Positions 1 to 43,115 of a stretch of 43,115 bases of DNA are shown here, one piece after another. How positions within the stretch are numbered: position 1 is the stretch's first letter; each line of letters opens with the position of its first letter. The notes beneath the pieces were generated by a model that was not told the DNA's origin, did no database searches, and saw nothing but the letters and a program-made list of their open reading frames with translations. A program made the position numbers and the translations under genes. This DNA is from an uncultured Rikenellaceae bacterium (GTDB lineage Bacteria > Bacteroidota > Bacteroidia > Bacteroidales > VadinHA17): the NCBI GenBank assembly GCA_964607105.1, contig CAZSJH010000002.1, positions 1-43,115 of the forward strand, in the 5' to 3' direction.

Positions 1-4
1 CTCC

Positions 5-1711
5 TTGCTTTTTCGTTCATATGCTGGTATTCTGAGGCATACAACATTAACTGATATAACTCTGTTATTCGCAGTCACTACCTCATCCCTATTGACACTT
101 ATCGGATTTTCTATAATTAGCAGGCTATCAGGCTGGGGTTATTATCTGACTATATCTATATCCGTAATACTGATTCATTATGTTTCTATAACTGTCTTCT
201 TATTTTTTTCAAGGCTTTTTGTTAAGATGATCTTTCGTTTTGCAACAATGACCCGTAGGACCACTAAAAAAGTCCTTATTTACGGTGCTGGAGAGATGGG
301 TTTTGTTGTTAAACGGGTCCTTTTAAGTGATCCCTTGTCTGCTTTTGATGTAGTGGGTTTCATAGATGATAATAAGAAACTGCAGGGTAAAAAGATCAAC
401 GGCTTGCCCGTTTTTAGTTCTGAAGTGCTCAATACAAATTTCCTTTACAAGCATAAGATTAGCACTCTCATAATTGCCATAAAAAACGTAAAACCGGGAA
501 GGAAAAGTGAAATTTTACGGGCCGCAATAGATCTTGGGCTTGAAATACTTGAAACACCTGCAATTGATAAATGGCTGGGGGGTAAGCTCAATGTTGAGCA
601 GCTTCAAAATGTCAAACTTGAAGATCTCCTAGGCAGAGATCCAATAAGGTTGAACTTGGATCTTATCAGGCAGGGACTGAATGACAAAACTATACTTGTT
701 ACAGGAGCAGCCGGATCAATAGGTTCAGAAATAGTACGACAGCTGGCGATGTTCAATATTAAGAAAGCTATTCTTGTTGATTATGCAGAAACACCAATGT
801 TTCATCTTGATAATGAGTTGCGAAAACAGTTTAGTCACATTCAGTTTGATTTAATACTGGCGGATATAACAAATGCTAAAAAAATGGATCTCATTTTCAG
901 AGAGCATAAACCTGAAATTGTTTTCCATGCAGCAGCATATAAACATGTTCCGCTGATGGAAGCCAATCCTCATGAAGCTTTGAGGGTTAATGTTGGAGGC
1001 ACAAAACTAATCACTGATCTTTCAGTAAAATATGAGGTCAAGAAATTTGTCATGATCTCGACGGATAAATCGGTTAATCCTGTCAATATTATGGGTACAT
1101 CCAAGCGTCTTTGTGAGATGCTTTTGCAATCCAAGGCGCAGGATAAAGAGATTAATACACAATTTGTAATTACACGTTTTGGCAATGTCCTTGGCTCAAA
1201 TGGTTCAGTTATACCAATATTTGAAAAACAGATAAAGGATGGAGGCCCGGTTACAGTTACTCACCCCGAGGTAACCAGGTATTTCATGACAATCCCGGAA
1301 GCATGTGAGCTGGTACTTGAAGCGGGTTTTATGGGGAAAGGGAATGAGATCTTCGTTTTTGATATGGGTGATCCTGTTCCTATCGTCGACTTGGCATATC
1401 AGATGATACAACTTTCCGGACTGGTACCTGAGAGGGATATTGAAGTAATATTCACTGGTTTGCGACCCGGTGAAAAACTATATGAGGAATTATTAACAAA
1501 AGAAGAAAATACCCTTCCCACCCATCACCCTAAGATAAAAATTGCCAGGGTTACTGAAATAGACATATTAACTTTTAACGAAAAGATTGATAAATTATTG
1601 AACAATATTTACAGCTTATCAAATAGTGGAATAATAAATTCATTTAAGGATCTGGTACCTGAATATAAACCTACCACCACTGAGAAGTGGTCACTACCTA
1701 AGCCCATTTGA
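5..1711 (+). CDS. capD: CapD/PglF/WbpM-family membrane-anchored NAD(P)-dependent nucleotide-sugar (UDP-HexNAc) 4,6-dehydratase; the 5' end probably lies upstream of the window
   Basis: The frame is open to the left window edge. Hydrophobic N-terminal helices are followed by two Rossmann motifs (YGAGEMG, VTGAAGSIGSE) and the SDR catalytic AAYKHVP motif typical of the family. Confidence 0.85.
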   Translation: MLFRSYAGILRHTTLTDITLLFAVTTSSLLTLIGFSIISRLSGWGYYLTISISVILIHYVSITVFLFFSRLFVKMIFRFATMTRRTTKKVLIYGAGEMGFVVKRVLLSDPLSAFDVVGFIDDNKKLQGKKINGLPVFSSEVLNTNFLYKHKISTLIIAIKNVKPGRKSEILRAAIDLGLEILETPAIDKWLGGKLNVEQLQNVKLEDLLGRDPIRLNLDLIRQGLNDKTILVTGAAGSIGSEIVRQLAMFNIKKAILVDYAETPMFHLDNELRKQFSHIQFDLILADITNAKKMDLIFREHKPEIVFHAAAYKHVPLMEANPHEALRVNVGGTKLITDLSVKYEVKKFVMISTDKSVNPVNIMGTSKRLCEMLLQSKAQDKEINTQFVITRFGNVLGSNGSVIPIFEKQIKDGGPVTVTHPEVTRYFMTIPEACELVLEAGFMGKGNEIFVFDMGDPVPIVDLAYQMIQLSGLVPERDIEVIFTGLRPGEKLYEELLTKEENTLPTHHPKIKIARVTEIDILTFNEKIDKLLNNIYSLSNSGIINSFKDLVPEYKPTTTEKWSLPKPI

Positions 1712-1784
1712 ATTCATTATCTGGCAGAAGGTAAAAATTTTACCTGCTAATATGGATGCAATCATAAAAGATGATAACTAAGCG

Positions 1785-3242
1785 GTGAGTCTGAAACAAA
1801 AGACAGTTAATGGACTAACCTGGAATTTCGCAGGTAGTGCTTTTGAAAAGATAATTAGCTTTGTTGTTGGTATTATTCTGGCCAGGTTACTAACCCCAAG
1901 AGAATATGGCTTAGTTGGCATGGTGACTATTTTCCTCGTTTTAACACAACCATTTATAAATAGTGGTTTCAGTCAGGCTCTTATAAGAAAGCAGGATTGC
2001 GATCAGCATGATTTTTCAACAGTTTTTTACTTTAATTTCTTTGTTGGTCTTTTACTCTATATCATTTTATATTTTTTTGCTCCTTATATAAGTATATTTT
2101 TCAAAGAGCCTCAACTTACCAAACTTACAAGAGTAATCGGGACTATCGTCATAATTGATGCTGCTTCTCTCATTCAAACAACCATACTGACCAAAGAGAT
2201 CAATTTCAAGAAACAAAACCAGATAAATATTGCATCAATTTCTGTATCAGGAGTAATTGGGATATATCTTGCATATAAAGGTTTTGGCGTATGGAGCCTG
2301 GTATACAGATCGATATCACAGCACATTCTAAGATCTGCCTTATTATGGATAAGTAACAGATGGATGCCGTCAAGGGTATTTAGTATGAGGAGTTTTAAAG
2401 AAATGTTTGGCTTTGGATCAAATCTCCTATTTACCGCAATAATCGATAAGCTTTACTATAATATATACAATCTTGTTATTGCCAAGTTTTTTTCTGCCAA
2501 GGAACTGGGACTTTACTCCAGGGCTGATATGTTTAAAAGTCTAGCTTCTACGCAAATAAGTGAAATAATTGCAGTGGTGGCCTTCCCGGCATTGTCTCGG
2601 CTCCAAAATGATCCTGATCGTTTATCTGATAATTATAAGAAGATACTTAACAGTACAATGTTCATAGTTTTCGTTCTATTATTAATCATTGCTGCAAGTG
2701 CCGAATCATTAGTGTTAACACTTATAGGTGAAAAGTGGATTGAATCAGTGATATATCTTCAGTTGCTTTGCTTTGTAGGGATTTTTTACCCTCTAAATGC
2801 TATGGCCAGAACCTTGCTCTACGTATTTGGGAAAGGAAAACTGACTCTTAAGTTGGAAATATTAACCAAGCTGTTTATGATCCCTGCAGTGCTTACAGGA
2901 ATATTTTTGGGCATTAAGGCTATGATCGTAGCAATGATTATTGTAAGTGCTGCCGAATATATTTTAAAAGCCTTTTATTCCGGCAGACTAATAGGATATT
3001 CAGTTGTGAGCCAGTTCAAAGATTTGTCAGCGTCATTCTTTATAGCTATATCCATAGGGGCTTTTCTTCTTCTTTTTGATCATTTTATCACCTGTAGTAC
3101 TGCCTTAAAATTTATTTTGCAGATTGTTCTCGGTACTTTTCTTACAATTGGTATTTCTGAAATTTTTAAGATTCGCGAATATATGTTTATTAAAGTAACA
3201 CTAATAGACCTAGTTAAAGGGCTCCTGAAAAAAGAATCATAA
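1785..3242 (+). CDS. wzx: Wzx-type (MOP superfamily) polysaccharide flippase, copy 1
   Basis: 485 aa multi-TM protein with the typical N-terminus (GLTWNFAGS...ILARLLTPREYGLVGM...QPFINSGFSQALIRKQ). GTG is the first possible start, one codon after an in-frame TAA. It is a paralog of 5742..7217. Confidence 0.8.
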   Translation: MSLKQKTVNGLTWNFAGSAFEKIISFVVGIILARLLTPREYGLVGMVTIFLVLTQPFINSGFSQALIRKQDCDQHDFSTVFYFNFFVGLLLYIILYFFAPYISIFFKEPQLTKLTRVIGTIVIIDAASLIQTTILTKEINFKKQNQINIASISVSGVIGIYLAYKGFGVWSLVYRSISQHILRSALLWISNRWMPSRVFSMRSFKEMFGFGSNLLFTAIIDKLYYNIYNLVIAKFFSAKELGLYSRADMFKSLASTQISEIIAVVAFPALSRLQNDPDRLSDNYKKILNSTMFIVFVLLLIIAASAESLVLTLIGEKWIESVIYLQLLCFVGIFYPLNAMARTLLYVFGKGKLTLKLEILTKLFMIPAVLTGIFLGIKAMIVAMIIVSAAEYILKAFYSGRLIGYSVVSQFKDLSASFFIAISIGAFLLLFDHFITCSTALKFILQIVLGTFLTIGISEIFKIREYMFIKVTLIDLVKGLLKKES

Positions 3243-3333
3243 TAAACTAATGACACTTGCCCAGAGACCAAAAGACATTGTTTAACTCAAGTGTTATTAT
3301 GTTAGCTTAGGTCGACTGAGACTCGAATAAAAA

Positions 3334-5019
3334 ATGAGAATGAAACAGGAAGTATCATCGATACATATTTACTCAAAGTTAAATCCCAAAAAGATAAATA
3401 TTGGGGCATTCAATACTTATATCAGTGGTTTACCTCTTTTGATGGAAAAAAGGGGGTTGGGAGATGATTGGATTAGAAAATTAAATAAGGAGCTTATACA
3501 TAAACATATTAAGTCTGATAATGTATTAAAAGATTTGCTTAAATCTACCACCGGTTCCTTTTCATTAATTTTTTGGGATGGACAGGATTATATACTTGCT
3601 TCTGATATTATTAGAAGTTACCCACTTTTTTATGGATTTCATAAGGACAGGGTATTCATTACGGATAATCTAGATGAGTTCCAGAAAGAGAACGGTAGTT
3701 TTCAGATTGATAATAATAAACTTGTAGAGTTCTGCAGCACTGGCTGTGTGTATAATAATGGTACAGTATATCAGGATGTATATAGCCTCCAGGCTGGTGA
3801 GATAGTTACAATACGAAATAATAGTATAATTTCAGAACGATACTTCGAACTAATACCCAAAGAGTCTATTATCTTTAGGAATCTTTCTGATCTTGAGTAT
3901 ATAAAAAAATTCGATAATATACTCATGCTAATCTTCTCACGCTTGATCGGCAACCATCCTGATGTAAACAGGTGGGTAATTCCCCTCAGTGGAGGTCATG
4001 ATTCAAGGCTAGTAGTCAATTATCTTTATAGATTGGGAATAAAAAATGTTGTTTGTTTTTCCTATGGTACCCCAAAGAATGAACAATCTGTTATAAGTAA
4101 GCAAGTTGCTGAATCTTTAGGTTATGATTGGCATTTTGTCGAATATACAGATGAAAAATGGAAAGCACTTCATACAAATGGGGTTTTCAGTAACTATATT
4201 TCGTATGCGTGGAATGGTGTTTCAACACCTCATCTTCAGGACTTTCTGGCTGTTTATGAATTAAAGGAAAAAAGTATAATACTCGAAGGAGATATATTTG
4301 TCCCAGGCCATACAGTTGTTCCCGAAGGTGCATTTCATGCGAATACCCAGAAATTAGAAACTAGAGAAGAAGCCCTGGAATATGTTTTTACAAGGAATAT
4401 ATTGACTAACAGAGTATTAAAGGAGGGATCTTCGGTATATAATGAACTTCAGCTTATGTATGACAAGTCAAATACCAGCCCGAAAAACTTCATGGGATAT
4501 TGTGACTGGCAGGAGAGGCAATCGAAGTTTATTTCAAACAGCATTAAAGTATATGAGTTTTTTGGGTTTAAAACATTACAACCTATGTGGGATAGAGAGT
4601 GGGTCGATATCTGGATGAAGATTCCTGCAGAAAGGAGAGTGAATAGGGCCCTCCAGTTTTTAATGGAAGAACGAGGTGGATTAGTAAGTCAGTTACTACA
4701 TATTCCATATGCTGACGATGATAAAAAACCGGGTAAGTTTTCTCTGAAATCAATTTTGAAAAGAGTATTACCCAGTTTTGCAATAGTCCTATTACTACGT
4801 TTAACGAGGAGCTGTGTTGTCCTGGATGAAGCTATGAACATGCCATATGCAGTTGGAGATGTCACTGTGAAAAAATTTCTTGAGCCGATAGAAGACTTCC
4901 CGGAAAAGGTTATTTACTATTATAAAAATATAATGCCTCGTTACACATATCAGGTCGAGTCTAATATGTTGACAGTTCTTTATATTGTCAGAAGGCTTCA
5001 TGATAGGGTGAGAACTTGA
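3334..5019 (+). CDS. Asparagine-synthetase-B-like PP-loop ATP pyrophosphatase lacking the N-terminal Cys nucleophile, copy 1
   Basis: PP-loop PLSGGHDSRLV. The upstream region aligns by eye with the distal half of the glutaminase domain of the bona fide AsnB at 40434..42428 (SFSLIFWDGQDYILASDIIRSYPLFYG vs QFAFAIWDKQKEELFIARDRVGIRPLFYN; VYSLQAGEIVTI vs IYELSPGHYLIY). There is no MCG start. It is a paralog of 8407..10089. Confidence 0.7.
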   Translation: MRMKQEVSSIHIYSKLNPKKINIGAFNTYISGLPLLMEKRGLGDDWIRKLNKELIHKHIKSDNVLKDLLKSTTGSFSLIFWDGQDYILASDIIRSYPLFYGFHKDRVFITDNLDEFQKENGSFQIDNNKLVEFCSTGCVYNNGTVYQDVYSLQAGEIVTIRNNSIISERYFELIPKESIIFRNLSDLEYIKKFDNILMLIFSRLIGNHPDVNRWVIPLSGGHDSRLVVNYLYRLGIKNVVCFSYGTPKNEQSVISKQVAESLGYDWHFVEYTDEKWKALHTNGVFSNYISYAWNGVSTPHLQDFLAVYELKEKSIILEGDIFVPGHTVVPEGAFHANTQKLETREEALEYVFTRNILTNRVLKEGSSVYNELQLMYDKSNTSPKNFMGYCDWQERQSKFISNSIKVYEFFGFKTLQPMWDREWVDIWMKIPAERRVNRALQFLMEERGGLVSQLLHIPYADDDKKPGKFSLKSILKRVLPSFAIVLLLRLTRSCVVLDEAMNMPYAVGDVTVKKFLEPIEDFPEKVIYYYKNIMPRYTYQVESNMLTVLYIVRRLHDRVRT

Positions 5020-5110
5020 TAAAAAGATACCTTTAGTTACTTTTTTGAGATTTAGCCAGTAACAATCTAAAGGAGATAAAATTATTCCAGGAGATTTTAA
5101 TATCCAACTT

Positions 5111-5725
5111 ATGAATAAACGAAAAATATTAATTGTCCCTGTGATATTCTATCCCCAGAAAGCACTACTGTCTTACCGTACACCCGAAAGTGCACAATAA
5201 TATGACCAACAGTGATATAATGTGGTTTTGTATATACCATTAAGGGGATCTGATTATTTCTGTTGCATCTCCTTTCACTATACACTGGGGTGTTGAAAGA
5301 AGCAGAACAAAGAATCATAAGATAGCACATACTTGCATTGCTGATCCCTATAAGGACAATCAGGCAGACAGTATGAGAAAGCCATTCTATTTTAAGTATA
5401 TTGAAAAATTGGTCTCCAGGGAATGTGGATATCTGGCTATTACATTTAAAGCTTTAAGAAATAAATTTTACCTTGAGTTCCACAATATAATAGTTATTAT
5501 TCAACAGGTTTACAAAATACAAGATATAAAGCGTGCAGAAAGACTAAATAATAGTTTACCTACTTTTGTATTTTCAGGTTCTACTATTCCCGGTATGCGT
5601 CATCTTGATTTATTTTTTAGAATATGAAAAGATGTTAATCACGAATTCAATTCTGTGTATATACCAGCCAGCTTAACTATTTTTAAACCTCATGTGGAAT
5701 ATTGTGGAGATAGTCTGGTGATCAG
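5111..5725 (+). pseudogene. Decayed copy of the GT-B glycosyltransferase encoded at 10182..11306
   Basis: Hand translation gives MNKRKILIVPVIFYPQKALLSYRTPES then a stop (intact copy: MDRKKILIVSATFYPENSPRSFRTTEL). Further fragments follow in other frames: VVLYIPLRGSDY, ISVASPFTIHWGV...KNHKIA, RKPFYFKYIEKLVSRECGYL...LPTFVFSGSTIPGMRHLDLFF and GDSLVIS. There is an internal deletion and a 3' truncation just before wzx copy 2. Confidence 0.8.
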
Positions 5726-5741
5726 CTAAATAAAATCTGAT

Positions 5742-7217
5742 TTGAGCCTTAAACATAAAACAGTAAGTGGATTAACGTGGAGTTTTGCAGGTGATTTCAT
5801 AGAGAAGATTATTGTCTTTGTTGTTGGCATTATACTGGCACGATTACTGACTCCTAGAGAATATGGGCTTGTTGGCATGGTTACAATCTTTATTGTCTTA
5901 ACCCAGCCCTTTATTAATAGCGGTTTTAGCCAGGCATTAATAAGGAAGCAGAATTGCACTAAAACTGATTTTTCAACTGTTTTTTACTTCAATTTCCTTG
6001 TCGGTGTGGTTTTTTATGTCTTACTCTTTTTTGCTGCTCCTTTGATCAGTAGGTTTTTCAAAGAACCACAGTTAACAGTACTGACCAGAGTAATAGGTAT
6101 AATAATTATTATAGATGCAGCCACGCTTATCCAAACTACTATACTTACAAAGAATATTGACTTTAAAAAACAAACCCAGATTCTTGTAATCTCATCTCTG
6201 CTTTCAGGCGGACTTGGAATTTTTCTAGCTTACTCTGGTTTTGGAGTATGGAGCCTGGTGTATAAAACAATAGCTCAACATACCATTAGGTCTGCTTTAT
6301 TATGGTTTATGAACAGGTGGTTACCAGCCAGGACATTCAGTAAAACAAGTTTTAAAGAGATGTTTGGCTTTGGATCAAATCTATTAATAAGTGCAATACT
6401 CGATAAGGTATATTACAATATTTATAATCTGATTATAGCGAAATTCTTTTCAGCAAGGGAACTTGGTTTATATTCCCGGGCTGACATGTTTAAGAATATG
6501 GCTTCAACAAATATCAGCAATATAATCGGCAGGGTCTCATTTCCTGTTCTGTCGAACCTTCAGGATGATCCGGAGCGTTTAAGTGCCAATTATAAGAAGA
6601 TCCTTACGAATACGATGTTTATAACCTTTATCTTAATGATCAGCATCGCTGCAGCAGCTAAACCACTAATTCTGACACTTATTGGTGAAAAATGGGCTGA
6701 TGCTATTGTATATCTACAACTGCTGTGTTTCGTAGGAATTTTTTATCCGCTGCATGCCATGACCAGGACTTTGCTGTATGTTTATGGAAAAAGCAGACTC
6801 TTCCTCAATCTGCAGATAGTTTCCAAACTATTGACAATCCCGGCTATAATGGTTGGGATATTTTATGGCATAAAGGCAATGATAATCGGAATGATAGCTG
6901 CCGGTGCCATTGAATACTTCATGAAAGCATATTATTCGGGGAAAATAGCAGGTTATTCGATTAAGGAACAGATAAAGGATTTGTTACCTATTGTTTTCCT
7001 TGCGCTTTTTATCGGAACTATACTGTCACTTATTCTTTATTTTATGAAAGCAAGCCCGGTAATAATATTGACTCTCCAGGTAATTATGGGTATTGGATTA
7101 ACTATAAGTATCTCTCATTTGTTCAAAATCCCTGAGTACATCTTTATAAAGTCAATACTAAGAGAAAAGCTGGGCGATATACTTAATAACCGGAGAAATA
7201 AATTTAATCAAGACTAA
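5742..7217 (+). CDS. wzx: Wzx-type (MOP superfamily) polysaccharide flippase, copy 2
   Basis: 491 aa and colinear with 1785..3242 over the whole length, with long identical blocks such as VVGIILARLLTPREYGLVGMVTIF and LQLLCFVGIFYPL. TTG is the first possible start after an in-frame TAA. Confidence 0.8.
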   Translation: MSLKHKTVSGLTWSFAGDFIEKIIVFVVGIILARLLTPREYGLVGMVTIFIVLTQPFINSGFSQALIRKQNCTKTDFSTVFYFNFLVGVVFYVLLFFAAPLISRFFKEPQLTVLTRVIGIIIIIDAATLIQTTILTKNIDFKKQTQILVISSLLSGGLGIFLAYSGFGVWSLVYKTIAQHTIRSALLWFMNRWLPARTFSKTSFKEMFGFGSNLLISAILDKVYYNIYNLIIAKFFSARELGLYSRADMFKNMASTNISNIIGRVSFPVLSNLQDDPERLSANYKKILTNTMFITFILMISIAAAAKPLILTLIGEKWADAIVYLQLLCFVGIFYPLHAMTRTLLYVYGKSRLFLNLQIVSKLLTIPAIMVGIFYGIKAMIIGMIAAGAIEYFMKAYYSGKIAGYSIKEQIKDLLPIVFLALFIGTILSLILYFMKASPVIILTLQVIMGIGLTISISHLFKIPEYIFIKSILREKLGDILNNRRNKFNQD

Positions 7218-7240
7218 TATGGTGAAAAATTGATCTCTTT

Positions 7241-8398
7241 ATGAAAGCAAAAACTGGACAGGAAAGTCCTGTTTCTCTATTCATATGTGGGGATATACTC
7301 AATAAAGAAAAAACTGAAGGATTGGTTTGTTCTCCGGAAATGGAGCAACTTGTTTCTTCAGCTGATTATTCAATATGTAATTTTGAGGCTCCTGTTTCAG
7401 GATTTGGAAAGGAACAGGATACCCCGGGAGGTCATCATAATCAAAGGCCGGAGACAATACCGGGTCTCAGGATACAGGGGTTTAATATGCTATTATTAGC
7501 CAATAATCACATGTTGGATTTTGGTAAACCGGCCCTGGAAGCCACTTTGAAACTAGCCGAAGAAAATGGACTTGATACAATAGGGGCCGGCTCAGATGAA
7601 GAATTTGCTTATCAGCCTGTTGTTAAACTAATAAAAGGCTTAAAACTTGGATTTATAAATGCCTGTGAGGCACAATTCGGTGTTCTTGACTATATGACCG
7701 GATCAAACAAGGCTGGTTATGCATGGATAAACCATTCTGTAATAGATAAGAATATACTATTGCTCAAAAAGAAGTGTGATTTTGTTATTGTGTTTTCACA
7801 TGCAGGATTAGAGGATTTCCCCATTCCGCAAAAGGAATGGAGGATAAGATACAAACATTTATGTGATCTGGGTGCAGATGTAGTCATTGGTTCCCATCCC
7901 CATGTTCCACAGGGTTATGAGCATTATGGAGAATCATTAATTTTCTATAGCCTTGGTAATTTTTATTTTGATACACGTCGTTACAGGCAAAAAGAAAATT
8001 CTTCTTTTTCAGTTTGGCTTGAATTGAAAAAAGGAGGGAAACCTTCTTTCAGACCTGTATATCATTATAAGCACGATGGTTTTACGGACTTTGCACCAGA
8101 GAATAAAAGAGTTGATATAGATAAACTTAATAGTCTCCTGGGTGATGCCTATGAGACTGAGCACGATAAGATGAGCATGACCGTTTATAACAGGATTAAG
8201 AATAAATTGACAATCTCCTTGTTCCCTCCTATTCCGGTTGATGGAAAGATAAAAACTTTTTTCAGGATGTTATTATCGTTGATCATTAAGAAAAAAATCA
8301 GCTATCGGGATCTTCATCAACTAATCTTATTTAGAAATGATTCCCTTTATTTTGCGATACGTCATGCCCTGGAACTAAAGGTACAAAATAGAAGATAA
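7241..8398 (+). CDS. CapA/PGA_cap-family metallophosphatase-fold protein (family of the poly-gamma-glutamate capsule protein CapA/PgsA)
   Basis: Ordered family motifs are present: ICGD, CNFEAP, LANNHMLDFG, VFSHAGLE, GSHPHVPQG, YSLGNFYFD. Confidence 0.75.
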   Translation: MKAKTGQESPVSLFICGDILNKEKTEGLVCSPEMEQLVSSADYSICNFEAPVSGFGKEQDTPGGHHNQRPETIPGLRIQGFNMLLLANNHMLDFGKPALEATLKLAEENGLDTIGAGSDEEFAYQPVVKLIKGLKLGFINACEAQFGVLDYMTGSNKAGYAWINHSVIDKNILLLKKKCDFVIVFSHAGLEDFPIPQKEWRIRYKHLCDLGADVVIGSHPHVPQGYEHYGESLIFYSLGNFYFDTRRYRQKENSSFSVWLELKKGGKPSFRPVYHYKHDGFTDFAPENKRVDIDKLNSLLGDAYETEHDKMSMTVYNRIKNKLTISLFPPIPVDGKIKTFFRMLLSLIIKKKISYRDLHQLILFRNDSLYFAIRHALELKVQNRR

Positions 8399-8406
8399 TT
8401 TTTAAG

Positions 8407-10089
8407 ATGGAAAAAACCGGACCGGTAAATCTTTATTCATTATCAGGGCTATTGGAAAAAAAATCCGAATTAAGTGATCTTTATGTTCTGGGAGATCCAA
8501 CTTTTATTAACCAAGCACCTAATACCGATGAATGGATTAAAGAAATTGGCAGTCTCTTTGAATCTGAAGAGAATAGTATCTCTACCCGTTTGACTGAAGA
8601 ATTAAGAAATACCCGGGGCTTATTTTCATTGATATTGAAAAAGAGAAATGAATATATCATTGTAAGTGATTTAATACGAAGTTATCCAATATTTTACGGA
8701 TTTCATAACGATAGATTCTTCATAACTGATAAACTTGAGAACTTCCAGAGGGAGCATGGACGCTTTGAGATAGATTATGATAAACTTGAGGAGTATATTT
8801 CCTGTGGTCTGGTTTTAGGAAATGGAACACTATATAAAAATGTCTATGGTTTACAGGCTGGGGAGATTGTGACGATAAATGATGATATAATTAGCTCAAA
8901 TAGATATTTTAAATATATACCTGCCGAGAATCCTGCTCACTTCAAGAACCTTGATGAATTCACTGATGCTTTTGATAAGGTATTGATTTCTGTTTTTTCT
9001 TATATCTTAAAGAAAAATTCGAATGTTAACAGGTGGATAGTACCTTTAAGTGGAGGTCACGATTCCCGATTAATTGTTAATTACCTCTATCGGCTAGGGA
9101 TTAAAAATGTACTATGTTTTACTTATGGCCTGGTAAATAATGAACAGGCAAGAATAAGTAAAAGGGTCGCCGATACTTTAGGTTATGAGTGGCATTTCGT
9201 AGAGTATACAGAACAAAAATGGCAAAAGCTGCATGATAAAGGGCTAATAGATGCCTTTATAAATTATTCCTTCAACGGTGTATCAATTCCCCATCTTCAG
9301 GACTTTCTCGCTATTTATGAATTGAAAGAAAAGAATATTATCACAGATGATGATATTATCATTCCCGGGCATTCTGCCGTAACCGCGAGATTTGATCAGA
9401 ACAATTTTGACTTTTTAGACTATAATGACGTAGTAAGAATAGCTTATTATCATGAGACAGTAGCCAGCAACATCGATATTCTTAATCAACAGGCATTAAA
9501 GGATTTATGCCTTATTGGTGAAATTTCAGATATAGGTCCGGGAAACTTCCGAGCTTTTATTAACTGGCAGGAAAGACAATCAAAATTTACTGTTAACAGT
9601 ATTCAGGCTTATGATTTTTTTGGTTTTAAGAGCCAGCTTCCTTTCTGGGATAGGCTTATGGTTGATTTCTGGTTAGATTATCCTGCAAATCAAAGGGCAG
9701 GGAGGCAAGTACTGTATCAGGCGGAAGAGAATGGACTGCTTGTTGATGAATTGAAGCAAGTTCCATTTGCCGGACAAAAGAAAGTGTCAGAGAATACTGC
9801 CCTTAAAAGCAGAATAAAAAAAATAATACCTGACTTTGTACTTGTTAAAATATTGCGTTTAACAGGTTATAAAGCTAAATTGGATGAAGCAATGAACCAG
9901 GTTTATGCTTTGAAAGCAGGATCTGTACTCGAGCTCCTGGACCCTGTAGATGATTTCCCTCAATCCACACGGTCATATTTTGATGCTAATTTGCATAAAT
10001 TTACATATCAGGTCGACTCTAACTTGATTACAAGGCTTTATACAGTCAGAAAGCTTCTGGATAAAAAAAAAAGGATTAACGGGATATAA
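8407..10089 (+). CDS. Asparagine-synthetase-B-like PP-loop ATP pyrophosphatase lacking the N-terminal Cys nucleophile, copy 2
   Basis: PP-loop PLSGGHDSRLIVNYLYRLGIKNV, nearly identical to copy 1. The LFSLILKK..VSDLIRSYPIFYGFHNDRFFITD and VYGLQAGEIVTI blocks are shared. There is no Cys2. Confidence 0.7.
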   Translation: MEKTGPVNLYSLSGLLEKKSELSDLYVLGDPTFINQAPNTDEWIKEIGSLFESEENSISTRLTEELRNTRGLFSLILKKRNEYIIVSDLIRSYPIFYGFHNDRFFITDKLENFQREHGRFEIDYDKLEEYISCGLVLGNGTLYKNVYGLQAGEIVTINDDIISSNRYFKYIPAENPAHFKNLDEFTDAFDKVLISVFSYILKKNSNVNRWIVPLSGGHDSRLIVNYLYRLGIKNVLCFTYGLVNNEQARISKRVADTLGYEWHFVEYTEQKWQKLHDKGLIDAFINYSFNGVSIPHLQDFLAIYELKEKNIITDDDIIIPGHSAVTARFDQNNFDFLDYNDVVRIAYYHETVASNIDILNQQALKDLCLIGEISDIGPGNFRAFINWQERQSKFTVNSIQAYDFFGFKSQLPFWDRLMVDFWLDYPANQRAGRQVLYQAEENGLLVDELKQVPFAGQKKVSENTALKSRIKKIIPDFVLVKILRLTGYKAKLDEAMNQVYALKAGSVLELLDPVDDFPQSTRSYFDANLHKFTYQVDSNLITRLYTVRKLLDKKKRINGI

Positions 10090-10181
10090 ACTTATTACTG
10101 CAATTATAACCTCAGAAGTGAAAACAATACCATTACCTTATACTAAAAGTAGAATAAACCAATAATTAACTCAGACCCGGA

Positions 10182-11306
10182 GTGGATAGAAAAAAAATCC
10201 TGATCGTCTCAGCAACTTTTTACCCTGAAAACTCACCACGTTCTTTTCGAACAACAGAGTTGGTAAAAGAAATGTCCCGGCAGGGACATGAAGTGCATAT
10301 TTATATTCCATTCAGGGGAAATGATTACAGCGAATTTGCCAGTGAACATAATCTGACAATAAAAGACCTTGGTAAACTAAGGTTTAAAAGCATTGAGCTT
10401 AAGGGCAGAAGGCTGGGGATGTATTTAAGGCGCATAGTAAGAAGAAGTATGACATTATTACTGGAGTACCCATATATTGAATTAATGTTTAAGGTCTCAA
10501 AGCATCTGAGGAAAGAGGATAATTATGATATGTTAATATCCATCGCAGTACCTTTTTCTGTACACTGGGGAGTGGCAAAGGCCCGGAGGAAGAACCACCG
10601 GATAGCTTCTATTTGGGTTGCTGACTGCGGTGATCCCTTTATGGGCAAACAGACTGATAGTTTCCAACGGCCTTTCTATTTTAAATATGTTGAAAAATGG
10701 TTCTCCCGTAAATGCGATTACCTTTCAGTACCGTTTGATGCCTTGAAAGATAAGTTTTACCCGGAGTTTAGTGATAAAATGCTTGTTATACCACAGGGTT
10801 TTAAGGTAGAAGACATTAAACTGGCTGACAAAGTCGATAACCCGGTACCTACATTTGCATTTTCAGGCTCAATAATTCCAGGGATACGTGATCTTAATTT
10901 GTTCTTTGAAATCCTGAAAGAAATAAATCGCAAGTTCAAGTTCTACATTTTTACCAGCCAGCCTGAATATTTTATGTCATTCAAGAATTATTTCGGAGAT
11001 AATCTGGAGATCAGCGGATATATTCCCAGATTGAAATTACTATATGAATTAAGCAAGTGTGATTTCCTGGTGAATGTTGATACTATCTATGACGGACAGT
11101 CATTAAATGCAGCCTTCCCAAGTAAACTTATTGACTATTCATTCACAAAAAGACCTATACTCAATATTTGCAGTAATTCTATAGATAAGGAAGTCGTTTT
11201 ACAATTCTTGGACGGAAACTATATAAATGAACGTAAAGTTGATTCTGATAAATACAGAATAGAGAATATTGTAGTAAGTTTTCTTGAACTTATTAATTCA
11301 GATTGA
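10182..11306 (+). CDS. GT-B fold glycosyltransferase (GT4-like)
   Basis: The N-terminus KILIVSATFYPENSPRSFRTTELVKEMSRQGHEVHIY is typical of the GT4 N-domain, and the C-terminal FPSKLIDYSFTKRPILN resembles the GT-B acceptor/donor loop. GTG start. This is the intact counterpart of the pseudogene at 5111..5725. Confidence 0.6.
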   Translation: MDRKKILIVSATFYPENSPRSFRTTELVKEMSRQGHEVHIYIPFRGNDYSEFASEHNLTIKDLGKLRFKSIELKGRRLGMYLRRIVRRSMTLLLEYPYIELMFKVSKHLRKEDNYDMLISIAVPFSVHWGVAKARRKNHRIASIWVADCGDPFMGKQTDSFQRPFYFKYVEKWFSRKCDYLSVPFDALKDKFYPEFSDKMLVIPQGFKVEDIKLADKVDNPVPTFAFSGSIIPGIRDLNLFFEILKEINRKFKFYIFTSQPEYFMSFKNYFGDNLEISGYIPRLKLLYELSKCDFLVNVDTIYDGQSLNAAFPSKLIDYSFTKRPILNICSNSIDKEVVLQFLDGNYINERKVDSDKYRIENIVVSFLELINSD

Positions 11307-11333
11307 TATCCGGTAACTATACTAATAAGTAAT

Positions 11334-12623
11334 ATGGATTTTAAAGAGAATATTGCAGAGTCTAAAATGTTTACTGCCACTGAAAGATGGAAAGAGGGAT
11401 TTAATTACTTCATAAGCTTCTTTCTATGGCCTTTTGGAGTTACCCTTGCAGCTTTAAGACACTGGGACAGACCATGGTCAAAAAATGTATTTTGGCTGTT
11501 TTGTATTTTTCTTGGCTTTACTTTTATAATTGCAGAAGAAGGCGGTGCTGATTCGGACAGATATGCCAGGTTATTTATTCATTATGCTCACTCCAACCTC
11601 AGCCTTTCAGAACTATGGAGTTCCTTCTACAGTGAGACCTCCAGTTATGTTGATATTTTTTCCCCACTGGTGACCTACCTGGTTTCCCGTTTAACTGACA
11701 ATCCAATATTCCTTTTTACCGTTTTTGCTTTTATTTTTGGATACTTCTTCTCAAGAAATATATGGTATGTCCTTGAAAGGCTTGATGGTAAAACCACGCT
11801 TATAGTATTTATTTATATTCTAACCTTTGCATTGATAAATCCCATATGGAATATCAATGGTTTCCGTTATAATGTTGCTGCACAGGTATTTCTGTTCGGG
11901 GCACTTCCTTATGTCCTGGAAGGTGATCGTAAAAGTTTAATCTGGTCGGGTGTTTCAATTTTTTTCCATTTTTCCTTCATGTTTCCTGTTGCAATTCTTC
12001 TTATATACATCATATTGAAGAACAGGCTCAATATCTACTTTGTGTTTTTTATAATCTCAGCCTTTATTAAAGAAATTGATCTTATGTATGTGCGGTCAGC
12101 CTTGCTGTTTCTGCCGGATATTTTTCATAATAAAGTAATAAATTATACCAACCCGGAGTATGCTGAAGCTTTGAGTAATTCAAGTCAAATGCTAAACTGG
12201 TATGTACCTTTATCAATTAATTCAATAAAATGGGTTGTATATGGTACCATGGTATATATCTATTTTTTTGGCAGGCACTTTCTTAAGGAAAGGAAGGGCT
12301 TAAATTCGTTGATGAGTTTTTCCCTATTACTATATGCTTGTGCCAATATTGTCAGCCTGATTCCAATCATGGGCCGTTTCATAATGGTATCAAACACTTT
12401 TATGTATGCCTTTATAATTTTGTTTATTACATCCTTCCCGAATATTAAGGGCATGAAATTAATTAATGTATTATCACTACCTTTTATATTACTGTCCTGT
12501 ATAGTCAGCATAAGAATTGGGATGGATTACTATGGCTTAATGGCAGTATTGGGAAATCCATTTATTGCTGCAGTATATTCAGATACTACCCCTATGATAA
12601 ACAGTATTAAACGGTTATTATAG
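11334..12623 (+). CDS. Polytopic membrane protein, candidate Wzy-type (EpsG-like) repeat-unit polymerase
   Basis: 429 aa with roughly 10 or more hydrophobic helices and no soluble domain. It sits in a locus with Wzx and a BY-kinase but no other polymerase candidate. The call rests on context and topology only. Confidence 0.5.
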   Translation: MDFKENIAESKMFTATERWKEGFNYFISFFLWPFGVTLAALRHWDRPWSKNVFWLFCIFLGFTFIIAEEGGADSDRYARLFIHYAHSNLSLSELWSSFYSETSSYVDIFSPLVTYLVSRLTDNPIFLFTVFAFIFGYFFSRNIWYVLERLDGKTTLIVFIYILTFALINPIWNINGFRYNVAAQVFLFGALPYVLEGDRKSLIWSGVSIFFHFSFMFPVAILLIYIILKNRLNIYFVFFIISAFIKEIDLMYVRSALLFLPDIFHNKVINYTNPEYAEALSNSSQMLNWYVPLSINSIKWVVYGTMVYIYFFGRHFLKERKGLNSLMSFSLLLYACANIVSLIPIMGRFIMVSNTFMYAFIILFITSFPNIKGMKLINVLSLPFILLSCIVSIRIGMDYYGLMAVLGNPFIAAVYSDTTPMINSIKRLL

Positions 12624-12665
12624 TAATGAACAAGGCAATCAGGGGTTCTTTACACCAGATACATT

Positions 12666-13811
12666 TTGGCACTTAAACCTTATTTAGGACGTATATATAC
12701 AAATTTACGAGGCTGGAGGACTAAGCGTAAAATTGTAGTAATCGAGTCTGATGACTGGGGAAGTATAAGAATGCCTTCAAGGGAAGTATATGAACAATGC
12801 CTGGATGCAGGTTATCCCGTTGATAATGTATCCTATGATCGGTATGATTCACTCCTGAGCCAGTCTGACCTGGAATTACTTTTTGAATTGCTGACAAAAT
12901 ACCGTGATAAAAACGGTAACCATCCTGCCATAACTGCCAATTGTGTTGTTGCAAATCCTGATTTTGAAAAAATCAGGAGGGATAATTTTCAGAAATATCA
13001 TTATGAATTAATTACTGATACTTTCAAAAGATATCCTGCACATAAAAACAACTTAAGTATGTGGAAAGAAGGAGTACAAAAAAAAATTTTCCTTCCGCAG
13101 TTTCACGCAAGAGAGCATTTGAATGTTAGTTTATTCATGAAGTACCTTCAGGATGGCAACAGGGATGTCCATTTTGGTTTTGAAAATGGAATGCCGGGTA
13201 TCATTCTTAACGGGCCCAGAGGCACAGGTAATTATTTTGTTGAAGCAAGCCACTATGAATCAGTATCAGATAAGGAAGATAAACTAAATATTTATATTGA
13301 GGGTCTCGACTTGTTTGAAGGGCTTTTTGGATACAGATCTGAATCAATAATACCTCCTAACTACACATGGAGTCCAGACTTTGATGCTGCCGTGCTCAAT
13401 AAGGGTGTAAGAATATTTCAGGGCTTACGAAAAATGAAGGAGCCGGTTCCAGGTGATGGTTATATATATCATTCGTCTTTCATCGGTAAAAGGAATTCGC
13501 TGGGGCAGGTTTATCTTGTAAGGAATGCTTTATTTGAACCCTCAATGTTCAATCTCGGTGTTAAAAATCATGTGGATCGGTGTTTAAAAGAAATATCCAT
13601 TGCCTTTGCAATGCAAAAACCGGCCATAATTACCAGTCACCGTATTAATTATTCAGGTTTTATAGACTGCAGTAACCGAGATAGAAATCTTAAAATGCTT
13701 GACGAGTTGTTATCGAAAATGTTGAAACAGTGGCCACGGATTGAGTTTATGACATCAGATCAACTGGGGCTTTTGATAAGTAATGAGAATCACCAAACAA
13801 TAATTACTTAA
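12666..13811 (+). CDS. Divergent CE4/NodB-like (deacetylase-fold) protein, paralog A
   Basis: VVIESDDWGS (Asp-Asp motif), PQFHAREHLN (HxxxH) and ITSHRINYSG. It is colinear with 25785..26906. TTG start. The family assignment is tentative. Confidence 0.4.
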   Translation: MALKPYLGRIYTNLRGWRTKRKIVVIESDDWGSIRMPSREVYEQCLDAGYPVDNVSYDRYDSLLSQSDLELLFELLTKYRDKNGNHPAITANCVVANPDFEKIRRDNFQKYHYELITDTFKRYPAHKNNLSMWKEGVQKKIFLPQFHAREHLNVSLFMKYLQDGNRDVHFGFENGMPGIILNGPRGTGNYFVEASHYESVSDKEDKLNIYIEGLDLFEGLFGYRSESIIPPNYTWSPDFDAAVLNKGVRIFQGLRKMKEPVPGDGYIYHSSFIGKRNSLGQVYLVRNALFEPSMFNLGVKNHVDRCLKEISIAFAMQKPAIITSHRINYSGFIDCSNRDRNLKMLDELLSKMLKQWPRIEFMTSDQLGLLISNENHQTIIT

Positions 13812-13812
13812 T

Positions 13813-14940
13813 ATGTATATTAGAATACTCACATGTAGTTCATTATCATACAAAGAACGAATTAAGAACTTCGTAAGATACTATATGGTAAGAAGAAGTG
13901 CCCGAATTCAGTGGGGAAAAAGGGGTTTCATCAAAATTTTGTCTAAAAATCCTGAATATGGAGTACCAGCAGAAAAGTCTGTTGAAGAAGCTCATAAGAA
14001 GTATTGGAAACCCTTTAGAAAGAAGGTAAACCTTACCACACTAAGGTTAACAAAAAATATATCAGGAGTCTCAAATCCAAAATTTATACCACATGAAATA
14101 TTTGCATCGGATATAGAACCTCTTATGAATCAATCTCCTGGAATTATATACCTTACTTATAAAAGTTTATCAAACCATTGGTTCCCAGGCAATATTTTCC
14201 CCCGTGATTATTTTCATAATATTGATGGTGGATGGTTCGACCATAATCTGGAGCCGGTAGATCTGAATCAGATATATTCTATAATAGAAAAAATAAAATA
14301 TCCTGTAGTAATGAAACCCAACAGGGATTCCTATGGCGGTAAGAATATTCATTTCCCTGAGTCTAAAGCAGAACTCCTAAAACTTATTGAGGGACAAACG
14401 GACATTCTCGTTCAGGAGGAGATAAAGAAGCATCCTTTTTACGAACAGTTTGGTAAAAAAGGCCTTAATACGCTCCGGGTTAACGTTTACCGTTCATTCA
14501 TAGATAATAACTGGCACGTAACCAGTGCAGCTCTGCGAATGGGTATTAGTGGATCATTAGATAACCTGTCATCAGGAGGGATAGCAGCATTGATAAATAC
14601 AGATGGGTTCTTAAATGGTTTTGCAATTGATTATGCCGGGAATAAATATTTTAAACATCCCGATACCGGAGTGGCTTTTGATCAGGAAATACCTGATTTT
14701 GAAGGGCTGAAAAAAATTTCACTGGATATAGCCAATAAATTATTTTATGCCAGGTTAGCATCTCTGGATATTTGCTATGATTTTGAAGGCAGGTGGAAAG
14801 CGATAGAAGTTAATATAACCAATACTTCCTTAAGCCATTTTGCTCAGCATCACGGAGCAGAATTTTTCGGTGAATTTACCGATGAAGTATACGAATATTG
14901 TTTAAAGAATCACTGGGCACTAAAATCAGACAAACTATGA
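13813..14940 (+). CDS. ATP-grasp amidoligase of the sugar-transfer-associated type (ATPgrasp_ST-like)
   Basis: YPVVMKPNRDSYGGKNIHF (ATP-grasp phosphate loop region), LNTLRVNVYRS, and AALRMGISGSLDNLSSGGIAALINTDGFLNG (DNxxxGG signature). Confidence 0.65.
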   Translation: MYIRILTCSSLSYKERIKNFVRYYMVRRSARIQWGKRGFIKILSKNPEYGVPAEKSVEEAHKKYWKPFRKKVNLTTLRLTKNISGVSNPKFIPHEIFASDIEPLMNQSPGIIYLTYKSLSNHWFPGNIFPRDYFHNIDGGWFDHNLEPVDLNQIYSIIEKIKYPVVMKPNRDSYGGKNIHFPESKAELLKLIEGQTDILVQEEIKKHPFYEQFGKKGLNTLRVNVYRSFIDNNWHVTSAALRMGISGSLDNLSSGGIAALINTDGFLNGFAIDYAGNKYFKHPDTGVAFDQEIPDFEGLKKISLDIANKLFYARLASLDICYDFEGRWKAIEVNITNTSLSHFAQHHGAEFFGEFTDEVYEYCLKNHWALKSDKL

Positions 14941-16016
14941 TACGGGTTAACATCAATAAGATACTTTTTCATTTTAGAATGATGCTAAACAGATTATTCG
15001 AAACGATTAAAATGGGATTGATTTTAAGTTATGTAAGAAATCAAGCACATATTCAAAGGAGAGATGCTGTTAGAGAAAAGGGCATCAAGGCTCTGGACAG
15101 AAAAACAAAAAGAACTATAAAAAAATATGCCAGACAACGATTTGGCAAAGCATCATATTGGCCATACCTGGCCCTTTATACCGAAATAAGGGGACAATTC
15201 ATCAAGGGGTGGATTCCAGCAGATTACTACAGGTTTAAGTTGTTGCCAAAGATCAACCCAAAACCCTCTGTTTATATGGATGCATTAAAAACTTTTGATT
15301 ACAGATTATTTGGTGATTTTGCCGTAAAACCACTTCTGCTGTATATAAATGGCCTCTTCTATAACACAGAAATGGAAGTGGTTGAAAAAAATAGTATTGA
15401 AACCATGATGGCTGAATATGATAATGAAATTGTAATAAAAGAAGAAGGAGGATGGGGTGGTGAGCAGGTAAGCGTTATTCACTCTAACGATTTTGATGAA
15501 ACGAGATTCGATAAAAGGAAAAATTTCGTAATTCAGCCCTATGTGAGACAATATAAAGTATTAAACGACCTGTATCCTCATAGCGTCAATACTTTACGGG
15601 TAAATACTTTTATAAGAAAGAACGGATCCATCGACACTTTGTCTGTATGGTTACGCTTTGGGGGCGATGGAAGAAGGGTAGATAATATAACATCCGGTGG
15701 TAGTTATCTGTATTTTGATCTCAATGGAAAATCCGAAAAAGTGAGTTACGATATGTCAACAGGCAGTGAGCAAGGTGACAGACATAAAGATACAGGTTAC
15801 ATTTTCTCTGATATTAAAATACCTATGTTCAACAAAGTACTGGATGCCTGTAAGGATGCTCATAAAAAGTATCCTTATGTAAGATTGATAGCCTGGGATG
15901 TAGCTGTCGACAGCTCTGGGGAACCAAAGCTTCTGGAGTGGAATGCTAACAATCCTGAGTTCGTATACACTGATGCTAAATTTGGTCCGCACTGGTACGA
16001 AGACGAAGAAATTTAG
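14937..16016 (+). CDS. ATP-grasp amidoligase (ATPgrasp_ST-like), second copy
   Basis: VNTLRVNTFIRKNGSIDTLSVWLRFGGDGRRVDNITSGGSYLYFDLNGK, then RLIAWDVAVDSSGEPKLLEWNANNPEF. I prefer the ATG at 14937 (ATGA overlap with the upstream stop) over the track start at 14898. Confidence 0.65.
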   Translation: MIRVNINKILFHFRMMLNRLFETIKMGLILSYVRNQAHIQRRDAVREKGIKALDRKTKRTIKKYARQRFGKASYWPYLALYTEIRGQFIKGWIPADYYRFKLLPKINPKPSVYMDALKTFDYRLFGDFAVKPLLLYINGLFYNTEMEVVEKNSIETMMAEYDNEIVIKEEGGWGGEQVSVIHSNDFDETRFDKRKNFVIQPYVRQYKVLNDLYPHSVNTLRVNTFIRKNGSIDTLSVWLRFGGDGRRVDNITSGGSYLYFDLNGKSEKVSYDMSTGSEQGDRHKDTGYIFSDIKIPMFNKVLDACKDAHKKYPYVRLIAWDVAVDSSGEPKLLEWNANNPEFVYTDAKFGPHWYEDEEI

Positions 16017-16034
16017 GCGAATAAGATTAAGTAC

Positions 16035-17066
16035 ATGAAATTAGCAATTCACCATAGAGATAAGAGTTTCAGCCGTGGATGGATTGATAATTGTATTAAA
16101 CATAATATAGACCACAAGATTGTTAACTGTTACGCTAACAATATTATCGAGCAAGTTAACGATTGTGATATTTTGATGTGGCACCACCACCATGAAAGTT
16201 CCAAAGATATTCAGTTTGCTAAGCAATTGATTTATTCCCTTGAGATGGCAGGTAAGCTTGTCTTTCCGGATTTCAGGACCACATGGCATTTCGATGACAA
16301 GCTCGGCCAGAAATACCTCCTTGAATCAATCGGAGCTCCGCTTGTTCCTGTAAATGTTTTCTATTCAATGGAGGATGCAAAAAAATGGATACATGAGTCA
16401 GAGTTCCCAAAGGTTTTCAAATTGCGTGGTGGCTCAGGCTCAATGAATGTCAGACTGGTGAAATCATCAAGCCATGCTATCAGGCTTGCCAGGAAGGCAT
16501 TCAGATCAGGATTTAAAAATTACAATTCATTTTTCCAGCTTAAAGACAGGTGGACTAATTACAGAATTAAAGATGCACCATTAACAGAAGTATTTGAAGG
16601 TCTTGCAAGATTTTTTATACCAACCAGATTCTGGACTATTACCGGTAAGGACCGTGGATATATTTATTTTCAGGATTTTCTCCCGGGAAATACTCATGAT
16701 ATCAGGATAAACTATGTGTATAACAAATGTTTTGCCTGCAGGCGAAAAGTAAGGCAAAATGATTTCAGGGCTTCAGGTAGTGGTGTGCCCGATTGGGATG
16801 TGTCAAATATCCCTGATAAGGCTTTATCGATTGCTTTTAATGTTGCCAATGAGCTGAAGCTTCAATGTGCAGCTTTCGATTTCATATTAAAGGACGAAGA
16901 TCCACTTATAACAGAAATAAGTTATGGATTTGGCACCCTTCCGGAAATGTTTAATTATGGATACTGGGATGAAAACCTGACTTATTATCCGGGTAATTTT
17001 GATCCTTACGGATGGATGGTCCAGGGTATATTGAAAGAAAAAGAATCGCTGATAAATACTAAATGA
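16035..17066 (+). CDS. ATP-grasp domain protein (RimK/generic amidoligase-like), paralog 1
   Basis: DKLGQKYLLESIGAPLVPVNVFYSMEDAKKWIHESEFPKVFKLRGGSGSMNVRLVKS, YIYFQDFLPGNTHDIRINYVYNKCFACRRKV..DFRASGSG, and ITEISYGFG. Confidence 0.65.
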   Translation: MKLAIHHRDKSFSRGWIDNCIKHNIDHKIVNCYANNIIEQVNDCDILMWHHHHESSKDIQFAKQLIYSLEMAGKLVFPDFRTTWHFDDKLGQKYLLESIGAPLVPVNVFYSMEDAKKWIHESEFPKVFKLRGGSGSMNVRLVKSSSHAIRLARKAFRSGFKNYNSFFQLKDRWTNYRIKDAPLTEVFEGLARFFIPTRFWTITGKDRGYIYFQDFLPGNTHDIRINYVYNKCFACRRKVRQNDFRASGSGVPDWDVSNIPDKALSIAFNVANELKLQCAAFDFILKDEDPLITEISYGFGTLPEMFNYGYWDENLTYYPGNFDPYGWMVQGILKEKESLINTK

Positions 17067-17083
17067 TAAATATTTATTAAGTA

Positions 17084-18103
17084 ATGAAGCTGGCAGTACA
17101 CCATCGAGAAGGATCTTTCAGTAAATACTGGCTTGAATATTGTGAATCAAATAATATTCACTGTAAAAGAGTGGATTGTTACCGTAATGATATAATCGAT
17201 CAGCTTTCTGACTGTGATGCCTTGATGTGGCATCACAATCATATCAGCCCTAAAGATCCAATTTTTGCCAAGCAATTACTTTTCACACTTGAAACATCAG
17301 GAATGACAGTATGCCCTGATTTTAGATCAAACTGGCATTTTAATGACAAATTGGGTCAGAAATATTTACTTGAATCCATAAAGGCTCCTGCCGTTCCATC
17401 ACATGCTTTTTATTCAAAGAATGATGCCTTAGACTGGTTAAAAAAAGCCTCTTTACCTAAAGTATTTAAATTGCGCGGCGGTTCTGGTTCTGATAGTGTC
17501 AAATTGGTCAAGAACAGAAGAGAAGCTTTAAGATTAATAAATAGATCATTTGGCAGGGGTTTCAAACAATATAATGCTATAGGTAGTTTAAAAGAACGGC
17601 TGAGACAATTCAGGAATGGTAAGGTAGATCACACCGAGGTTATTAAAGGAATAATCAGGCTGTTTGCTCCACCTCCTTATTCACGGGTTCTCAAAAGGGA
17701 TCGTGGTTATGCTTATTTCCAAGACTTCATCCCGGCTAATACTCATGATATAAGAGTTACCTATGTGTTCAACAGGTGTTTTGCTCTAAGGCGAAAAGTA
17801 AGACCGGGAGATTTCAGGGCCTCAGGAAGTGGGATGATCGAATATGATATGTCAAAAATACCTCTGGAAGCATTAAAAATTGCTTTTAGTGTTGCAAATC
17901 AGTTGAAACTACAATGTGCAGCATTTGACTTTGTGTTGGATAAGGGCGAACCACTTATAGTTGAATTGAGTTATGGCTTTGGCTACGATACCGACCAGTT
18001 TAATCATGGATACTGGGATGAGCACCTTAATTATTACCCGGGTACTTTTAACCCTTACGGCTGGATGGTTGAGGGTGTTATAGAACAACATAATTCAAAG
18101 TGA
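17084..18103 (+). CDS. ATP-grasp domain protein (RimK/generic amidoligase-like), paralog 2
   Basis: Colinear with 16035..17066 (KVFKLRGGSGSDSVKLVKN, YAYFQDFIPANTHDIRVTYVFNRCFALRRKVRPGDFRASGSG, QCAAFDFVL). Confidence 0.65.
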   Translation: MKLAVHHREGSFSKYWLEYCESNNIHCKRVDCYRNDIIDQLSDCDALMWHHNHISPKDPIFAKQLLFTLETSGMTVCPDFRSNWHFNDKLGQKYLLESIKAPAVPSHAFYSKNDALDWLKKASLPKVFKLRGGSGSDSVKLVKNRREALRLINRSFGRGFKQYNAIGSLKERLRQFRNGKVDHTEVIKGIIRLFAPPPYSRVLKRDRGYAYFQDFIPANTHDIRVTYVFNRCFALRRKVRPGDFRASGSGMIEYDMSKIPLEALKIAFSVANQLKLQCAAFDFVLDKGEPLIVELSYGFGYDTDQFNHGYWDEHLNYYPGTFNPYGWMVEGVIEQHNSK

Positions 18104-18188
18104 AAAACCAGATACTTTGTCACCTAATATACAACAAGTAGAATATTTGACACATCTTCATATTCAGTAACTACTAAATAATTATAGT

Positions 18189-19253
18189 GTGAAAATAGTC
18201 CTTATCTTACCATCGTTATCTTCAGGGGGATTGGAGAAAGTAATAACCGAACTGGCCTGGTACTTCTCCCGGCAAAAAAGCACTCAGGTTTACCTTATCA
18301 GCCTATCAAAAGGTGAATTCTTCTACAATCTGCCTACGGAGATTGAGACATTTATGCCTCCTTTCAGTTTAAAAGAAATGTCGAGGCCCTTATTCCTTAT
18401 TAGACTTATGGCCTGGTTAAGAAAGCAGGTTAAAAAAATTAGATCGGATGCCCTTCTTAGCTTTGGTGGTAAATTTAATGCCTTTGTGCTCCTGTCGCTT
18501 TTCAGATTGCCGGTACGGGTATATATCTCTGACCGAAGCAGGCCTTCGATAAGCTACGGCAAATTTCTTGACTGGTTGAATCCAAAAGTATATAAGAGAG
18601 CTACTGGAATAATTGCTCAAACCGAAAAAGCTAAAGAAATTCTTTATAAGCGTACCGGTCATCCTAACATTTCAGTAATCGGTAATCCCTTGAGAATAAG
18701 TTATACTAATATAGAAAAACGCAAAAAGATTATTCTTAATGTCGGGCGTTTTATATTCTCAAAAAAACAGGATTTGCTTATAAGTTATTTTGCTCAGATA
18801 AACCCTGAAGGATGGAAACTTTGCTTCATTGGTGATGGTATCAATCTGAACAGGGTAAAAGAGCTTACTTCAGAACTTGGAGTTGAAGACAGGGTAATCT
18901 TCTATGGAGAAGTAAATAACGTAGAAGAGTATTATAAAGAAAGCTGTGTCTTTGCTTTTACCTCTGTTTCAGAAGGTTTTCCCAATGCTCTTGGAGAAGC
19001 TATGGCTGCCGGATTAGCCTGCATAAGCTTCGATTGTGAAGCAGGCCCTTCTGATCTTATAAATGATGGAGTGAATGGTTTCCTCATACCTGAATGTGAT
19101 CATGAAGCATACATACAGAAACTTCGATTGCTGATAAATGATAAGTCATTACGAGAAAAATTGGGTGCAAGAGCAAAAGAAAGAATCTCAGAGTACAGCT
19201 TTGAGCGGATTGGAAAGCAATACCTGGACTTTTTTGAGGAGGTTAAGCCATGA
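18189..19253 (+). CDS. GT4-family glycosyltransferase
   Basis: MKIVLILPSLSSGGLEKV N-terminus and the C-terminal EGFPNALGEAMAAGLACISFDCEAGPSDLINDGVNGFLI (E-x7-E region). GTG start. Confidence 0.8.
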   Translation: MKIVLILPSLSSGGLEKVITELAWYFSRQKSTQVYLISLSKGEFFYNLPTEIETFMPPFSLKEMSRPLFLIRLMAWLRKQVKKIRSDALLSFGGKFNAFVLLSLFRLPVRVYISDRSRPSISYGKFLDWLNPKVYKRATGIIAQTEKAKEILYKRTGHPNISVIGNPLRISYTNIEKRKKIILNVGRFIFSKKQDLLISYFAQINPEGWKLCFIGDGINLNRVKELTSELGVEDRVIFYGEVNNVEEYYKESCVFAFTSVSEGFPNALGEAMAAGLACISFDCEAGPSDLINDGVNGFLIPECDHEAYIQKLRLLINDKSLREKLGARAKERISEYSFERIGKQYLDFFEEVKP

Positions 19254-20395
19254 GAATACTGGTTAATACATCTAAACTACGTTTTGGAGGCGCAATACAG
19301 GTAGCACTCTCCTTTATCTATGAATGTAGAAATTATAGTGAACATGAATATCATGTTTTGGTAGGACAGGGTGTGGCTAAATCATTGCAGAAAGATGAAT
19401 TCCCCTCAAACTTCCATTTCTATGATTTTAACTTTGGTATAGTAAAACTATTTAAGATTCCTCGAATTGCTTCAGAATTATCACATTATGAGAGAATTAT
19501 ACAACCGGATTGTGTTGTAACCACTAGCGGGCCTTCATACTGGCATGCAAAGGCCCCGCATTTATTGGGATATAATCTGGGCATGTACATCTATTATGAT
19601 TCTCCCTTTTTCAAGACTATATCTCTTTACAGGAAACTTAGATATGATATAAAAAGAAAGCTGCACTTCTGGTTCTTTAAACGTGACGCTACAGCATATA
19701 TGGTTCAAACTGATGATGTTAACAAGAGAGTAAGAAAGGCACTTAAAACTGAAAATGTTTTCACTATTTCAAATACTTACAACAATTTTTTTACAGACCC
19801 GGTAAAATATGATATAAACCTGCCTGCAAAAATGAGTGATGAAATCTGGTTTCTCACCCTTACATCTTATTACCCGCATAAAAATTTAGATATAATACCC
19901 TCAGTAATAGAAGAACTCAATAAAAGGGGATTTCCAGATGTCAGGTTTCTGCTGACTCTGCCTGAAACAGTATTCGCCAGGTTATTTAAGAACATGGATA
20001 CCAGTAATATAATAAATGTTGGTACTGTCAGGCCTGAAGAGTGTCCAACACTGTACAATAAATGTGATTACATGTTCATGCCCTCTCTTGCAGAATGTTT
20101 TTCAGCTTCTTATCCCGAAGCAATGGTAATGAAGAAACCAATAATTACTACGGATCTTTCATTTGCCAGAAGTATTTGTGATAATGCAGCTGTATATTAT
20201 AAACCTATGGATGGTAAATCAGCAGCGGAAAAAATTGAGGAGTTGATTAATGATAAAAATCTTCAGAAGGAATTGATTAGTAACGGACTGGAGCGGCTTA
20301 AGAAATTTAATACTGCAGAAGAAAGAGCAGGTAAAATTCTTGAGATCTGTGAAAAACTGAAAAGGAACCAGCTACCCCACACAAAATATAAATGA
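19250..20395 (+). CDS. GT-B fold glycosyltransferase (GT4/GT1-like)
   Basis: MRILVNTSKLRFGGAIQV N-terminus, plus PSLAECFSASYPEAMVMKKPIITTDLSFARSICDNAAVYY. ATGA overlap with the upstream gene. Confidence 0.7.
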   Translation: MRILVNTSKLRFGGAIQVALSFIYECRNYSEHEYHVLVGQGVAKSLQKDEFPSNFHFYDFNFGIVKLFKIPRIASELSHYERIIQPDCVVTTSGPSYWHAKAPHLLGYNLGMYIYYDSPFFKTISLYRKLRYDIKRKLHFWFFKRDATAYMVQTDDVNKRVRKALKTENVFTISNTYNNFFTDPVKYDINLPAKMSDEIWFLTLTSYYPHKNLDIIPSVIEELNKRGFPDVRFLLTLPETVFARLFKNMDTSNIINVGTVRPEECPTLYNKCDYMFMPSLAECFSASYPEAMVMKKPIITTDLSFARSICDNAAVYYKPMDGKSAAEKIEELINDKNLQKELISNGLERLKKFNTAEERAGKILEICEKLKRNQLPHTKYK

Positions 20396-20484
20396 CTAAT
20401 CTTCAGAATTATTTTCGTACTGATAATCGGTAGGATAACTATTCATCTTTTTAAATAAAATATTTTTAACAGTAATAGATATTT

Positions 20485-22632
20485 ATGAAGCAAATAATTC
20501 AAAATCTTAAAACAGGAGAGACCTGTCTTGAAGAAATCCCGGTACCTGTGCCCGGTACAGGAGAAATATTGATACGAACAACTCATTCACTGGTTTCTCT
20601 GGGAACAGAAAAAATGCTGGTAGAATTCAGCAAGGCCAACCTGATTCAAAAAGCCAGACAACAGCCCGATAAAGTGAAACAGGTTCTGGATAAAATAAAA
20701 TCGGACGGCTTACTTCCCACAGTGGAAACAGTATTTAAAAGACTCGAGGAGCCTCTTCCGCTGGGATATTGCAATGCCGGTGTTGTTGTGGAAACAGGAA
20801 AGGGAGTAACAGGTTTTTCAGTAGGGGACAGGGTAGCTTCAAACGGGAAGCACGCTGAATACGTATGCGTACCACAGAATCTTGTCGCTAAAATACCTGA
20901 CGGGGTAAGCGATGAAGAAGCTGCATTTACAGTTATCGGTTCTATCAGCCTGCAAGGAATACGTTTATGCAAGCCGGAATTTGGTGAAACCATAGTAGTT
21001 ATAGGACTGGGCTTGCTGGGGCTCCTTGCTGTCCAGATGCTTTTAGCTAATGGCTGCCGGGTAATCGGAATAGATATTGATAAGCATAAATGCAACATAG
21101 CCCGTGAATGGGGTGCAATCACTTTTAATTCTGCAGCAGGTGATGATCCTGTGAAAGCAGTGTTGGAAGTTACCGAAGGAACAGGGGCTGATGGAGTAAT
21201 AATTACGGCTTCAGCCAGAACACATGATATAATTTCACAGGCAGCCCAGATCAGTAGAAAGCGCGGGCGCATAATACTGGTAGGAGTAATAGGACTTAAT
21301 ATAAACAGGGCAGAATTTTATGAAAAAGAACTGACTTTCCAGGTATCCTGTTCATATGGGCCGGGACGTTATGATGACAATTATGAGCAAAAAGGTATTG
21401 ACTATCCCCTTCCATTTGTACGATGGACCGAGAAACGAAATTTTGAAGCAATACTGCAGGCTATAGCTGAAAGCCATCTGAAGGTTGGAGAACTTATTAC
21501 TGAAAAAGTTAAACTGGCTGACTATAATAGTATTTACGGGGACATGGGGCAATCGGGTTCTATTGCTTCAATTATTGAATATCCCGGGAATAGTGAAGTC
21601 AAAGATAAGAATGGCAATACAGTAGTATTAAGGAATCAGTCATTCAATGGAGATAAAGCCGTAACAGGATTCATAGGAGCAGGGAATTTCACTAAAATGA
21701 CTATGCTCCCTGCATTGAAAGGTACGGGGGCTGAATTTAAATATATAGCATCATCCGGGGGTGTTTCAGGAACAACACTTGCCAGGAAGTTCGGATTCAG
21801 CTACAGCACTACCGATTATAAAGAGATTCTCAATGACAGGGAAGTTGATACAGTTTTTATCACTACACGTCATAACTCGCATGCAAAATTTGTAATTGAG
21901 TCACTTAGAGCCGGGAAAAATGTCTTTGTTGAAAAGCCCCTGGCAATAAATAATGAACAACTGGAAGAAATAATAAAGGTTTATAATGAATCTCTGGACA
22001 GTGACAATCCTTCCACTTTGAGCGTTGGGTTTAACAGGCGATTCTCTCCGCATACACAGGCTATAAAAAAGACACTGGGAGACAATCCAGGGGCAATTAA
22101 TATTGTTGCCACTATGAATGCGGGCTTTATTCCTTTAAAAGTTTGGGTCCATGATATGCAGGTGGGTGGTGGCCGTATTATTGGTGAAGCCTGTCATTAT
22201 ATGGATCTATGCACTTATCTGGCAGGTTCAGAGATTATATCCGTTTGCATGAACTCAATGGGTGTTGATACACAGGATAATACTGATAATGCAAGCATCC
22301 TCCTCAAATTTAAAAATGGGAGTAATGCAGCAATAAATTATTTTGCCAACGGGGCGAAGTCATACAGTAAAGAAAGGGTTGAAGTTTTTTCACAGGAGCG
22401 GGTGATGATATTAGACAACTTCCGTACCACGAAAGCTTATGGCGTAAAAGGATTTAAAAATCTTAAAACAAGAATAGATAAGGGGCACAGAGCCCAGTTC
22501 AGTGAGTATATACGAAGAATCAAGGAAGGTGGTGAACCTCTCATTAATTTCGGTGAGATAGTTAACGTAACAAAAGCTTCTTTTGCTTCTGTTAGAAGCC
22601 TTAAGGAAAAGCGCTGGATAGATGTTGATTAA
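20485..22632 (+). CDS. Bi-domain oxidoreductase: N-terminal MDR/zinc-alcohol-dehydrogenase-like domain fused to a C-terminal Gfo/Idh/MocA NAD-binding oxidoreductase domain
   Basis: The MDR-type region has GYCNAGVVVETGKGVTGFSVGDRV and the Rossmann motif VVIGLGLLGLLAVQ. The second Rossmann motif GFIGAGNFTKMTMLPAL, then VFITTRHNSHAKFVIESLRAGKNVFVEKPLA, is typical of Gfo/Idh/MocA. Confidence 0.8.
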   Translation: MKQIIQNLKTGETCLEEIPVPVPGTGEILIRTTHSLVSLGTEKMLVEFSKANLIQKARQQPDKVKQVLDKIKSDGLLPTVETVFKRLEEPLPLGYCNAGVVVETGKGVTGFSVGDRVASNGKHAEYVCVPQNLVAKIPDGVSDEEAAFTVIGSISLQGIRLCKPEFGETIVVIGLGLLGLLAVQMLLANGCRVIGIDIDKHKCNIAREWGAITFNSAAGDDPVKAVLEVTEGTGADGVIITASARTHDIISQAAQISRKRGRIILVGVIGLNINRAEFYEKELTFQVSCSYGPGRYDDNYEQKGIDYPLPFVRWTEKRNFEAILQAIAESHLKVGELITEKVKLADYNSIYGDMGQSGSIASIIEYPGNSEVKDKNGNTVVLRNQSFNGDKAVTGFIGAGNFTKMTMLPALKGTGAEFKYIASSGGVSGTTLARKFGFSYSTTDYKEILNDREVDTVFITTRHNSHAKFVIESLRAGKNVFVEKPLAINNEQLEEIIKVYNESLDSDNPSTLSVGFNRRFSPHTQAIKKTLGDNPGAINIVATMNAGFIPLKVWVHDMQVGGGRIIGEACHYMDLCTYLAGSEIISVCMNSMGVDTQDNTDNASILLKFKNGSNAAINYFANGAKSYSKERVEVFSQERVMILDNFRTTKAYGVKGFKNLKTRIDKGHRAQFSEYIRRIKEGGEPLINFGEIVNVTKASFASVRSLKEKRWIDVD

Positions 22633-22638
22633 TTTTGG

Positions 22639-24540
22639 GTGAGTCTTTTTTTTATGATCTTATCTAGGATCAAAAAAATATTCTGGTATATTGAACTGAT
22701 TCCAAAACTGGGAATCCGGAATGTATTTTATGTTTTATATTACAGAGTGCTTCTTAGATCTGGGATTCTTAAAAAGAAATACCCGTTCATTAAGCCTGAT
22801 GAAGACGGTGTTCTATATCAAAAGTGTCCTTCAATAAGAAATGACTATCCTGATGAATGGAAACAGAACCTCATTAGTCAGGCAGATAGTATAGTAAAAG
22901 GAGTAATTCCTTATTACTCATACTATTGGATAAAACAATCAGTACCCCCTAATTGGTTTCTTAATCCCTTCAACGGAAAAGAATGCATGGAGGTTGATAA
23001 ACACTGGACGAGGATAGCAGATTTCAATGATGCTATCGGAGATATAAAGAACATATGGGAAGCTTCCAGGTTTTCCTGGGTTGGTATCCTGGCGAGGGCA
23101 TATGCAGTAAGTGGGGATAGGAAATACCAAAATACATTGAATGAATGGTTAAATGACTGGTTGAAATCTAATCCTGTTAATCAAGGCCCCAATTGGAAAT
23201 GTGGACAGGAAGCATCTATAAGGGTCTTAAACCTGCTCAATGCAGCATATATTCTCAGACAGCATGACAGGCCTTCAAAATTACTTATTGATACGATCAT
23301 TCAGCATTTAGAAAGGATATCTTCAAATATCAGGTATGCTATATCTCAGCGTAATAATCATGCTACAAGTGAGGCAGCTGCCCTGTTCATTGGAGGTAGC
23401 TGGCTCGCGGCTATTGATAGCGCCAGTGAAAAAGAATATAAGATTTACGCTGATAAAGGGAGACAGGTACTTGAACGTTTGCTAAGAAGTCTTGTTTACG
23501 AAGATGGCAGCTTTGCTCAACATTCAGTAAATTATCATCGTTTATTCCTTGACACATTGACTTTTATTACCTTCTGGATATTTGTGCTTGACCTGAAGCC
23601 TCTGTCTAAAGGATTTAATGAGAATGCTAAAAAATCAGCTGCCTGGCTGTTATCTATTGTTGATGAATCAGGCATGTGTCCAAACCTTGGCTCAAATGAC
23701 GGCACCATGTTGCTTGGCAATCATTCCTGCGATTACCTTGATTACAGGCCTTCAATGCAGGCTGCTGCCGTTATGATAAATAAAAAGCTGGCTTTCGATT
23801 CAGGGCCATGGGATGAAACACTCTACTGGTTTGATATTAAAAAAGGTAATTACCCTTTTTCACCTGTTTTGAAAAAGTCAATCATTCATTCATCAGGTTA
23901 TGTGGTGATGAGTGATGAAGATTCATGGGCTCTACTTCGTTTTCCGTATTACAAATTTCGTCCATCACATAATGATATATTCCATTTTGATCTCTGGGCA
24001 AATGGAAGGAACCTTCTGTTTGATTCGGGTAGTTTTTCCTATAATCCTGAAAAAGACAGTCATGTGCCCGATTTAAAATCGGTTCACTCCCATAACACAC
24101 TTTCATTTGATAAATGTGAACAAATGCCACGCCTGGGACGGTTCCTGCTGGGTAAATGGCTTAAATATGAAGAAAGAGGAGATATTGAAAGAATGAATAA
24201 CGAGGGTAGTTTTTGGGAAGGCTCTTACAGGGTGACCTCAGGTAATGTTCACATTAGAAAAGTAAGCTGGCATGAAAATAATTGGGTTATTCATGATAGG
24301 TTTACAGGAAAGTCAGAGAAGGTTGAATTAGGGTTTAATTTCGACGATGATAATTATTCATTGGAGAATAATATATTACTCTTATCCTGGGGTAAGCTAA
24401 CAATTTCAGATAATGCCAGCGTAGAAATTATAAGACACTGGATTTCCAATTATTATATGCAATCAAGACAGGTCTATCGCCTGGTTGTTAATACTGAAAA
24501 CAATTCTGAGATCGTGACTTCAATAAATATCTTCAAATGA
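22639..24540 (+). CDS. Heparinase II/III-like / alginate-lyase-fold protein
   Basis: AISQRNNHATSEAAALFIGG (NNH motif of the alpha/alpha toroid lyase domain) and PSHNDIFHFDLWANGRNLLFDSGSFSY (heparinase II/III C-domain pattern). The alternative ATG start at 22654 follows a T8 run. Confidence 0.7.
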   Translation: MSLFFMILSRIKKIFWYIELIPKLGIRNVFYVLYYRVLLRSGILKKKYPFIKPDEDGVLYQKCPSIRNDYPDEWKQNLISQADSIVKGVIPYYSYYWIKQSVPPNWFLNPFNGKECMEVDKHWTRIADFNDAIGDIKNIWEASRFSWVGILARAYAVSGDRKYQNTLNEWLNDWLKSNPVNQGPNWKCGQEASIRVLNLLNAAYILRQHDRPSKLLIDTIIQHLERISSNIRYAISQRNNHATSEAAALFIGGSWLAAIDSASEKEYKIYADKGRQVLERLLRSLVYEDGSFAQHSVNYHRLFLDTLTFITFWIFVLDLKPLSKGFNENAKKSAAWLLSIVDESGMCPNLGSNDGTMLLGNHSCDYLDYRPSMQAAAVMINKKLAFDSGPWDETLYWFDIKKGNYPFSPVLKKSIIHSSGYVVMSDEDSWALLRFPYYKFRPSHNDIFHFDLWANGRNLLFDSGSFSYNPEKDSHVPDLKSVHSHNTLSFDKCEQMPRLGRFLLGKWLKYEERGDIERMNNEGSFWEGSYRVTSGNVHIRKVSWHENNWVIHDRFTGKSEKVELGFNFDDDNYSLENNILLLSWGKLTISDNASVEIIRHWISNYYMQSRQVYRLVVNTENNSEIVTSINIFK

Positions 24541-25772
24541 GAGTCCTGTATTTCCACCAGTATTTCTGTACTCCTGAAGGTAATTCAGGCATCAGGTCGT
24601 ACGAAATGGCCCGACACCTGGTGGAAAATGGCAATAATGTGACGATGGTTTTTGCAGAATCACCAAGATTGAAATCACCACTCAGCGGTAAAACATATAA
24701 GAAAGGTGTCAGAAAGGGAATTTACCAGGGAATTGATCTTATTGAGTTTGACCTGCATTACAGTAATAAGATGAGTATTTTCAGAAGGTCACTTGTGTTT
24801 CTGAGATTTTCTTTAAGGAGTATACGCCTCGTCTTCAAAGAAGATTTTGATATTCTTTTTGCCACTTCAACTCCTATCACTGCAGGAATACCCGGTATTG
24901 TAATGAAGGTGTTCGGAAAAAGAAAACCTTTCGTGTTTGAAGTAAGGGATCTCTGGCCAAAGCTACCACGCGAGATGGGAGTGATAAAAAACAAAGTAAC
25001 ACTCTGGGCTATGGGCTTGCTGGAATATCATTCTTATAATAAGGCAGATGCATGTGTGGCTTTGTCTCCGGGTATTGAAGAGGGTATAAAAAGGCGCTTA
25101 AAAAAGGATATACCTGTCTACCTTATTCCAAATGGCTGTGACCTTGACTTATTTAAGCCAGGGACTCATTCGAAGACAATTTTTCCCGGTTGCCAGGAGG
25201 ATAATCTAGTTGCTGTTTTCATAGGAGCCCATGGGATGGCAAATGGTTTAGACGCTGCACTGGATGCCGCAGCTGAGCTGAAGAAGAATAAATCGGGCAA
25301 AAATATAAAGATTGCTCTAATAGGTGACGGGAAATTAAAACCCCAACTAAAGCAAAGGGTAGATAAAGAAGGACTTGATAATGTTATACTGATGGACCCT
25401 GTACCTAAAAGACAATTATCAAAACATCTGTGGGCCGCAGATGTAGGCTTAATGTTACTGGCCAATGTACCAGCATTCTATTACGGAACCTCACCAAATA
25501 AATTCTTTGACTATATATCTTCCGGATTACCGGTATTAAATAATTATCCGGGCTGGCTTGCAGGAATGATAAAACAAAATAACCTGGGAGTTGTTGTTGA
25601 ACCTGATAACGCAAGGGAATTTTCGGATGCCCTCATCTATATGAATTTGAAGAAAGATAAGTTAATAATAATGAGCATTAATGCCAGGAAATTTGCTGAA
25701 CAATATTTTGACAGGAAAAAACTTGCATTGTTATTTGAAGAAGCTCTGAAAAATACTTATCAAAGGGATTAA
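24537..25772 (+). CDS. GT4-family glycosyltransferase, WbuB-like
   Basis: MRVLYFHQYFCTPEGNSGIRSYEMARHLVENGNNVTMV is the characteristic WbuB-type N-terminus. C-terminal KFFDYISSGLPVLNN is also present. ATGA overlap with the upstream gene. Confidence 0.8.
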   Translation: MRVLYFHQYFCTPEGNSGIRSYEMARHLVENGNNVTMVFAESPRLKSPLSGKTYKKGVRKGIYQGIDLIEFDLHYSNKMSIFRRSLVFLRFSLRSIRLVFKEDFDILFATSTPITAGIPGIVMKVFGKRKPFVFEVRDLWPKLPREMGVIKNKVTLWAMGLLEYHSYNKADACVALSPGIEEGIKRRLKKDIPVYLIPNGCDLDLFKPGTHSKTIFPGCQEDNLVAVFIGAHGMANGLDAALDAAAELKKNKSGKNIKIALIGDGKLKPQLKQRVDKEGLDNVILMDPVPKRQLSKHLWAADVGLMLLANVPAFYYGTSPNKFFDYISSGLPVLNNYPGWLAGMIKQNNLGVVVEPDNAREFSDALIYMNLKKDKLIIMSINARKFAEQYFDRKKLALLFEEALKNTYQRD

Positions 25773-25784
25773 TTAGAATCAATT

Positions 25785-26906
25785 ATGATCAATCAAATAA
25801 AACAGAATTTAAAAAATATCATTGGCTGGAAGACCCGGCGGAAAATAGTTATACTTTCTATTGATGACTATGGAAATGTAAGGACTGCCTCAAGAGAAGC
25901 CCTTCAAAACCTCAGGAAAGCCGGATTGAAACTGGGAAGGTTTGACGAGATTGATACACTTGAAACGAAACAGGATCTTGAGGGAATGCTGGAAACTCTG
26001 TCATCGGTAAAAGATATGAATGGGAATAATGCCGTTTTAACCCCTTTTGCAGTTCCTTGTAATATAGATTTTGAGAAAATGGCCGAGGATAATTTCAGCA
26101 ATTACCATTATGAGATGCTACCTCTTACTTTCAGTAAACTTGCCTTAAAAGACCCTGCGGCCTATGAGGGAGCATGGGATTTATGGGAAGAAGGGATTGC
26201 GAACAGGTTATTGGTACCACAATTTCACGGCAGGGAACATTTTAATCTAAAGGTTTTCGAGGAAAAATTGGAGAATAAAAATCCTGAATTGCTTGCCTCA
26301 TTGAAGAACTTTTCAAATCCGGGCCTTAATAACTTGGGCTCTAAGACAGTACAGTATACTGCAGCCTTCGAATTCTGGGATTTTAAAGAAAATCAGCGAT
26401 TCGAAGATATTATCGAGGATGGCTTGAATGCTTTTGAAAAAGTCTTCGGATACCGATCTGTACATTTTAATGCACCTTGCGGAAGTCAGCATCATATAAT
26501 TCATGAGGTCCTTAGAAAAAATGGAATAAAATATATAGATAATCCATTAATAAAGAAAGAACACCAGGGCTTTGGTGAATATAAGACTATTTTCAATTAT
26601 ACAGGGAAAAAGGATTCTACAGGGTTAATATATCAGGTCAGGAATATAGTATTCGAACCAACCCTTTATGGAGGCACTAACTGGGTTAATTACGCGATGC
26701 AACAAATTGCCTCGGCTTTTCGCTGGAACAAGCCTGCTATAATAAGCTCGCACCGTGCAAATTTTTGTGGACACATGGAACCGGAAAACAGGAAACAGGG
26801 ACTTGCCTACCTGAAAGAACTGTTACACAGAATAAGAGAAAAATGGCCAGAGGTAGAATTTATGTCTGCTGATCAATTGGGAGATCTTATAGCTACTGAA
26901 AAATGA
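25785..26906 (+). CDS. Divergent CE4/NodB-like (deacetylase-fold) protein, paralog B
   Basis: VILSIDDYGN, PQFHGREHFN and ISSHRANFCG. It is colinear with 12666..13811. Confidence 0.4.
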   Translation: MINQIKQNLKNIIGWKTRRKIVILSIDDYGNVRTASREALQNLRKAGLKLGRFDEIDTLETKQDLEGMLETLSSVKDMNGNNAVLTPFAVPCNIDFEKMAEDNFSNYHYEMLPLTFSKLALKDPAAYEGAWDLWEEGIANRLLVPQFHGREHFNLKVFEEKLENKNPELLASLKNFSNPGLNNLGSKTVQYTAAFEFWDFKENQRFEDIIEDGLNAFEKVFGYRSVHFNAPCGSQHHIIHEVLRKNGIKYIDNPLIKKEHQGFGEYKTIFNYTGKKDSTGLIYQVRNIVFEPTLYGGTNWVNYAMQQIASAFRWNKPAIISSHRANFCGHMEPENRKQGLAYLKELLHRIREKWPEVEFMSADQLGDLIATEK

Positions 26907-27907
26907 GTTTAAAAAAGTTAGTATACCTCGGCTACTACCTGAAAAACATTGATGCAAAGAAGCTATCAAGTTTTCTCAAATATGCTAAAATGCGAACTGG
27001 TAAATCCAGGCTCACCCTGTTTTTAAGTGCAATTAAAAGTGTTTTTGTGTATAATATTTCAATCCTTGAGTACTTTCAATTCCGGTTTTTTGAGATAAAG
27101 AGGGAAGAACATTTTAATTGGGCCGGTACCGGGTTCATGTTTGAGTACCAGAAGAAAATGAATCCTTTACGAGTTAGAAGTGTGCTGGAGAATAAGATTT
27201 TATTCAATAAACATTTTAATGCTTATTTCGGCAGGGGGTTTGCTACCATTGAGGACATTAAAAGGAAGCCGGAAATTGCAGAAAAACTGATTAAAAATCC
27301 TTCAGGGAAAGTGGTCCTTAAGAATTCTCTTGGCCAGGCCGGGAAAGAGATAAAAGTACTTGACAATACAGGTATGACACCTTCTCAACTAATTAATATA
27401 ATGAGATCAGGTAAATTTGATCTTGTTGAAGAATATATTGTTCAACACCCTGAGATGATGAAATTATCATCAGCCGGCTTAAATACAATCAGAATAGTAA
27501 CGCAGGAAGTTAATGGAAATATTGAGATAGTTGCTGCAAGACTGAGGATTACCATAAATTCTGTTGTAGACAATCTTGCAGCAGGCAATGCTGCAGCACC
27601 TGTTGATCTTGAATCAGGAAAAATAAGCGGTTCTGCTGTATTCAGTGACATAACCAAACCTGATATTAGTGTTCATCCCGTGTCAGGTGCAGAGATACCT
27701 GGTTTTCAGATCCCTCTCTGGTCTGAAATAATCGAGATGATAGAAAAAGCTGCATTAATGGTTCCTGAAAACAGGTCTGTAGGCTGGGATATAGCTGTAA
27801 CTCAAGAAGGTCCTTTACTGGTGGAAGGAAACCACAACTGGTGTAAGTTATTGTGGCAACTGCCTGTCAAACAGGGGTTGAAGGGACAATTACTAAAATA
27901 CCTCTGA
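26903..27907 (+). CDS. ATP-grasp amidoligase (ATPgrasp_ST-like), third copy
   Basis: GKVVLKNSLGQAGKEIKVL, LNTIRIVTQEVNGNIEIVAARLRITINSVVDNLAAGNAAAPVDLESGKISG, and GWDIAVTQEGPLLVEGNHNW. ATGA overlap with the upstream gene. Confidence 0.65.
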   Translation: MSLKKLVYLGYYLKNIDAKKLSSFLKYAKMRTGKSRLTLFLSAIKSVFVYNISILEYFQFRFFEIKREEHFNWAGTGFMFEYQKKMNPLRVRSVLENKILFNKHFNAYFGRGFATIEDIKRKPEIAEKLIKNPSGKVVLKNSLGQAGKEIKVLDNTGMTPSQLINIMRSGKFDLVEEYIVQHPEMMKLSSAGLNTIRIVTQEVNGNIEIVAARLRITINSVVDNLAAGNAAAPVDLESGKISGSAVFSDITKPDISVHPVSGAEIPGFQIPLWSEIIEMIEKAALMVPENRSVGWDIAVTQEGPLLVEGNHNWCKLLWQLPVKQGLKGQLLKYL

Positions 27908-28506
27908 TGGAAAGAATCCTGATCTTCATTAAACATCATCTCGCTTTCCTCTGGAGAATTATTGAATGGGGAAACGGACTTATGTTTTCTTTGTTCTTTG
28001 GTTCCAAACTGGATAGAGTATTGTCTGTTGTGTTTAGAGAATTCTCGAAACCTCCTTTTCTATACAGAGAGCTAACCCAGGCTGATGCTGATATGTTATA
28101 TGAGCTGATTAATTCACAGGAAGGCGCTGATCTTGAGTATTTTCAACCACACGGATTTGACAAAGGTTCAATAAAAAAGCAATTTAGGAATCGATCTTTC
28201 CTGATGATGGGTGTGTTTGACGAAAATAGGATGATTGGATATTTCTTCCTTCGTTTCTTTGCAAACAGGAAAAGCTTCGTAGGCAGGTTAATTGATAAGG
28301 GATACAGGGGTAAAGGAATTGGCCTGATCATGAATGATATTATGTATGAAACCTCATGGGGAATGGGATTCCGATGCCTTTCGACAATTTCAAGGAGTAA
28401 CACTGCAGTTATGAAAGCTCATTCTAAAAATCAAAGTATGAAAGTACTGAAAGAACTACAGAATGATTACCTGCTGGTTGAATTTATAAGTAAGAACACT
28501 GATTGA
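27907..28506 (+). CDS. GNAT-family N-acetyltransferase
   Basis: GRLIDKGYRGKGIGLIMNDIM (GNAT motif A, R/Q-x-x-G-x-G). I prefer the ATG at 27907 (TGATG overlap) over the track start at 27853, which would overlap the upstream gene by 55 nt. Confidence 0.65.
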   Translation: MERILIFIKHHLAFLWRIIEWGNGLMFSLFFGSKLDRVLSVVFREFSKPPFLYRELTQADADMLYELINSQEGADLEYFQPHGFDKGSIKKQFRNRSFLMMGVFDENRMIGYFFLRFFANRKSFVGRLIDKGYRGKGIGLIMNDIMYETSWGMGFRCLSTISRSNTAVMKAHSKNQSMKVLKELQNDYLLVEFISKNTD

Positions 28507-28569
28507 AAATGATCATAAGCCCAAATACTATCCATGCGTTATTAATGGAACTAAATTCAGTATAAATTA

Positions 28570-29745
28570 ATGATTGGTGTAATCATAACAGGAATACTTG
28601 TCCTGTCAATTTTAATATATCTGGTAATAGATTATTATGGCCCTGAATATATTAATCTAAAGAAGGATAATCTATTTAACAAAGAATGTTTGAGGGCTAA
28701 AGACCTGATTGTACAGGAATTTGACAGAGATGGTAATTTATGGGCTTCACGGGGTATGATTTTATATTGCCTGAAAAAAGATGATAATAAATTTATTAAG
28801 ATAGCTCATGTGCCAACGGGTTTTTCATTTTACTGGCTCAGCAACTTCAGTCTGCTCAGGCGTTACATTAATAAACCAGAGTGTATTGAAGCTACAATTA
28901 CGGGAGAAGGTCATATTTGTGCACTCTCAGCGGGTTTTATTTGGCATAGTAAACTTGGAGGAAGGTTTGAGAGAGCAATGAAATTGCCTCATTACGGGAT
29001 GAGTGTTGGAAGGGGTATTTTCAGTAATGGCTTGCTTGCAGATGGAGATAGTACTGTTTATCTGGGCGAATATTTTCGCAATACAGACAGAATCAGCGTT
29101 TTCATCTATGTAAGTGAGGATAATGGAAAAACCTGGGAGGTAGCATATGAGTTTAAACCTGGTGTTATTCGTCATATTCATGCTCTCCAGAAGGATCCAT
29201 ATACAGGTAAATTGTGGTTCTGCTCAGGTGATTATGATAATGAGTCTATGATAGGCTGGTCTGGTGATGGATTCAGGATCATAAATATAATAGGGAAGGG
29301 GAGCCAGAGCTGGAGAACTGCACAGCTGGTATTTACGGAGGAAGCTGTTTACTGGGGAGGAGATACCGGTTCAATTGATCTGGCAGGAATATACCGGTGG
29401 GATAAGGCTACAATGCAACTATCGAGGATAAGAGAGATTGATGGCGCAATATTATATGGAACAAGACTTTCGGGTGGGTTAATATTATTCAGTACAGACC
29501 GGGAAGGTTTCCCCAATGAGAATGACCATAAAACCAGATTATTGGTCGTTGATCGCAATAATGATGTTTCGGAGATAGATGTAGGAACATGGAAGCATTG
29601 GGAAAAAGGACTGCGTTATAGTTTTGCCATGCTACGTACGCCACGAAACCAGGGGAACAGGTATTTAGCTGTTTCTGTTATAAATCAAAAAGAAATTCCA
29701 ATAGGAGAACTGTTATTAATAAATGAAGAAAATTTAATTCCATAG
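28570..29745 (+). CDS. N-terminally membrane-anchored protein with a BNR/Asp-box motif (possible sialidase-like beta-propeller fold); function unknown
   Basis: Single N-terminal TM helix (MIGVIITGILVLSILIYLVIDYY). Perfect Asp-box SEDNGKTW (S-x-D-x-G-x-T-W). Beta-strand-rich composition. Confidence 0.45.
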   Translation: MIGVIITGILVLSILIYLVIDYYGPEYINLKKDNLFNKECLRAKDLIVQEFDRDGNLWASRGMILYCLKKDDNKFIKIAHVPTGFSFYWLSNFSLLRRYINKPECIEATITGEGHICALSAGFIWHSKLGGRFERAMKLPHYGMSVGRGIFSNGLLADGDSTVYLGEYFRNTDRISVFIYVSEDNGKTWEVAYEFKPGVIRHIHALQKDPYTGKLWFCSGDYDNESMIGWSGDGFRIINIIGKGSQSWRTAQLVFTEEAVYWGGDTGSIDLAGIYRWDKATMQLSRIREIDGAILYGTRLSGGLILFSTDREGFPNENDHKTRLLVVDRNNDVSEIDVGTWKHWEKGLRYSFAMLRTPRNQGNRYLAVSVINQKEIPIGELLLINEENLIP

Positions 29746-29842
29746 TTGATAAGCTGAAGGTATTGTTAAATAATTATGAATGACAAGGATATTTTAAAGC
29801 TTACTTCCCTAACAGAAATTCCGGATATAATAATCAAGGATA

Positions 29843-30718
29843 ATGAATAATATATACGCTACCAGCTGGCATGAAGCAAAGCCGCCTCCTTCAAGGATTA
29901 GTAAGAAATCAAGATATGTGCTAAGGAATATGTTGCTGTCAGTTTACTCTCGAGTAAACAAGAAACAGGATGATAAGTACCTAAGGTGTTTGTATTGTCA
30001 CTATGTGTTTGACGATCAGCGAAAAGAATTTGAGAATCTGATAACAAAGATTAAGAGGATTGGTGAATTTGTTGATACAGCAACATGTTTGGACATGATA
30101 CAGGGAAAAAGAGATATAGATAGAAGATATTTTCACCTGTCTTTTGATGATGGTTTTAGGAATCATTATACCAATGCTGTTCCATTATTGAAAAAACATA
30201 AGGTACCGGCAATATTTTTTGTCCCTTCCTCCCTGGTAGGATCCAGCTATGAAGAAACTAAACAATATTGCACGGTAACCAATCAATACAGGGCTGTAAT
30301 TGAAATGTTAAGATGGGATGACCTGAGGGATATGCTTTCGATAGGTTTTGAGATAGGTTCACATACTAAGACTCATGCCCGATTTTCTGAACTATCTGAA
30401 AACAAGTCCATGCTAAAAGATGAAATATTTGGCTCAAAAAAGGAATTAGAGGATAACCTGAATTATAAATGTGATTATATATCGTGGCCCTATGGAAGTC
30501 TGGCTGATGTAGATATTAAATCTCTTGATAATGTAAAGATGGCAGGTTATAAAGCCTGTTTCGGGGCATACAGGGGTACTCCTCTTCCAAGGGTAACTGA
30601 TATTTTTAGAATACCCAGGCACCAGGTTGAAGTGCAATGGCCCTTATCTCACATATTATATTTTACCAGGGGTAATATGGAGAAGAGAAGAGTAAGAAAT
30701 AAAATAACCTATGTTTAA
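29843..30718 (+). CDS. Polysaccharide deacetylase (CE4, NodB homology domain)
   Basis: HLSFDDGFRNHY (motif 1, DD), EIGSHTKTHARF (motif 2, H-x-x-x-H), ISWPYG (motif 3). Confidence 0.8.
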   Translation: MNNIYATSWHEAKPPPSRISKKSRYVLRNMLLSVYSRVNKKQDDKYLRCLYCHYVFDDQRKEFENLITKIKRIGEFVDTATCLDMIQGKRDIDRRYFHLSFDDGFRNHYTNAVPLLKKHKVPAIFFVPSSLVGSSYEETKQYCTVTNQYRAVIEMLRWDDLRDMLSIGFEIGSHTKTHARFSELSENKSMLKDEIFGSKKELEDNLNYKCDYISWPYGSLADVDIKSLDNVKMAGYKACFGAYRGTPLPRVTDIFRIPRHQVEVQWPLSHILYFTRGNMEKRRVRNKITYV

Positions 30719-31295
30719 AAGGGTATTTGATATAAGTGCTTCTTTATTTGGTCTGGTTCTGATAAGCCCGGTACTCTTGATTTTAGTATTAATTATTAAA
30801 TTATATATGCCCGGGCCGGTGTTATTTACCCAGAAACGAGCCGGCAGGCATGGCAAACCATTTACAATTTATAAGTTCAGAACTATGATTGTGAATCATG
30901 CCGGGAGCACTGTTTCTGTTAAAGGAGAGACCCGTATAACTACCCTGGGAGCAAGACTTCGTAAGTATAAACTCGATGAACTGCCGGAGCTCTGGAATAT
31001 TCTTATTGGCGATATGAGTTTTGTTGGTCCCAGACCCGATGTGCCTGAATATGTGGAGAAGCTCAAGGGCATAGAAAAACTGATCCTTGAACTTCGCCCG
31101 GGTTTGACCGGGCCGGCTACATTGAAATATTCAAATGAAGAGGAACTTCTTGCTTCCGTTCCTGACCCCCGGAGATTTAATGATGAAGTGCTATGGCCTG
31201 ACAAGGTAAGGATTAACCTGGAGTATTATCAGAACAGGAGTTTCTTTGGGGATATACTTATTATTTTTAAAACAGTTCTTGGGATAACACGGTGA
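30711..31295 (+). CDS. Small PglC/WcfS-like initiating phosphoglycosyl transferase (bacterial sugar transferase family)
   Basis: KRVFDISASLFGLVLISPVLLILVLIIKL re-entrant helix, PVLFTQKRAGRHGKPFTIYKFRTM, DELPELWNILIGDMSFVGPRP. 8-nt overlap with the upstream gene. Confidence 0.9.
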   Translation: MFKRVFDISASLFGLVLISPVLLILVLIIKLYMPGPVLFTQKRAGRHGKPFTIYKFRTMIVNHAGSTVSVKGETRITTLGARLRKYKLDELPELWNILIGDMSFVGPRPDVPEYVEKLKGIEKLILELRPGLTGPATLKYSNEEELLASVPDPRRFNDEVLWPDKVRINLEYYQNRSFFGDILIIFKTVLGITR

Positions 31296-31416
31296 ATAAA
31301 ATAACATTCAATAGTAAAAGAATTATTTCAATACTGTTATATATGTCTGATAACTTCTCTTTTATTCAATTTAATTTTTCAACTTTTTGCGGAACCTCGT
31401 TACCAAACAGTGAAAA

Positions 31417-32052
31417 ATGAAGTGCAAGATTACATTCATTGTAGCTTTTTTTATAATTATTGTATCATACATTACAGCCTGCCGGAATGCAGGTAACTGG
31501 TTGGTTAAAAAAGATGAGCCTGTTAATGCTGATGCTATAGTGGTACTCATGGGGAGTATACCTGACAGGGTATTACAGGCAGCTGACCTTTACCATCAGG
31601 GATTGGCTGGGAAAGTACTAATGGTGGAAACAGGTCAGGCCGATACTGATAAAGTACTTGAGGAGAGGGGTACATTCATTATGAGCAAAACCAGACTATC
31701 AAAAAATGCTGAAATCTCCCTTGGAATTCCTGCTGATAGTATCATAATTCTCCAGGGTGGTGCTAACAGCACCCAGATGGAAGCAACAATTATAAGAGAT
31801 TATATCAGGAGAATTTCAGACATCGATACCCTTCTATTGGTTTCTTCTTCTTTTCATACACATAGGGCGTCAATGATATTTAAAACAGCTTTCAGGAAAG
31901 CGGGAATGCATATAGATATTTTTTCCATTCCAAGTAAATATTCTTCATTTAATTCTGATGAATGGTGGAAAAGCAAAGAAGGAATTGAAACAGTAATGAT
32001 CGAATATCTTAAGATGGCTAATTTTATACTATTCGAGAAAAGAAAACTGTAG
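31417..32052 (+). CDS. DUF218/YdcF(ElyC)-family protein, probable lipoprotein
   Basis: Signal peptide with a lipobox-like YITAC. DAIVVLMG and LLVSSSFHTHRA motifs of the DUF218 family. Confidence 0.65.
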   Translation: MKCKITFIVAFFIIIVSYITACRNAGNWLVKKDEPVNADAIVVLMGSIPDRVLQAADLYHQGLAGKVLMVETGQADTDKVLEERGTFIMSKTRLSKNAEISLGIPADSIIILQGGANSTQMEATIIRDYIRRISDIDTLLLVSSSFHTHRASMIFKTAFRKAGMHIDIFSIPSKYSSFNSDEWWKSKEGIETVMIEYLKMANFILFEKRKL

Positions 32053-32115
32053 CATTTTACGAATTATTGCTTTTACATTTGAAGCTGTAACTCAAAACTG
32101 AACTAAATAATCAGG

Positions 32116-33264
32116 ATGACTAAAAAGAACAAACGAATCTTCCTTTCTTCACCTCACATGTCAGGTAATGAGATGAAATACATCCAGAAAGCCTTTAACC
32201 AAAACTGGATAGCCCCTCTGGGACCAAATGTGGATGGTTTTGAGAGATCACTTGCCAGTTATTGTGGCGTTAATCATGCTGCAGTATTGAGCTCGGGATC
32301 AGCTGCTATCCATCTCGCTTTGATATTACTTGGAGTTGGGAATGAAGATGAAGTAATTGCTTCTTCATTCACCTTTTCAGCTACTGTTAACCCTATAGTT
32401 TACCTTGGTGCTACCCCAGTACTGGTAGACAGCGAGCCCGGAACCTGGAACATGGACACTGGAATGCTTGAAGCTGCAATAAGAGACCGTTTAACCAAAA
32501 AAGGAAAGAAGCCCAAAGCAATTATCATGGTACATCTATACGGAATGCCGGCCAAAATGGATGAGGTTATGGCCATAGCCGATAAATATGAAATACCTGT
32601 AATTGAGGATGCAGCAGAAGCTCTGGGAAGCAGATATAATAATGAACCTGTTGGTTCATTTGGTAAAATGGCTGTGCTCTCATTCAATGGCAATAAAATA
32701 ATAACAACTTCAGGGGGAGGAGCCCTTATCTCTGATGACAGAGAATTAATAGAGAAGGCCAGGTTCCTTGCAACCCAGGCACGTGATAAAGCTCCTCACT
32801 ATCAGCATAGCCAGATTGGTTATAATTACAGGATGAGTAATGTCCTGGCTGGTATCGGAAGGGGACAGATGGAGGTAATAGATCAGAGGGTCAGGAAGAG
32901 GAGGGATAATTATAAGTTTTATTACGAAAACTTAAAGGATTATCCGGGGATCAAATTCCTGGTAGAGCCTGGAAATAAGTATTTTTCAAATTACTGGCTT
33001 ACTACCATTTTAATTGATCCAAAGGAGGCTGGAACATCACGCGAAGAAATACAGGCCGAACTTGAGAAAAATAATATTGAATCAAGGCCTTTGTGGAAGC
33101 CGATGCACCTGCAGCCTGTCTTTGAATCATGCCCGGCTTACCTGAACGGCATCTCTGAAGATTTGTTCATTCATGGGCTTTGCCTGCCCTCAGGTACCAA
33201 TATGTCAGATGAAGATCTGAATCATGTGTTGAGCGTGATCGAGAATAAACTTCTTGAAAAATAA
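32116..33264 (+). CDS. DegT/DnrJ/EryC1/StrS-family PLP-dependent sugar aminotransferase (PglE/WcfR-like)
   Basis: IFLSSPHMSGNEMKYIQKAF, VIEDAAEALGS, the SFNGNKIITTSGGGAL (PLP Lys) region, and YNYRMSNVLAGIGRGQ. Confidence 0.9.
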   Translation: MTKKNKRIFLSSPHMSGNEMKYIQKAFNQNWIAPLGPNVDGFERSLASYCGVNHAAVLSSGSAAIHLALILLGVGNEDEVIASSFTFSATVNPIVYLGATPVLVDSEPGTWNMDTGMLEAAIRDRLTKKGKKPKAIIMVHLYGMPAKMDEVMAIADKYEIPVIEDAAEALGSRYNNEPVGSFGKMAVLSFNGNKIITTSGGGALISDDRELIEKARFLATQARDKAPHYQHSQIGYNYRMSNVLAGIGRGQMEVIDQRVRKRRDNYKFYYENLKDYPGIKFLVEPGNKYFSNYWLTTILIDPKEAGTSREEIQAELEKNNIESRPLWKPMHLQPVFESCPAYLNGISEDLFIHGLCLPSGTNMSDEDLNHVLSVIENKLLEK

Positions 33265-33351
33265 TAAGCACTTTTAAGTTTGTGATTATTCATCAATTTT
33301 ATTCGTTGAGATAAATAATAATTGCAGGAATAGAATTAAATATCAGTTAAA

Positions 33352-33894
33352 ATGTCGATAAGAAGATTAATAAAACGTATCAGGAGATTTTACGCGAAAA
33401 ATGCCGGCTCAGATGCAAAAATAAAATATTACAGGAAACAGGGCATGAAGATAGGAGAAAACTGTCGTTTTGAAACAATGTCATTTTCGACTGAACCATA
33501 CCTGATTGAGATTGGGAATAAAGTAGCTATTGCAATTGGTACATTATTTATTACACATGATGCAGGTATCCGGTGCTTTAGGGATGAATTTCCCGCTGAA
33601 GATATTTTTGGTAAAATAATCATTGGTGATAATGTGTTTATAGGTTCAAACTGTACTATTTTACCTAATACTACTATAGGTAATAATTGTATAGTTGGTG
33701 CAGGAAGCGTAGTGCGGGGGAGGTTCCCTGATAATTCAGTGATAGCTGGTAATCCTGCAAAAGCAATAACTAACATGAATGTCCAGAAATTAATATACAG
33801 GCAGAATCCTGGCCGACTGAAAACGGGTTATATGTCCGATATGGATAAAAAACCTTTGATAATGAAACATTTTAAAATAGATAATATCAAATAA
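33352..33894 (+). CDS. Left-handed beta-helix (hexapeptide-repeat) acetyltransferase
   Basis: IGDNVFIGSNCTILPNTTIGNNCIVGAGSVVRGRFPDNSVIAGNPAK hexapeptide repeats. Confidence 0.8.
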   Translation: MSIRRLIKRIRRFYAKNAGSDAKIKYYRKQGMKIGENCRFETMSFSTEPYLIEIGNKVAIAIGTLFITHDAGIRCFRDEFPAEDIFGKIIIGDNVFIGSNCTILPNTTIGNNCIVGAGSVVRGRFPDNSVIAGNPAKAITNMNVQKLIYRQNPGRLKTGYMSDMDKKPLIMKHFKIDNIK

Positions 33895-33907
33895 TAAAAA
33901 GGATAAT

Positions 33908-34633
33908 ATGAGTAAGATTATTTTTCTTCACCATAGCACGGGTGAATGCATATGGGTGGGAAATACAAACCATTACATCTACCGGCTTACGAAAAAAGGA
34001 GATGTTAAGACTTATTTCAGGAAACTAAACAGGAAGGCAGGGAATAAACATTCTATAACTGAACATAACTTCCCGGCCAAAGTGCCTTACGGATGGAAAA
34101 ATTATCCTTACGATTATTATAATATCTGGGTTAAAAATGCAGGGGATACTCCCTATATGAATGAACCTACCCTTGAAATACTTACAAGGGAATATGATAT
34201 TATTATTTTTAAGCATTGTTATCCGGTAAGCATAATATTGGAAGATACCGGTCATGCTGATATTGATTCTGACGAAAAGAGGCTGGAAAATTACAAGCTT
34301 CAGTATGAAGCACTTAAAGGCAAAATGCATGAATTTCAGTCAACAAAATTTATTGTCTGGACCCCTCCGGTAAGGGTTAAAAGCGGACTGACGGAAGATC
34401 AGGCAAGAAGGACCAGGGAATTTTACAAATGGATTTTGGATGAGTGGGATGAAAAGGGGGACAATATTTTTATATGGGATTTTTATAAGTATGGAACTGA
34501 AGGTGGGCTCTATCTGAAAGATGAATACTCAAAAGGTGGTGGTGATTCCCATCCATCAAAAGAATTCTCAGGACAGTTAGCTCCGAAATTCGCAAAATTC
34601 ATAATGGATGTGGCAGAAGGGAATGTTGAATAG
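33908..34633 (+). CDS. Hypothetical protein (no confident family; possibly an esterase-like alpha/beta fold)
   Basis: 241-aa ORF, last gene of the plus-strand operon, in a tight spacing pattern. I recognise no diagnostic motif (IIFLHHSTGE near the N-terminus, GGGDSHPS near the C-terminus). Confidence 0.4.
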   Translation: MSKIIFLHHSTGECIWVGNTNHYIYRLTKKGDVKTYFRKLNRKAGNKHSITEHNFPAKVPYGWKNYPYDYYNIWVKNAGDTPYMNEPTLEILTREYDIIIFKHCYPVSIILEDTGHADIDSDEKRLENYKLQYEALKGKMHEFQSTKFIVWTPPVRVKSGLTEDQARRTREFYKWILDEWDEKGDNIFIWDFYKYGTEGGLYLKDEYSKGGGDSHPSKEFSGQLAPKFAKFIMDVAEGNVE

Positions 34634-34636
34634 ATA

Positions 34637-37126
34637 TTATTGCTTTATAAATCTCTTGGTCGCGATAATTTCTTTTCTTAAAAGTGTGAAGATATAAATA
34701 CCGGGTTTAAGATAAGACAAATCAAATTGTTTTGTTGTTTCCCCTTCTAACATGTGACCATTAAAGATGGAAGCCCCATTTGAGTTTGTAATTATTATAC
34801 TGCTGGGTTCAGCCTCGAAAGGATCATTATATGATATTGTGAAAATACCGTTATTTGGATTAGGGTAGAGTTTGAATGCATTAAGCATATTATAGTCACT
34901 GGCTACAGATATGTTAACTGTTTCTGATGTACTGACACTATTTCGGTCATCTATAGCTACTACCCTTATTGAATAATTACCCTGTCTTACATCTTTCCAG
35001 ATATAAAAAAAAGGTGGGACCATACTCTCTCCGAGTTTAATGTCTTCATTGTAAAATTCAACTTTACTTATTTTTCCATCTTCATCATCGGCTTCAGCTT
35101 CAATTAAGATTGTGGCGGGAGGTATGAATGAGCTGTTATTGTCAGGCGACAGGATTGTGATGAAAGGCAGCTGATTTATATTCACATAAACCTGCACTGA
35201 TGAAGAAGTTGTTACAGCACCGTCATTATCAGTTGCAACTGCATGTATTGAATGAGTGCCCACCCCAACATTCTTCCATACAAAGTTATAAGGAGTTGAA
35301 GTTCTTTCTCCGATCTTGGTGCCGCCATTAAAGAATTCTACTTTTCTTATTGTTCCGTCTGAGTCACTGGCTGATGTTTCGATAGTGACTGTGGCAGGGG
35401 CTATATATGAACTATTTTTTGTAGGTGAAGAGATAGAGACAACAGGTGGTGAATTGGTTTGTGGATTAGTAGATGTACTATTAACAACAACATTCACAGC
35501 CCGGGATGTAGAGGAAACATTACTATTATCAACAGCTACTGCAGTCAATGTGTAGCTGCCAGCTTCCACATTTTGCCATGTATAGGCATAGGGAGGTGAG
35601 CTAATCTGTGCAAGCCTTGTACTCCCTCTGTAGAATTCCACCCTGCTTATCGTACCGTCCGGGTCACTTGCCGTTGCCTGAATTGTAATTGTAGCAGGTT
35701 CTGAATAGGAGCTGTTGTTTACAGGATAAGTAATAGAGACAGCCGGTGGCTGATTCGCAGGTACGACATTACCACTCTTATACTCTGAATAACCTAGATC
35801 AGGAGCTGAACCATAATAGGGTATTCCAACATTAGTACCGGCATCTATTAATGAGCTTTCTGAGGACAGTTTTAAAAAATTAAGATTGGGGAGGGATCCA
35901 TCTGCCTGCCGGGGTCCACTTAAACCTGTTGAATCAAGACTGACGAAGTCCCTGTCAGTTATATTAACACCAGGAGGATTATTCCAGCTATTGTATATGT
36001 TAGTGCATACAGCGCCTGTACCAAGTTTAATCGGACCGCTTTCATTATCATAAGAAATATTGTTTATTAATGATCTGGTCAATTCCCTTTCGCTTGAACT
36101 GATTGTATTGTAGATATAGAAGCCATAAACAGGATTTGGATATTCATCATAATAACCGTTATGATAAGCTGTATTATTATACAGATGCATTTCATATGCA
36201 ATATAGCCCTGGTCATTGCTGGTAAATCCAGAAGCCCTGTTAAAAGCTGCTATACAGTTATGATAGTATCTTTTTAATGTTACCGGTGACTCATTTATCC
36301 ATCCCATCTTGAAGCCATGTCCATCACCCTCAACCCGGCCGTTATTGAATGACCAGCAATTATCATACTCGGTATAGCCAATAGATCCCGACGAAAAACC
36401 TTGATCTCCACACTTCCATGCTCTGCAACCTGTGTAATATACACTGTACTCACTATCAGTCCAGTTAAAATCTAGAAATCCTGACCCATCATTACCGGGT
36501 TGGGGATTATCTTCAGGTACTGAGGTCATGCAGTCACAATTATTCCATGAATCACAATTTATAAAATATACCTCATCACATACTGAAGTTTTGAAACCAA
36601 TACCACCAGTGTTATAAACAGCACAGTTTTCTATAACTACATTCTTTGAATTGGAGAGCCGGAATGCTCCATCAACTTCAGACGTGCCACACTTTTGCCA
36701 TACATTTCTAATTACCAGCCCTTTAAAGTGGACATAATTAACGTCATCAGCCCTGATTGCATAATTATCATTATAGGTATATCCGGCACAGGGATCAACT
36801 GCATCACAATCTAATATTGGTGTCTCACCAGGATAGGCCCAAAAACGTACTGTGTCTCCTCTTACTCCATCAGCAGTTACAGAATAACCTCTCCCAGGTG
36901 TATATGGCCAGTTAAGATCATTTATTGTCATTAGGTAAACGCCACCCCTGAAATACACAGTATCCCCTGCAGAAATATCAGCAGTGTTAAAAGCATGTCC
37001 CCATGTTGCCCATGGGTCATTTATACTGCCGGATCCATTATCATTACCATTGGGAGATACATAATAAGTCTTGGATGAAGCTATTGAGAAAATAGATAAA
37101 AAAAACAGTAAGCAGATTCCTCTCAT
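34637..37126 (-). CDS. Secreted right-handed parallel beta-helix (pectate-lyase-fold) protein with three tandem Ig-like domains and a T9SS C-terminal sorting domain
   Basis: Signal peptide MRGICLLFFLSIFSIASS. YYVSPNGNDNGSGSINDPWAT is the beta-helix N-cap motif. The middle is Cys/Asn-rich with beta-helix repeats. Three repeats of about 89 aa occupy aa 460-741. The C-terminal LYPNPNNGIFTISY...GIYIFTL...KRFIKQ is typical of the T9SS CTD. Confidence 0.85.
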   Translation of the reverse strand: MRGICLLFFLSIFSIASSKTYYVSPNGNDNGSGSINDPWATWGHAFNTADISAGDTVYFRGGVYLMTINDLNWPYTPGRGYSVTADGVRGDTVRFWAYPGETPILDCDAVDPCAGYTYNDNYAIRADDVNYVHFKGLVIRNVWQKCGTSEVDGAFRLSNSKNVVIENCAVYNTGGIGFKTSVCDEVYFINCDSWNNCDCMTSVPEDNPQPGNDGSGFLDFNWTDSEYSVYYTGCRAWKCGDQGFSSGSIGYTEYDNCWSFNNGRVEGDGHGFKMGWINESPVTLKRYYHNCIAAFNRASGFTSNDQGYIAYEMHLYNNTAYHNGYYDEYPNPVYGFYIYNTISSSERELTRSLINNISYDNESGPIKLGTGAVCTNIYNSWNNPPGVNITDRDFVSLDSTGLSGPRQADGSLPNLNFLKLSSESSLIDAGTNVGIPYYGSAPDLGYSEYKSGNVVPANQPPAVSITYPVNNSSYSEPATITIQATASDPDGTISRVEFYRGSTRLAQISSPPYAYTWQNVEAGSYTLTAVAVDNSNVSSTSRAVNVVVNSTSTNPQTNSPPVVSISSPTKNSSYIAPATVTIETSASDSDGTIRKVEFFNGGTKIGERTSTPYNFVWKNVGVGTHSIHAVATDNDGAVTTSSSVQVYVNINQLPFITILSPDNNSSFIPPATILIEAEADDEDGKISKVEFYNEDIKLGESMVPPFFYIWKDVRQGNYSIRVVAIDDRNSVSTSETVNISVASDYNMLNAFKLYPNPNNGIFTISYNDPFEAEPSSIIITNSNGASIFNGHMLEGETTKQFDLSYLKPGIYIFTLLRKEIIATKRFIKQ
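34904..35749 (-). repeat. Three tandem in-frame Ig-like domain repeats (about 267 nt each: 35483..35749, 35183..35449, 34904..35170) inside the T9SS protein gene
   Basis: Repeat pattern: P.(V/I)SI(T/S/L)(Y/S)P...NSS(Y/F).(E/A/P)PAT(I/V).I.(A/T)(T/S/E)A.D.DG.I.(R/K)VEF(Y/F)..(G/D)..(L/I)..(I/R/S)...P(Y/F).(Y/F).W(Q/K)(N/D)V..G.(Y/H)(T/S)(L/I).(A/V)VA.D. Confidence 0.85.
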
Positions 37127-37267
37127 GTATTGTCAGCCCTCATAGGGCCTGGCATTAAAATTTAACAATGTACTATTTTTAACGAAGGAGGGTAATTTTT
37201 GTTGCTTTTACCCGGTGGCAAAAATACAATTATTTTTTATTTCAGCTAAGGATCTCATAAATATTAT

Positions 37268-37300
37268 AAAAAAAACCGCCTGAGATCAGACGGCTTTTTT
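37268..37300 (-). terminator. Rho-independent terminator ending the minus-strand ACP-asnB-nadE-adenylase operon (flanked by an A8 run and a T6 run, so weakly bidirectional)
   Basis: Plus strand reads AAAAAAAA-CCGCCTGAGATCAGACGG-C-TTTTTT. On the minus-strand RNA the stem CCGUCUG/CAGGCGG has 7 bp including one G.U pair, with a 4-nt loop, followed by U8. On the plus-strand RNA the same position is a C.A mismatch, which favours minus-strand function. Confidence 0.6.
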
Positions 37301-37608
37301 AAAAATCACTTCATATTGTCAATCCATTATCTCATCATAATATATTTCAAAGGTTCTGACAGGTGAAGCGCCCATTGGTGACTTCCACATCAAGACCCTC
37401 GGGGAAAGCATCTTCAGGGGAATGGCCGTCTTTATTTTTGATGAGAATGGTTAAAAAAATGATGAAATTAGTTATTCAAGATATGAAAGGTCATTTAGCC
37501 ATGCTAATGGTAAATATTGATTGTTGCCTACTAATTTAACTTAATATTGAGTTCCCTGTTGACGACAGTTAACGTAACATATTAAAGATCCTTTACCATG
37601 CCCGGATT

Positions 37609-39063
37609 TTATTTCTTTTTAATCTTCTTACCTGTTGCTGTAATGGTCAGTTTATACTTGAGCTCCCAGACGCCAGGAACCTTAAATAACGCCAGGTGTT
37701 CTGAACAATGCTGTTTAATTGATTCTTCTGTCAAAGAATCTTTATGCTCTTCTCGTACAACAACGGTTGCTTTCAGCCTTTCCCCTTCGATCTCATCTTC
37801 AATGCCTGTAATTGTGCAGTCTATTATACCGGGGATTGCCAGTATTACTGCTTCAATTTCTTTTGGGCTGACGCGTTTTCCTCTTACTTTTATGATTTCT
37901 TTTGACCTTGCAGTCAGGTAGATATAACCGTCCTCGTCCACTGTTCCAAGGTCTCCCGTATGGAGCCACCCGTTTCTTAGGGTTTTACTTGTTCCCTCTT
38001 CGTCATGGAAATAACCTTTCATTACATTATCGCCACGTGCAATAACTTCACCTATTTCACCGGGTTTTATTTTCTTTCCTTCCTCGTTTACCACTATTAA
38101 TTCTACCCCCGGTATACCTCTTCCCATTGATCCTCTCCTTTCATCAAGCAATTCTGGCGGCAGCCATGATAACCTGGCGGTGGCTTCTGTCTGGCCGTAC
38201 ATCACAATAAATCTGATCTCCGGGTGCGCTTCCCTGAACTCATCCATGAATATTGTAGCCAGCTTACCTCCTGCCTGTGTAACATACTTAAGGTCAGGAA
38301 AATGTGTTTTCTTAAAAGTGTCTGACTTTCTCAGGAGTATCTGGAAATGACTTGGTATTCCTGCGAAGCCTGTGCATTTATATTCAAGAAGATCCTGAAT
38401 TACTTTACCGAGGAAAATAAATGAATTATTGAATACTATTGAGCCTCCAACCCTTAGATGAGTATGGAGTAGAGATAAGCCATAACAATAATAGAATGGC
38501 AGCACGACAAGCATTCTGTCATCAGGGGTTAACTCTAGGTATTCAACAATTGAACTGGTGTTGGCAATCAGATTCTTATGAGAGATCATAACACCTTTTG
38601 GTTCTCCTGTTGAGCCTGAGGTGAATATTATCTCAGCACATTCTTCAATATCAGTATCTTGATTTAATTCAGAAGCTTCATGACTATCAATGTTTTCAAT
38701 ATCAGGTGGCAGGGTACAGCGGTAGTTATCAAGAGCCAGTCTGTTCCTGATATTTTCTGTTACCATGATCATTGACGGTTCGGTTAACCCGGCAATATAA
38801 TCAAAATTACCCTTCTCAATATTCGGATCAAGCGGGATGCACACATTTCCTGACTTTATTACAGACAGGTATGTCTTAAGCATAAAGAGATTGTTAACTG
38901 ACAGGATAATTATGTTTTTATCGGTTCCATTTTCTTTTCTTATCCATGATGCCAGATCGAGGCATTCGTTATAAAGGTCTTTGTATGCAATTTCCTCATT
39001 GCCAATCAGGAAAGGCTTTTCGAGGCTGGAAGTATTTTCAAAAAAGTAATCAAATGCGTTCAT
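37609..39063 (-). CDS. Stand-alone ANL-superfamily adenylating enzyme (DltA/NRPS A-domain-like acyl- or aminoacyl-carrier-protein ligase)
   Basis: Core motifs are present: IFTSGSTGEPKGV (A3), YGQTEAT (A5), LHTGDLG (A7), ARSKEIIKVRGKRVSPKEIE (A8), and a C-terminal TGKKIKK (A10 Lys). Confidence 0.85.
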   Translation of the reverse strand: MNAFDYFFENTSSLEKPFLIGNEEIAYKDLYNECLDLASWIRKENGTDKNIIILSVNNLFMLKTYLSVIKSGNVCIPLDPNIEKGNFDYIAGLTEPSMIMVTENIRNRLALDNYRCTLPPDIENIDSHEASELNQDTDIEECAEIIFTSGSTGEPKGVMISHKNLIANTSSIVEYLELTPDDRMLVVLPFYYCYGLSLLHTHLRVGGSIVFNNSFIFLGKVIQDLLEYKCTGFAGIPSHFQILLRKSDTFKKTHFPDLKYVTQAGGKLATIFMDEFREAHPEIRFIVMYGQTEATARLSWLPPELLDERRGSMGRGIPGVELIVVNEEGKKIKPGEIGEVIARGDNVMKGYFHDEEGTSKTLRNGWLHTGDLGTVDEDGYIYLTARSKEIIKVRGKRVSPKEIEAVILAIPGIIDCTITGIEDEIEGERLKATVVVREEHKDSLTEESIKQHCSEHLALFKVPGVWELKYKLTITATGKKIKKK

Positions 39064-39094
39064 AATGTTTATTTTTCTTATATTATGTCTTAAT

Positions 39095-39180
39095 GAGGCT
39101 CAAAGCCTTTCGTCTTTAATGGTGTTTTTATTTATAATGTTACTGTAAAAACTTCTTTTCAGGCGCAAAGCCTTGCGCCT
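39095..39180. repeat. GC-rich palindromic element: one perfect copy AGGCGCAAAGCCTTGCGCCT (39161..39180) and one degenerate copy GAGGCTCAAAGCCTTTCGTCT (39095..39115)
   Basis: 8-bp stem AGGCGCAA/TTGCGCCT with a 4-nt loop. The identical 20-mer recurs at 40319..40338. Confidence 0.8.
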
Positions 39181-39193
39181 CTACAATTACCTC

Positions 39194-39235
39194 TATACTT
39201 TATACTTTATACTTTTTACTTTTATCTTTTGTCTT
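39194..39235. repeat. Degenerating 7-nt tandem repeat (TATACTT x3, then TTTACTT, TTATCTT, TTGTCTT)
   Basis: Read directly from the sequence. It lies between the stop of the nadE-like gene and the palindromic element. Confidence 0.8.
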
Positions 39236-39279
39236 TACTTTATTATATCTTCGTCCGCCGACTTTGATCTGATAAAATC

Positions 39280-40269
39280 CTATATACCATAATAATCTCT
39301 TATCGGTGCCATCCTCAGGTACTCTGTTGTTTTCCTCTTTCTTTCAAAGTTAATGAACAAAGCTTTTATTCGTTCCTCTGTCTCACCCATCACCTCAGCG
39401 ATCTCTGCAGGAGCATATCCATTCTCAAATCCATACCAGTAAATATCCATCTGGTCAAAAGGCAGCTGGAAGAAGAATTCTTCCTGTGTTTGTTCAGCTG
39501 AGTATGTGTCTGTGGTTGGTGTTCTGTCAATTATTTCTTTAGGTACACCCAGGTATTCTGCAAGCTGGTAGACCTGTGTTTTATAAAGATTGCCAATGGG
39601 CATAATGTCTGCACCCCCATCTCCATACTTAACGAAGAACCCCTGTTCCTGCTCATGTTTGTTAGGTGTCCCGATAACTGCATAATGAAGGTTCTCAGCA
39701 TGGTAATAGATCATGGACATCCTTGTTCGCTGTTTGAAATTTGATGCGGCAACAATCTGAAGGTATTCATTTACGGGCAGGTGCTTTTCTTTACTGTTAC
39801 CTTTACCATCAACTATTGTTAAGGTGAATATTGGGGGTAGTTTGGAGAAAAGGCCACTTTGTTTTATACCAATCTTCATTGTATATGTCTGAGGATCATA
39901 TTCAGGGAAGACATTTTTTACAGCCTCATCACGTCGTTCATAACACCTGAAACCTGAGAGGGCAGAGGTTATTACCTCCTTGATTGCTTTTACACCAAAT
40001 GTTTTAGCAAGATCCCCTGCCAGCTTTTCGCTGTCGGGGGAAGAGTCTTTTTCTGGTAACATGATACCCAGGACATTTTCAGGGCCAAAAGCTTTTACAG
40101 CAAGTGCAAAGCAAACGGAAGAGTCTATACCCCCGCTTATTCCCACAACCCCTCCTTTTCTTCTTAACTTATTCAAGACATCCTCCTGCATCTTTTTTAC
40201 TATACTGTTCACAACGTTCTCAAGGTTGTCCAGTAAGATACTGTCTTTTGAGAAAGGTTTTTTATTCAT
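39280..40269 (-). CDS. nadE: NAD+ synthetase (NadE)-family PP-loop amidoligase
   Basis: GGVVGISGGIDSSVCFALAV (PP-loop), NFKQRTRMSMIYYHAE, IGTPNKHEQEQGFFVKYGDGGADIMPIGNLYKTQVY. I prefer the ATG at 40269 (MNKKPF...). The track start at 40326 is a TTG inside the palindromic element. Confidence 0.8.
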   Translation of the reverse strand: MNKKPFSKDSILLDNLENVVNSIVKKMQEDVLNKLRRKGGVVGISGGIDSSVCFALAVKAFGPENVLGIMLPEKDSSPDSEKLAGDLAKTFGVKAIKEVITSALSGFRCYERRDEAVKNVFPEYDPQTYTMKIGIKQSGLFSKLPPIFTLTIVDGKGNSKEKHLPVNEYLQIVAASNFKQRTRMSMIYYHAENLHYAVIGTPNKHEQEQGFFVKYGDGGADIMPIGNLYKTQVYQLAEYLGVPKEIIDRTPTTDTYSAEQTQEEFFFQLPFDQMDIYWYGFENGYAPAEIAEVMGETEERIKALFINFERKRKTTEYLRMAPIRDYYGI

Positions 40270-40318
40270 GATTTCATATCTTTCAAATTCAGCATAAATT
40301 TCAAATTTTATTTTTGTG

Positions 40319-40366
40319 AGGCGCAAAGCCTTGCGCCTCTATTTTAGACGCGCTACTAGCGCGTCT
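40319..40366. repeat. Two adjacent GC-rich palindromes: AGGCGCAAAGCCTTGCGCCT (40319..40338, identical to 39161..39180) and AGACGCGCTACTAGCGCGTCT (40346..40366)
   Basis: Read directly from the sequence. Each is followed by CTCTA(C/T), as at 39181. Confidence 0.8.
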
Positions 40367-40378
40367 CTACGATTTTCT

Positions 40379-40410
40379 ATTATTCCATTATTCCATTATT
40401 CCATTATTTC
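40379..40410. repeat. 8-nt tandem repeat ATTATTCC x3 plus a degenerate fourth unit ATTATTTC
   Basis: Read directly from the sequence. It lies between the asnB stop and the palindromes, the same layout as 39194..39235. Confidence 0.8.
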
Positions 40411-40433
40411 ATGAATATTACATCCCCCTGGCC

Positions 40434-42428
40434 TCACTTCGTGCGACCTTCCCCTTTCAAAGGGGCATCCTCAATAATCCTTAGATTTTTAAGTTCAGGC
40501 CCTTCATATTCTGCATTGCATCCCTGGATGAACTGGTAATGCAGCAGATGGGTGGATATTACTGCTGCCAGTACCATATTATCCATTTCGGATACATTTC
40601 CTGTTTTTTTTATTTTATTTAGTATAGCAGAAATGGACTCAAAGTCAAAAACGCCTGCATTCCTTGTATAGCTTTCAGACAACATGTCTCTGGCATAAAC
40701 AGGAGTATTTTCGTTGAGGAATACGCTGCTGATAGGAGCACGGTAAGGTTGCTTGGGTCTTTTGATTATGCTTTCGGGTATCCTGTTTTCCATCAGTTTC
40801 TTCAGTAAGAATTTTTCATTCAATCCCCTCAATTTATATTTTGCAGGCAGCCCGGCACAAAACTCGATAAGCCTGTGATCAAGGAAAGGATATCTTCCCT
40901 CGACGGAGTTTGCCATTGCCATCCTGTCTCCCTGAGATGAAAGGAGGTACCCCGACATAAATACAGTTGTCTCAATCCACTGGGCTTTAGCGAGTGAATC
41001 CCATGTGTCATAAGCAGCAGGAAGTTTGTTTGCTAGATTATCAAAAGGGTCGTAGTTTTTAAGATCTTCTTTGATATCAACCGAGAAATGTTTCTTAATA
41101 TGGTTTGAATTGTTCCATCTCAATAAGTGGGAGTAAAACGGGTTATTTACATCCTCAAGCTTATATCCAAAAAACATTTTAAGGATGTTAGGGCTTGCAT
41201 TTCTAAGGTGAGGTATATCAGGGTAGATTCTTTTCAACAGAAGGGGCCTCATTGCTGAGTCAGGTTGTCTGGCCCAGAATCTCCTAATTTCCGCCTCCCT
41301 GAAAATATCGTAACCGGCAAGCATTTCGTCTGACCCTTCACCTGTTATCACTACCTTAATATCATTGTTCCGTACCAGCCCGGATAGTATCATCATTGGT
41401 GTCGGGGCAGTTCTTGTAACAGGTGTCTCAGAATGCCAAACCACCTTCGGAAAATTAATTGAAATATCACTGGCAGAACAATTTATGGATTTATGGTTCG
41501 TATCGAGGAATTTTACAGCCTCCTCCTGGTAGCTGCTTTCGTCGAAGACCTTGTCTTCAAATCCAATAGAAAAGGTGTTCAATACACCTGGTTCAATTTC
41601 CTTAATATATGCTACAGTGGCGCTGGAGTCGATACCTCCGCTCAGATAAGCTGCTACCTCTACATCTGCTCTTAACCTTAACCTGACGGCACTGATTAAT
41701 AACTCATTTAATCTTTCCCTGGCATCATCAAACGAAAGATTATCGTACCTGCTGCCAAAACTTAATTCCCAGTATTTTTTAACTTTCAGCCCGTTTCGCT
41801 TATAAATAAGGTAATGTCCGGGAGAGAGTTCATATATATTCCTGAAGGCTGTATCAGGACTTATTGTGGTCCAGAAGGTATAGATCTGTGACAGGCTTTC
41901 AGTATTGAACTCCCGCGAAACAGATTTTTGTTGAAAAATGGCTTTTATTTCAGAAGCAAATGAAAATACTCCATCAGTTATATTATAGAATAATGGCCTG
42001 ATACCAACTCTGTCTCGGGCAATAAAGAGTTCTTCTTTTTGTTTATCCCAGATAGCAAATGCAAACTGACCATTTAGTAACTGGAGGCAATTTTTCCCAT
42101 AAGCAGCATAAAGCTTAACCAGTACCTCTGTATCTGACTGGGTTTTAAAAGAGTCACCTTTTTTTTCCAGCTCTGAGCGGAGTTCTTTATAATTAAAGAT
42201 TTCACCGTTAAATACTATCCAGAATCTACCTGTGGAATCTGATAAAGGTTGCTGTCCACCAGTAATGTCAATTATAGATAGCCGTACATTCCCTATGCTT
42301 GCGTAAGGTGAATGGTAAATTCCGCTTTCATCGGGTCCTCGAAAACTGATAGACTGGAGCATTGATTTAATCATAACTGCGCTGTTTGCACTGCCCCTAA
42401 AGTCTAGTATACCGGCTATTCCGCACAT
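40434..42428 (-). CDS. asnB: Asparagine synthase (glutamine-hydrolysing) family amidotransferase, complete two-domain form (WbpS-type context)
   Basis: MCGIAGI N-terminal nucleophile Cys2, RGPDESG, NGEIFNY, ARDRVGIRPLFY, and the PP-loop AAYLSGGIDSS. Confidence 0.9.
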   Translation of the reverse strand: MCGIAGILDFRGSANSAVMIKSMLQSISFRGPDESGIYHSPYASIGNVRLSIIDITGGQQPLSDSTGRFWIVFNGEIFNYKELRSELEKKGDSFKTQSDTEVLVKLYAAYGKNCLQLLNGQFAFAIWDKQKEELFIARDRVGIRPLFYNITDGVFSFASEIKAIFQQKSVSREFNTESLSQIYTFWTTISPDTAFRNIYELSPGHYLIYKRNGLKVKKYWELSFGSRYDNLSFDDARERLNELLISAVRLRLRADVEVAAYLSGGIDSSATVAYIKEIEPGVLNTFSIGFEDKVFDESSYQEEAVKFLDTNHKSINCSASDISINFPKVVWHSETPVTRTAPTPMMILSGLVRNNDIKVVITGEGSDEMLAGYDIFREAEIRRFWARQPDSAMRPLLLKRIYPDIPHLRNASPNILKMFFGYKLEDVNNPFYSHLLRWNNSNHIKKHFSVDIKEDLKNYDPFDNLANKLPAAYDTWDSLAKAQWIETTVFMSGYLLSSQGDRMAMANSVEGRYPFLDHRLIEFCAGLPAKYKLRGLNEKFLLKKLMENRIPESIIKRPKQPYRAPISSVFLNENTPVYARDMLSESYTRNAGVFDFESISAILNKIKKTGNVSEMDNMVLAAVISTHLLHYQFIQGCNAEYEGPELKNLRIIEDAPLKGEGRTK

Positions 42429-42688
42429 TACGCTACCTGTAATTTCCGGGATATAAAACCTGTAATTGCATTTATTGATTCAAAATTTTCTTCTATAAGG
42501 TCTTCATCACCGGTTTTAATATTAAACTCTTCTTCCAGAAAAGATATCAAAGTTATGAATCCCATAGAATCAAAGAATCCTTCTTTGAAGACCAGTGTGT
42601 CATTTTGAATTTTTTCTTTTTCAGCATGTACTGAGTCAAGGATATAAGATTTTACTTTTCCCTTTATTGGATTTATATTATCATTCAT
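42428..42688 (-). CDS. Acyl/peptidyl carrier protein
   Basis: 86 aa with the FFDSMGFITLISFLEEEF phosphopantetheine-attachment Ser motif. Its stop overlaps the asnB start (TAATG). Confidence 0.8.
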   Translation of the reverse strand: MNDNINPIKGKVKSYILDSVHAEKEKIQNDTLVFKEGFFDSMGFITLISFLEEEFNIKTGDEDLIEENFESINAITGFISRKLQVA

Positions 42689-42742
42689 AGTTTTTTTTCA
42701 GATATTGTTATTGACTTCACAAAAATTTAACTTGATATATAT

Positions 42743-43115
42743 TTATATTGTATTTTTCTTATTAAATGATTTAGATTTCTTATAATAGCCATGATATCTC
42801 CCGTAACGACTTTCCTTTATCTCATAATCATTATAAACAACATCGAAATTTTCCATTCTGTGTGAACGAAAGAAGTTCAGGACGCTGATAAATATATCCT
42901 TTCTTGTATGATTATTCCTGCAAACGACCAGGTTAAGGGAAGCGTATTTCATCAGCAGGGCTGCATCAGCTACCAGTCCTGAAGGTGTAGTATCTATAAT
43001 TATGTACTCGTACTTATCTTCAAGGTTCTGAATTAATTCATCAAGAGCGCCTGATTCTATAAGTTCCGAAGAATTTGGCAAAACGGGGCCGGATGGTATA
43101 AAATGGAGCTTATCA
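42743..43115 (-). CDS. wzc: C-terminal part of a BY-kinase / polysaccharide co-polymerase (Wzc/Ptk-type tyrosine autokinase); the 5' end lies outside the window
   Basis: The frame stays open to the right window edge. Hand translation of 43082..43114 gives DKLHFIPSGPV, which continues into LPNSSELIESG...YIIIDTTPSGLVADAALL (Walker B-like DTxP). The tail is Tyr-rich: RYGRYHGYYKK. Confidence 0.8.
   Translation of the reverse strand, partial: DKLHFIPSGPVLPNSSELIESGALDELIQNLEDKYEYIIIDTTPSGLVADAALLMKYASLNLVVCRNNHTRKDIFISVLNFFRSHRMENFDVVYNDYEIKESRYGRYHGYYKKSKSFNKKNTI

Follow-up and report, generated by a model that had tools for sequence, protein, structure and literature searches.

Does the wealth of ligases in this Rikenellaceae polysaccharide region point to a glycan decorated with amino acids or peptides, and do all of these enzymes serve the same repeat unit? 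The window, meaning the whole 43,115-nucleotide stretch of DNA that we analyzed, contains ten ligase ORFs (three ATPgrasp_ST, two RimK-like, two AsnB-like, one AsnB, one NadE and one ANL, the last accompanied by a carrier protein gene), and an earlier note had read them as a single locus with ten ligases. All ten do belong to the superfamilies claimed: profile and structure searches placed them in the ATP-grasp, PP-loop and ANL families, and their catalytic motifs are intact. The surface-polysaccharide cluster is real, uncharacterized and unusually rich in amide-bond-forming enzymes. The notion of one locus had to be given up, however, as the four minus-strand genes are separate.

Two convergent units

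The window covers two pieces of a capsule/EPS region that converge on each other. Part 1 (5-34633, plus strand), a Wzx/Wzy locus that varies between strains, carries five ATP-grasp and two AsnB-like genes. Part 2 (37269-43115, minus strand) consists of the last genes of a highly conserved export operon, WbaP-Wza-Wzc-ACP-AsnB-NadE-ANL. Between them, on the minus strand, lies a gene for a T9SS cargo protein (34637-37126) that combines a Pel9A-like beta-helix with Big_7 repeats and a Por_Secre_tail; its homologs are found at the edges of the related loci L003, L005 and L010.

Part 2 begins inside the gene for a Wzc-type tyrosine kinase co-polymerase, of which the window contains only the C-terminal end (42743-43115; AAA_31 match); in relatives the full-length protein has 800 aa, and Wza and a WbaP-like PGT come before it. 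There follow an acyl/peptidyl carrier protein (42428-42688; PP-binding 22.7 bits, FDSM serine motif), a glutamine-hydrolyzing AsnB-family amidotransferase (40434-42428; Asn_synthase 287.7, GATase_7 158.7 and TIGR01536 510 bits) with the N-terminus MCGIAG, an NH3-type NAD(+) synthase family PP-loop enzyme (39280-40269) and an ANL (acyl-AMP-forming) ligase (37609-39063; AMP-binding 217 bits). The nearest named models for the latter, fatty-acid-CoA ligase (325 bits) and the exosortase-A-associated TIGR03098 (288 bits), both score below their cut-offs. The PP-loop enzyme had been called NadE-like; the family assignment stands, and by sequence it is a NadE that meets the housekeeping NAD(+) synthase model (NF002048, 431.6 bits versus a cut-off of 313), collinear and 73-89% identical in relatives. 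Immediately 3' of the ANL stop codon is an intrinsic-terminator-like hairpin (37269-37300; a 14-bp stem, then a T run), and about 30 other contigs have the export block in collinear order at 55-89% identity. On these two grounds the four minus-strand ligase-set genes (ANL, ACP, AsnB and NadE) are the closing (3') genes of an operon of their own, a conserved Wza/Wzc export unit that converges on Part 1 and adjoins many different variable loci. They also resemble the PEP-CTERM-associated AsnB/acyl-CoA-ligase/ACP set. Given this conservation and likeness, these four genes have little bearing on whether the present repeat bears the short non-ribosomal peptide branch that had been proposed; the acyl-loading and amidating genes of the export block serve a conserved function and not this repeat unit.

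Ligases of the variable locus

Against PF14397 (gathering score 31.4 bits), the three ATPgrasp_ST ligases score 89.9 bits (subtype B, 13813-14940), 122.2 bits (subtype C, 14937-16016) and 151.6 bits (subtype A, 26903-27907). The DN-x3-G-(G/N) motif ascribed to them was found in each (at aa 250, 249 and 223, respectively); it reads DNLSSGG in subtype B, which has the catalytic set K, D and E-x-N, and DNITSGG in subtype C, which occurs in three copies in L008 and in L091. Subtype A is a widely conserved ortholog located near the initiating transferase, with at least 1393 homologs and 53-72% identical orthologs across Bacteroidota. A solved structure for ATPgrasp_ST was not detectable by sequence. 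The two RimK-like ATP-grasp ligases (16035-17066 and 17084-18103), 58% identical to each other, narrowly pass the Pfam RimK cut-off of 21 bits (23.7 and 22.5 bits); the first scores 39 bits with TIGR00768, and the family profile matches the RimK structures 5zct and 4iwx (E about 7e-5 to 8e-5). Counting against the model proposed below, both have E-x-S in place of the canonical E-x-N Mg ligand.

Of the three AsnB-family PP-loop enzymes reported earlier, all have the fold but 40434-42428 alone is a true AsnB, the N-terminal (glutaminase) Cys being absent from both AsnB-like adenylating enzymes (3334-5019 and 8407-10089). The latter pair are 46% identical and keep the invariant PP-loop PLSGGHDSR. 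With Pfam Asn_synthase (cut-off 21 bits) both are weak, the first at 24.1 bits (TIGR01536, 37.5 bits) and the second at 18.7 bits; the second has every invariant residue of the AsnB-like alignment (row P0135, alignment A3). An AF2 model of 3334-5019 (pLDDT 85.4) matched beta-lactam synthetase, CarA (carbapenam synthetase) and AsnB in Foldseek (E about 1e-16 to 1e-13). Beta-lactam and carbapenam synthetases are AsnB homologs with a non-glutamine amine substrate.

It is not required that every ligase be in use, since one Wzx/AsnB-like pair lies in a decaying duplicate. Wzx flippase #1 (1785-3242; L008 type, Polysacc_synt_3 297 bits, 9 TM segments) is 89% identical to its L008 counterpart and 67% identical to Wzx flippase #2 (5742-7217; L007 type, 305 bits), which is 90% identical to that of L007. 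Between them lies a frameshifted, truncated GT4 pseudogene (5111-5727), in which tblastn with the GT4n protein (10182-11306) recovered aa 1-56 and aa 116-278 in two different frames; ORF 5373-5627 within it is 54% identical to 10182-11306. The pseudogene is what is left of a duplicated or recombined module, and together with Wzx#1 and AsnB-like #1 it makes up a mosaic duplicate of the neighboring module, a recombination remnant.

Glycan assembly and accessory genes

The plus-strand locus opens with a WbpM/PglF/EpsC-like UDP-sugar 4,6-dehydratase (5-1711; Polysacc_synt_2 383 bits), cut at its 5' end by the window edge; the genes that open L007 and L008 are 84-89% identical to it. The glycosyltransferase inventory of the earlier note was confirmed: four intact GT-B enzymes and the pseudogene, plus one small PGT. 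The four are GT4n (10182-11306; Glyco_transf_4 35 bits), which always adjoins the EpsG-like gene, the partner of the RimK-like gene (18189-19253; Glycos_transf_1 134.9 bits), 19250-20395 (Glycos_transf_1 54.5 bits) and a GT4 enzyme (24537-25772; Glyco_transf_4 and Glyco_trans_1_4, 51.8 bits each). The EpsG-family membrane protein (11334-12623; EpsG 56.9 bits, 8 TM segments) is a candidate Wzy-like polymerase. Further downstream are a PglC/EpsL-type initiating phosphoglycosyltransferase (30711-31295; Bac_transf 194 bits), a DegT/PglE-type sugar aminotransferase (32116-33264; DegT_DnrJ_EryC1 344.7 bits) and a hexapeptide-repeat N-acetyltransferase of PglD/EpsM/WbpD type (33352-33894; Hexapep 46 bits). 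A fusion of Zn-ADH-like and Gfo/Idh/MocA (WbpB-like) sugar dehydrogenases (20485-22632; ADH_zinc_N 69.5, GFO_IDH_MocA 71.4 bits) scores 78.6 bits with the UDP-GlcNAc 3-dehydrogenase model, below its cut-off.

The accessory genes were likewise as described, namely a CapA protein, one solid CE4, two divergent CE4-like paralogs and a weak GNAT. The CapA/PGA_cap protein (7241-8398; PGA_cap 171 bits) weakly matches the model of MslH, a CapA-family peptide epimerase (PMC8179263), and is a candidate amino-acid or peptide epimerase. The canonical NodB/PgaB-type CE4 deacetylase (29843-30718; Polysacc_deac_1 75.5 bits) has no signal peptide on inspection of its N-terminus. The small GNAT-like acyltransferase (27907-28506; weak Acetyltransf_10/_1 and PDB N-acetyltransferase matches) is translationally coupled to ATP-grasp 26903-27907 via an overlapping TGATG, as judged by inspecting its start codon, and this adjacency is conserved in related loci. 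Three other genes encode a protein of 391 aa that is anchored in the membrane at its N-terminus (28570-29745; TM segment aa 1-24, conserved in L003 and L091), a DUF218 lipoprotein (31417-32052; 54 bits, lipobox-like N-terminus) and the 241-aa last product of the unit (33908-34633), homologs of which come after the ANL gene in export blocks elsewhere as well; Pfam and NCBIfam searches gave no match for the first and last of these.

Relatives of the locus

Across phyla the ligases are conserved together with genes for glycosyltransferases, Wzx, Wzy-like (EpsG) proteins and PGTs, in a recurrent cassette of the form (AsnB-like)-GT4-EpsG-CE4-like-(CapA)-(AsnB)-RimK-like-GT ... CE4-like-ATPgrasp_ST-GNAT-PGT. 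It is present in hundreds of genomes, including Marinilabiliales, Balneolaceae, Chlorobiaceae and other groups. In a census of 56 genome loci from several phyla, chosen for the RimK-like gene, the recurring modules were GT4n-EpsG-CE4L (in most loci), RK-GT (in essentially all; a GT always follows the counterpart of 17084-18103) and CE4L-ST-GNATL-PGT. The present locus is an expanded member of this family; the gene combination, for which the earlier note was aware of no described system, is not unique, and relatives have even larger arrays.

The ligase enrichment is nonetheless real. Per 20 kb the census gives medians of one for ATP-grasps and two for ligases, and five or more ATP-grasps occur in only 3 of the 56 loci; one or two per locus is typical, versus five in the window and seven in its closest relative, L091. 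Ligases do outnumber sugar transferases, although with the minus-strand ligases excluded the ratio is 7 to at most 5 sugars (four GT and one PGT), as against 8 to at most 5 in L091. The GT counts could leave out families that the window lacks; L091 has an unassigned ORF of 403 aa.

A model for decoration of the repeat unit

Intact ligase motifs, co-conservation with glycosyltransferases, the ligase excess and glycan precedents together make amino-acid or short-peptide decoration the most economical reading, and the sugar repeat is probably decorated in this way; to this extent the earlier proposal of amide-linked amino acids stands, on family, context and precedent. The fuller model, in which such decorations are added to the lipid-linked repeat after cytoplasmic deacetylation, is one that we favor by a modest degree. 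The dehydratase, aminotransferase, acetyltransferase and PglC-type PGT would place a bacillosamine-type amino sugar on undecaprenyl phosphate, and the four GT-B enzymes would extend it. CE4 and CE4-like metallo-deacylases may then free sugar amines on the lipid-linked repeat in the cytoplasm. Amide bonds joining amino acids to sugar amines or carboxylates would be formed by the five ATP-grasp ligases via acyl-phosphates and by one or two of the AsnB-fold enzymes, which lack a glutaminase domain, via acyl-adenylates. The tandem ST-ST-RimK-like-RimK-like array could act at least partly in series, so that residues are strung into a short peptide and not added singly; the GNAT coupled to the third ATPgrasp_ST may cap an amine, while epimerization of a residue is a possible task of the CapA-like protein. 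No signal peptides or TM segments were found on the ligases or CE4 proteins of the locus, which makes an ATP-accessible cytoplasmic stage plausible, and the invariant RimK-like-GT pair suggests ligation ahead of the next glycosyl transfer. No member of the ATPgrasp_ST, RimK-like, AsnB-like or CE4-like clades has a defined substrate. We infer the substrates, the step order and the choice between peptide and single residue; what the sequence analysis establishes is which gene families and folds are present, the catalytic motifs, the synteny, the operon split and how far the locus is expanded over its relatives.

Amidated uronic acids had been offered as another outcome. There are indirect hints of these, and the heparinase II/III-like protein (22639-24540; Hepar_II_III_C 67, Hepar_II_III_N 45 bits; no signal peptide evident at the N-terminus) is possibly a uronate-acting lyase or epimerase. 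No UDP-sugar 6-dehydrogenase is encoded in the locus, however, so a sugar carboxylate acceptor is only a candidate.

It may also be that the CE4-like proteins have a role unrelated to ligation. These cytoplasmic, divergent NodB-fold deacylase candidates (12666-13811 and 25785-26906, 34.5% identical) share DD, H-x3-H and SHR motifs and, in the census, are linked more tightly to EpsG and GT4n than to ATP-grasps, which is why a separate role has to be considered. The fold speaks for the decoration model: CE4-like 2, which opens the CE4L-ST-GNAT module, scores below gathering with Polysacc_deac_1 (22.3 bits), but its AF2 model (pLDDT 85.9) matched CE4 deacetylases and ArnD in Foldseek. Its family has at least 2484 proteins, and D27-D28, H148/H152 and H323 are invariant. 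The substrate of ArnD is a lipid-linked sugar.

There is precedent for the decoration model. The proposed deacetylation and amide ligation parallel the Wbp/Vim pathway of Bacteroidota, where the CE4 protein VimE acts first and VimA then aminoacylates the freed amine, AsnB-type uronate amidation occurring there too (PMC7468200). The proposed ligation on a lipid-linked repeat parallels C. jejuni Cj1438, an ATP-grasp that amidates GlcA while the chain is still growing, ahead of the next GT (PMC11800379). N-acetyl-aminoacyl groups are found on E. coli O antigens (PMC7685785). Finally, array size differs among close relatives (2+2, 4+2, 4+1 and 2+4), as would be expected if these ligases carry out antigen-diversifying tailoring.

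Gene content and organization of the region

Thirty-five substantial ORFs were called in the window and scanned against Pfam and NCBIfam. Those on the plus strand form a single closely packed run (5-34633) that opens with a gene for a WbpM/PglF-like 4,6-dehydratase, the first of two wzx genes (Wzx#1), the first of two genes for AsnB-like enzymes (AsnB-like#1, 3334-5019) and a glycosyltransferase (GT) pseudogene, and continues with Wzx#2, a CapA-like gene, AsnB-like#2 (8407-10089), a GT4-like gene that we call GT4n (10182-11306), an EpsG-type polymerase candidate and the first of two CE4-like genes (12666-13811). Two ATPgrasp_ST genes (13813-14940 and 14937-16016), two genes for RimK-like ATP-grasps (16035-17066 and 17084-18103) and two GT-B genes come next, followed by a Zn-ADH/Gfo-Idh-MocA fusion, a heparinase II/III-like gene, a GT4 gene, the second CE4-like gene (25785-26906) and a third ATPgrasp_ST gene (26903-27907). 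The run closes with genes for a small GNAT-like protein, a membrane-anchored protein, a canonical CE4 enzyme (29843-30718), a small PglC-type phosphoglycosyltransferase (PGT), a DUF218 lipoprotein, a DegT aminotransferase, a hexapeptide acetyltransferase and a 241-aa protein (33908-34633). Polysacc_synt_3 (twice), EpsG, Bac_transf and four GT-B genes, all on one strand, are the features of a Wzx/Wzy-dependent locus. The CapA-like protein scored 171.1 bits against PGA_cap (Pfam threshold 27), and the Pfam scan found no UDPG_MGDP_dh family gene (UDP-sugar 6-dehydrogenase, WbpA type) among the window ORFs. The start codon of the GNAT-like gene overlaps the ATPgrasp_ST stop codon (TGATG); its product had no NCBIfam match, including none to TIGR03019, and gave only weak N-acetyltransferase matches in the PDB.

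On the minus strand, reading from the right edge, are the C-terminus of a Wzc kinase and genes for an acyl carrier protein (ACP), a true AsnB, NadE and an ANL ligase. Between this export operon and the variable plus-strand locus lies a gene for a T9SS cargo protein (34637-37126, minus strand) with a Pel9A-like beta-helix, Big_7 and Por_Secre_tail, homologs of which border the related loci L003, L005, L010, L093, L099, L136 and L153 (L numbers denote homologous loci retrieved from genomes and metagenomes). This protein may be a capsule-processing depolymerase. In L007 (1-5160) and L008 (1-6334), the sequence 5' of the WbpM-like first gene carries genes for a CHU_C/PKD giant surface protein, PorP/SprF and PD40-OmpA, and the polysaccharide region is thus embedded among gliding and T9SS surface-protein genes.

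Several other genes recur in related loci. The Zn-ADH/Gfo-Idh-MocA fusion and the heparinase II/III-like gene, the latter with no evident signal peptide (20485-24540), are found as a pair in L003, L092, L098, L102, L103 and L168; uronate formation or C5 chemistry is one possibility for their function. The membrane-anchored protein (28570-29745; 391 aa, N-terminal anchor) is kept between the GNAT-like and CE4 genes in L003 and L091; it had no detectable family and nothing meaningful was returned by a PDB sequence search. Homologs of the 241-aa protein (45-64% identity; L011, L012, L034, L037, L041 and L088) are located both at the ends of variable loci and just 3' of export-block ANL genes, and neither family scans nor a PDB sequence search gave a match for it.

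Mosaic origin of the variable locus

The 5' end of the plus-strand locus and the genes that follow it have different closest relatives. WbpM, Wzx#1 and AsnB-like#1 are 89, 89 and 75% identical to their counterparts in L008, while Wzx#2, CapA, AsnB-like#2, GT4n and EpsG are 90, 80, 72, 81 and 90% identical to those of L007. L007 shares one 306-kb contig with L003, and together they match the rest of the window gene by gene, having only one Wzx and one AsnB-like gene. These identities and this synteny indicate that the window is an L007-type locus retaining an L008-type 5' end. A frameshifted, truncated GT4n pseudogene (5111-5727; ORF 5373-5627) is situated between the two modules and marks the recombination junction of the two locus types. 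One of the two AsnB-like genes may be redundant.

The minus-strand genes form a separate export block

The earlier note had counted ten carboxylate-activating ligases in one locus. This count does not hold for a single locus, as four of the ten are encoded on the minus strand in an export block of their own. The order WbaP-like PGT, Wza, Wzc, ACP, AsnB, NadE, an occasional insert and ANL is collinear, at 55-89% amino acid identity, in about 30 contigs, these being the ones of sufficient length for collinearity to be judged. The operon ends at a terminator-like hairpin with a 14-bp stem (37300-37269, minus strand) directly 3' of the ANL gene; we relied on this hairpin alone and disregarded a sigma-70 promoter scan because Bacteroidota promoters differ. 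Given the collinearity and the hairpin, we regard the four minus-strand enzymes as part of a conserved export and initiation block with varying neighbors. The region is therefore a two-part super-locus, the parts of which differ in evolutionary behavior.

The hairpin sits in a 480-bp non-coding gap (37127-37608), and in relatives this position is filled by a gene for a 319-323-aa lipoprotein (L010, 15390-16349; L003, 19958-20929). We considered that the L003 contig might lack the export block, its 323-aa gene following the T9SS gene, and rejected this because the product shares 41% identity with that of the ORF directly after the L010 ANL gene. L010 and L091 are on one contig with the same convergent layout as the window. 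Together with the lipoprotein gene shared by L003 and L010, this suggests that the adjacency of the two parts has been kept in the closest lineage; variable locus and export block are probably conserved neighbors there, yet separate units.

AsnB (40434-42428) has an MCGIAG N-terminus and scored 158.7 bits against GATase_7 and 510 bits against TIGR01536 (cut-off 267); judging from these features it is a complete glutamine-dependent enzyme, and it has 447 metagenomic relatives. The ANL enzyme matched AMP-binding (217.1 bits) and AMP-binding_C (46.3 bits), and the carrier protein matched PP-binding (22.7 bits) and has the serine motif FDSM. Among the best named matches were two XrtA/PEP-CTERM-associated models, both scoring below cut-off: for AsnB the amidotransferase TIGR03108 (431.6 against 816.9) and for ANL the acyl-CoA ligase TIGR03098 (287.8 against 592.35). 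NadE reached 431.6 bits with NF002048 (curated cut-off 313) and 176 bits with NAD_synthase (PF02540), and may be a housekeeping NAD synthase. Close NadE homologs (about 435 bits) are also found in two other polysaccharide loci, L141 and L150 (18727-19719), in the order WbpM-CapA-RimK-like-GT-...-NadE, which hints that the role of this protein could be glycan-related and not purely housekeeping.

Properties of the ligases and deacylases

The three ATPgrasp_ST proteins, which we divide into subtypes B (13813-14940), C (14937-16016) and A (26903-27907), scored 89.9, 122.2 and 151.6 bits against PF14397 (gathering threshold 31.4). In an alignment of 18 sequences that included all three, K140, D296, E308, N310 and a D223-N-x3-G motif were invariant. 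Their family membership and DN-x3-G-(G/N) motif, as the earlier note proposed, are thus borne out. No ATPgrasp_TupA (PF14305) match was obtained at E <= 0.01 for any of the five window ATP-grasps, and searches of PDB sequences with an ATPgrasp_ST protein, alone or as a family profile, returned nothing meaningful. In many census loci, as well as in the window and in L003, L005 and L006, the subtype A gene is 1-4 genes away from Bac_transf. One possibility is that its product N-acylates the 4-amino group of the initiating sugar; we go no further than that, since the window also encodes a PglD-type acetyltransferase.

The RimK-like pair is barely above the Pfam RimK threshold (23.7 and 22.5 bits; gathering 21) and far below that of TIGR00768 (39 and 33 against 143.4). 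When a family profile was used, RimK crystal structures came first (E about 8e-5). By sequence, these proteins would have an ATP-grasp fold with RimK as nearest relative, yet belong to a separate clade. The ATP-binding segment KVFKLRGGSGS and the acidic Mg ligands are invariant in the clade, as is, in 7 sequences, E294-x-S296, with Ser where ATP-grasps normally have the Mg ligand Asn of E-x-N. The N-terminal region is also strongly conserved and rich in Cys, His and Trp (DCDxLMWHH; 16035-18103 alignment). In essentially all of the census loci described below, the RimK-like gene is followed by a GT gene.

AsnB-like#1 and #2 are paralogs (46% identical) that reached just 37.5 and 30.8 bits with TIGR01536 (cut-off 267). 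They belong to a clade of at least 567 proteins of about 555 aa in which the PP-loop PLSGGHDSR is invariant, and an N-terminal cysteine (Cys2) is absent in all 25 family members aligned. An AlphaFold model (pLDDT 85) has the two-domain AsnB fold, with beta-lactam synthetase, carbapenam synthetase, AsnB/ASNS and TsnB9 as best matches (E about 1e-16 to 1e-13). Because they combine the PP-loop and the AsnB fold with the absence of the cysteine, these proteins are predicted to adenylate carboxylates and to be unable to take ammonia from glutamine.

Whereas the canonical CE4 enzyme scored 75.5 bits against PF01522 (threshold 23.1), one of the CE4-like proteins reached 22.3 bits, below the gathering score, and the other gave no match. 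Their family has at least 2484 members, almost all annotated as hypothetical, with invariant Asp-Asp, His-x3-His and Ser-His-Arg residues that correspond to the metal and catalytic residues of CE4. The family profile gave nothing meaningful against PDB sequences. An AF2 model (pLDDT 86) best matched the CE4 enzymes 3rxz and 3qbu and ArnD (8t0j), at E about 4e-6 to 4e-5 and TM 0.53-0.60 on target; ArnD deformylates a lipid-linked amino sugar. CE4-like genes are tied more constantly to EpsG and GT4n than to the ligases. No signal peptide was found on the CE4-like proteins, the canonical CE4 enzyme or any ligase; lacking one, they can work on intermediates linked to nucleotides or undecaprenyl at sites with access to ATP.

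The window as an expanded form of a large cassette family

A genome scan for the RimK-like family returned at least 571 loci, with 309 clusters (50% identity) at E <= 1e-30. Their sources include Marinilabiliales (Saccharicrinis, Carboxylicivirga, Geofilum and Plebeiibacterium), Prolixibacteraceae, Rikenellaceae, Balneolaceae (Fodinibius and Aliifodinibius) and Chlorobiaceae, and MAGs assigned to Aminicenantes, Verrucomicrobiae, Smithellaceae and Oscillospiraceae. Geofilum rubicundum JCM 15548, Plebeiibacterium marinum, Carboxylicivirga caseinilyticus and Fodinibius roseus DSM 21986 are cultured organisms with the cassette. Homologs of ATPgrasp_ST number at least 1393. A phmmer census of 56 RimK-like-carrying loci, each of at least 14 kb, revealed two recurrent modules: (i) optionally an AsnB-like or AsnB gene, then GT4n, EpsG, one to three CE4-like genes, optionally CapA and AsnB, then RimK-like and GT; and (ii) CE4-like, ATPgrasp_ST, GNAT-like, optionally an unassigned gene and CE4, then PGT. 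One or two ATP-grasps (median 1) and two ligases per locus are usual in the census, and five or more ATP-grasps were found in only 3 of the 56. The window has five and the metagenome locus L008 six in tandem; of the census loci, L107 has five, L110 six and L091, the closest relative, seven.

These counts show that the enrichment is real and that the window is an expanded family member, not a singular one. The gene combination is not unique; it is the expanded form of a widespread cassette, of which L091 has even more ATP-grasps. The window is best described as an expanded variant of amide-ligase-tailored Wzx/Wzy polysaccharide loci within a large, taxonomically broad cassette family. No characterized system with its gene set was found in the literature searched, and searches for ATPgrasp_ST or sugar-transfer associated ATP-grasps returned no papers.

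Relationship to known systems

One of the closest parallels, from the same phylum, is the Wbp/Vim linking-sugar pathway of Porphyromonas gingivalis and Tannerella forsythia, in which a CE4 deacetylase frees a sugar amine that is then aminoacylated with Ser or Gly, and a uronate is amidated by an AsnB-type enzyme whose gene directly follows wzx, in a T9SS context (PMC7468200). In the window, too, CE4 or CE4-like genes are followed by an amide ligase and a GNAT gene, Wzx and AsnB-like genes are adjacent, and T9SS cargo genes flank the locus. However, aminoacylation in Wbp/Vim is carried out by VimA (FemAB/GNAT-type, TIGR03019), whereas the window candidate is an ATP-grasp; the window also has no WbpA-type 6-dehydrogenase, its AsnB-like enzymes have no glutaminase cysteine and its ligases are many more. 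It is analogous to Wbp/Vim in its logic (CE4, ligase, AsnB) but is not a member.

In C. jejuni HS:2, the C-terminal ATP-grasp of Cj1438 forms an amide on GlcA while the lipid-linked chain is still growing, and the GT that follows needs the amidated sugar (PMC11800379), an order that the invariant RimK-like-GT gene pair of the window cassette parallels. Cj1438 is TupA-like, whereas the window proteins match ATPgrasp_ST or RimK and not ATPgrasp_TupA. Furthermore, Cj1438 is fused to a GT2 and uses serinol-P or ethanolamine-P as the amine, not an amino acid, while the window genes stand alone.

Three comparisons bear on individual enzymes. RimK, the S6 poly-alpha-L-glutamate ligase, extends a terminal carboxylate with amino acids and is the closest solved relative of the RimK-like pair, from which it differs in score, in E-x-N for E-x-S, in the distinctive N-terminal domain and in the glycan-locus context. 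Beta-lactam and carbapenam synthetases, AsnB homologs with a dead glutaminase domain, adenylate a carboxylate at the PP-loop, after which a non-glutamine amine attacks; they head the structural matches to the AsnB-like proteins but are only about 13% identical to them, and AsnB-like genes are found in polysaccharide loci, always beside GT4n-EpsG. The minus-strand ACP-AsnB-...-ANL set resembles the XrtA/PEP-CTERM EPS set (TIGR03108, TIGR03098 and ACP) in being part of an EPS export operon, but its scores are below the cut-offs, NadE lies between AsnB and ANL, and no exosortase was found among the window ORFs.

Iyer et al. (2009, Mol Biosyst) reportedly described ATPgrasp_ST as a sugar-transfer associated clade and predicted its function in generic terms by analogy with TupA and teichuronopeptide. 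The association with sugar transferases is thus already predicted by comparative genomics and is not new here; the three window members fit it, subtype A adjoining the gene for the initiating transferase (Bac_transf), in keeping with the name of the family. What goes beyond that prediction is the tandem array with the RimK-like clade, the glutaminase-less AsnB-fold enzymes and the dedicated CE4-like family. The dehydratase, DegT, hexapeptide acetyltransferase and small PGT of the window resemble the di-N-acetylbacillosamine initiation genes of Pgl/Eps systems (PglF/E/D/C; B. subtilis EpsC/N/M/L), although in the window they are split between both ends of the locus. A paper on Proteus O-antigen genetics made no mention of amide ligases.

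A working model and its alternatives

Given the gene content, a plausible scenario, toward which we lean with some reserve, is that the plus-strand locus makes a polysaccharide with amide decorations added to the lipid-linked repeat unit. The dehydratase, aminotransferase, acetyltransferase and small PGT would initiate the repeat as a bacillosamine-type module and the GTs would add up to four further sugars. CE4-type enzymes would expose amines, ATP-grasps and AsnB-like enzymes would make amides with amino acids, and the GNAT would cap an amine. CapA might epimerize a residue; MslH, the only characterized member of its family, acts as a C-terminal peptide epimerase, a function that the authors of that study suggest for CapA as well (PMC8179263). 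Hints of a uronate in the repeat are only indirect and come from the heparinase II/III-like protein, from the dehydrogenase fusion and from the enzymes for amidation. Glycans are known to contain amide-linked and N-acetylated amino acids, examples being E. coli O91, O121, O114, O63, O110 and O167 (PMC7685785).

Counting ligases against sugars gives 7 versus at most 5 in the window and 8 versus at most 5 in L091, with the caveat that unrecognized GT families could be missed. With ligases in excess of sugars, at least some ligations would be serial or on a shared sugar, and this excess together with the tandem, duplicating array favors a short peptide. Speculatively, the array (two ATPgrasp_ST and two RimK-like genes; 4 + 2 in the closest relatives) could be an assembly line for a non-ribosomal peptide stem of 3-6 residues on one sugar of a lipid-linked capsule repeat, with ATP-grasps doing what Mur ligases do for peptidoglycan. 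An epimerase of the CapA type would add a D-residue, a glutaminase-less AsnB-fold enzyme would close or amidate the stem, and array length would set peptide length and diversify between strains. We offer this detailed version tentatively, as one that may well prove wrong. By analogy with the Ser/Gly of the Porphyromonas linking sugar, a free amine on such a stem could possibly be an attachment point for T9SS cargo.

Alternatively, each ligase may add one small substituent (an amino acid, an ammonia-derived amide or another amine) at its own site, the ligase number reflecting many positions and duplicate redundancy and no peptide being made. The characterized precedents are all single additions (Ser/Gly on GlcN3NAcA(N), serinol or ethanolamine on GlcA, and aminoacyl groups of E. 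coli O-antigens), three CE4-type genes and an aminotransferase could give about four amines, and one AsnB-like gene is within a remnant module. We nevertheless consider this rather unlikely, as it sits poorly with the excess of ligases over sugars, with tight tandem arrays that grow by duplication of one subtype and with the fact that the nearest structural relatives of the RimK-like proteins, the RimK enzymes, are processive chain extenders.

It is improbable, in our estimation, that the ATP-grasp array makes a separate product, such as a free di- or oligopeptide, a poly-glutamate-like polymer involving the CapA-like protein or an acyl donor derived from an amino acid, that is only co-encoded or co-exported. 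L-amino-acid ligases are ATP-grasps, RimK-type enzymes make poly-alpha-glutamate tails and CapA/PGA_cap is a family of poly-gamma-glutamate capsule components. The window, however, has no PgsB/PgsC-like genes, peptide precursor or dedicated transporter, and its ligase genes are interleaved on one strand with GT, Wzy-like and PGT genes as overlapping or near-abutting ORFs, an interleaving kept across phyla along with the RimK-like-GT order. We also dismissed the idea that the ATP-grasps belong to a RiPP/graspetide pathway, as neither a precursor peptide nor a protease is encoded and GT genes lie in among the ATP-grasp genes. Little weight can be given, finally, to the idea that the ligase saturation is mostly an artifact of two unrelated adjacent units and a part-decayed duplicate, with far fewer than ten ligases used and NadE a housekeeping enzyme: the independently conserved export block, the NF002048 score of NadE, the GT pseudogene and the duplicated Wzx/AsnB-like module speak for it, but five ATP-grasps and one AsnB-like enzyme, all with intact catalytic motifs, are left when the export block and the duplicate are discounted, the syntenic L007/L003 retains exactly these at 72-90% identity, and NadE homologs recur within polysaccharide loci.

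There is good chemical documentation of amino acids amide-linked to bacterial glycans, but the enzymes are known in a handful of cases only. The window and its relatives define four large, almost wholly unannotated families (ATPgrasp_ST, RimK-like, AsnB-like and divergent CE4) that co-occur in the polysaccharide loci of Bacteroidota from marine and sediment habitats and of other phyla, and assigning substrates to them would close a gap in glycan-tailoring enzymology and equip chemoenzymatic synthesis with ATP-dependent glycan-amino-acid ligases. The expanded arrays (the window, L091, L008, L107 and L110) predict the most elaborate product and are thus the best starting points. Such work could reveal peptide-bearing capsules, with relevance to recognition by phages and the immune system and to the turnover of marine polysaccharides, and interest would be higher still if the product were indeed a peptide-bearing capsule or a glycan that anchors T9SS cargo.

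Follow-up and report, generated by a model that had tools for sequence, protein, structure and literature searches.

The window (the whole 43,115-nucleotide stretch of DNA analysed here) encodes two AsnB-like PP-loop enzymes without the nucleophilic Cys2, AsnL1 and AsnL2, each linked to a gene for a Wzx flippase. They are probably cytoplasmic ATP-dependent carboxylate-amidating enzymes of the type of PGN_1234 from Porphyromonas gingivalis, and they add to an already known but biochemically unstudied family, here referred to as the AsnL family. The genes concerned are the following.

1785–3242, plus strand: wzx1, MOP/Wzx flippase, 485 aa, partner of AsnL1 (Polysacc_synt_3, 297 bits)
3334–5019, plus strand: AsnL1 (P0001), Cys-less AsnB-like PP-loop enzyme, PGN_1234 type, 561 aa
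5111–5727, plus strand: decayed remnant of a GT4-type glycosyltransferase (tblastn with the glycosyltransferase at 10182–11306, E 2e-53)
5742–7217, plus strand: wzx2, MOP/Wzx flippase, 491 aa, 67% identical to wzx1
7241–8398, plus strand: CapA/PGA_cap-family protein, 385 aa (PF09587, 171 bits)
8407–10089, plus strand: AsnL2 (P0002), second Cys-less AsnB-like PP-loop enzyme, 560 aa
10182–11306, plus strand: intact GT4-type glycosyltransferase, the usual gene 3' of AsnL in this clade
40434–42428, minus strand: canonical glutamine-dependent AsnB (MCGIAGI), 664 aa, used as internal reference

Glutaminase and adenylation sites

Both open reading frames lie where the initial annotation had placed them, and the PP-loop motif that it reported, PLSGGHDSRL, is present at residues 217–226 of AsnL1 (nt 3982–4011) and 213–222 of AsnL2 (nt 9043–9072). 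The P-G-H motif is encoded at nt 4303–4311 and 9364–9372, respectively. The two proteins are 46% identical across 531 aa and begin with MRMKQE and MEKTGP. Since in-frame stop codons precede the ATGs at 3334 (TAA, 2 codons 5') and 8407 (TAG, 6 codons 5'), a check of in-frame starts ruled out an upstream start with Cys2 for either copy. The AsnB at 40434–42428 is complete, as had been noted, with its MCGIAGI start, GATase_7 and GATase_6 domains and a TIGR01536 score of 510 bits; the AsnL copies scored 37.5 and 30.8 bits on the same model, against a cut-off of 267.

The loss exceeds Cys2. Approximately 46 N-terminal residues of the AsnB glutaminase (Ntn) domain are absent from AsnL1 and AsnL2, and the alignment onto AsnB begins around AsnB residue 47. 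Arg49, Asn74, Glu76, and Asp98 of the glutamine site (E. coli numbering) are not conserved in AsnL, in which nothing is conserved before D88. In agreement with the initial annotation, AsnL keeps the distal portion of this N-domain: AsnL residues 66–245 align with AsnB 114–292 at 96–99% probability, and the comparison of AsnL with the AsnB profile gave 99.2% (hhalign). The absence of the cysteine is a trait of the whole family, as a start with MC was found in 1 of 363 members, and that protein has no MCG motif.

The residues of the adenylation site are retained. S215, G217, D219, S220, and R221 are invariant in 113/113 diverse members, and conservation among them exceeds 83% at E389, K393, and N397. 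In bacteria and archaea alike, the ATP-pyrophosphatase loop and approximately 20 other residues show little or no variation. Glu348 of the AsnB motif S-G-E-G-S-D-E is replaced in AsnL: H322 falls on the Glu of the S/T-G-E-G motif (hhalign), and this position is occupied by His in 94 of the 113 members and by Tyr in 13. The motif P-G-[H/Y] occurs in 107 of these members, and PGH in 321 of 363.

Family extent and fold

Clustered at 50% identity, the AsnL family makes up at least 2,194 clusters from bacteria and archaea, and its archaeal members are present in methanogens. The proteins have the AsnB/beta-lactam-synthetase fold of the AsnB superfamily, with an Ntn-type N-domain and a PP-loop synthetase domain, as seen in the AlphaFold (AF2) model of AsnL2 (pLDDT 89.6, pTM 0.90). 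The best PDB matches to the model were beta-lactam synthetase, CarA, ASNS, TsnB9, and AsnB (Foldseek, E 1e-14 to 1e-17). Comparison with the orthologs shows that purifying selection acts on both copies (dN/dS 0.18–0.24): AsnL1 is 75% identical to its ortholog in locus L003 (dN/dS 0.18), and AsnL2 is 77% and 70% identical to its orthologs (dN/dS 0.18–0.24).

Association with the Wzx flippase and neighbouring genes

A gene for a MOP/Wzx flippase is immediately 5' of AsnL in 29 of 69 loci, and in 5 further loci only a CapA/MslH-like gene separates the two (34/69 in total), with a binomial p of ~4e-12. Two open reading frames, P0162 and P0342, encode Wzx-AsnL fusion proteins; their AsnL parts are 38% identical, and the fusions arose independently. 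With these two natural fusions and a gene order that is kept across phyla, the association of AsnL with Wzx proposed from the window alone is confirmed. The gene order described for the window was also correct: AsnL1 follows wzx1, and AsnL2 follows wzx2 with only the PGA_cap gene at 7241–8398 between them. The CapA-like protein has a weak match to the MslH epimerase, its PDB sequence relatives are 8gq9, 8gqb, and 8ith only, and neither a signal peptide nor a transmembrane segment was found in it (hydropathy maximum 1.21). The order wzx-capA-asnL is also observed in L074, L079, L057, L058, L067, L084, and L086, and capA may be present or absent between wzx and AsnL.

On the 3' side, the order asnL-GT4a-epsG-CE4-like recurs in L001–L003, L010, L013, L017, L020, L025, and L037. 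In Firmicutes relatives, genes for UDP-ManNAc dehydrogenase and 2-epimerase are immediately 3' of AsnL. Only 20 of 79 loci have uronic-acid pathway genes at a distance of up to 10 kb, which speaks against uronic-acid amidation. In the host genome of the window, genes for DegT, hexapeptide acetyltransferase, Gfo-Idh-MocA, and UDP-sugar 6-dehydrogenase proteins stand in a row on contig C15, a contig other than that of AsnL1 and AsnL2. By their Pfam domains only, these genes are assigned to a putative WbpA/B/E/D-type pathway for a 2,3-diacetamido uronic acid.

PGN_1234 and the proposed uronic-acid amidation

One protein with genetic data provides a functional reference. PGN_1234 was named WbpS by Veith et al. 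(2020, mBio) and lies in the porR(wbpE)-porS(wzx)-PGN_1234 segment of the Wbp/Vim pathway (PMC7468200). Its deletion abolishes a uronamide and leaves the uronic acid unamidated, a difference of 1 Da; the sugar chemistry is altered and export is not blocked (PMC7468200). The evidence is genetic, consisting of the deletion phenotype only, and the authors leave the position of PGN_1234 in the pathway undefined (PMC7468200). We recovered its sequence through a published primer sequence. The protein has 542 aa with the start MKIVSDFT, and E71 and L542 agree with the published deletion. Judged by sequence, PGN_1234 is a clear member of the AsnL family, with a match of 100% probability to the family (hhalign, E 2e-46, 432 columns) and a family HMM score of 265 bits, compared with 46–75 bits for true AsnBs. 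Like AsnL, it has no Cys2 and falls in the same length class; its motifs PLSGGFDSR, LPGH, and W-E-x3-K-x3-N-S share SGGxDSR, PGH, and W-E-x3-K-x3-N with AsnL. Its gene (in locus L098) is directly 3' of the Wzx gene porS and overlaps it, and both P. gingivalis and the host of the window have a WbpA/B/E/D-type pathway. In contrast to the window, P. gingivalis has a single copy and no CapA-like insert, and PorS gave no match to the Wzx proteins of the window at BLASTP E 1e-5. Identity between PGN_1234 and AsnL2 is only 22%, and PGN_1234 belongs to the other main clade of the family; therefore, the specificity may differ.

Because PGN_1234 is in the family and its deletion abolishes the uronamide, amidation of a (diacetamido)uronic-acid carboxylate is most likely the function of AsnL. 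In the reaction that we propose, the PP-loop domain would adenylate the C-6 carboxylate of a hexuronic acid in a glycan precursor with release of PPi, and a nitrogen nucleophile would attack the acyl-adenylate to give the uronamide and AMP. The substrate would most likely be a 2,3-diacylamido uronic acid from the Wbp pathway of the genome. The P-G-His that stands in place of AsnB Glu348 may act as a base. Since AsnL has no glutaminase site, the nitrogen would come from free ammonia, which we consider the most likely source, or from another donor. The enzyme may work together with the Wzx encoded upstream. Its target would probably be the undecaprenyl-linked unit while this still faces the cytoplasm, prior to flipping, and the CapA/MslH-like protein could serve as an optional additional tailoring enzyme.

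The initial annotation had suggested that the enzymes adenylate a sugar or amino-acid carboxylate and couple it to an amine other than glutamine-derived ammonia, and this interpretation is supported in part. The missing glutaminase nucleophile, the adenylation site, and the Wzx link stand. Nothing supports an amino-acid carboxylate as substrate, and an amine other than ammonia was not borne out, because the requirement of PGN_1234 for a primary uronamide, seen as the 1 Da difference, indicates ammonia as the nucleophile (PMC7468200).

A ligase that adenylates a uronate and couples it to the amine of an amino acid, an amino alcohol, or the like is nevertheless conceivable, although we regard it as unlikely. 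The products would be N-(uronoyl)-amino acids such as those of Proteus, E. coli O110, Haemophilus type d, and methanogen N-glycans, and separate paralogs would take separate amines. The absence of a glutaminase site is compatible with such a ligase, and family members occur in methanogens. The archaeal threonine-attaching gene aglU might be linked to the AsnL family. A complete glutamine-dependent AsnB is encoded in the window and, in several relatives, shares the cassette with AsnL, and this makes the need for a second amidating enzyme questionable and another amine or carboxylate conceivable. The tandem pairs of AsnL paralogs in L001, L002, L014, and L096 and the triplets in single loci likewise count against uronic-acid amidation and suggest diversified specificity. 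Amino-acid-themed neighbours are frequent, namely ATP-grasp ligases, FemAB-like proteins, and MslH-like CapA. Amides of uronic acids with amino acids are well documented, and no enzyme for this linkage is named in the three studies that describe them (PMC10609480, PMC7685785, PMC11407970). Against such a ligase, no gene for amino-acid supply or for a carrier is consistently found alongside AsnL, and the sole member with data, PGN_1234, gives a primary amide (PMC7468200).

Origin of the tandem modules

The wzx and AsnL genes of the two units had been labelled copies 1 and 2; local duplication was rejected, since AsnL1 and AsnL2 represent two old sublineages from two allelic heads. The pair is a mosaic in which these two locus heads are joined in tandem, and for this reason the window holds two flippase-enzyme modules. 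Each of wzx1/asnL1 and wzx2/asnL2 was inherited as a pair; wzx1 is 90% identical at the amino-acid level to the flippase of L003, and wzx2 is 92% identical to that of L086. An L003-type head (wzx1-asnL1-GT) is joined to an L086-type head (wzx2-capA-asnL2-GT), and the first glycosyltransferase gene has decayed. The remnant at 5111–5727 corresponds to the glycosyltransferase that follows AsnL in single-copy loci and marks the junction of the modules. In-frame stop codons and a frameshift interrupt it, part of its interior is deleted, and it ends at around residue 278.

The decayed glycosyltransferase indicates that module 1 is partly degenerated, so AsnL1 could be heading for loss. Module 1 (wzx1-asnL1) may already be a redundant relic of recombination without a role in the glycan, with only wzx2-capA-asnL2 functional; we consider this a minor possibility, which bears on copy 1 alone and would agree with uronic-acid amidation by copy 2. 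Besides the pseudogene, it is favoured by the related genomes, which hold either module but not the two arranged as in the window. Conversely, wzx1 and asnL1 retain their full length and every residue that is invariant in the family, and L001 also has a tandem AsnL pair from the same two sublineages. The dN/dS values relative to L003 (0.18 for asnL1 and 0.08 for wzx1) also argue against a relic, although they average in the time before the joining.

Comparison with known enzymes

In line with the comparison drawn in the initial annotation, the nearest solved relatives of AsnL are beta-lactam synthetase (1jgt, 1mbz) and carbapenam synthetase (CarA; 1q15, 1q19), which were the best solved matches by both structure and sequence (Foldseek E ~1e-16 over ~550 columns; CarA at E 4e-10 in the profile search). 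These enzymes are glutaminase-less AsnB homologs with a degenerate N-domain that form an amide via acyl-adenylation, and they use a Tyr-Glu dyad for intramolecular beta-lactam closure in antibiotic pathways. Their catalytic Tyr is presumably in the S-G-Y-G motif equivalent to the His322 site of AsnL, and AsnL E389 may be the counterpart of the dyad Glu. Most AsnL proteins, including both copies in the window, have His at the AsnB Glu348 site. A lactam-forming cyclase, in which the adenylated carboxylate would react with an amine of the same sugar or substituent in the manner of lasso cyclases, would agree with these matches and with the Tyr at the His322 position in 13/113 members, and the CE4-like deacetylases of the locus could free a sugar amine. 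It is very improbable. The TM-scores are only ~0.5 with ~14% identity, and the context is a glycan locus with a flippase and not a beta-lactam cluster. No RiPP genes were found in the AsnL neighbourhood, and the AsnL copies scored 30 and 23 bits on the lasso-peptide cyclase model NF033535, against a cut-off of 525. Moreover, the PGN_1234 phenotype corresponds to a −1 Da uronamide and not to a −18 Da lactam (PMC7468200). The tight physical and genetic coupling to Wzx, fusions included, might even suggest a catalytically dead structural or regulatory partner of the flippase, which is scarcely credible given the near-invariant loop and other residues in bacteria and archaea and the changed sugar chemistry with unblocked export in the PGN_1234 deletion mutant (PMC7468200).

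The proposed cooperation of AsnL with Wzx has a conceptual parallel only, involving a MOP-family flippase, in the amidation of lipid II. AsnL differs from the lipid II enzymes in architecture and gene context. The amidation of lipid II by MurT/GatD or AsnB1/LtsA is ATP-dependent, takes place on a lipid-linked precursor at the cytoplasmic face, and precedes flipping by MurJ. MurT is homologous to Mur ligases and relies on GatD as a separate glutaminase subunit, and AsnB1/LtsA keep the glutaminase domain; none of them is known to be fused to the flippase or encoded next to it.

The glutamine-dependent uronic-acid amidotransferases WbpS of P. aeruginosa O6 and WbqG of E. coli O121 (TIGR03108, eps_aminotran_1) belong to the AsnB superfamily as does AsnL. 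They are encoded in surface-glycan loci and turn a uronic acid into its amide, the reaction that we propose for AsnL. Both are full-length enzymes with the Cys2 nucleophile. The AsnL copies, without the glutaminase site, scored 28.7 and 25.4 bits on TIGR03108, against a cut-off of 816.9, and PGN_1234 is only 17% identical to these two enzymes (Table S3). It is the AsnB at 40434–42428 that represents the full-length WbpS/WbqG type in the window (432 bits).

Organization of the glycan locus

The window is a surface-polysaccharide locus of the Bacteroidota type with a GC content of 35–40%, and nearly every gene between positions 5 and 34633 lies on the plus strand. The contig begins at the window start, and the stretch upstream of pglF is thus unreadable. 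The genes discussed here are listed below.

Genes of the window considered in this analysis.
1785-3242, plus strand: wzx1, MOP/Wzx sugar flippase, preceding AsnL1
3334-5019, plus strand: AsnL1 (P0001), Cys-less AsnB-like PP-loop enzyme, 561 aa, with PLSGGHDSRL
5111-5727: decayed glycosyltransferase (GT) copy with stops, a frameshift and an internal deletion, ending at about residue 278
5742-7217, plus strand: wzx2, MOP/Wzx flippase, preceding capA and asnL2, 67% identical to wzx1
7241-8398, plus strand: PGA_cap-family (CapA) gene between wzx2 and asnL2
8407-10089, plus strand: AsnL2 (P0002), Cys-less AsnB-like PP-loop enzyme, 560 aa, with PLSGGHDSRL
34637-37126, minus strand: Por_Secre_tail cargo protein with Pel9A-like beta-helix and Big_7 domains
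37609-39063, minus strand: AMP-binding protein, acyl-CoA-ligase-like
39280-40326, minus strand: NAD-synthase-like PP-loop protein
40434-42428, minus strand: complete glutamine-dependent AsnB, beginning MCGIAGI; 432 bits against TIGR03108 (eps_aminotran_1), below the cut-off

The initial annotation had described two AsnB-type ORFs, each behind a Wzx flippase, a capA-like gene as the sole insert between the second flippase and AsnL2, and a complete AsnB starting with MCGIAGI, and all of these were borne out. AsnL1 and AsnL2 share 46% identity over 531 residues. An upstream in-frame start that would restore Cys2 is possible for neither: TAA stands two codons before the ATG at 3334 and TAG six codons before the ATG at 8407.

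Three adenylating or amidating enzymes stand side by side on the minus strand (37609-42428). A cassette at 20485-25772 encodes a fused zinc-ADH and Gfo/Idh/MocA oxidoreductase, a heparinase II/III-like protein and a GT4-type glycosyltransferase. Elements of type IX secretion border the glycan locus, both in the window (the Por_Secre_tail cargo protein) and in its relatives (PorP/SprF and CHU_C proteins upstream of pglF in L084 and L086, 1-5160); as a positional hint, this would fit a role like that of the A-LPS anchor glycan of Porphyromonas gingivalis. Another contig of the same genome (C301, 1474-2645, minus strand) has a second canonical Asn_synthase match, which runs across two neighbouring frames (open frames of 293 and 342 aa); asnB may be frameshifted there, or the assembly may be at fault.

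Origin of the two modules

Module 1 (wzx1-asnL1 and the decayed GT) and module 2 (wzx2-capA-asnL2-GT) are of mosaic origin and not the product of local duplication. Positions 8-5136 (pglF-wzx1-asnL1 and the start of a GT) are collinear with the related locus L003 at 81% nucleotide identity, and positions 5742-11400 with L086 (83%) and L084 (80%), in which pglF is directly followed by wzx2-capA-asnL2-GT4-EpsG. The decayed GT copy lies between the two collinear blocks. In the tree, AsnL1 groups with the proteins of L003, L001b and L002a, and AsnL2 with those of L001a and L010; the two are old sublineages, which L001 carries in tandem as well. Each AsnL and its flippase form an inherited pair, the identities to the respective orthologs being 90–92% for the flippases and 75–77% for the AsnLs, with dN/dS values of 0.06–0.08 and 0.18–0.24, respectively (CapA, 0.17). 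A recent in-situ tandem duplication of the AsnL pair was rejected on the basis of the tree and the collinearity with separate loci. The mosaic origin explains the puzzle of two flippases in one locus.

Fold and active site of the AsnL family

Library models match the two proteins poorly: Pfam Asn_synthase reaches 24 bits for AsnL1 and 19 for AsnL2, in the region of the PP-loop, and TIGR01536 reaches 37 and 31 bits (cut-off, 267). Profile-profile comparison aligned AsnL residues 66-245 with AsnB residues 114-292 at 96–99% probability. The AsnL N-terminus corresponds to approximately AsnB residue 47, and the first strand-helix unit of the Ntn domain is absent; therefore, the loss exceeds the Cys alone. 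At the glutamine-binding positions of AsnB no residue is conserved in the AsnL alignment, in which D88 is the first invariant position.

The HMM and structure searches proposed in the initial annotation gave an AsnB/beta-lactam-synthetase fold. An AlphaFold model (41 homologs; pLDDT 89.6, pTM 0.90) best matched the solved structures of beta-lactam synthetase, carbapenam synthetase, human ASNS, TsnB9 and E. coli AsnB (E 1e-14 to 1e-17, TM about 0.5). The nearest solved protein by sequence profile is CarA (E 5e-4, or 4e-10 with a broader profile), which was reached by profiles only, a phmmer search of PDB sequences with AsnL2 giving no match.

Residue conservation was assessed in an alignment of 113 members covering bacteria, archaea and two fusion proteins. 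S215, G217, D219, S220, R221, G241 and G321 are invariant, so that the adenylation machinery is retained; retention of the AMP-forming site, as had been anticipated, is consistent with the invariant SGGxDSR. The family signature is P-G-[His/Tyr], with His in 94 and Tyr in 13 of the 113 members, and the following helix carries conserved E389 (94/113), K393 (103/113), N397 (104/113) and Y402 (105/113). Global hhalign placed AsnL "IIIPGHS" on AsnB "VVITGEGSDE", with His322 at the Glu of the AsnB S-G-E-G-S-D-E motif. The aligned position is presumably that of the catalytic Tyr in beta-lactam synthetase and CarA. The catalytic-base position of AsnL thus carries a family-specific variant, P-G-His. 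With these residues the proteins do not look like dead enzymes, and a pseudo-enzyme role is unlikely. Two AsnL ORFs, L040 8522-11470 (982 aa) and L059 9239-11584 (781 aa), have long N-terminal extensions without a Pfam match, which may be mis-called starts or fused domains of an unrecognised kind.

Size and distribution of the family

A HMMER scan of 1.84 billion representatives yielded 2,194 clusters (50% identity) at E ≤ 1e-30 and 5,194 at E ≤ 1e-10, canonical AsnBs scoring only 46–75 bits on the family model. The hosts are Bacteroidota, Balneolota, Firmicutes, Proteobacteria, Planctomycetota, Cloacimonadota, methanogens and haloarchaea, and public annotation labels the members "asparagine synthase-related" or "asparagine synthase C-terminal domain-containing protein". 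An MC start was found in 1 of 363 members and PGH in 321; a fresher point is that the glutaminase site is lacking family-wide. A protein search of a plasmid collection returned distant haloarchaeal homologs only, in uninformative contexts. A link between this family and aglU (MMP1084), an archaeal gene for threonine attachment, is conceivable.

Gene neighbourhoods and association with Wzx flippases

The ORFs of 79 loci from species-representative genomes were clustered, and frequent clusters were annotated. The upstream neighbour was assessable in 69 loci: a same-strand MOP flippase lies directly 5' of asnL in 29, at mostly −17 to +36 nt, and the order flippase-CapA-AsnL occurs in five others. 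Altogether 46 loci have a flippase somewhere within 10 kb, these 34 included. The pair is also found as a tiny islet without glycosyltransferases, and two natural fusion ORFs, both in glycan loci, have the flippase N-terminal and AsnL C-terminal.

Flippase-AsnL islets and fusions.
L026, L028, L031, L032, L034: islets, Parabacteroides and other Tannerellaceae
L074, L079: islets, Chitinophaga/Sphingobacteriales
L057, L058, L067: islets, Polaribacter
L089 974-4108: fusion P0162, 1,044 aa; low-coverage contig, to be taken with some caution
L088 8001-11282: fusion P0342, 1,093 aa; from an NCBI assembly

The fusions share just 38% identity in the AsnL part. The AsnL family is tied to Wzx flippases through gene order and gene fusion, and the functional unit suggested in the initial annotation gains from the 34 of 69 loci and the two fusions. 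Further genes of L088 (Bac_transf, heparinase II/III-like, CapK_C and ATPgrasp_ST) are much as in the window, and its heparinase-like gene, which adjoins the fusion, is also that of the 20485-25772 cassette.

In the window's own clade the recurrent order is asnL-GT4-EpsG-CE4-like-(CapA-AsnB-ATP-grasp), and in Firmicutes it is flippase-AsnL-UDP-ManNAc dehydrogenase-2-epimerase. In 20 of the 79 loci, genes of the uronic-acid pathway are found no further than 10 kb away. No conserved glutaminase partner was seen across the neighbourhoods examined. Flippase adjacency is absent in the archaeal contexts L096 and L097; in L096 (4976-13649, Methanofollis ethanolicus), two AsnL-family genes lie either side of an unknown 394-aa gene, with a GT4 gene and a FemAB/Acetyltransf_6-like gene close by.

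The CapA gene is optional: closely related Polaribacter AsnLs are distinguished solely by the presence or absence of capA between wzx and asnL (L048 vs L067), and the capA-upstream state changed at least four times on the AsnL tree. Neither a signal peptide nor a membrane anchor was found in the CapA-like protein of the window. Among solved proteins, its sequence relatives are limited to 8gq9, 8gqb and 8ith, which we take to be MslH structures. They agree with its NCBIfam MslH-epimerase match and with the report that MslH, a CapA homolog, epimerises a C-terminal residue (PMC8179263). Two AsnLs directly behind capA, L058 9842-11434 (Polaribacter) and L074 9842-11452 (Chitinophaga), have P-G-Tyr, not P-G-His; their islets consist of 3–4 genes among housekeeping genes, with no glycosyltransferase nearby.

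Relationship to PGN_1234 of Porphyromonas gingivalis

When E71-L542 of PGN_1234, the "WbpS" of P. gingivalis, is deleted, the linking sugar on type IX cargo remains a uronic acid (199 Da) in place of the uronamide (198 Da) (Veith et al., 2020, PMC7468200). In the passages of that paper on this enzyme, its place in the pathway is stated to be unknown, the amide apparently belongs to the epitope that antibodies recognise on A-LPS, the glycolipid anchor of type IX cargo, and the missing glutaminase goes unmentioned. The listed identities of 17% to P. aeruginosa WbpS and 15% to E. coli AsnB (Table S3, PMC7468200) fit a place in a remote family.

A homolog search seeded with a Parabacteroides member returned no named Porphyromonas protein. 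The ORF ends were taken from the published complementation primers (Table S2, PMC7468200): ATGAAAATAGTCTCAGACTTCACT encodes MKIVSDFT, and therefore PGN_1234 lacks Cys2, and the other primer gives the C-terminus ...IDRPLPL*. An exact 24-mer primer search matched two metagenome contigs, one of which contains the ORF.

L098 3191-4819, minus strand: PGN_1234 ORF, 542 aa, MKIVSDFT start, IDRPLPL end, with Glu71 and Leu542

In L098 a DegT aminotransferase gene is followed by a 435-aa MOP flippase gene that overlaps the PGN_1234 ORF. The protein carries PLSGGFDSR, LPGHQGDD and W-E-N-I-P-K-Y-M-L-N-S, aligns with the AsnL profile at 100% probability (hhalign, E 2e-46, 432 columns) and scores 265 bits on the family HMM. 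It is 22% identical to AsnL2 (E 1e-18) and matches the true AsnB of the window at E 5e-6 only, over the N-domain remnant; its nearest relatives among the loci, at 28–30% identity, are in the second main clade (L071, L056, L039; Polaribacter). On these sequence grounds PGN_1234 is clearly assignable to the AsnL family, and the AsnLs of the window are new, divergent members of a family with one genetically characterised representative.

Substrate supply and proposed reaction

A WbpE/D/B/A-type set lies on contig C15 of the same genome, a contig other than that of the glycan locus.

C15 (L100) 3104-9213: four genes in a row, then two SDR epimerase/dehydratases

By Pfam domains only, the four encode a DegT aminotransferase, a hexapeptide acetyltransferase, a Gfo/Idh/MocA oxidoreductase and a UDP-sugar 6-dehydrogenase; a second UDP-sugar dehydrogenase is on contig C37. 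With this set the organism can very probably produce 2,3-diacetamido uronic acids, the class to which the PGN_1234 substrate belongs. CE4-like deacetylases and five ATP-grasp ligases are encoded in the window as well, and by analogy they may correspond to the steps of VimE and VimA in P. gingivalis.

The best-supported reading is that a PP-loop enzyme amidates a uronic-acid carboxylate beside a flippase. The PP-loop domain would adenylate the C-6 carboxylate, and a nitrogen nucleophile would attack the acyl-adenylate to give the amide, with His322 as a possible base and the enzyme at the cytoplasmic face beside its flippase. Since the glutaminase site is absent and no conserved glutaminase partner was found, free ammonia would be the simplest donor. 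Coupling of another amine, e.g. an amino acid, is less probable. In its favour, complete AsnBs coexist with AsnL in loci, AsnL paralogs occur in tandem, neighbouring genes are amino-acid-related, and many N-(uronoyl)-amino acids are known for whose linkage no enzyme is named in PMC10609480, PMC7685785 and PMC11407970, but the single experimental datum, the PGN_1234 deletion, favours a primary amide (PMC7468200). The observations of the initial annotation hold, and its interpretation is supported in part: the Cys-less enzyme linked to Wzx keeps its adenylation site and has no glutaminase; the proposal of another amine runs against the primary amide. A lactam-forming role is unlikely.

The natural fusions suggest a complex between the Cys-less enzyme and Wzx. 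In an extension of uronic-acid amidation that we regard as rather improbable, such a physical complex would use free ammonia to amidate the lipid-linked unit where the flippase opens to the cytoplasm and would couple modification to flipping, and the inserted CapA/MslH-like protein would be a metal-dependent epimerase acting on the proton beside the carboxylate, which could be that at C-5 of the uronic acid or at the alpha-carbon of an appended residue. The window's pair of modules would then make two amidated sugars that differ in stereochemistry.

Comparison with known systems

Amidation of uronic acids alters the charge and antigenicity of bacterial surface glycans. The P. gingivalis enzyme is placed here in a very large bacterial and archaeal family without a glutaminase site, and the name WbpS conceals how unusual the enzyme is. 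The newer points are the lack of glutaminase, P-G-His at the base position, fusions to the flippase, an optional insert of the CapA/MslH-like type and the mosaic modules; they sharpen the questions of where the nitrogen comes from, at which stage the enzyme acts and what the recurrent insert does. PGN_1234 and the AsnL proteins have in common the PGH and SGGxDSR motifs, the absence of Cys2 and a flippase gene upstream.

Follow-up and report, generated by a model that had tools for sequence, protein, structure and literature searches.

A deacetylase-like gene and four consecutive ATP-grasp ligase genes in a Bacteroidota polysaccharide locus: an expanded form of a modular cassette most likely linking amino acids to a sugar

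What could four consecutive ATP-grasp ligase genes preceded by a deacetylase-like gene add to a bacterial surface polysaccharide? This question is raised by the window, i.e. the whole stretch of 43,115 nucleotides from an uncultured Rikenellaceae bacterium that was analyzed here. A Wzx/Wzy polysaccharide locus of roughly 35 kb surrounds the five-gene block and also encodes Polysacc_synt_2, two Wzx, EpsG/Wzy, six glycosyltransferases (GTs), Bac_transf, DegT, and a hexapeptide acetyltransferase (Table 1). The co-directional arrangement of the five genes, the motifs, and the spacings given in a preliminary description of this DNA were all confirmed with the ORF list and translations: a 1-nt gap separates G0 and A1, A1 and A2 overlap by ATGA, and gaps of 18 nt and 17 nt follow between A2 and B1 and between B1 and B2, respectively. 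No TM-grade hydrophobic segment was detected in G0 or any of the four ligases. The nearest named relatives of the host are Marinilabiliaceae and Saccharicrinis (Bacteroidota).

Table 1. Genes of the polysaccharide locus discussed in the text (positions within the window)
Feature	Position	Strand	Remarks
Asn1	3334-5019		paralog of Asn2, 46% identity
PGA_cap (CapA/MslH-like) protein	7241-8398	+	PF09587 3.9e-50
Asn2, AsnB-like	8407-10089	+	weak Asn_synthase, TIGR01536, and lasso-cyclase matches
GT4a glycosyltransferase	10182-11306	+	Pfam; conserved 5' frame of cassette
EpsG/Wzy-like polymerase	11334-12623	+	Pfam; conserved 5' frame of cassette
G0	12666-13811	+	TTG start, 381 aa
A1	13813-14940	+	ATPgrasp_ST ligase, A1 clade
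A2	14937-16016 (alternative TTG at 14898)	+	ATPgrasp_ST ligase, A2 clade
B1	16035-17066	+	RimK/LysX-like ATP-grasp ligase
B2	17084-18103	+	RimK/LysX-like ATP-grasp ligase
GT1a glycosyltransferase	18189-19253	+	Pfam Glycos_transf_1 2.8e-39; conserved 3' frame of cassette
G0b	25785-26906	+	second G0-family copy, heads second module
A3	26903-27907	+	fifth ATP-grasp of the locus, ATPgrasp_ST, A3 clade
GNAT-like N-acetyltransferase	27913-28506 (ORF tool lists GTG 27853)	+	after A3

The upstream gene, G0, had been described as CE4-like, which agrees with the predicted fold and the motif pattern of its product but not with profile searches: no Pfam or NCBIfam model matched, the Polysacc_deac_1 HMM included, and a sequence-level link to CE4 was not found. 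The AF2 model (pLDDT 86.9, pTM 0.88) shows a CE4/GH57 (beta/alpha)7 fold according to Foldseek, with matches to HP0310 (3qbu, 1.4e-7), PdaC, ArnD, PuuE, NDST, and GH57 enzymes; these are divided between CE4 and GH57 and reach TM-scores of only 0.4-0.7. The family comprises 1651 clusters at 50% identity, and the alignment of homologs revealed invariant residues D29-D30, H147-x-R-E-H151, and H325-R326 (DD / HxxxH / late-His). Homolog alignment also backs the TTG start, while the public 346-aa gene call cuts off the DD motif. With the NodB-type de-N-acetylases of CE4 (PgdA, PdaC, ArnD, PgaB, NDST), G0 has the (beta/alpha)7 barrel in common as well as the motif order, i.e. DD at the end of strand 1, a post-strand HxxxH, and a post-strand late His. 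However, GH57 enzymes match G0 equally well, G0 is larger and contains extra inserts, and its metal binding is only putative. G0 is probably a cytoplasmic hydrolase-like protein of the CE4/GH57 superfamily and a predicted de-N-acetylase.

All four downstream genes encode ATP-grasp proteins according to HMM and structure comparisons, with nucleotide- and Mg-binding residues intact. The first two had been assigned to ATPgrasp_ST, and both indeed pass the Pfam cutoff (PF14397, cutoff 31.4; A1: 2.1e-25, 89.9 bits; A2: 2.8e-35, 122.3 bits); A3 is likewise a member by the gathering score. The family was reportedly defined computationally by Iyer et al. in 2009 as ‘sugar-transfer associated ATP-grasp’, and its name refers to a polysaccharide-gene neighborhood of the kind seen here; a literature search turned up no experimental characterization of PF14397 members. 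A1 harbors the motifs GLNTLRVNVY and DNLSSGG, A2 the motifs SVNTLRVNTF and DNITSGG. Conserved residues in A1 are K168, the Gly loop, R222, D250-N251, G255-G256, D318, and E332-x-N334, and ATPgrasp_ST proteins possess N-terminal extensions of about 150 residues. A1 and A2 are 24% identical (E 3e-16), and the ATPgrasp_ST proteins of these loci split into three old clades, A1, A2, and A3. The A1-clade gene is normally present once per locus, directly after G0; A2-clade genes occur in 0-3 copies in related loci, a number that varies inside Bacteroidota and inside Balneolota. Two diverged paralog pairs had been proposed for the four ligases; this holds for B1 and B2, whereas A1 and A2 belong to separate old clades and do not constitute a duplication pair.

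B1 and B2 were correctly recognized as a closer pair of another ATP-grasp type. They are 58% identical (E 9e-153) and have in common the motifs PKVFKLRGGSGS and DFRASGSG, as well as FLPGNTHDIR / FIPANTHDIR. Both exceed the cutoff of the Pfam RimK domain (PF08443; 23.7 and 22.5 bits, cutoff 21), and B1 matches TIGR00768 under its cutoff (5.9e-10). The AF2 model of B1 (pLDDT 86) finds its best full-length structural matches in RimK, LysX, and ArgX (TMt 0.73-0.82; RimK 5zct 6e-15, ArgX 3vpb TMt 0.80, LysX 1uc9 TMt 0.81); Ddl structures are also among the matches. RimK, LysX, and ArgX add Glu or alpha-aminoadipate to a C-terminal carboxylate of a protein, and their K...GGxGS loop, DIR, DFRxx, and D...E motifs are also present in B. 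Unlike these enzymes, to which it is only 11-19% identical, B carries a helical insert of about 50 residues (residues ~157-206) and, throughout the family, E-x-S where the Mg-binding E-x-N is expected (Ser for Asn); it also resides in a polysaccharide locus without a carrier protein. B1 clusters with copies from the related loci L001 and L006, whereas B2 falls with the core ligase next to G0 in closely related loci, where B is present once (L003, L007, and L012); B1 is an extra copy that arose by local duplication.

Related loci (L-numbers) show the order GT4a-EpsG-G0-(G0)-(PGA_cap)-B-GT1a with 0-6 ligases and are found in Bacteroidota, Balneolota, Ignavibacteriota, and some Proteobacteria. 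In most of them the GT4a-EpsG-G0 order is kept and the last ligase is followed by GT1a. Since the five-gene order of the window recurs in L001, with expanded or reduced versions in dozens of genomes, the block is not a chance assembly; it is an expanded form of a widespread modular cassette. The ligase most commonly found beside G0 is B-type, and the ligases are nested. B alone is common, A1 is rarely seen unless B is present, and A2 is likewise nearly confined to loci with A1: of 10 related loci that carry A2, 9 also have A1, as does the window. The pattern covers about 20 loci that represent a handful of lineages, with L038 as its one exception. Four gene fusions connect parts of the cassette, namely G0 with an A1-clade ligase domain (Flavobacterium sp. 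ACAM 123, seen once only), PGA_cap with G0 (P0343), a GT4-type transferase with a B-type ligase (Geofilum rubicundum, L075), and a G0-like protein with GT4. New in the present analysis of PF14397 are the division into three clades, G0 as a fixed partner, the changing copy number, and the fusions. That the upstream gene works with the ligases, as had been suggested, is in line with the conserved adjacency and the G0+ATPgrasp_ST fusion, but 44 of the 86 complete runs under a strict contiguity rule consist of G0 or G0-G0 without a nearby ligase, so G0 has a role that does not strictly need one.

The locus contains a second, smaller module, G0b-A3-(GNAT), which recurs in this order in L003, L031, L032, L039, and L078. 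G0b is 34.5% identical to G0 over the full length (E 3e-74), its Polysacc_deac_1 match remains below threshold (22.3 bits vs 23.1), and it overlaps A3 (PF14397 3.3e-44; separate clade) by ATGA. The third gene yields weak Pfam GNAT matches (1.2e-3 and 6e-3), has a VGRLIDxxYxGKGIG motif conserved in 5 orthologs, and its profile matched only GNATs in the PDB (2fl4 2e-3, PseH 0.02, RimL 0.04). The fifth ATP-grasp gene and the second G0 copy had been overlooked in the preliminary description.

The most likely function of the cassette, as we infer it, is to link a sugar to amino acids or to a short peptide. Our favored reading, somewhat above even probability, is that amino acids are coupled through amide bonds, perhaps one after another, to the lipid-linked repeat unit in the cytoplasm. 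At the cytoplasmic face of the membrane, the modified sugar would belong either to the undecaprenyl-PP-linked repeat unit or to its nucleotide precursor. G0 would strip an N-acyl group to expose the amine, and each ATP-grasp enzyme would form one amide bond via an acyl-phosphate intermediate, attaching amino acids. B2 would represent the core ligase, with A1 as the first accessory enzyme, A2 serving for extension, and B1 as a recent duplicate of altered specificity; the product would be either a short peptide joined by amide bonds or several substituents, each an amino acid. The smaller module may act in a mycothiol-like manner by deacetylation, ligation of an amino acid, and N-acetylation. 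If this is true, gain or loss of ligases alters the side chain, and the surface antigen would change as a consequence. Amide-linked Gly, Ala, N-acetyl-Ser, and D-allo-Thr are known in E. coli O antigens (PMC7685785). Indications for the acceptor diverge: a carboxylate is suggested by the similarity of PGA_cap to MslH, by AsnB, and by B with its RimK/LysX fold, an amine by G0, GNAT, and an opine dehydrogenase (in L017). The stepwise assembly envisaged in the preliminary description finds indirect support in the nested ligase number of 0-6, but independent decorations at multiple sites remain a live alternative.

In this alternative, which we regard as possible though clearly less probable, each ligase amidates its own site with its own amine, e.g. 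carboxylates of uronic or acidic sugars, no peptide is formed, and G0 acts separately, as the G0-only loci permit. A precedent is Cj1438 of Campylobacter jejuni HS:2, whose C-terminal domain, a TupA-like ATP-grasp amidoligase encoded in a surface-polysaccharide locus, amidates capsule GlcA of the growing chain and is physically coupled to a glycosyltransferase, comparable to the B-type+GT and G0+GT fusions (PMC11800379). From the RimK/LysX-type fold of B, a carboxylate on a macromolecule is expected as acceptor, and functions related to uronic acids are represented in the window and related loci by a heparinase II/III-like protein and by amidotransferases of the AsnB type. However, the acceptor of Cj1438 is the GlcA carboxylate, and the window lacks a visible uronic-acid pathway: the roughly 35-kb locus contains no gene for a UDP-sugar 6-dehydrogenase, and such enzymes account for 3 of 144 sampled neighbor ORFs. 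None of the four ligases matches the TupA-like family, a Pfam family different from ATPgrasp_ST and RimK-like, and Cj1438 is a single ligase with no deacetylase-like partner, whereas the window harbors a ligase series plus G0. Independent decoration also leaves the G0+ligase fusion, the G0b-A3-GNAT triad, and the near-dependence of A2 on A1 unexplained.

It is unlikely that some or all ligases produce a free di-/oligopeptide or an unusual N-acyl amino acid that another enzyme transfers, which is the mode of L-amino-acid ligases or Ddl. The Ddl structures among the B1 matches would fit, a free opine acid might come from the opine dehydrogenase of L017, and weak TIGR03104 matches suggest a parallel to the NAGGN pathway, where an ATP-grasp enzyme plus an AsnB-like amidotransferase act on a free dipeptide; but the cassette shows no obvious additional transferase dedicated to such a unit, the fusions tie ligases and G0 straight to glycosyltransferases, and the N-terminal extensions of ATPgrasp_ST are atypical of small-molecule ligases. 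Very improbable is a tailing of an export or assembly-machinery protein by B, perhaps also by the A enzymes. RimK, LysX, and ArgX all act on protein C-termini, but the matches stay below the equivalog cutoffs of TIGR00768 and RimK, the cassette contains no gene for S6, a LysW-like carrier, or another small acidic protein, and the genes are strictly linked across phyla to G0, Wzy, and GTs of polysaccharide loci.

The favored amide decoration resembles two known pathways in its logic. MurC-F, likewise a paralogous series of ligases, use ATP, form acyl phosphates, and attach one residue each to a sugar-linked carboxylate. This likeness, drawn in the preliminary description, is an analogy of logic only, because the window ligases do not have the Mur-ligase fold (no Mur-ligase domain was detected in them with Pfam and NCBIfam); MurC-F form a fixed series, whereas the cassette ligases are ATP-grasp enzymes varying in number between taxa. 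In mycothiol synthesis, MshB removes the acetyl group from GlcNAc, MshC joins an amino acid to the freed amine, and MshD N-acetylates this amino acid, which is the step order proposed for G0b-A3-GNAT and for G0 plus ligases. Here, too, only the logic is analogous: the folds are unrelated (MshB is LmbE-type, MshC is related to class I tRNA synthetases), and mycothiol is a small thiol instead of a polymer.

Further genes inside related cassettes encode the opine dehydrogenase, an AsnB amidotransferase, and a methyltransferase, with a sulfotransferase nearby; these extra genes act on amines or carboxylates. Many relatives place PGA_cap inside the cassette (G0-PGA_cap-B). The PGA_cap protein of the window, in which a TM segment was not found, matches the MslH model NF038314 under its cutoff (1.1e-13) and the MslH structure 8gq9 (2.8e-11), with equivalents of E44, N87, H88, D91, H259, and H295 retained. 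MslH, a CapA homolog, epimerizes a C-terminal residue (PMC8179263, PMC10406935), and PGA_cap is a candidate enzyme for epimerizing an amide-bound amino acid. The N-termini of the two Asn paralogs read MEKT.. and MRMK..; Asn2 is devoid of the N-terminal glutaminase Cys and is a candidate adenylating amide synthetase.

The block of five genes represents an enlarged version of a modular cassette that is widespread, and not a unique arrangement. All five ORFs lie on the + strand exactly as the preliminary description gave them, and every peptide motif quoted there was found. G0, a gene whose product has a predicted deacetylase-type fold, is separated by a 1-nt gap from A1, the first of two ATPgrasp_ST ligases, which is joined to the second, A2, by an ATGA overlap; the RimK/LysX-like ligases B1 and B2 follow after gaps of 18 and 17 nt, respectively.

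Positions of the cassette genes, of other features of the window and of informative arrangements in related loci (L) and database proteins (P)
Feature	Sequence	Position	Strand	Remark
Wzx/Wzy-type polysaccharide locus	window	5 to ~34600	+	
Segmental duplication	window	1785-5019 and 5742-10089		
Remnant of second GT4a glycosyltransferase gene	window	5020-5741		frameshifted; no ORF of at least 120 aa
PGA_cap gene	window	7241-8398		PF09587, 171 bits
G0	window	12666-13811	+	TTG start, 381 aa
A1	window	13813-14940	+	PF14397 ATPgrasp_ST, 89.9 bits
A2	window	14937-16016	+	PF14397 ATPgrasp_ST, 122.3 bits
B1	window	16035-17066	+	generic Pfam RimK ATP-grasp domain, 23.7 bits
B2	window	17084-18103	+	generic Pfam RimK ATP-grasp domain, 22.5 bits
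Trio following the cassette	window	20485-25772		ADH_zinc/GFO-IDH-MocA fusion oxidoreductase, heparinase II/III-like protein, GT4
G0b	window	25785-26906		full-length G0 paralog, 34.5% identity, E 3e-74
A3	window	26903-27907		fifth ATP-grasp, ATPgrasp_ST, A3 clade; ATGA overlap with the end of G0b
Conserved protein	window	28570-29745		391 aa; faint BNR/Asp-box match only
Conserved locus protein	window	33908-34633		241 aa; no family match
Genes probably outside the locus	window	34637-42428	-	
Opine (octopine) dehydrogenase	L017	11243-12334		inside cassette
Full-length AsnB amidotransferase	L066	12341-14272		inside cassette
Sulfotransferase	L066	5465-6445		near cassette
DUF362 protein	L063	11070-12416		inside cassette
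DUF362 protein	L078	11773-13143		inside cassette
Methyltransferase	L052	11183-11869		inside cassette
G0 + A1-clade ATPgrasp_ST fusion	L015, Flavobacterium sp. ACAM 123	6836-9058		740 aa
B-type ligase + GT4-type transferase fusion	L075, Geofilum rubicundum	4365-6479		704 aa
PGA_cap + G0 fusion	P0343			787 aa
G0-like + GT4 fusion	P0260			838 aa

PF14397 (ATPgrasp_ST) is a Pfam family defined computationally, and the literature searched yielded no experimental work on it. Its gathering cutoff (31.4 bits) is passed by A1, A2 and also A3 (151.6 bits, 3.3e-44); B1 and B2 showed no match to it in the Pfam scan. The active-site positions K168, G176, D318 and E332-x-N334 are at least 95% conserved among 47 ATPgrasp_ST sequences, as are the NTLR Arg and the DN...GG motif, and A1, A2 and A3 all keep the NTLR Arg, the DN...GG motif, the Gly loop, the ATP-binding Lys, the Mg-binding Asp and the E-x-N motif. 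With the generic RimK ATP-grasp domain of Pfam, B1 and B2 score slightly above the cutoff (21 bits). They miss the cutoffs of TIGR00768 (39 and 33 versus 143.4 bits; 6e-10 and 4e-8) and of the S6-glutamate ligase model NF007764 (14-15 versus 331 bits), and no S6 or LysW-like gene was found among the ORFs of the window. The AlphaFold2 model of B1 (pLDDT 86, pTM 0.83) is matched over its full length by RimK, ArgX, LysX and Ddl in Foldseek (E down to 6e-15, target-normalised TM 0.73-0.82). Across 62 homologs of the B-type family, K126/K129, the GG loop, D282 and E294 are conserved, and the Mg-binding E-x-N motif reads E-x-S throughout (E294-x-S296 in B1 and its equivalent in B2). Compared with RimK, the family also carries an insert of about 50 residues, modeled as helices 165-179 and 183-194. 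Mur_ligase domains were absent from the Pfam and NCBIfam scans, all structural matches were ATP-grasp proteins, and ATPgrasp_TupA gave no match at E <= 1 for A1, A2, B1 or B2. The claim that four ATP-grasp ligases follow one another stands because of the fold of the B1 model and the conserved catalytic residues; neither another fold nor a loss of nucleotide-binding residues was seen. Decay of the paralogs into pseudo-enzymes is ruled out by the catalytic residues kept across the 47 (A) and 62 (B) homologs.

Pairwise alignment and phylogeny, proposed in the preliminary description, were carried out and modify its picture of two paralog pairs. For B1 and B2 it is appropriate: they share 58% identity, and a neighbor-joining tree places their duplication in common with the close relatives L001 and L006, and B2 groups with the B genes that related loci have in one copy. 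For A1 and A2 it is misleading, since these proteins (24% identity, each about equally distant from A3) fall into separate old clades. The ATPgrasp_ST tree comprises three such clades: A1, normally with one copy per locus directly after G0; A2, with zero to three copies downstream of A1; and A3, with one copy after G0b, the G0 paralog of the window. A recent tandem duplication giving rise to A1 and A2 is ruled out by this tree.

The designation of the upstream gene as CE4-like is compatible with the predicted fold and the order of motifs and gains no support from any sequence method. G0 matched none of the Pfam and NCBIfam models, hhalign found nothing between it and the window's own CE4 protein, and searches of PDB sequences (phmmer, family profile) returned spurious thioesterase and PPR matches only. 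Its AlphaFold2 model (pLDDT 86.9, pTM 0.88) shows a (beta/alpha)7 barrel of the glycoside-hydrolase/deacetylase superfamily. Foldseek matches, with moderate TM-scores throughout, include CE4-type HP0310, PdaC, ArnD, PuuE and NDST as well as GH57 enzymes, and CE4 members and GH57 fit about equally well. D29-D30, H147-x-R-E-H151 and H325-R326 are invariant in 20 homologs and, judged from model and alignment, are located at beta-strand ends in the order of CE4 motifs 1, 2 and 5. The family is large (6,719 matches in a 90%-clustered database, 1,651 clusters at 50% identity), and its members are named 'hypothetical' only or, once, 'polysaccharide (de)acetylase'. The closest named relatives (64-67% identity) stem from a Bacteroidetes MAG (HyVt-32), Marinilabiliaceae and Saccharicrinis. 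In the public database, the window's G0 (P0001, 346 aa) is annotated from the internal Met36 onward, which cuts off D29-D30; the alignment of homologs favors the TTG start at 12666 (window 12666-12770). On the basis of the model, G0 is partly supported as a predicted deacetylase-fold partner of the ligases.

A second module (25785-28506), overlooked in the preliminary description, consists of G0b, A3 and a small GNAT-like gene. G0b remains just below threshold for Polysacc_deac_1 (22.3 bits, cutoff 23.1). A five-member profile of the small gene product matches GNAT acetyltransferases only (PDB), and it has an RGKGIG-type motif. The same G0b-A3-GNAT triad occurs in Rhodovulum (L032), Ignavibacteria (L078) and Prolixibacteraceae (L039).

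Annotation of 84 related loci against the proteins of the window revealed a recurring frame: the glycosyltransferase GT4a, the polymerase EpsG/Wzy, G0, optionally a second G0 and a PGA_cap gene, a B-type ligase and the glycosyltransferase GT1a. The cassette is found in Bacteroidota, Balneolota, Ignavibacteriota and a few Proteobacteria (Rhodovulum, Thiorhodococcus). Counting ligases contiguous with G0 in complete runs only, 44 runs have no ligase (some because an additional gene breaks the run, others because the locus truly has G0 alone), 27 have one, seven have two, four have three, one run each has four and five, and two runs have six. Ligase types occur in a nested manner: B is common by itself, A1 is almost always accompanied by B, and A2 accompanies A1 in the window and in nine of the ten related loci having A2, the exception being L038. 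A2 copies range from zero to three within Bacteroidota and number zero, one or three within Balneolota. Cultured carriers include Rhodohalobacter barkolensis with six ligases, Fodinibius salsisoli with three, Fodinibius sp. SL11 with two, and Negadavirga shengliensis. Other enzymes are inserted in or beside the cassette in relatives (see table), which suggests a hotspot for alternative tailoring of a sugar amine or carboxylate. Four gene fusions join G0, PGA_cap, A1-clade, B-type and GT4-type domains in various combinations. The fusion of G0 to an A1-clade ligase is a single case, because a search with the 740-aa protein returned that protein alone at full coverage.

In the window, the block is embedded in a polysaccharide locus coding for Polysacc_synt_2, two Wzx flippases, an EpsG/Wzy-like polymerase, six glycosyltransferases and a Bac_transf initiating transferase. 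The locus also harbors two AsnB-like genes, the PGA_cap gene, an ADH_zinc/GFO fusion, a heparinase II/III-like gene, a bona fide CE4 deacetylase, DUF218, a DegT aminotransferase and a hexapeptide acetyltransferase. A protein with a T9SS tail, encoded on the opposite strand, assigns the organism to Bacteroidota. Neither the four ligases nor G0 contain a hydrophobic segment of transmembrane grade. Between 10000 and 20500, 42 sigma-70 promoters were predicted versus 41.7 in shuffled sequences, by a scan that does not cover Bacteroidota promoters, and six intrinsic terminators versus 6.8. Since these counts are at shuffle level, the scan is silent on co-transcription.

The preliminary description expected stepwise assembly of a short peptide or several distinct aminoacylations; the underlying observation is confirmed, and this interpretation is supported in part. 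We infer that the cassette rather probably attaches amino acids through amide bonds to a sugar of the lipid-linked repeat unit. One bond would be formed per ligase through an acyl-phosphate intermediate, as is established for ATP-grasp chemistry, and G0 would supply or edit the acceptor. A plausible class of products exists, since amino acids in amide linkage commonly occur in the O antigens and capsules of bacteria; those of E. coli O antigens include Gly, Ala, N-acetyl-Ser and D-allo-Thr (PMC7685785). The Campylobacter protein Cj1438, whose C-terminal TupA-like ATP-grasp domain is fused to a glycosyltransferase, amidates capsule GlcA (PMC11800379). It was the only enzyme found in the literature searched that joins an amine to a polysaccharide sugar by an amide bond. 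Cj1438 and the cassette ligases are alike in kind, as ATP-grasp amidoligases of polysaccharide loci, but belong to different families; the likeness to MurC-F and that of the cassette to MshB/C/D are analogies of logic only. A literature search for ATP-grasp enzymes with a polysaccharide deacetylase in Bacteroidetes returned nothing.

For amide-linked decoration, two acceptors may be considered. The bond may be made to a sugar amine freed by de-N-acetylation, as in mycothiol logic, which is favored by the fold of G0, the fusion joining G0 to an A1-type ligase, the opine dehydrogenase and the G0b-A3-GNAT triad. Alternatively, a carboxylate may be the acceptor, with C-ward growth as in Mur, RimK or NAGGN logic; this is favored by the RimK/LysX fold of the B ligases, the AsnB genes and the match of the PGA_cap protein to MslH with most catalytic residues kept. 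MslH is a lasso-peptide C-terminal Trp epimerase (PMC8179263, PMC10406935). The PGA_cap protein falls below the cutoff of the MslH equivalog in NCBIfam (50 versus 700 bits, 1e-13), matches the MslH structure PDB 8gq9 at 3e-11 and retains the equivalents of E44, N87, H88, D91, H259 and H295, with Leu at the position of H261 and D11 outside the aligned region. It has no hydrophobic segment of transmembrane grade, and in many relatives its gene is located between G0 and a B ligase. A narrower version, which we regard as unlikely, holds that serial single-step ATP-grasp ligases assemble one peptide stem non-ribosomally on a sugar of a capsule or O antigen polymerised by Wzy. The G0 family would then provide the attachment amine, the number of A2- and B-type ligase genes per strain (0-6) would set stem length and sequence, and a MslH/CapA-type epimerase and AsnB-type amidation would tailor the product. 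The nested ligase types, known from few lineages, fit a stepwise extension. Uronic-acid amidation as the general function is down-weighted because UDP-sugar 6-dehydrogenases, which can lie elsewhere in a genome, are rare in these loci: their absence from the window's locus and their scarcity among neighboring genes (3/144 sampled ORFs) both weakly disfavor it.

The cassette offers candidate enzymes from three uncharacterised families. Its value resides in a G0 family that matched no model of Pfam or NCBIfam, in fusions marking a testable functional unit and in a natural series of loci with zero to six ligases, on which rules of one ligase per residue can be tested directly. Should such rules hold, side-chain chemistry, and likewise serotype and phage-receptor diversity, could become predictable from gene content in Bacteroidota, Balneolota and Ignavibacteriota. 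The ligases are possible tools for glyco-engineering, and a peptide stem, if real, would mean that a counterpart of the pathway building the peptidoglycan stem peptide evolved a second time and independently.

Several further features of the window were recorded. The two Wzx flippases of the segmental duplication share 67% identity (70% at the DNA level over 1249 nt). The two AsnB-like proteins (46% identity) both lack the N-terminal catalytic Cys, which makes them probable adenylating amide synthetases rather than glutamine amidotransferases. The GT4a remnant retains 47% identity over 163 aa (E 4e-54), with residues 1-56 in a different frame. The unit of first flippase, first AsnB-like gene and GT4a remnant resembles a stump of another version of the locus, one with an L006-type 5' end, and its junction with an L001-type version suggests recombination at this locus. 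The trio after the cassette is likewise found in L001, L003, L007, L009, L014 and L057; in L063, by contrast, the genes for the ADH/GFO and heparinase-like proteins precede G0. The GFO half of the fusion oxidoreductase resembles UDP-GlcNAc 3-dehydrogenase (5.5e-22), and the 391-aa conserved protein has homologs in L010 and L043. Strand and GC skew change at about 35-36 kb. The minus-strand genes probably lie outside the polysaccharide locus; their products are a T9SS-secreted, Pel9A-like beta-helix protein carrying Big_7 repeats, an AMP-binding enzyme, an NAD synthase and a glutamine-dependent AsnB of full length.

Follow-up and report, generated by a model that had tools for sequence, protein, structure and literature searches.

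Many O-antigens, capsules and exopolysaccharides contain L-GalNAcA or related L-hexosaminuronic acids, among them Ralstonia solanacearum EPS I (the chief virulence factor in wilt), Pseudomonas aeruginosa O10/O19 and Acinetobacter capsules. We know of no enzyme that has been demonstrated to make these sugars. Galactosaminuronic acid and bacillosamine are both constituents of EPS I (PMC3759889), and an alpha-L-GalNAcA-(1-3)-Bac/QuiNAc motif is described for P. solanacearum GMI1000, P. aeruginosa O10/O19, V. vulnificus and Alteromonas (PMC11200240). In the eps cluster of R. solanacearum (accession: CP009763.1), genes for a dehydrogenase (RSOE_04580), a heparinase (RSOE_04575) and a glycosyltransferase annotated as WbuB (RSOE_04570) follow one another with overlapping stops and starts. 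This trio stands behind EpsC (WecB) and EpsD (UDP-ManNAc dehydrogenase), and downstream of it lie genes for a small sugar transferase, an acetyltransferase and a DegT protein.

A pair of the same domain types is named WeeE/WeeF in Acinetobacter venetianus RAG-1, corresponding to GnlA/GnlB in A. baumannii. WeeE (GnlA) is a dehydrogenase with an ADH_N domain and a second Gfo-like part, and WeeF (GnlB) is a PL12/4fnv-like “heparinase.” The pair was postulated to make UDP-L-GalpNAcA for a capsule containing that sugar; however, a 2026 K-locus preprint doubts the assignment, given the heparinase fold. In P. aeruginosa PA14, ZbdP (PA14_23420) is a 78-kDa MDR + Gfo/Idh/MocA protein encoded 8 bp upstream of hepP and co-transcribed with it, and HepP (PA14_23430) is a heparinase II/III-domain protein in which no export signal was found (PMC5732420). 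The publication on HepP presents it as a virulence factor with heparinase activity and reports biofilm and virulence defects for the hepP mutant; the activity was assigned from a protamine plate assay, in which a single spot of Ni-purified protein was set against buffer alone as the negative control, and the paper does not consider O-antigen (PMC5732420). This plate assay, which reports heparinase activity, is the only published assay on a member of the cassette. The PA14 O-antigen is L-GalNAcA-QuiNAc-L-Rha, and a large part of the PA14 pellicle matrix is LPS-like material (PMC2997053). According to the literature, then, the polysaccharides tied to the cassette (Ralstonia EPS I, the Acinetobacter capsule and the PA14 O-antigen) all contain L-GalNAcA.

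Three enzyme systems provide points of comparison. PL12 heparinase III/HepC (4fnv, 4mmh, 5jmd) combines an (alpha/alpha)-toroid with a beta-sandwich domain, is exported and is encoded in a catabolic locus. In 2014, Hashimoto et al. reportedly identified Asn240, Tyr294 (His295) and His424 as the catalytic residues of P. heparinus HepIII. Human DS-epi1 (6hzn) also has a lyase fold; acting on polymer in the Golgi, it takes the uronate C5 proton and re-protonates without elimination. To our knowledge, all characterised lyase-fold or uronate C5-epimerases act on chains, not on nucleotide sugars. In the FnlA/FnlB/FnlC route, UDP-GlcNAc is inverted at C5, C3 and C2 to yield L-FucNAc (6-deoxy-L-GalNAc), and a WbuB-type GT4 encoded directly after the synthesis genes adds the L-galacto sugar to the primer.

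The window analysed here is a 43,115-nt stretch of DNA from an uncultured Rikenellaceae bacterium (GCA_964607105.1, CAZSJH010000002.1:1-43115); its first base is the start of the contig, and the head of the locus is cut off. The window contains the following trio:

20485..22632, + strand: OX, fused MDR + Gfo/Idh/MocA oxidoreductase, 715 aa (Pfam, NCBIfam)
22639..24540, + strand: HEP, heparinase II/III-fold protein and proposed C5-epimerase, 633 aa from GTG (Pfam PF16889 + PF07940)
24537..25772, + strand: GT, GT4 glycosyltransferase and proposed L-HexNAcA transferase, 411 aa (Pfam GT4/GT1)

Based on ORF calls, the three genes are co-directional and tightly packed. The preliminary description reported that HEP is coupled to GT through an ATGA overlap and lies 6 nt after the oxidoreductase gene. 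The overlap is real, with the HEP stop and the GT start sharing ATGA; the gap, however, is 6 nt from the GTG start but 21 nt from an ATG at 22654. Both the database copy of HEP (P0004; 628 aa) and the family alignment begin at this ATG, which is likely to be the true start and would give a protein of 628 aa.

The order and overlaps of the trio are those of the Ralstonia eps genes. OX aligned to the Ralstonia dehydrogenase over its full length (47% identity over 714 residues), HEP aligned to the heparinase with 35-37% identity over 86-97% of its length, and GT aligned to the next gene product, “WbuB,” with 52% identity; by these alignments, the window trio is orthologous to the EPS I genes. The sugar transferase, acetyltransferase and DegT genes also follow in the window, whereas the EpsC and EpsD counterparts are off-contig or absent. 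The Acinetobacter and PA14 proteins were linked to OX and HEP by literature and domain type only, and HepP is annotated as shorter than HEP, at about 550 aa. P. aeruginosa was not among the best 120 matches of a search from a Pseudomonas family member. We take zbdP-hepP to be located in the PA14 O-antigen cluster. As judged from sequence, the window trio is a further copy of a multi-phylum cassette already named in the literature. Cassettes of this type pair a fused MDR + Gfo/Idh/MocA protein of about 700-730 aa with a heparinase II/III protein of about 600-640 aa and a GT4 of about 405-420 aa next to it, the last two often overlapping at stop and start; the three window proteins fall within these sizes. 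The preliminary description knew of no biochemical assignment, but the pair does carry the names WeeE/WeeF and GnlA/GnlB with a postulated role, and HepP has been reported as a heparinase.

A survey of 80 related loci from more than 10 phyla bore out the expectation that the trio recurs in other surface-glycan loci, and this recurrence across phyla places the OX-HEP-GT arrangement far beyond chance. GT directly followed HEP in 60 of 68 loci, whereas OX lay ≤2.5 kb upstream of HEP in 43 of 61; a phosphoglycosyl transferase (PGT) homologue lay ≤5 kb downstream of HEP in 35 of the 41 loci with full flanks. The trio is therefore recurrent, but the constant partner of HEP is GT rather than the oxidoreductase that had been grouped with it. 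In 13 of 17 OX-less cases, an OX orthologue was absent from the whole genome, and Acinetobacter KL215 matches this state in having gnlB without gnlA. HEP-GT is the constant core of the cassette and OX is dispensable, a feature that is new here. Some loci also have an optional WecB-like 2-epimerase adjoining HEP. HEP has relatives in 1176 sequence clusters at E ≤ 1e-30, and the HEP of the window falls within the tree of the family; loci with and without OX do not form separate groups in either the HEP or the GT tree.

Pfam identified ADH_N and ADH_zinc_N domains at residues 85-296 of OX and GFO_IDH_MocA N and C domains at residues 395-635; based on Pfam and NCBIfam, the N-terminal half is an MDR similar to BchC and threonine dehydrogenase, and the C-terminal half belongs to Gfo/Idh/MocA. 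Among 49 orthologues, the Rossmann motifs (G174xG176xxG179 and G398xG400), the Gfo EKP motif (E483-K484-P485) and E568/H571/D574 are invariant, as is a Ser at the usual position of the MDR zinc-ligand Cys (S38-x-G-T-E). The nearest families of the Gfo half include the sugar 3-dehydrogenases UDP-GlcNAc 3-dehydrogenase, levoglucosan dehydrogenase and DgpA. Cofactor and catalytic motifs are kept in both domains, which supports our best reading of OX as an enzyme acting at C3.

HEP matched Hepar_II_III_N (E = 1.1e-11) and Hepar_II_III_C (E = 1.8e-18), and its AF2 model has a pLDDT of 96.2. The top structural match of the model was PL12 heparinase III 4fnv (Z 24.1, rmsd 3.4 over 496 residues), with 4mmh close behind (Z 23.9), at 16-19% sequence identity to PL12 heparinase III; the model is also PL17/PL15-like. 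Unlike PL12 heparinase III, HEP carries at its N-terminus a further conserved hairpin of helices, about 55 residues long. The model also matched human DS-epi1 (Z 18.8, 491 residues aligned, 12% identity), a precedent that upholds the earlier view of the lyase fold as sharing its C5-proton chemistry with C5-epimerases. PDB sequence and profile searches to E = 10 found no sequence-level homology between HEP and DS-epi1; HEP may share the mechanism of DS-epi1 but falls outside its family, and in contrast to that enzyme it would be cytoplasmic and probably act at the level of nucleotide sugars.

The NNH motif noted in the preliminary description is N239-N240-H241 (GTG numbering, as for the residues below; codons 23353-23361). 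HEP N240/H241 and Y299/H300 align with HepIII N240/H241 and Y294/H295, and these Asn-His and Tyr-His positions vary little or not at all among 71 relatives; the residues for C5-proton abstraction are accordingly present. By sequence alignment, the counterpart of HepIII H424 is an invariant Arg441, with conserved His444 and His449 close by, so the predicted active site differs from that of the lyase at the third catalytic His position.

Hydropathy and the AF2 model, used here in place of a dedicated signal-peptide predictor, gave no evident signal peptide in HEP, as had been proposed. The N-terminus is broken up by Arg and Lys (top 19-residue Kyte-Doolittle mean of 1.34), residues 2-36 form two confident helices (pLDDT 92-97), and the stretch includes the conserved family positions L19, G20 and Y30. 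From sequence and model, HEP looks cytoplasmic. This location bears on whether HEP is a genuine polysaccharide lyase, either trimming or clearing nascent polymer as AlgL does in alginate synthesis or degrading host glycosaminoglycans as claimed for HepP. HEP shares its fold and its Asn-His and Tyr-His residues with PL12 lyases, recombinant HepP cleared heparin on a plate, and the hepP mutant has biofilm and virulence defects (PMC5732420). However, no export signal is evident in HEP and none was detected in HepP, while polymer and host heparin lie outside the cytoplasm; HEP scored 41.7 and 33.9 bits against the NCBIfam HepC equivalogs, far from their cut-offs of 700 and 600; and HEP was found in a catabolic context in 0 of 80 loci, sitting instead between sugar-nucleotide and transferase genes. 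The PA14 hepP phenotypes are also those expected from O-antigen loss, because much of the pellicle matrix consists of LPS-like material (PMC2997053). We therefore regard a lyase as very improbable, and the biosynthetic neighbours in the window and the 80 loci, with no export signal on HEP, agree with the original judgement that a degradative role is unlikely. Fold, residues and location all fit the epimerase-like role first suggested as plausible; the epimerase function itself we infer.

The cassette most likely serves to make a rare L-amino-sugar acid intracellularly and to add it to a surface polysaccharide, and this acid is probably L-GalNAcA. With reasonable though far from full confidence, we favour a biosynthetic cassette on the cytoplasmic side in which HEP inverts C5, OX inverts C3 and GT transfers the L-sugar to a bacillosamine-type primer. 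We infer the individual chemical steps, the order of C3 and C5 inversion, the nucleotide-sugar level of action and which sugar this organism makes as follows. The Asn-His pair of HEP would neutralise the carboxylate of a UDP-N-acetyl-hexosaminuronic acid, with Tyr/His as base and acid; HEP would take the C5 proton, and the enolate would be re-protonated on the opposite face to give the C5 epimer (an L-sugar), re-protonation being expected instead of cleavage because a free 4-OH is a poor leaving group. In OX, the Gfo/Idh/MocA half would oxidise the 3-OH to a ketone that the MDR half would reduce from the other face. Starting from UDP-D-ManNAcA, the product would be UDP-L-GalNAcA. The PGT, DegT, acetyltransferase and CapD proteins of the locus would supply an Und-PP-linked bacillosamine/QuiNAc-type primer, onto which GT would then move the L-sugar to yield the widespread alpha-L-GalNAcA-(1-3)-Bac motif. 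In logic and gene placement, including the optional WecB-like 2-epimerase beside HEP, the cassette resembles FnlABC + WbuB; however, FnlABC consists of an SDR dehydratase-epimerase and reductase unrelated to the lyase fold and MDR/Gfo proteins of the cassette, and the C5-H would be activated by the 6-carboxylate rather than by the 4-keto group of the Fnl route.

Proton abstraction beside a carboxylate followed by loss of the beta-hydroxyl is common chemistry, and HEP could instead perform another C5-carbanion reaction on the nucleotide sugar, such as 4,5-dehydration, with OX reducing the resulting unsaturated or 4-deoxy intermediate, in which case the product would not be a simple C5/C3 epimer. 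The two redox domains of OX could handle such an intermediate, and the third catalytic position of HEP is unlike that of heparinase III. Against this, the three linked polysaccharides have L-GalNAcA with a normal 4-OH, and HEP appears to operate in OX-less genomes as well; we consider this alternative improbable.

The independence of OX from the HEP and GT trees is unexpected if OX alters the donor sugar of GT, and that of the GT sequences fits a second alternative, in which GT adds D-HexNAcA from one ordinary, unedited donor everywhere, and HEP (C5) and OX (C3) edit the terminal residue of the Und-PP-oligosaccharide at the cytoplasmic face, as DS-epi1, Glce and AlgG do at the polymer level. 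The chain-level action of characterised C5-epimerases, the presence of DS-epi1 among the fold matches of HEP and the far tighter bond of HEP to GT than to OX point the same way. However, the GT orthologue is annotated as WbuB-type, and enzymes of that family use nucleotide donors to transfer L-galacto-configured sugars; OX is by sequence a soluble two-domain dehydrogenase without a membrane segment; and HEP precedes GT in gene order, as in L-FucNAc pathways. Post-transfer editing is thus unlikely, if less so than the alternatives above. We consider a broader form of nucleotide-sugar epimerisation somewhat less likely than not: HEP-GT would be a general C5-flip-then-transfer pair for N-acetyl-hexosaminuronic acids, and OX (C3) and a divergent WecB-like 2-epimerase (C2) would be interchangeable add-ons that lead from one precursor to different L-sugars (L-GulNAcA, L-GalNAcA, perhaps L-TalNAcA or L-AltNAcA).

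The cassette provides precise candidate enzymes for L-hexosaminuronic acid synthesis. If C5 inversion by HEP is correct, it would represent a new reaction class for the polysaccharide-lyase fold, the “heparinase” annotation would be corrected on thousands of genes, and O-antigen loss would become the explanation for the virulence and biofilm phenotypes that mark the hepP mutant of PA14. If HEP-GT is a general pair, HEP would be the first polysaccharide-lyase-fold enzyme shown to epimerise nucleotide sugars, and P. aeruginosa HepP, published as a “heparinase,” would belong among the enzymes of O-antigen biosynthesis.

Where OX-containing loci have precursor genes (L045, L048, L068, L070 and Ralstonia), these are a classical WecB and a 400-440-aa sugar-nucleotide dehydrogenase. 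The window contains no UDP-ManNAcA precursor genes (WecB and UDP-ManNAc dehydrogenase). The genome, an 86%-complete MAG, encodes one WecB-like protein in a housekeeping context, a TviB-like UDP-GlcNAc 6-dehydrogenase and Ugd; no UDP-ManNAc dehydrogenase was found in this MAG, in which the locus head is cut off. On this annotation, the absence counts against a UDP-ManNAcA-based reading for the organism of the window, in which UDP-ManNAcA and UDP-L-GalNAcA are only putative as substrate and product.

GT has a two-domain GT4 architecture (GT4 + GT1 in Pfam), and its best NCBIfam match is the WcaI subfamily (65 bits against a cut-off of 276). The label “WbuB” for GT comes from the annotation of the Ralstonia orthologue only. 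The window also encodes a putative primer module:

5..1711, + strand: CapD/PglF-type UDP-GlcNAc 4,6-dehydratase, cut by the contig start (Pfam Polysacc_synt_2, E 9e-115)
30711..31295, + strand: small PglC-type phosphoglycosyl transferase, PGT (Pfam Bac_transf, E 2e-57)
32116..33264, + strand: DegT-type aminotransferase (Pfam)
33352..33894, + strand: hexapeptide acetyltransferase (Pfam)

Based on its family, the CapD/PglF-type dehydratase is assigned the first step to the primer sugar, and the DegT and acetyltransferase proteins probably make the bacillosamine/AAT-type sugar that GT glycosylates. DegT and acetyltransferase genes also follow the trio in most related loci, as in Ralstonia; the conserved module reads HEP-GT-PGT-DegT-CapD, and CapD homologues end it in many related loci. 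If our favoured reading is correct, the glycan of the window would carry L-HexNAcA on a bacillosamine-type primer, with its carboxylate open to the amide-forming enzymes of the locus. Between GT and the sugar transferase, the window has CE4-like, ATP-grasp, GNAT and BNR genes, an insert that the Ralstonia operon lacks.

The cassette at 20485-25772 comprises three genes, which were predicted to encode a fused oxidoreductase (OX), a heparinase II/III-fold protein (HEP) and a GT4 glycosyltransferase (GT):

20485-22632, + strand: OX, 715 aa (Pfam ADH_N/ADH_zinc_N plus GFO_IDH_MocA N and C domains, i.e., MDR + Gfo/Idh/MocA)
22639 (GTG, 633 aa) or 22654 (ATG, 628 aa), + strand: HEP (Pfam Hepar_II_III_N + Hepar_II_III_C)
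24537-25772, + strand: GT, 411 aa (Pfam GT4/GT1)

The ATG at 22654 is the start of the identical database protein P0004. An ATGA overlap couples the HEP and GT genes, in agreement with the preliminary description; the 6-nt gap that it reported between OX and HEP holds for the GTG start but becomes 21 nt with the ATG start. A minus-strand ORF at 20646-21272 (208 aa) lies wholly within the conserved OX gene and is most likely spurious.

Based on ORF calls and Pfam, the cassette sits in a polysaccharide locus of ~35 kb that forms a single long run of + strand genes. These include two Wzx flippase genes, two AsnB-like genes, an EpsG-type polymerase gene, several GT4 genes, six ATP-grasp genes, CE4-like genes, and genes for a PglC-type phosphoglycosyl transferase (PGT), a DegT protein and a hexapeptide acetyltransferase; a T9SS-sorted protein encoded among the neighbours assigns the organism to Bacteroidota. 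The window corresponds to bases 1-43115 of contig C2 in a metagenome-assembled genome of 429 contigs (86% complete), and its first gene, for a CapD-type dehydratase (window 1-1711), is cut off at base 1 of the contig. Because the window begins inside this gene, it lacks the head of the locus, where the export genes and possibly those for the precursor would lie.

A pattern scan using one genome per species identified a relative in at least 587 genomes; in the best 80 of these loci, ORFs were called and then probed with the window's own proteins. These 80 loci belong to Bacteroidota, Pseudomonadota, Thermodesulfobacteriota, Acidobacteriota, Planctomycetota, Cyanobacteriota, Deinococcota and others. 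A GT orthologue occurs immediately 3' of HEP in 60 of the 68 loci with room for it, and OX is located directly upstream of HEP in 32/66 loci and within 2.5 kb upstream in 43/61, confirming that the three-gene arrangement recurs elsewhere. A small PGT gene follows within 5 kb downstream of HEP in 35 of 41 loci with full flanks, usually with DegT and CapD next. Based on these counts, the recurring module is (WecB-like)-(OX)-HEP-GT-PGT-acetyltransferase-DegT-CapD. At E ≤ 1e-3, 7090 sequence clusters match HEP, and 1176 still do so at E ≤ 1e-30; the family is unevenly distributed, with members in 8 of the 400 genomes sampled from the phylum.

Some loci depart from this layout. In a Mariniphaga genome (L041), the locus with the trio also carries an additional HEP (604 aa) and an additional OX (715 aa), which lie upstream of the matched HEP at distances of about 5.4 kb and 3.2 kb, such that the OX-HEP pair forms a tandem duplication. 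The GT match near HEP is 621-631 aa long, versus ~410 aa, in Synechococcus (L066; directly downstream of HEP) and Ca. Solibacter (L061; about 2 kb downstream), a length that points to fusion with an additional domain. The Synechococcus locus also carries a TviB-like dehydrogenase gene between OX and HEP.

A protein search of plasmid records matched 132 Ralstonia megaplasmids. In R. solanacearum OE1-1, the match is located in the eps (EPS I) operon, which runs EpsA, phosphatase, kinase, WecB, UDP-ManNAc dehydrogenase, two membrane proteins, transferase, acyltransferase, "dehydrogenase" (713 aa), "heparinase," "glycosyltransferase WbuB," sugar transferase, acetyltransferase and DegT. The OX and GT of the window aligned over their full length to the Ralstonia proteins with 47% and 52% identity, respectively, and HEP aligned with about 37% identity. 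WbgV, a protein of the L-AltNAcA pathway encoded on the Shigella sonnei virulence plasmid, was considered as a possible family member but was set aside, as the same search found no Shigella plasmid match at E ≤ 1e-10.

EPS I consists of GalNAc, bacillosamine and galactosaminuronic acid (PMC3759889). The motif alpha-L-GalNAcA-(1-3)-D-Bac or -QuiNAc occurs in P. solanacearum GMI1000 and P. aeruginosa ATCC 27577, O10 and O19, and, according to the same synthesis paper, in V. vulnificus, Rheinheimera and Alteromonas (PMC11200240); one of the best 80 loci (L083) is an Alteromonas locus carrying the trio. The O-antigen of P. aeruginosa PA14 is -4)-alpha-L-GalNAcA-(1-3)-alpha-D-QuiNAc-(1-3)-alpha-L-Rha-(1- (PMC2997053), and in this strain zbdP (78 kDa, MDR + Gfo/Idh/MocA) lies 8 bp upstream of hepP, which encodes a heparinase II/III-domain protein without an export signal (PMC5732420). 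P. aeruginosa was absent from the best 120 matches in a search from a Pseudomonas yamanorum HEP-family member. In Acinetobacter, WeeE/WeeF, now GnlA/GnlB, are the postulated makers of UDP-L-GalpNAcA; GnlA has ADH_N plus a Gfo-like part, and GnlB is PL12/4fnv-like. The OX-HEP pair thus accompanies three structurally characterised L-GalNAcA polymers, at the sequence level here for Ralstonia and by literature for the others. The cassette is already named, with a postulated role, and its interest comes from its enzymology, not from the present copy. Literature searches found no paper tying a heparinase to an O-antigen gene cluster, a bi-domain oxidoreductase, WbuB or a flippase, and for C5-epimerase and capsule they returned heparin-engineering papers alone.

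Hydropathy analysis identified no hydrophobic N-terminal stretch in HEP, as expected from the proposed lack of a signal peptide. In the AF2 model (pLDDT 96.2), residues 1-36 form two helices; these helices, together with the conserved family positions at the N-terminus, argue against a cleavable signal. Residues 1-55 (window 22654-22818) form a conserved helical hairpin in which L19, G20 and Y30 are nearly or fully invariant; the hairpin is without counterpart in almost all solved lyases and could be a docking element for GT or the membrane.

The best fold match of the model is PL12 heparinase III (HepIII; Z 24.1, rmsd 3.4, 496 residues), followed by PL17, PL33 and PL15 lyases (Z 20-21.7) and human dermatan-sulfate epimerase 1 (DS-epi1; Z 18.8 over 491 residues). 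DS-epi1 is a lyase-fold enzyme that epimerises its chain substrate instead of cleaving it. In a profile alignment, N240-H241 and Y299-H300 of HEP (numbered from the GTG) align with N240-H241 and Y294-H295 of HepIII, so the Asn-His and Tyr-His catalytic positions are retained; among 71 relatives with 33-58% identity, three of these four residues are invariant and H300 is ≥90% conserved. H424, the third catalytic His of HepIII, aligns with the invariant R441 of HEP, and a conserved H444 and an invariant H449 are found a few residues further on. HEP scored 42 bits against curated HepC families (cut-off 700), which places it far from them.

That HEP and HepP are true polysaccharide lyases appears very improbable. 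HepP was called a heparinase based on a single protamine-plate spot of a Ni-purified fusion protein, with buffer as the control, in a paper in which O-antigen and LPS go unmentioned (PMC5732420). The hepP mutant showed delayed pellicle formation, less biofilm and slower worm killing (PMC5732420). These phenotypes match those expected from loss of O-antigen in PA14, as LPS-like material is abundant in its pellicle matrix (PMC2997053). Our results support the biosynthetic role put forward in the preliminary description.

In OX, the glycine motifs of the two Rossmann folds, the EKP motif of Gfo/Idh/MocA and the E568/H571/D574 cluster are all invariant across 49 orthologues, as is a Ser at the usual position of the MDR zinc-ligand Cys; judging from these residues, both halves look active. 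Among characterised proteins, the Gfo half comes closest to inositol 2-dehydrogenase and to several sugar C3-dehydrogenases (archaeal UDP-GlcNAc 3-dehydrogenase, levoglucosan dehydrogenase and DgpA), which is compatible with oxidation at C3, albeit short of proof.

To become L-GalNAcA, D-ManNAcA needs inversion at C3 and C5, and D-GlcNAcA at C2, C3 and C5. We infer that HEP inverts C5, that OX inverts C3 and that GT transfers the resulting L-HexNAcA. The lyase machinery of HEP would take the proton adjoining the carboxylate; if the substrate is a nucleotide sugar whose 4-OH is free, re-protonation from the opposite face would give C5 epimerisation, as performed by DS-epi1 on a chain, and this would be the natural outcome because a free 4-OH provides no good leaving group. 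In OX, a dehydrogenase fused to a reductase of opposite facial selectivity would allow redox-neutral inversion of a secondary alcohol, which we assign to C3, as decarboxylation would be expected of a 4-keto uronic acid. WbuB-type L-FucNAc transferases come after fnlABC, and GT occupies the equivalent position, directly before the primer-sugar genes; it may therefore be read as an L-HexNAcA transferase acting on an Und-PP-linked bacillosamine-type sugar.

OX is dispensable, as newly seen in the present analysis: of 17 loci in which the 2.5 kb upstream of HEP contain no OX, 13 belong to genomes that lack an OX orthologue altogether. We rejected the possibility that OX-containing and OX-less loci fall into distinct lineages of HEP or GT, a split that would point to different substrates, because the OX-less state is scattered over both trees, its 12 changes for 13 rows being no improvement on shuffled labels, and because close sister pairs differ in OX. 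Neither GT nor HEP diverges with OX presence, a pattern that a simple nucleotide-level model leaves unexplained and that would fit HEP and OX modifying the sugar after its transfer by GT; we consider such editing unlikely and prefer modification at the nucleotide level.

A WecB-like 2-epimerase gene tends to replace OX, occurring within 3.2 kb of HEP in 9/13 OX-less versus 10/49 OX-containing loci (Fisher p = 0.0015, relatedness ignored). WecB-like proteins encoded directly upstream of HEP (L018, L024, L031, L038, L040, L046 and L052) scored 308-353 bits on TIGR00236, whereas classical WecB proteins paired with a sugar-nucleotide dehydrogenase (L068:426-1568, L045:6713-7870 and L088:4821-5948) scored 500-530 bits, so that by score there are two classes. 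The class next to HEP may use a uronic acid or an L-configured sugar as its substrate, like FnlC in L-FucNAc synthesis. Together, the scattered loss of OX and the 2-epimerase association indicate that HEP-GT is the core, with OX and the divergent 2-epimerase as apparent add-ons that would set C3 and C2, respectively. OX-less cassettes would then yield L-GulNAcA, which is known, for example, as a glycine amide in V. cholerae VPS (PMC3901696). In Desulfofustis glycolicus, a sulfotransferase gene (L027:4444-5469) is found a short distance upstream of a HEP-GT pair lacking OX, and the polysaccharide may be sulfated.

For the source organism, orthology makes L-GalNAcA the best guess for the L-sugar, and the AsnB-like and ATP-grasp genes fit the earlier proposal that its carboxylate is later amidated. 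No UDP-ManNAc dehydrogenase was found in this 86%-complete genome with its locus head cut off; the genome does encode Ugd, a TviB-like UDP-GlcNAc 6-dehydrogenase on another contig and one WecB-like protein. The sole WecB-like gene (contig C48) was rejected as part of the missing locus head, as its neighbours (RNase Y, phosphorylase and DUF5916 genes) represent a housekeeping context. The TviB-like gene belongs to a cluster on contig C15 (3104-9213) with genes for DegT, an acetyltransferase, a Gfo/Idh/MocA protein, GalE and RmlB, which is similar to the WbpA/B/E/D route to UDP-GlcNAc3NAcA.

Follow-up and report, generated by a model that had tools for sequence, protein, structure and literature searches.

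Within the window, meaning the whole stretch of 43,115 nucleotides from an uncultured Rikenellaceae bacterium that was analysed, lie two genes for CE4-superfamily-like hydrolases, whose family is best explained as acting in partnership with a carboxylate-activating ligase, the gene for which comes directly after. The second copy, CE4L_2 (25785..26906, + strand, 373 aa), opens a trio of overlapping genes in which it is followed by AGST_3 (26903..27907, +, 334 aa), a carboxylate-amine ligase of the ATPgrasp_ST family (PF14397), and by a GNAT-type acetyltransferase (27907..28506, +, 199 aa). With a probability of roughly 40%, we propose that these hydrolases work in the cytoplasm as metal-dependent de-N-acylases feeding the downstream ligase, and that the trio would make an N-(N-acetyl-aminoacyl) amino sugar.

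The link between hydrolase and ligase emerges from 73 informative loci of the CE4L_2 type found in other species of the Bacteroidota, Balneolaceae, and Ignavibacteriales. An ATPgrasp_ST gene adjoins the CE4-like gene in 45 of them, many with a 4-nt overlap, and is found further downstream, mostly behind a small transferase, in 12 others. In another 14 loci, a PaaK-like adenylating ligase is present instead of the ATP-grasp, in exactly the same adjacent position (12 loci) or further downstream (2 loci), so that a carboxylate-activating ligase accompanies the CE4-like gene in 71/73 cases, in line with the co-occurrence expected from the initial annotation. The replacement of the ATP-grasp by an unrelated carboxylate activator, with the hydrolase being kept, argues that the partner of the hydrolase is any N-acylating ligase. 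The subfamily of the first copy, CE4L_1, behaves in the same way: in the seven further loci sampled (L081-L087), as in the window, it is always followed by one to six ATP-grasp genes.

The initial annotation had described the deacetylase-like gene and its ATPgrasp_ST neighbour as a pair occurring twice, and the repeat is borne out by an end-to-end alignment of CE4L_2 with CE4L_1 (12666..13811, +; 35% identity, E 3e-75) and by the PF14397 gene that follows each copy, AGST_3 scoring 151.6 bits and AGST_1 (13813..14940, +) 89.9 bits for a gathering score of 31.4. CE4L_1 is read from a TTG, giving 381 aa, because its homologs run 370-385 aa, and AGST_1 starts 1 nt past its stop. The view of the first module as a simple pair, however, holds only for CE4L_1 and AGST_1, since four ATP-grasp genes rather than one follow CE4L_1: AGST_1 is succeeded by a third ATPgrasp_ST ligase, AGST_2 (14937..16016, +; 122.2 bits; likely ATG at 14937, in an ATGA overlap with the AGST_1 stop), and by two RimK-like ligases, RimKL_1 (16035..17066, +; Pfam RimK 23.7 bits, TIGR00768 5.9e-10) and RimKL_2 (17084..18103, +; Pfam RimK 22.5 bits), orthologs of the latter being located directly after CE4L_1 in L081, L086, and L087. 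AGST_3 and AGST_1 are themselves distant paralogs (30% identity over 159 aa, E 5e-12). A recent duplication of the module was considered and rejected: as the paralogs are only 30-35% identical, the two modules reflect old paralogy. Both codon overlaps reported for the second module are present, namely ATGA between CE4L_2 and AGST_3 (26903-26906) and TGATG between AGST_3 and the GNAT (27905-27909), the GNAT starting at the ATG at 27907 and not at the upstream GTG at 27853.

Regarding the hydrolase itself, the label "CE4-like" is weak in terms of sequence but is supported by the predicted fold and by motifs. No Pfam or NCBIfam model is matched above threshold by the CE4-like proteins: CE4L_2 reaches 22.3 bits against Polysacc_deac_1 (PF01522), under the gathering score of 23.1 and with an alignment confined to the C-terminal half of that model, CE4L_1 gives no match to this model in a Pfam scan, and weak matches are found in 16 of 25 family members, the best at 1.4e-5. 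The AF2 model of CE4L_2 (pLDDT 83, pTM 0.84) is predicted to form a deformed (beta/alpha) barrel of the deacetylase/GH57 type, which places the deacetylase fold anticipated by the initial annotation at the superfamily level. A Foldseek search with this model retrieved, with a probability of 1.0, PgdA HP0310 (E 9e-6), ArnD (5.5e-5), an M. smegmatis deacetylase, PuuE, and GH57 enzymes, the likeness to canonical CE4 enzymes being of fold level only (9-14% identity, TM 0.44-0.58 on the target). The DD-x-G motif (SIDDYG in CE4L_2, ESDDWG in CE4L_1) and the H-x-x-x-H motif (FHGREH and FHAREH, respectively) can be recognized in both copies, and no variation is seen at the DD, HxxxH, and SSHR residues in either subfamily. 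More precisely, D27, D28, H148, H152, R286, and H323 (CE4L_2 numbering) are invariant in 32 sequences covering the two subfamilies; in the AF2 model, the invariant residues lie at the ends of beta-strands, like CE4 motifs 1, 2, and 5, and D27, D28, H148, H152, and H323 show a CE4-like spacing. These six positions are thus candidate metal-binding (Asp-His-His) and catalytic residues. A canonical CE4 gene is also present in the window (29843-30718), and as hhalign found nothing between its product and the CE4-like family profile, the equivalence of the motifs to those of CE4 is based on fold and topology.

Compared with the canonical CE4 or NodB-homology deacetylases (PgdA, PgaB, ArnD, PuuE), the window proteins have in common a predicted barrel, the DD and HxxxH motifs, and a histidine at a late strand end. 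They differ from them by their length of about 375 aa, which comprises sizeable insertions such as a beta-hairpin at 250-290, by FNPPGG or IPPNY in place of the RPPY of motif 3, by their predicted cytoplasmic location, and by falling under the Pfam threshold and having no NCBIfam model. In the reading that we favour, the CE4-like proteins constitute a new branch, as yet without a name, within the deacetylase/GH57 barrel superfamily. The family is large, clustering into about 1,900 groups at 50% identity and into thousands at 90%. No fusion between CE4-like protein and ligase was found in the top 150 representatives, all of them being single-domain proteins of about 375 aa. When PDB sequences were searched with the CE4-like protein or its family profile, and likewise with the ATP-grasp and with the GNAT, nothing meaningfully related was retrieved, and a plasmid search with the CE4-like protein gave no match.

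The two partners of CE4L_2 display the features expected from their assignment. The AF2 model of AGST_3 (pLDDT 87.6) comprises an N-terminal helical domain and an ATP-grasp core, and Foldseek relates it to BacD/YwfE, Ddl, LysX, and RimK (E about 1e-5 to 1e-6), so that the predicted structure is closest to amino-acid ligases. K140, D296, and E308-x-N310, corresponding to the ATP/Mg-binding lysine and the E-x-N motif, are invariant, and judging from these residues AGST_3 is catalytically intact. The GNAT of the window scores under the cut-offs of the Pfam GNAT models (17.5-19.6 bits) and contains the motif YRGKGIG; orthologs in L006 (23.7), L013 (28.4), and L052 (23.5) exceed the Acetyltransf_1 cut-off of 20.7. 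An ATP-grasp gene and a GNAT gene with overlapping codons are observed in the window as well as in L088, L090, and L091, the GNAT coming next after AGST_3 orthologs whether or not a CE4-like gene is present, and a GNAT likewise following the PaaK-like ligase of L023 and L052.

In the sequence of events that we favour, an amino sugar in the repeat unit, possibly a HexNAc or a bacillosamine-type sugar linked to a nucleotide or to undecaprenyl diphosphate, would lose its N-acetyl group through the action of CE4L_2. The ATPgrasp_ST ligase would then form the acyl-phosphate of an amino acid, or of another small acid, and move it onto the freed sugar amine, and the GNAT would cap the new alpha-amine using acetyl-CoA, the resulting N-(N-acetyl-aminoacyl) amino sugar presumably entering the Wzx/Wzy pathway. 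At 12666-18103, the same unmasking step could precede the action of four ATP-grasps adding several residues. This deacetylate–ligate–acetylate scheme, already put forward in the initial annotation, is plausible and partly supported: the fold, the invariant residues, the synteny, the ligase model, and the recurring ATP-grasp–GNAT pair speak for it, whereas ligase units devoid of a CE4-like gene, the 4-amino sugar route present in the locus, and the occurrence of a GNAT in only 11/73 CE4-like-centred loci speak against it. Which reaction the hydrolase performs, which amine accepts which acid, and in what order the steps occur are inferred.

By analogy, such a scheme would be a variation on a known logic. 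Amino sugars are deacetylated and then re-acylated by MshB/MshC/MshD, BshB/BshC, NodB/NodA, and LpxC/LpxD; in the mycothiol and bacillithiol pathways, the deacetylase MshB is followed by the ATP-dependent Cys ligase MshC and the GNAT MshD, and BshB by BshC. The mycothiol pathway matches the proposed trio step by step, through de-N-acetylation, ATP-dependent ligation of an amino-acid carboxylate to the sugar amine, and N-acetylation by a GNAT. However, MshB is of the LmbE type and MshC resembles Cys-tRNA synthetase, whereas the window encodes a CE4-like protein and an ATP-grasp, and the mycothiol and bacillithiol products are soluble thiols rather than polysaccharide units; the resemblance is thus one of analogy, not of homology. 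Similarly, NodB/NodA and LpxC/LpxD remove the N-acetyl group of a GlcNAc residue and N-acylate the freed amine, NodB being a bona fide CE4 enzyme, but re-acylation is performed by acyl-ACP transferases instead of ATP-dependent ligases, and LpxC is not a CE4 enzyme.

The amine acylated by AGST_3 might also have another origin. The window encodes a PglF/WbpM-like UDP-GlcNAc 4,6-dehydratase (5..1711, +, its 5' end cut by the window; Polysacc_synt_2 383 bits, PglD_N, CoA_binding_3), a DegT/PglE-like aminotransferase recurring in related loci (ORF at 32116..33264, +; orthologs carry PF01041 in L089 and L092), and a left-handed beta-helix, PglD-like acetyltransferase (ORF at 33352..33894, +) whose orthologs recur beside the aminotransferase. 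PglF- and PglE-like genes, providing a route to a 4-amino sugar with a free 4-amine, are found in the window and in most relatives, and this context designates the aminotransferase as the source of a 4-amino sugar and hence of a rival acceptor amine for AGST_3. The name of the ATPgrasp_ST family comes from its genomic association with Bac_transf sugar transferases. In most related loci, a Bac_transf gene is located directly before or after the ATP-grasp, the small transferase of the relatives directly following the ATP-grasp or the GNAT; in the window, the gene for this small monotopic phosphoglycosyl transferase (PGT) lies 2.8 kb downstream (30711..31295, +; PF02397 194 bits).

Two characterised systems illustrate such an arrangement. 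In the UDP-Yelosamine pathway of B. cereus, the ATP-grasp Pyl attaches a small carboxylic acid to a UDP-amino sugar through the amine of the latter (PMC11626204), and its gene is described as lying just ahead of that of a small monotopic PGT, in the company of genes for an aminotransferase and a 4,6-dehydratase (PMC11626204; Hwang et al. 2014 via PMC8987622). This is the gene context of the AGST_3 orthologs, a likeness by context alone; as described in these sources, Pyl has neither a CE4-like hydrolase nor a GNAT beside it, and its acid is 2-oxoglutarate. In Neisseria meningitidis, PglB2, a fusion of an ATP-grasp and a PGT, N-acylates the 4-amine of the bacillosamine precursor to give GATDH (PMC11130364, PMC6959607). 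Adjacent ATPgrasp_ST and Bac_transf genes of the type seen here resemble a split version of PglB2, again by gene context alone, although PglB2 differs by being fused and by having no deacetylase or GNAT partner. Literature searches on PF14397/ATPgrasp_ST and on pglB2 with ATP-grasp returned nothing.

It is therefore conceivable, if somewhat less probable than the scheme that we favour, that the ATPgrasp_ST ligase acylates the 4-amine of a UDP-2-acetamido-4-amino-2,4,6-trideoxyhexose produced by PglF/PglE-like enzymes, that the amino acid so attached is capped by the GNAT, and that the small PGT transfers the sugar-phosphate onto undecaprenyl phosphate. The CE4-like protein would then be an accessory tailoring enzyme acting on another position of the same sugar, before or after, and may for instance take off the 2-N-acetyl group, either to expose an amine or so that acylation can occur a second time. 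The characterised ATP-grasps associated with small PGTs use this 4-amine with no need for deacetylation (PMC11626204, PMC11130364), and the dependence between the two families is one-sided: the CE4-like gene is almost never found without the ligase, whereas ATP-grasp(–GNAT)–PGT units occur without it. Indeed, in a ligase-centred sample of five loci, only one contains a CE4-like gene, AGST_3 orthologs lacking an adjacent one in the four others (L089-L092). These orthologs form no separate clade, their 58-63% identity with the linked ones being the same as among the latter, and in L089 and L092 the order is PGT–ATPgrasp_ST–PglD-like–PGT–DegT–PglF. The ligase would thus not depend on this deacetylase for its amine, unless the gene is located elsewhere in these genomes. 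On the other hand, acylation of a Pgl-type 4-amine leaves unexplained why the hydrolase gene so constantly comes right before that of the ligase, in translational coupling with it, as well as the CE4L_1-headed ATP-grasp arrays, which adjoin a polymerase gene far from Pgl-type genes, and the PglD-like acetyltransferase of the locus would compete for the same 4-amine.

These arrays, which comprise one to six genes depending on the genome, invite an extension of the deacetylation-first scheme. The CE4-like enzyme could, although this is rather speculative, act as a gate for tandem ATP-grasps building short non-ribosomal peptide stems on de-N-acetylated amino sugars of a Wzx/Wzy surface polysaccharide in the FCB group, the length of the array setting that of the peptide. 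Five ATP-grasps are encoded in the window, alongside AsnB-like amidotransferases and a CapA-like protein. If true, this would define a peptide-decorated glycan in some ways parallel to the stem peptide of peptidoglycan.

Amino acids are also known to be attached to carboxylates, as in the amidations performed by the Campylobacter amidoligase Cj1438, TupA, and RimK. It seems unlikely that the ATP-grasps work in this manner, coupling amino acids to the carboxylates of uronic acids (or peptides), with the CE4-like protein deacetylating or de-esterifying the same polymer independently and sharing the transcript only through membership of the same pathway. The RimK-like ligases of the first module do belong to the carboxylate-extending class, the three AsnB-like genes of the window suggest carboxylate chemistry, and a distant PF14397 member from a plasmid EPS cluster of Lactococcus garvieae stands beside a nucleotide-sugar dehydrogenase with no deacetylase, other distant plasmid-borne members being found in unrelated contexts. 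Nevertheless, no UDP-sugar 6-dehydrogenase is encoded among the ORFs of the window, the GNAT would have nothing to cap, and neither the near-obligate adjacency of hydrolase and ligase nor the PaaK-like exchange at the same position would be explained. Finally, a hydrolase that opposes or edits the ligase, either as an amidase removing the acyl or aminoacyl group, as in glutathionylspermidine synthetase/amidase, or as a lactam maker like PdaA, and not as a supplier of amine, would fit its dependence on the ligase and the variety of amides cleaved in the CE4 superfamily (ArnD, PuuE), but is very improbable, a futile pair with the hydrolase gene first being unusual in a biosynthetic operon and coming here without a regulatory element or other evidence.

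The amino sugars of O-antigens and capsules commonly carry amide-linked amino acids and N-acyl groups, which shape antigenicity, and few enzymes installing them are, to our knowledge, known. The linkage described here points to an uncharacterised route by which amino acids or other acids are attached to amino sugars in surface-polysaccharide clusters of the Bacteroidota type, and it defines a family, so far without a Pfam or NCBIfam model, that is almost always coupled to a carboxylate-amine ligase. The three-enzyme system is directly testable, as cultured carriers exist: Labilibacter sediminis, whose strain CG51 (L006) shows the complete gene order of the window; Rhodohalobacter barkolensis (L082), in which CE4L_1 is accompanied by four ATPgrasp_ST genes; Fodinibius roseus; and several Flavobacterium species, F. 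macrobrachii (L051) among them. Should the scheme be confirmed, aminoacyl and N-acyl substituents could be predicted from genomes, and enzymes for glycan tailoring would become available. The O-polysaccharide of Flavobacterium psychrophilum was considered as a user of the module and set aside, as an ACP and a PglD-like acyltransferase are employed there instead.

The module of a CE4-like (deacetylase-like) gene followed by an ATPgrasp_ST (PF14397) ligase gene, said by the initial annotation to occur twice in the window, is recognizable in both places, since the two CE4-like open reading frames (CE4L_1, 12666-13811, and CE4L_2, 25785-26906) are paralogous over their full length (35% identity, E 3e-75) and each is followed by a PF14397 gene, but the first copy carries four ATP-grasps instead of one: AGST_1 (13813-14940) and, at 14937-18103, a third ATPgrasp_ST gene (AGST_2) and two RimK-like genes. 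The ATP-grasps directly behind the CE4-like genes score 151.6 bits (26903-27907) and 89.9 bits (13813-14940) against PF14397, and share 30% identity across 159 residues. In the second copy, the overlaps described earlier were confirmed as ATGA at 26903-26906 and TGATG at 27905-27909, the latter junction placing the GNAT start at 27907. In the first copy, AGST_2 probably begins with ATG at 14937, again in an ATGA overlap, while the TTG start of CE4L_1 at 12666 is backed by homolog lengths of 370-385 residues; a shorter gene call loses the DDWG motif.

As for the "CE4-like" label, it agrees with the predicted fold but not with any family assignment: Pfam and NCBIfam searches gave nothing above threshold, and a sequence search of the PDB found no relative. 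The AlphaFold model (pLDDT 83, pTM 0.84) matches the deacetylase/GH57 barrel superfamily, with Helicobacter pylori PgdA HP0310 (E 9e-6), a mycobacterial deacetylase, ArnD, PuuE, and GH57 enzymes among its structural matches. Across 32 sequences from both subfamilies, D27, D28, H148, E151, H152, E259, R286, E291, H323, and R324 are invariant. In the model, strand 1 ends in the DD pair, HxxxH comes after a short strand, and a late strand ends in H323, the same placement as that of CE4 motifs 1, 2, and 5. By the coordinates of a partial Pfam match, FNPPGG (228-233) sits where CE4 has RPPYG. Searches of a 90%-clustered database with one query per subfamily returned 2,484 and 6,719 matches, and the family, large and uniform, comprises 1,882 clusters at 50% identity, all of about 375 residues and single-domain. 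Since the sequence contains neither a signal peptide nor a transmembrane segment, the enzyme is probably cytoplasmic, with nucleotide- or lipid-linked sugars as substrates.

The synteny of the two families across genomes was first considered from the hydrolase side, using one genome per GTDB species. The best 80 loci of 366 relatives were analyzed, from Bacteroidales, Marinilabiliaceae, Flavobacteriaceae, Chitinophagaceae, Sphingobacteriaceae, Cyclobacteriaceae, Balneolaceae, Ignavibacteriales, and others, and arrangements were counted in the 73 with at least 1.2 kb of downstream sequence. An ATPgrasp_ST gene adjoins the CE4-like gene in 45/73 loci, most frequently with a 4-nt overlap, and lies farther downstream in 12/73, usually behind a small Bac_transf gene. 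A PaaK-like adenylate-forming ligase of about 435 residues stands directly 3' of the CE4-like gene in another 12/73 and farther downstream in 2/73; no ligase was seen in the last 2/73, whose downstream sequence extends for only about 1.25 kb. The PaaK-like gene encodes a TSGSTGTPF motif, scores 67 bits on the NCBIfam model of the DVU_1553-family AMP ligase, and matches PaaK in the PDB at 1e-6. An unrelated carboxylate activator here takes the place of the ATP-grasp at the same position, and no other computational evidence argues as strongly that the hydrolase has an N-acylating ligase as its partner. Both ligases follow the CE4-like gene in a single locus, from an uncultured Aliifodinibius (L030, 7980-11685), where two acylations may take place.

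The AGST_3 ATP-grasp of the trio is modeled (pLDDT 87.6) as a standard ATP-grasp core behind a helical N-terminal domain that is about 110 residues long and specific to the family; in structure it most closely resembles amino-acid and peptide ligases (BacD/YwfE, Ddl/VanA-type, LysX, PsnB, and RimK), and K140, D296, and E308-x-N310 are invariant. Pfam matches of the window's GNAT are weak, but its orthologs exceed the threshold. The scheme initially proposed, in which the CE4-like enzyme would deacetylate an amino sugar, the ATP-grasp would aminoacylate the freed amine, and the GNAT would N-acetylate the added amino acid, is chemically sound. It agrees with the predicted fold and the invariant residues, and likewise with the close gene linkage, the exchange of ligase type, and the pairing of ligase with GNAT; we give it a probability of roughly 40%. 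MshB/MshC/MshD and BshB/BshC are exact precedents in logic, and NodB/NodA and LpxC/LpxD also couple deacetylation to re-acylation. This logic is already known, but neither the CE4-like family nor its systematic pairing with ATP-grasp or PaaK-like ligases in polysaccharide loci of the FCB group seems to have been described: no family model exists, and our literature search found no paper on either.

Synteny was also considered from the ligase side. In a small sample of five AGST_3 orthologs on long contigs (L088-L092), the CE4-like gene adjoins the ligase in one only (L088). An ATP-grasp–GNAT pair without a CE4-like gene is present in L090 and L091, and L089 and L092 show the order PGT (small phosphoglycosyl transferase)–ATP-grasp–PglD-like–PGT–DegT–PglF. 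The ligases of the four loci that lack the CE4-like gene share 58-63% identity with CE4L-linked ones, which is within the normal range of the family (median 55%), and no deacetylase neighbor was found for distant plasmid-borne PF14397 members. Dependence thus runs in one direction, with the hydrolase nearly always accompanied by a ligase and the ligase often found without the hydrolase, although these are five loci and the hydrolase could sit elsewhere in those genomes. Two side observations concern the same loci: L088 contains a second, unrelated pair (1760-3858), made of an ATP-grasp_3 protein and a canonical Polysacc_deac_1/DUF3473 deacetylase, and in L091 a Dlt-like set (AMP-binding enzyme, GNAT, 79-residue carrier-like protein, and MBOAT; 6675-10532) directly follows the ATP-grasp–GNAT pair.

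The ligase-side data make a serious rival of a Pyl/PglB2-like route, in which the ligase would acylate a PglF/PglE-derived 4-amine and the CE4-like enzyme would tailor the same sugar elsewhere. Enzymes of the PglF/PglE type are encoded in the window, and two characterized systems, Bacillus cereus Pyl and Neisseria PglB2, also raise this route, which we rate somewhat less probable than the scheme above; PglB2 is an ATP-grasp/PGT fusion whose product is a 4-glyceramido sugar (PMC11130364, PMC6959607). Amidation of a uronic-acid or peptide carboxylate, next to an independent deacetylase, is improbable. A hydrolase that opposes the ligase or forms a lactam is very improbable, and a small share of the probability is allotted to none of these four models.

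In the CE4L_1 subfamily, the order GT4–EpsG–CE4L_1–ATP-grasp(s) recurs in 7/7 further contexts (L081-L087), with one to six ATP-grasps behind the hydrolase, as if the array were modular. The shortest consists of one RimK-like gene (L081, L086, and L087) and the longest of four ATPgrasp_ST and two RimK-like genes (L084); Rhodohalobacter barkolensis (L082) has a CapA-like gene, two RimK-like genes, CE4L_1, and four ATPgrasp_ST genes. That such variable tandem arrays would assemble short peptide stems carried by the polysaccharide is an unlikely, though conceivable, reading.

The window, low in GC (about 37%), is a Bacteroidota-type locus for polysaccharide biosynthesis, with nearly every gene of 5-34633 on the + strand. 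A PglF/WbpM-like dehydratase is followed by two Wzx flippases, AsnB-like and CapA-like genes, and glycosyltransferases, then by an EpsG/Wzy-like polymerase, the first CE4-like/ATP-grasp module, and further glycosyltransferases. The Wzx paralogs (1785-3242 and 5742-7217; 67% identity) and AsnB-like paralogs (3334-5019 and 8407-10089; 46% identity) look like a duplicated Wzx–AsnB segment, with a CapA-like PGA_cap protein (7241-8398) between them; neither AsnB-like protein has the catalytic Cys that glutamine amidotransferases carry at the N terminus, and the region suggests additional amide chemistry. Directly upstream of the CE4L_2 trio, a bi-domain oxidoreductase (zinc-ADH and GFO/IDH/MocA, 715 residues), a heparinase II/III-like protein, and a GT4 (20485-25772) represent a possible sugar epimerization or oxidation step, and are kept in this position in window-type loci L001-L003, L006, L007, L012, L013, L017, and L026.

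Downstream of the CE4L_2 trio come a canonical CE4 deacetylase, a small PGT, a DegT-type aminotransferase, and a PglD-like acetyltransferase. The deacetylase (29843-30718; Polysacc_deac_1, 75 bits), which brings the deacetylase-type genes of the window to three, overlaps the PGT start (30711-31295) by 8 nt, and no ortholog of it was seen among the 80 related loci. A 391-residue protein (28570-29745) has an N-terminal hydrophobic helix, at most faint BNR/Asp-box matches, and no family assignment; its orthologs adjoin the PGT gene in L006, L013, L017, and L090. On the - strand, a convergent operon (37609-42688) encodes an 86-residue acyl-carrier-like protein (DSMGF motif), an AMP-binding ligase, a Cys2-bearing asparagine synthase-like amidotransferase, and an NAD-synthase-like PP-loop enzyme, and may be the source of an acyl or amidated substituent. 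Also on the - strand, 34637-37126 encodes a secreted 829-residue protein with a beta-helix-like N-terminal region and three Ig-like repeats, whose C-terminal segment looks by eye like a type IX secretion sorting domain, a reading that fits the Bacteroidota origin.
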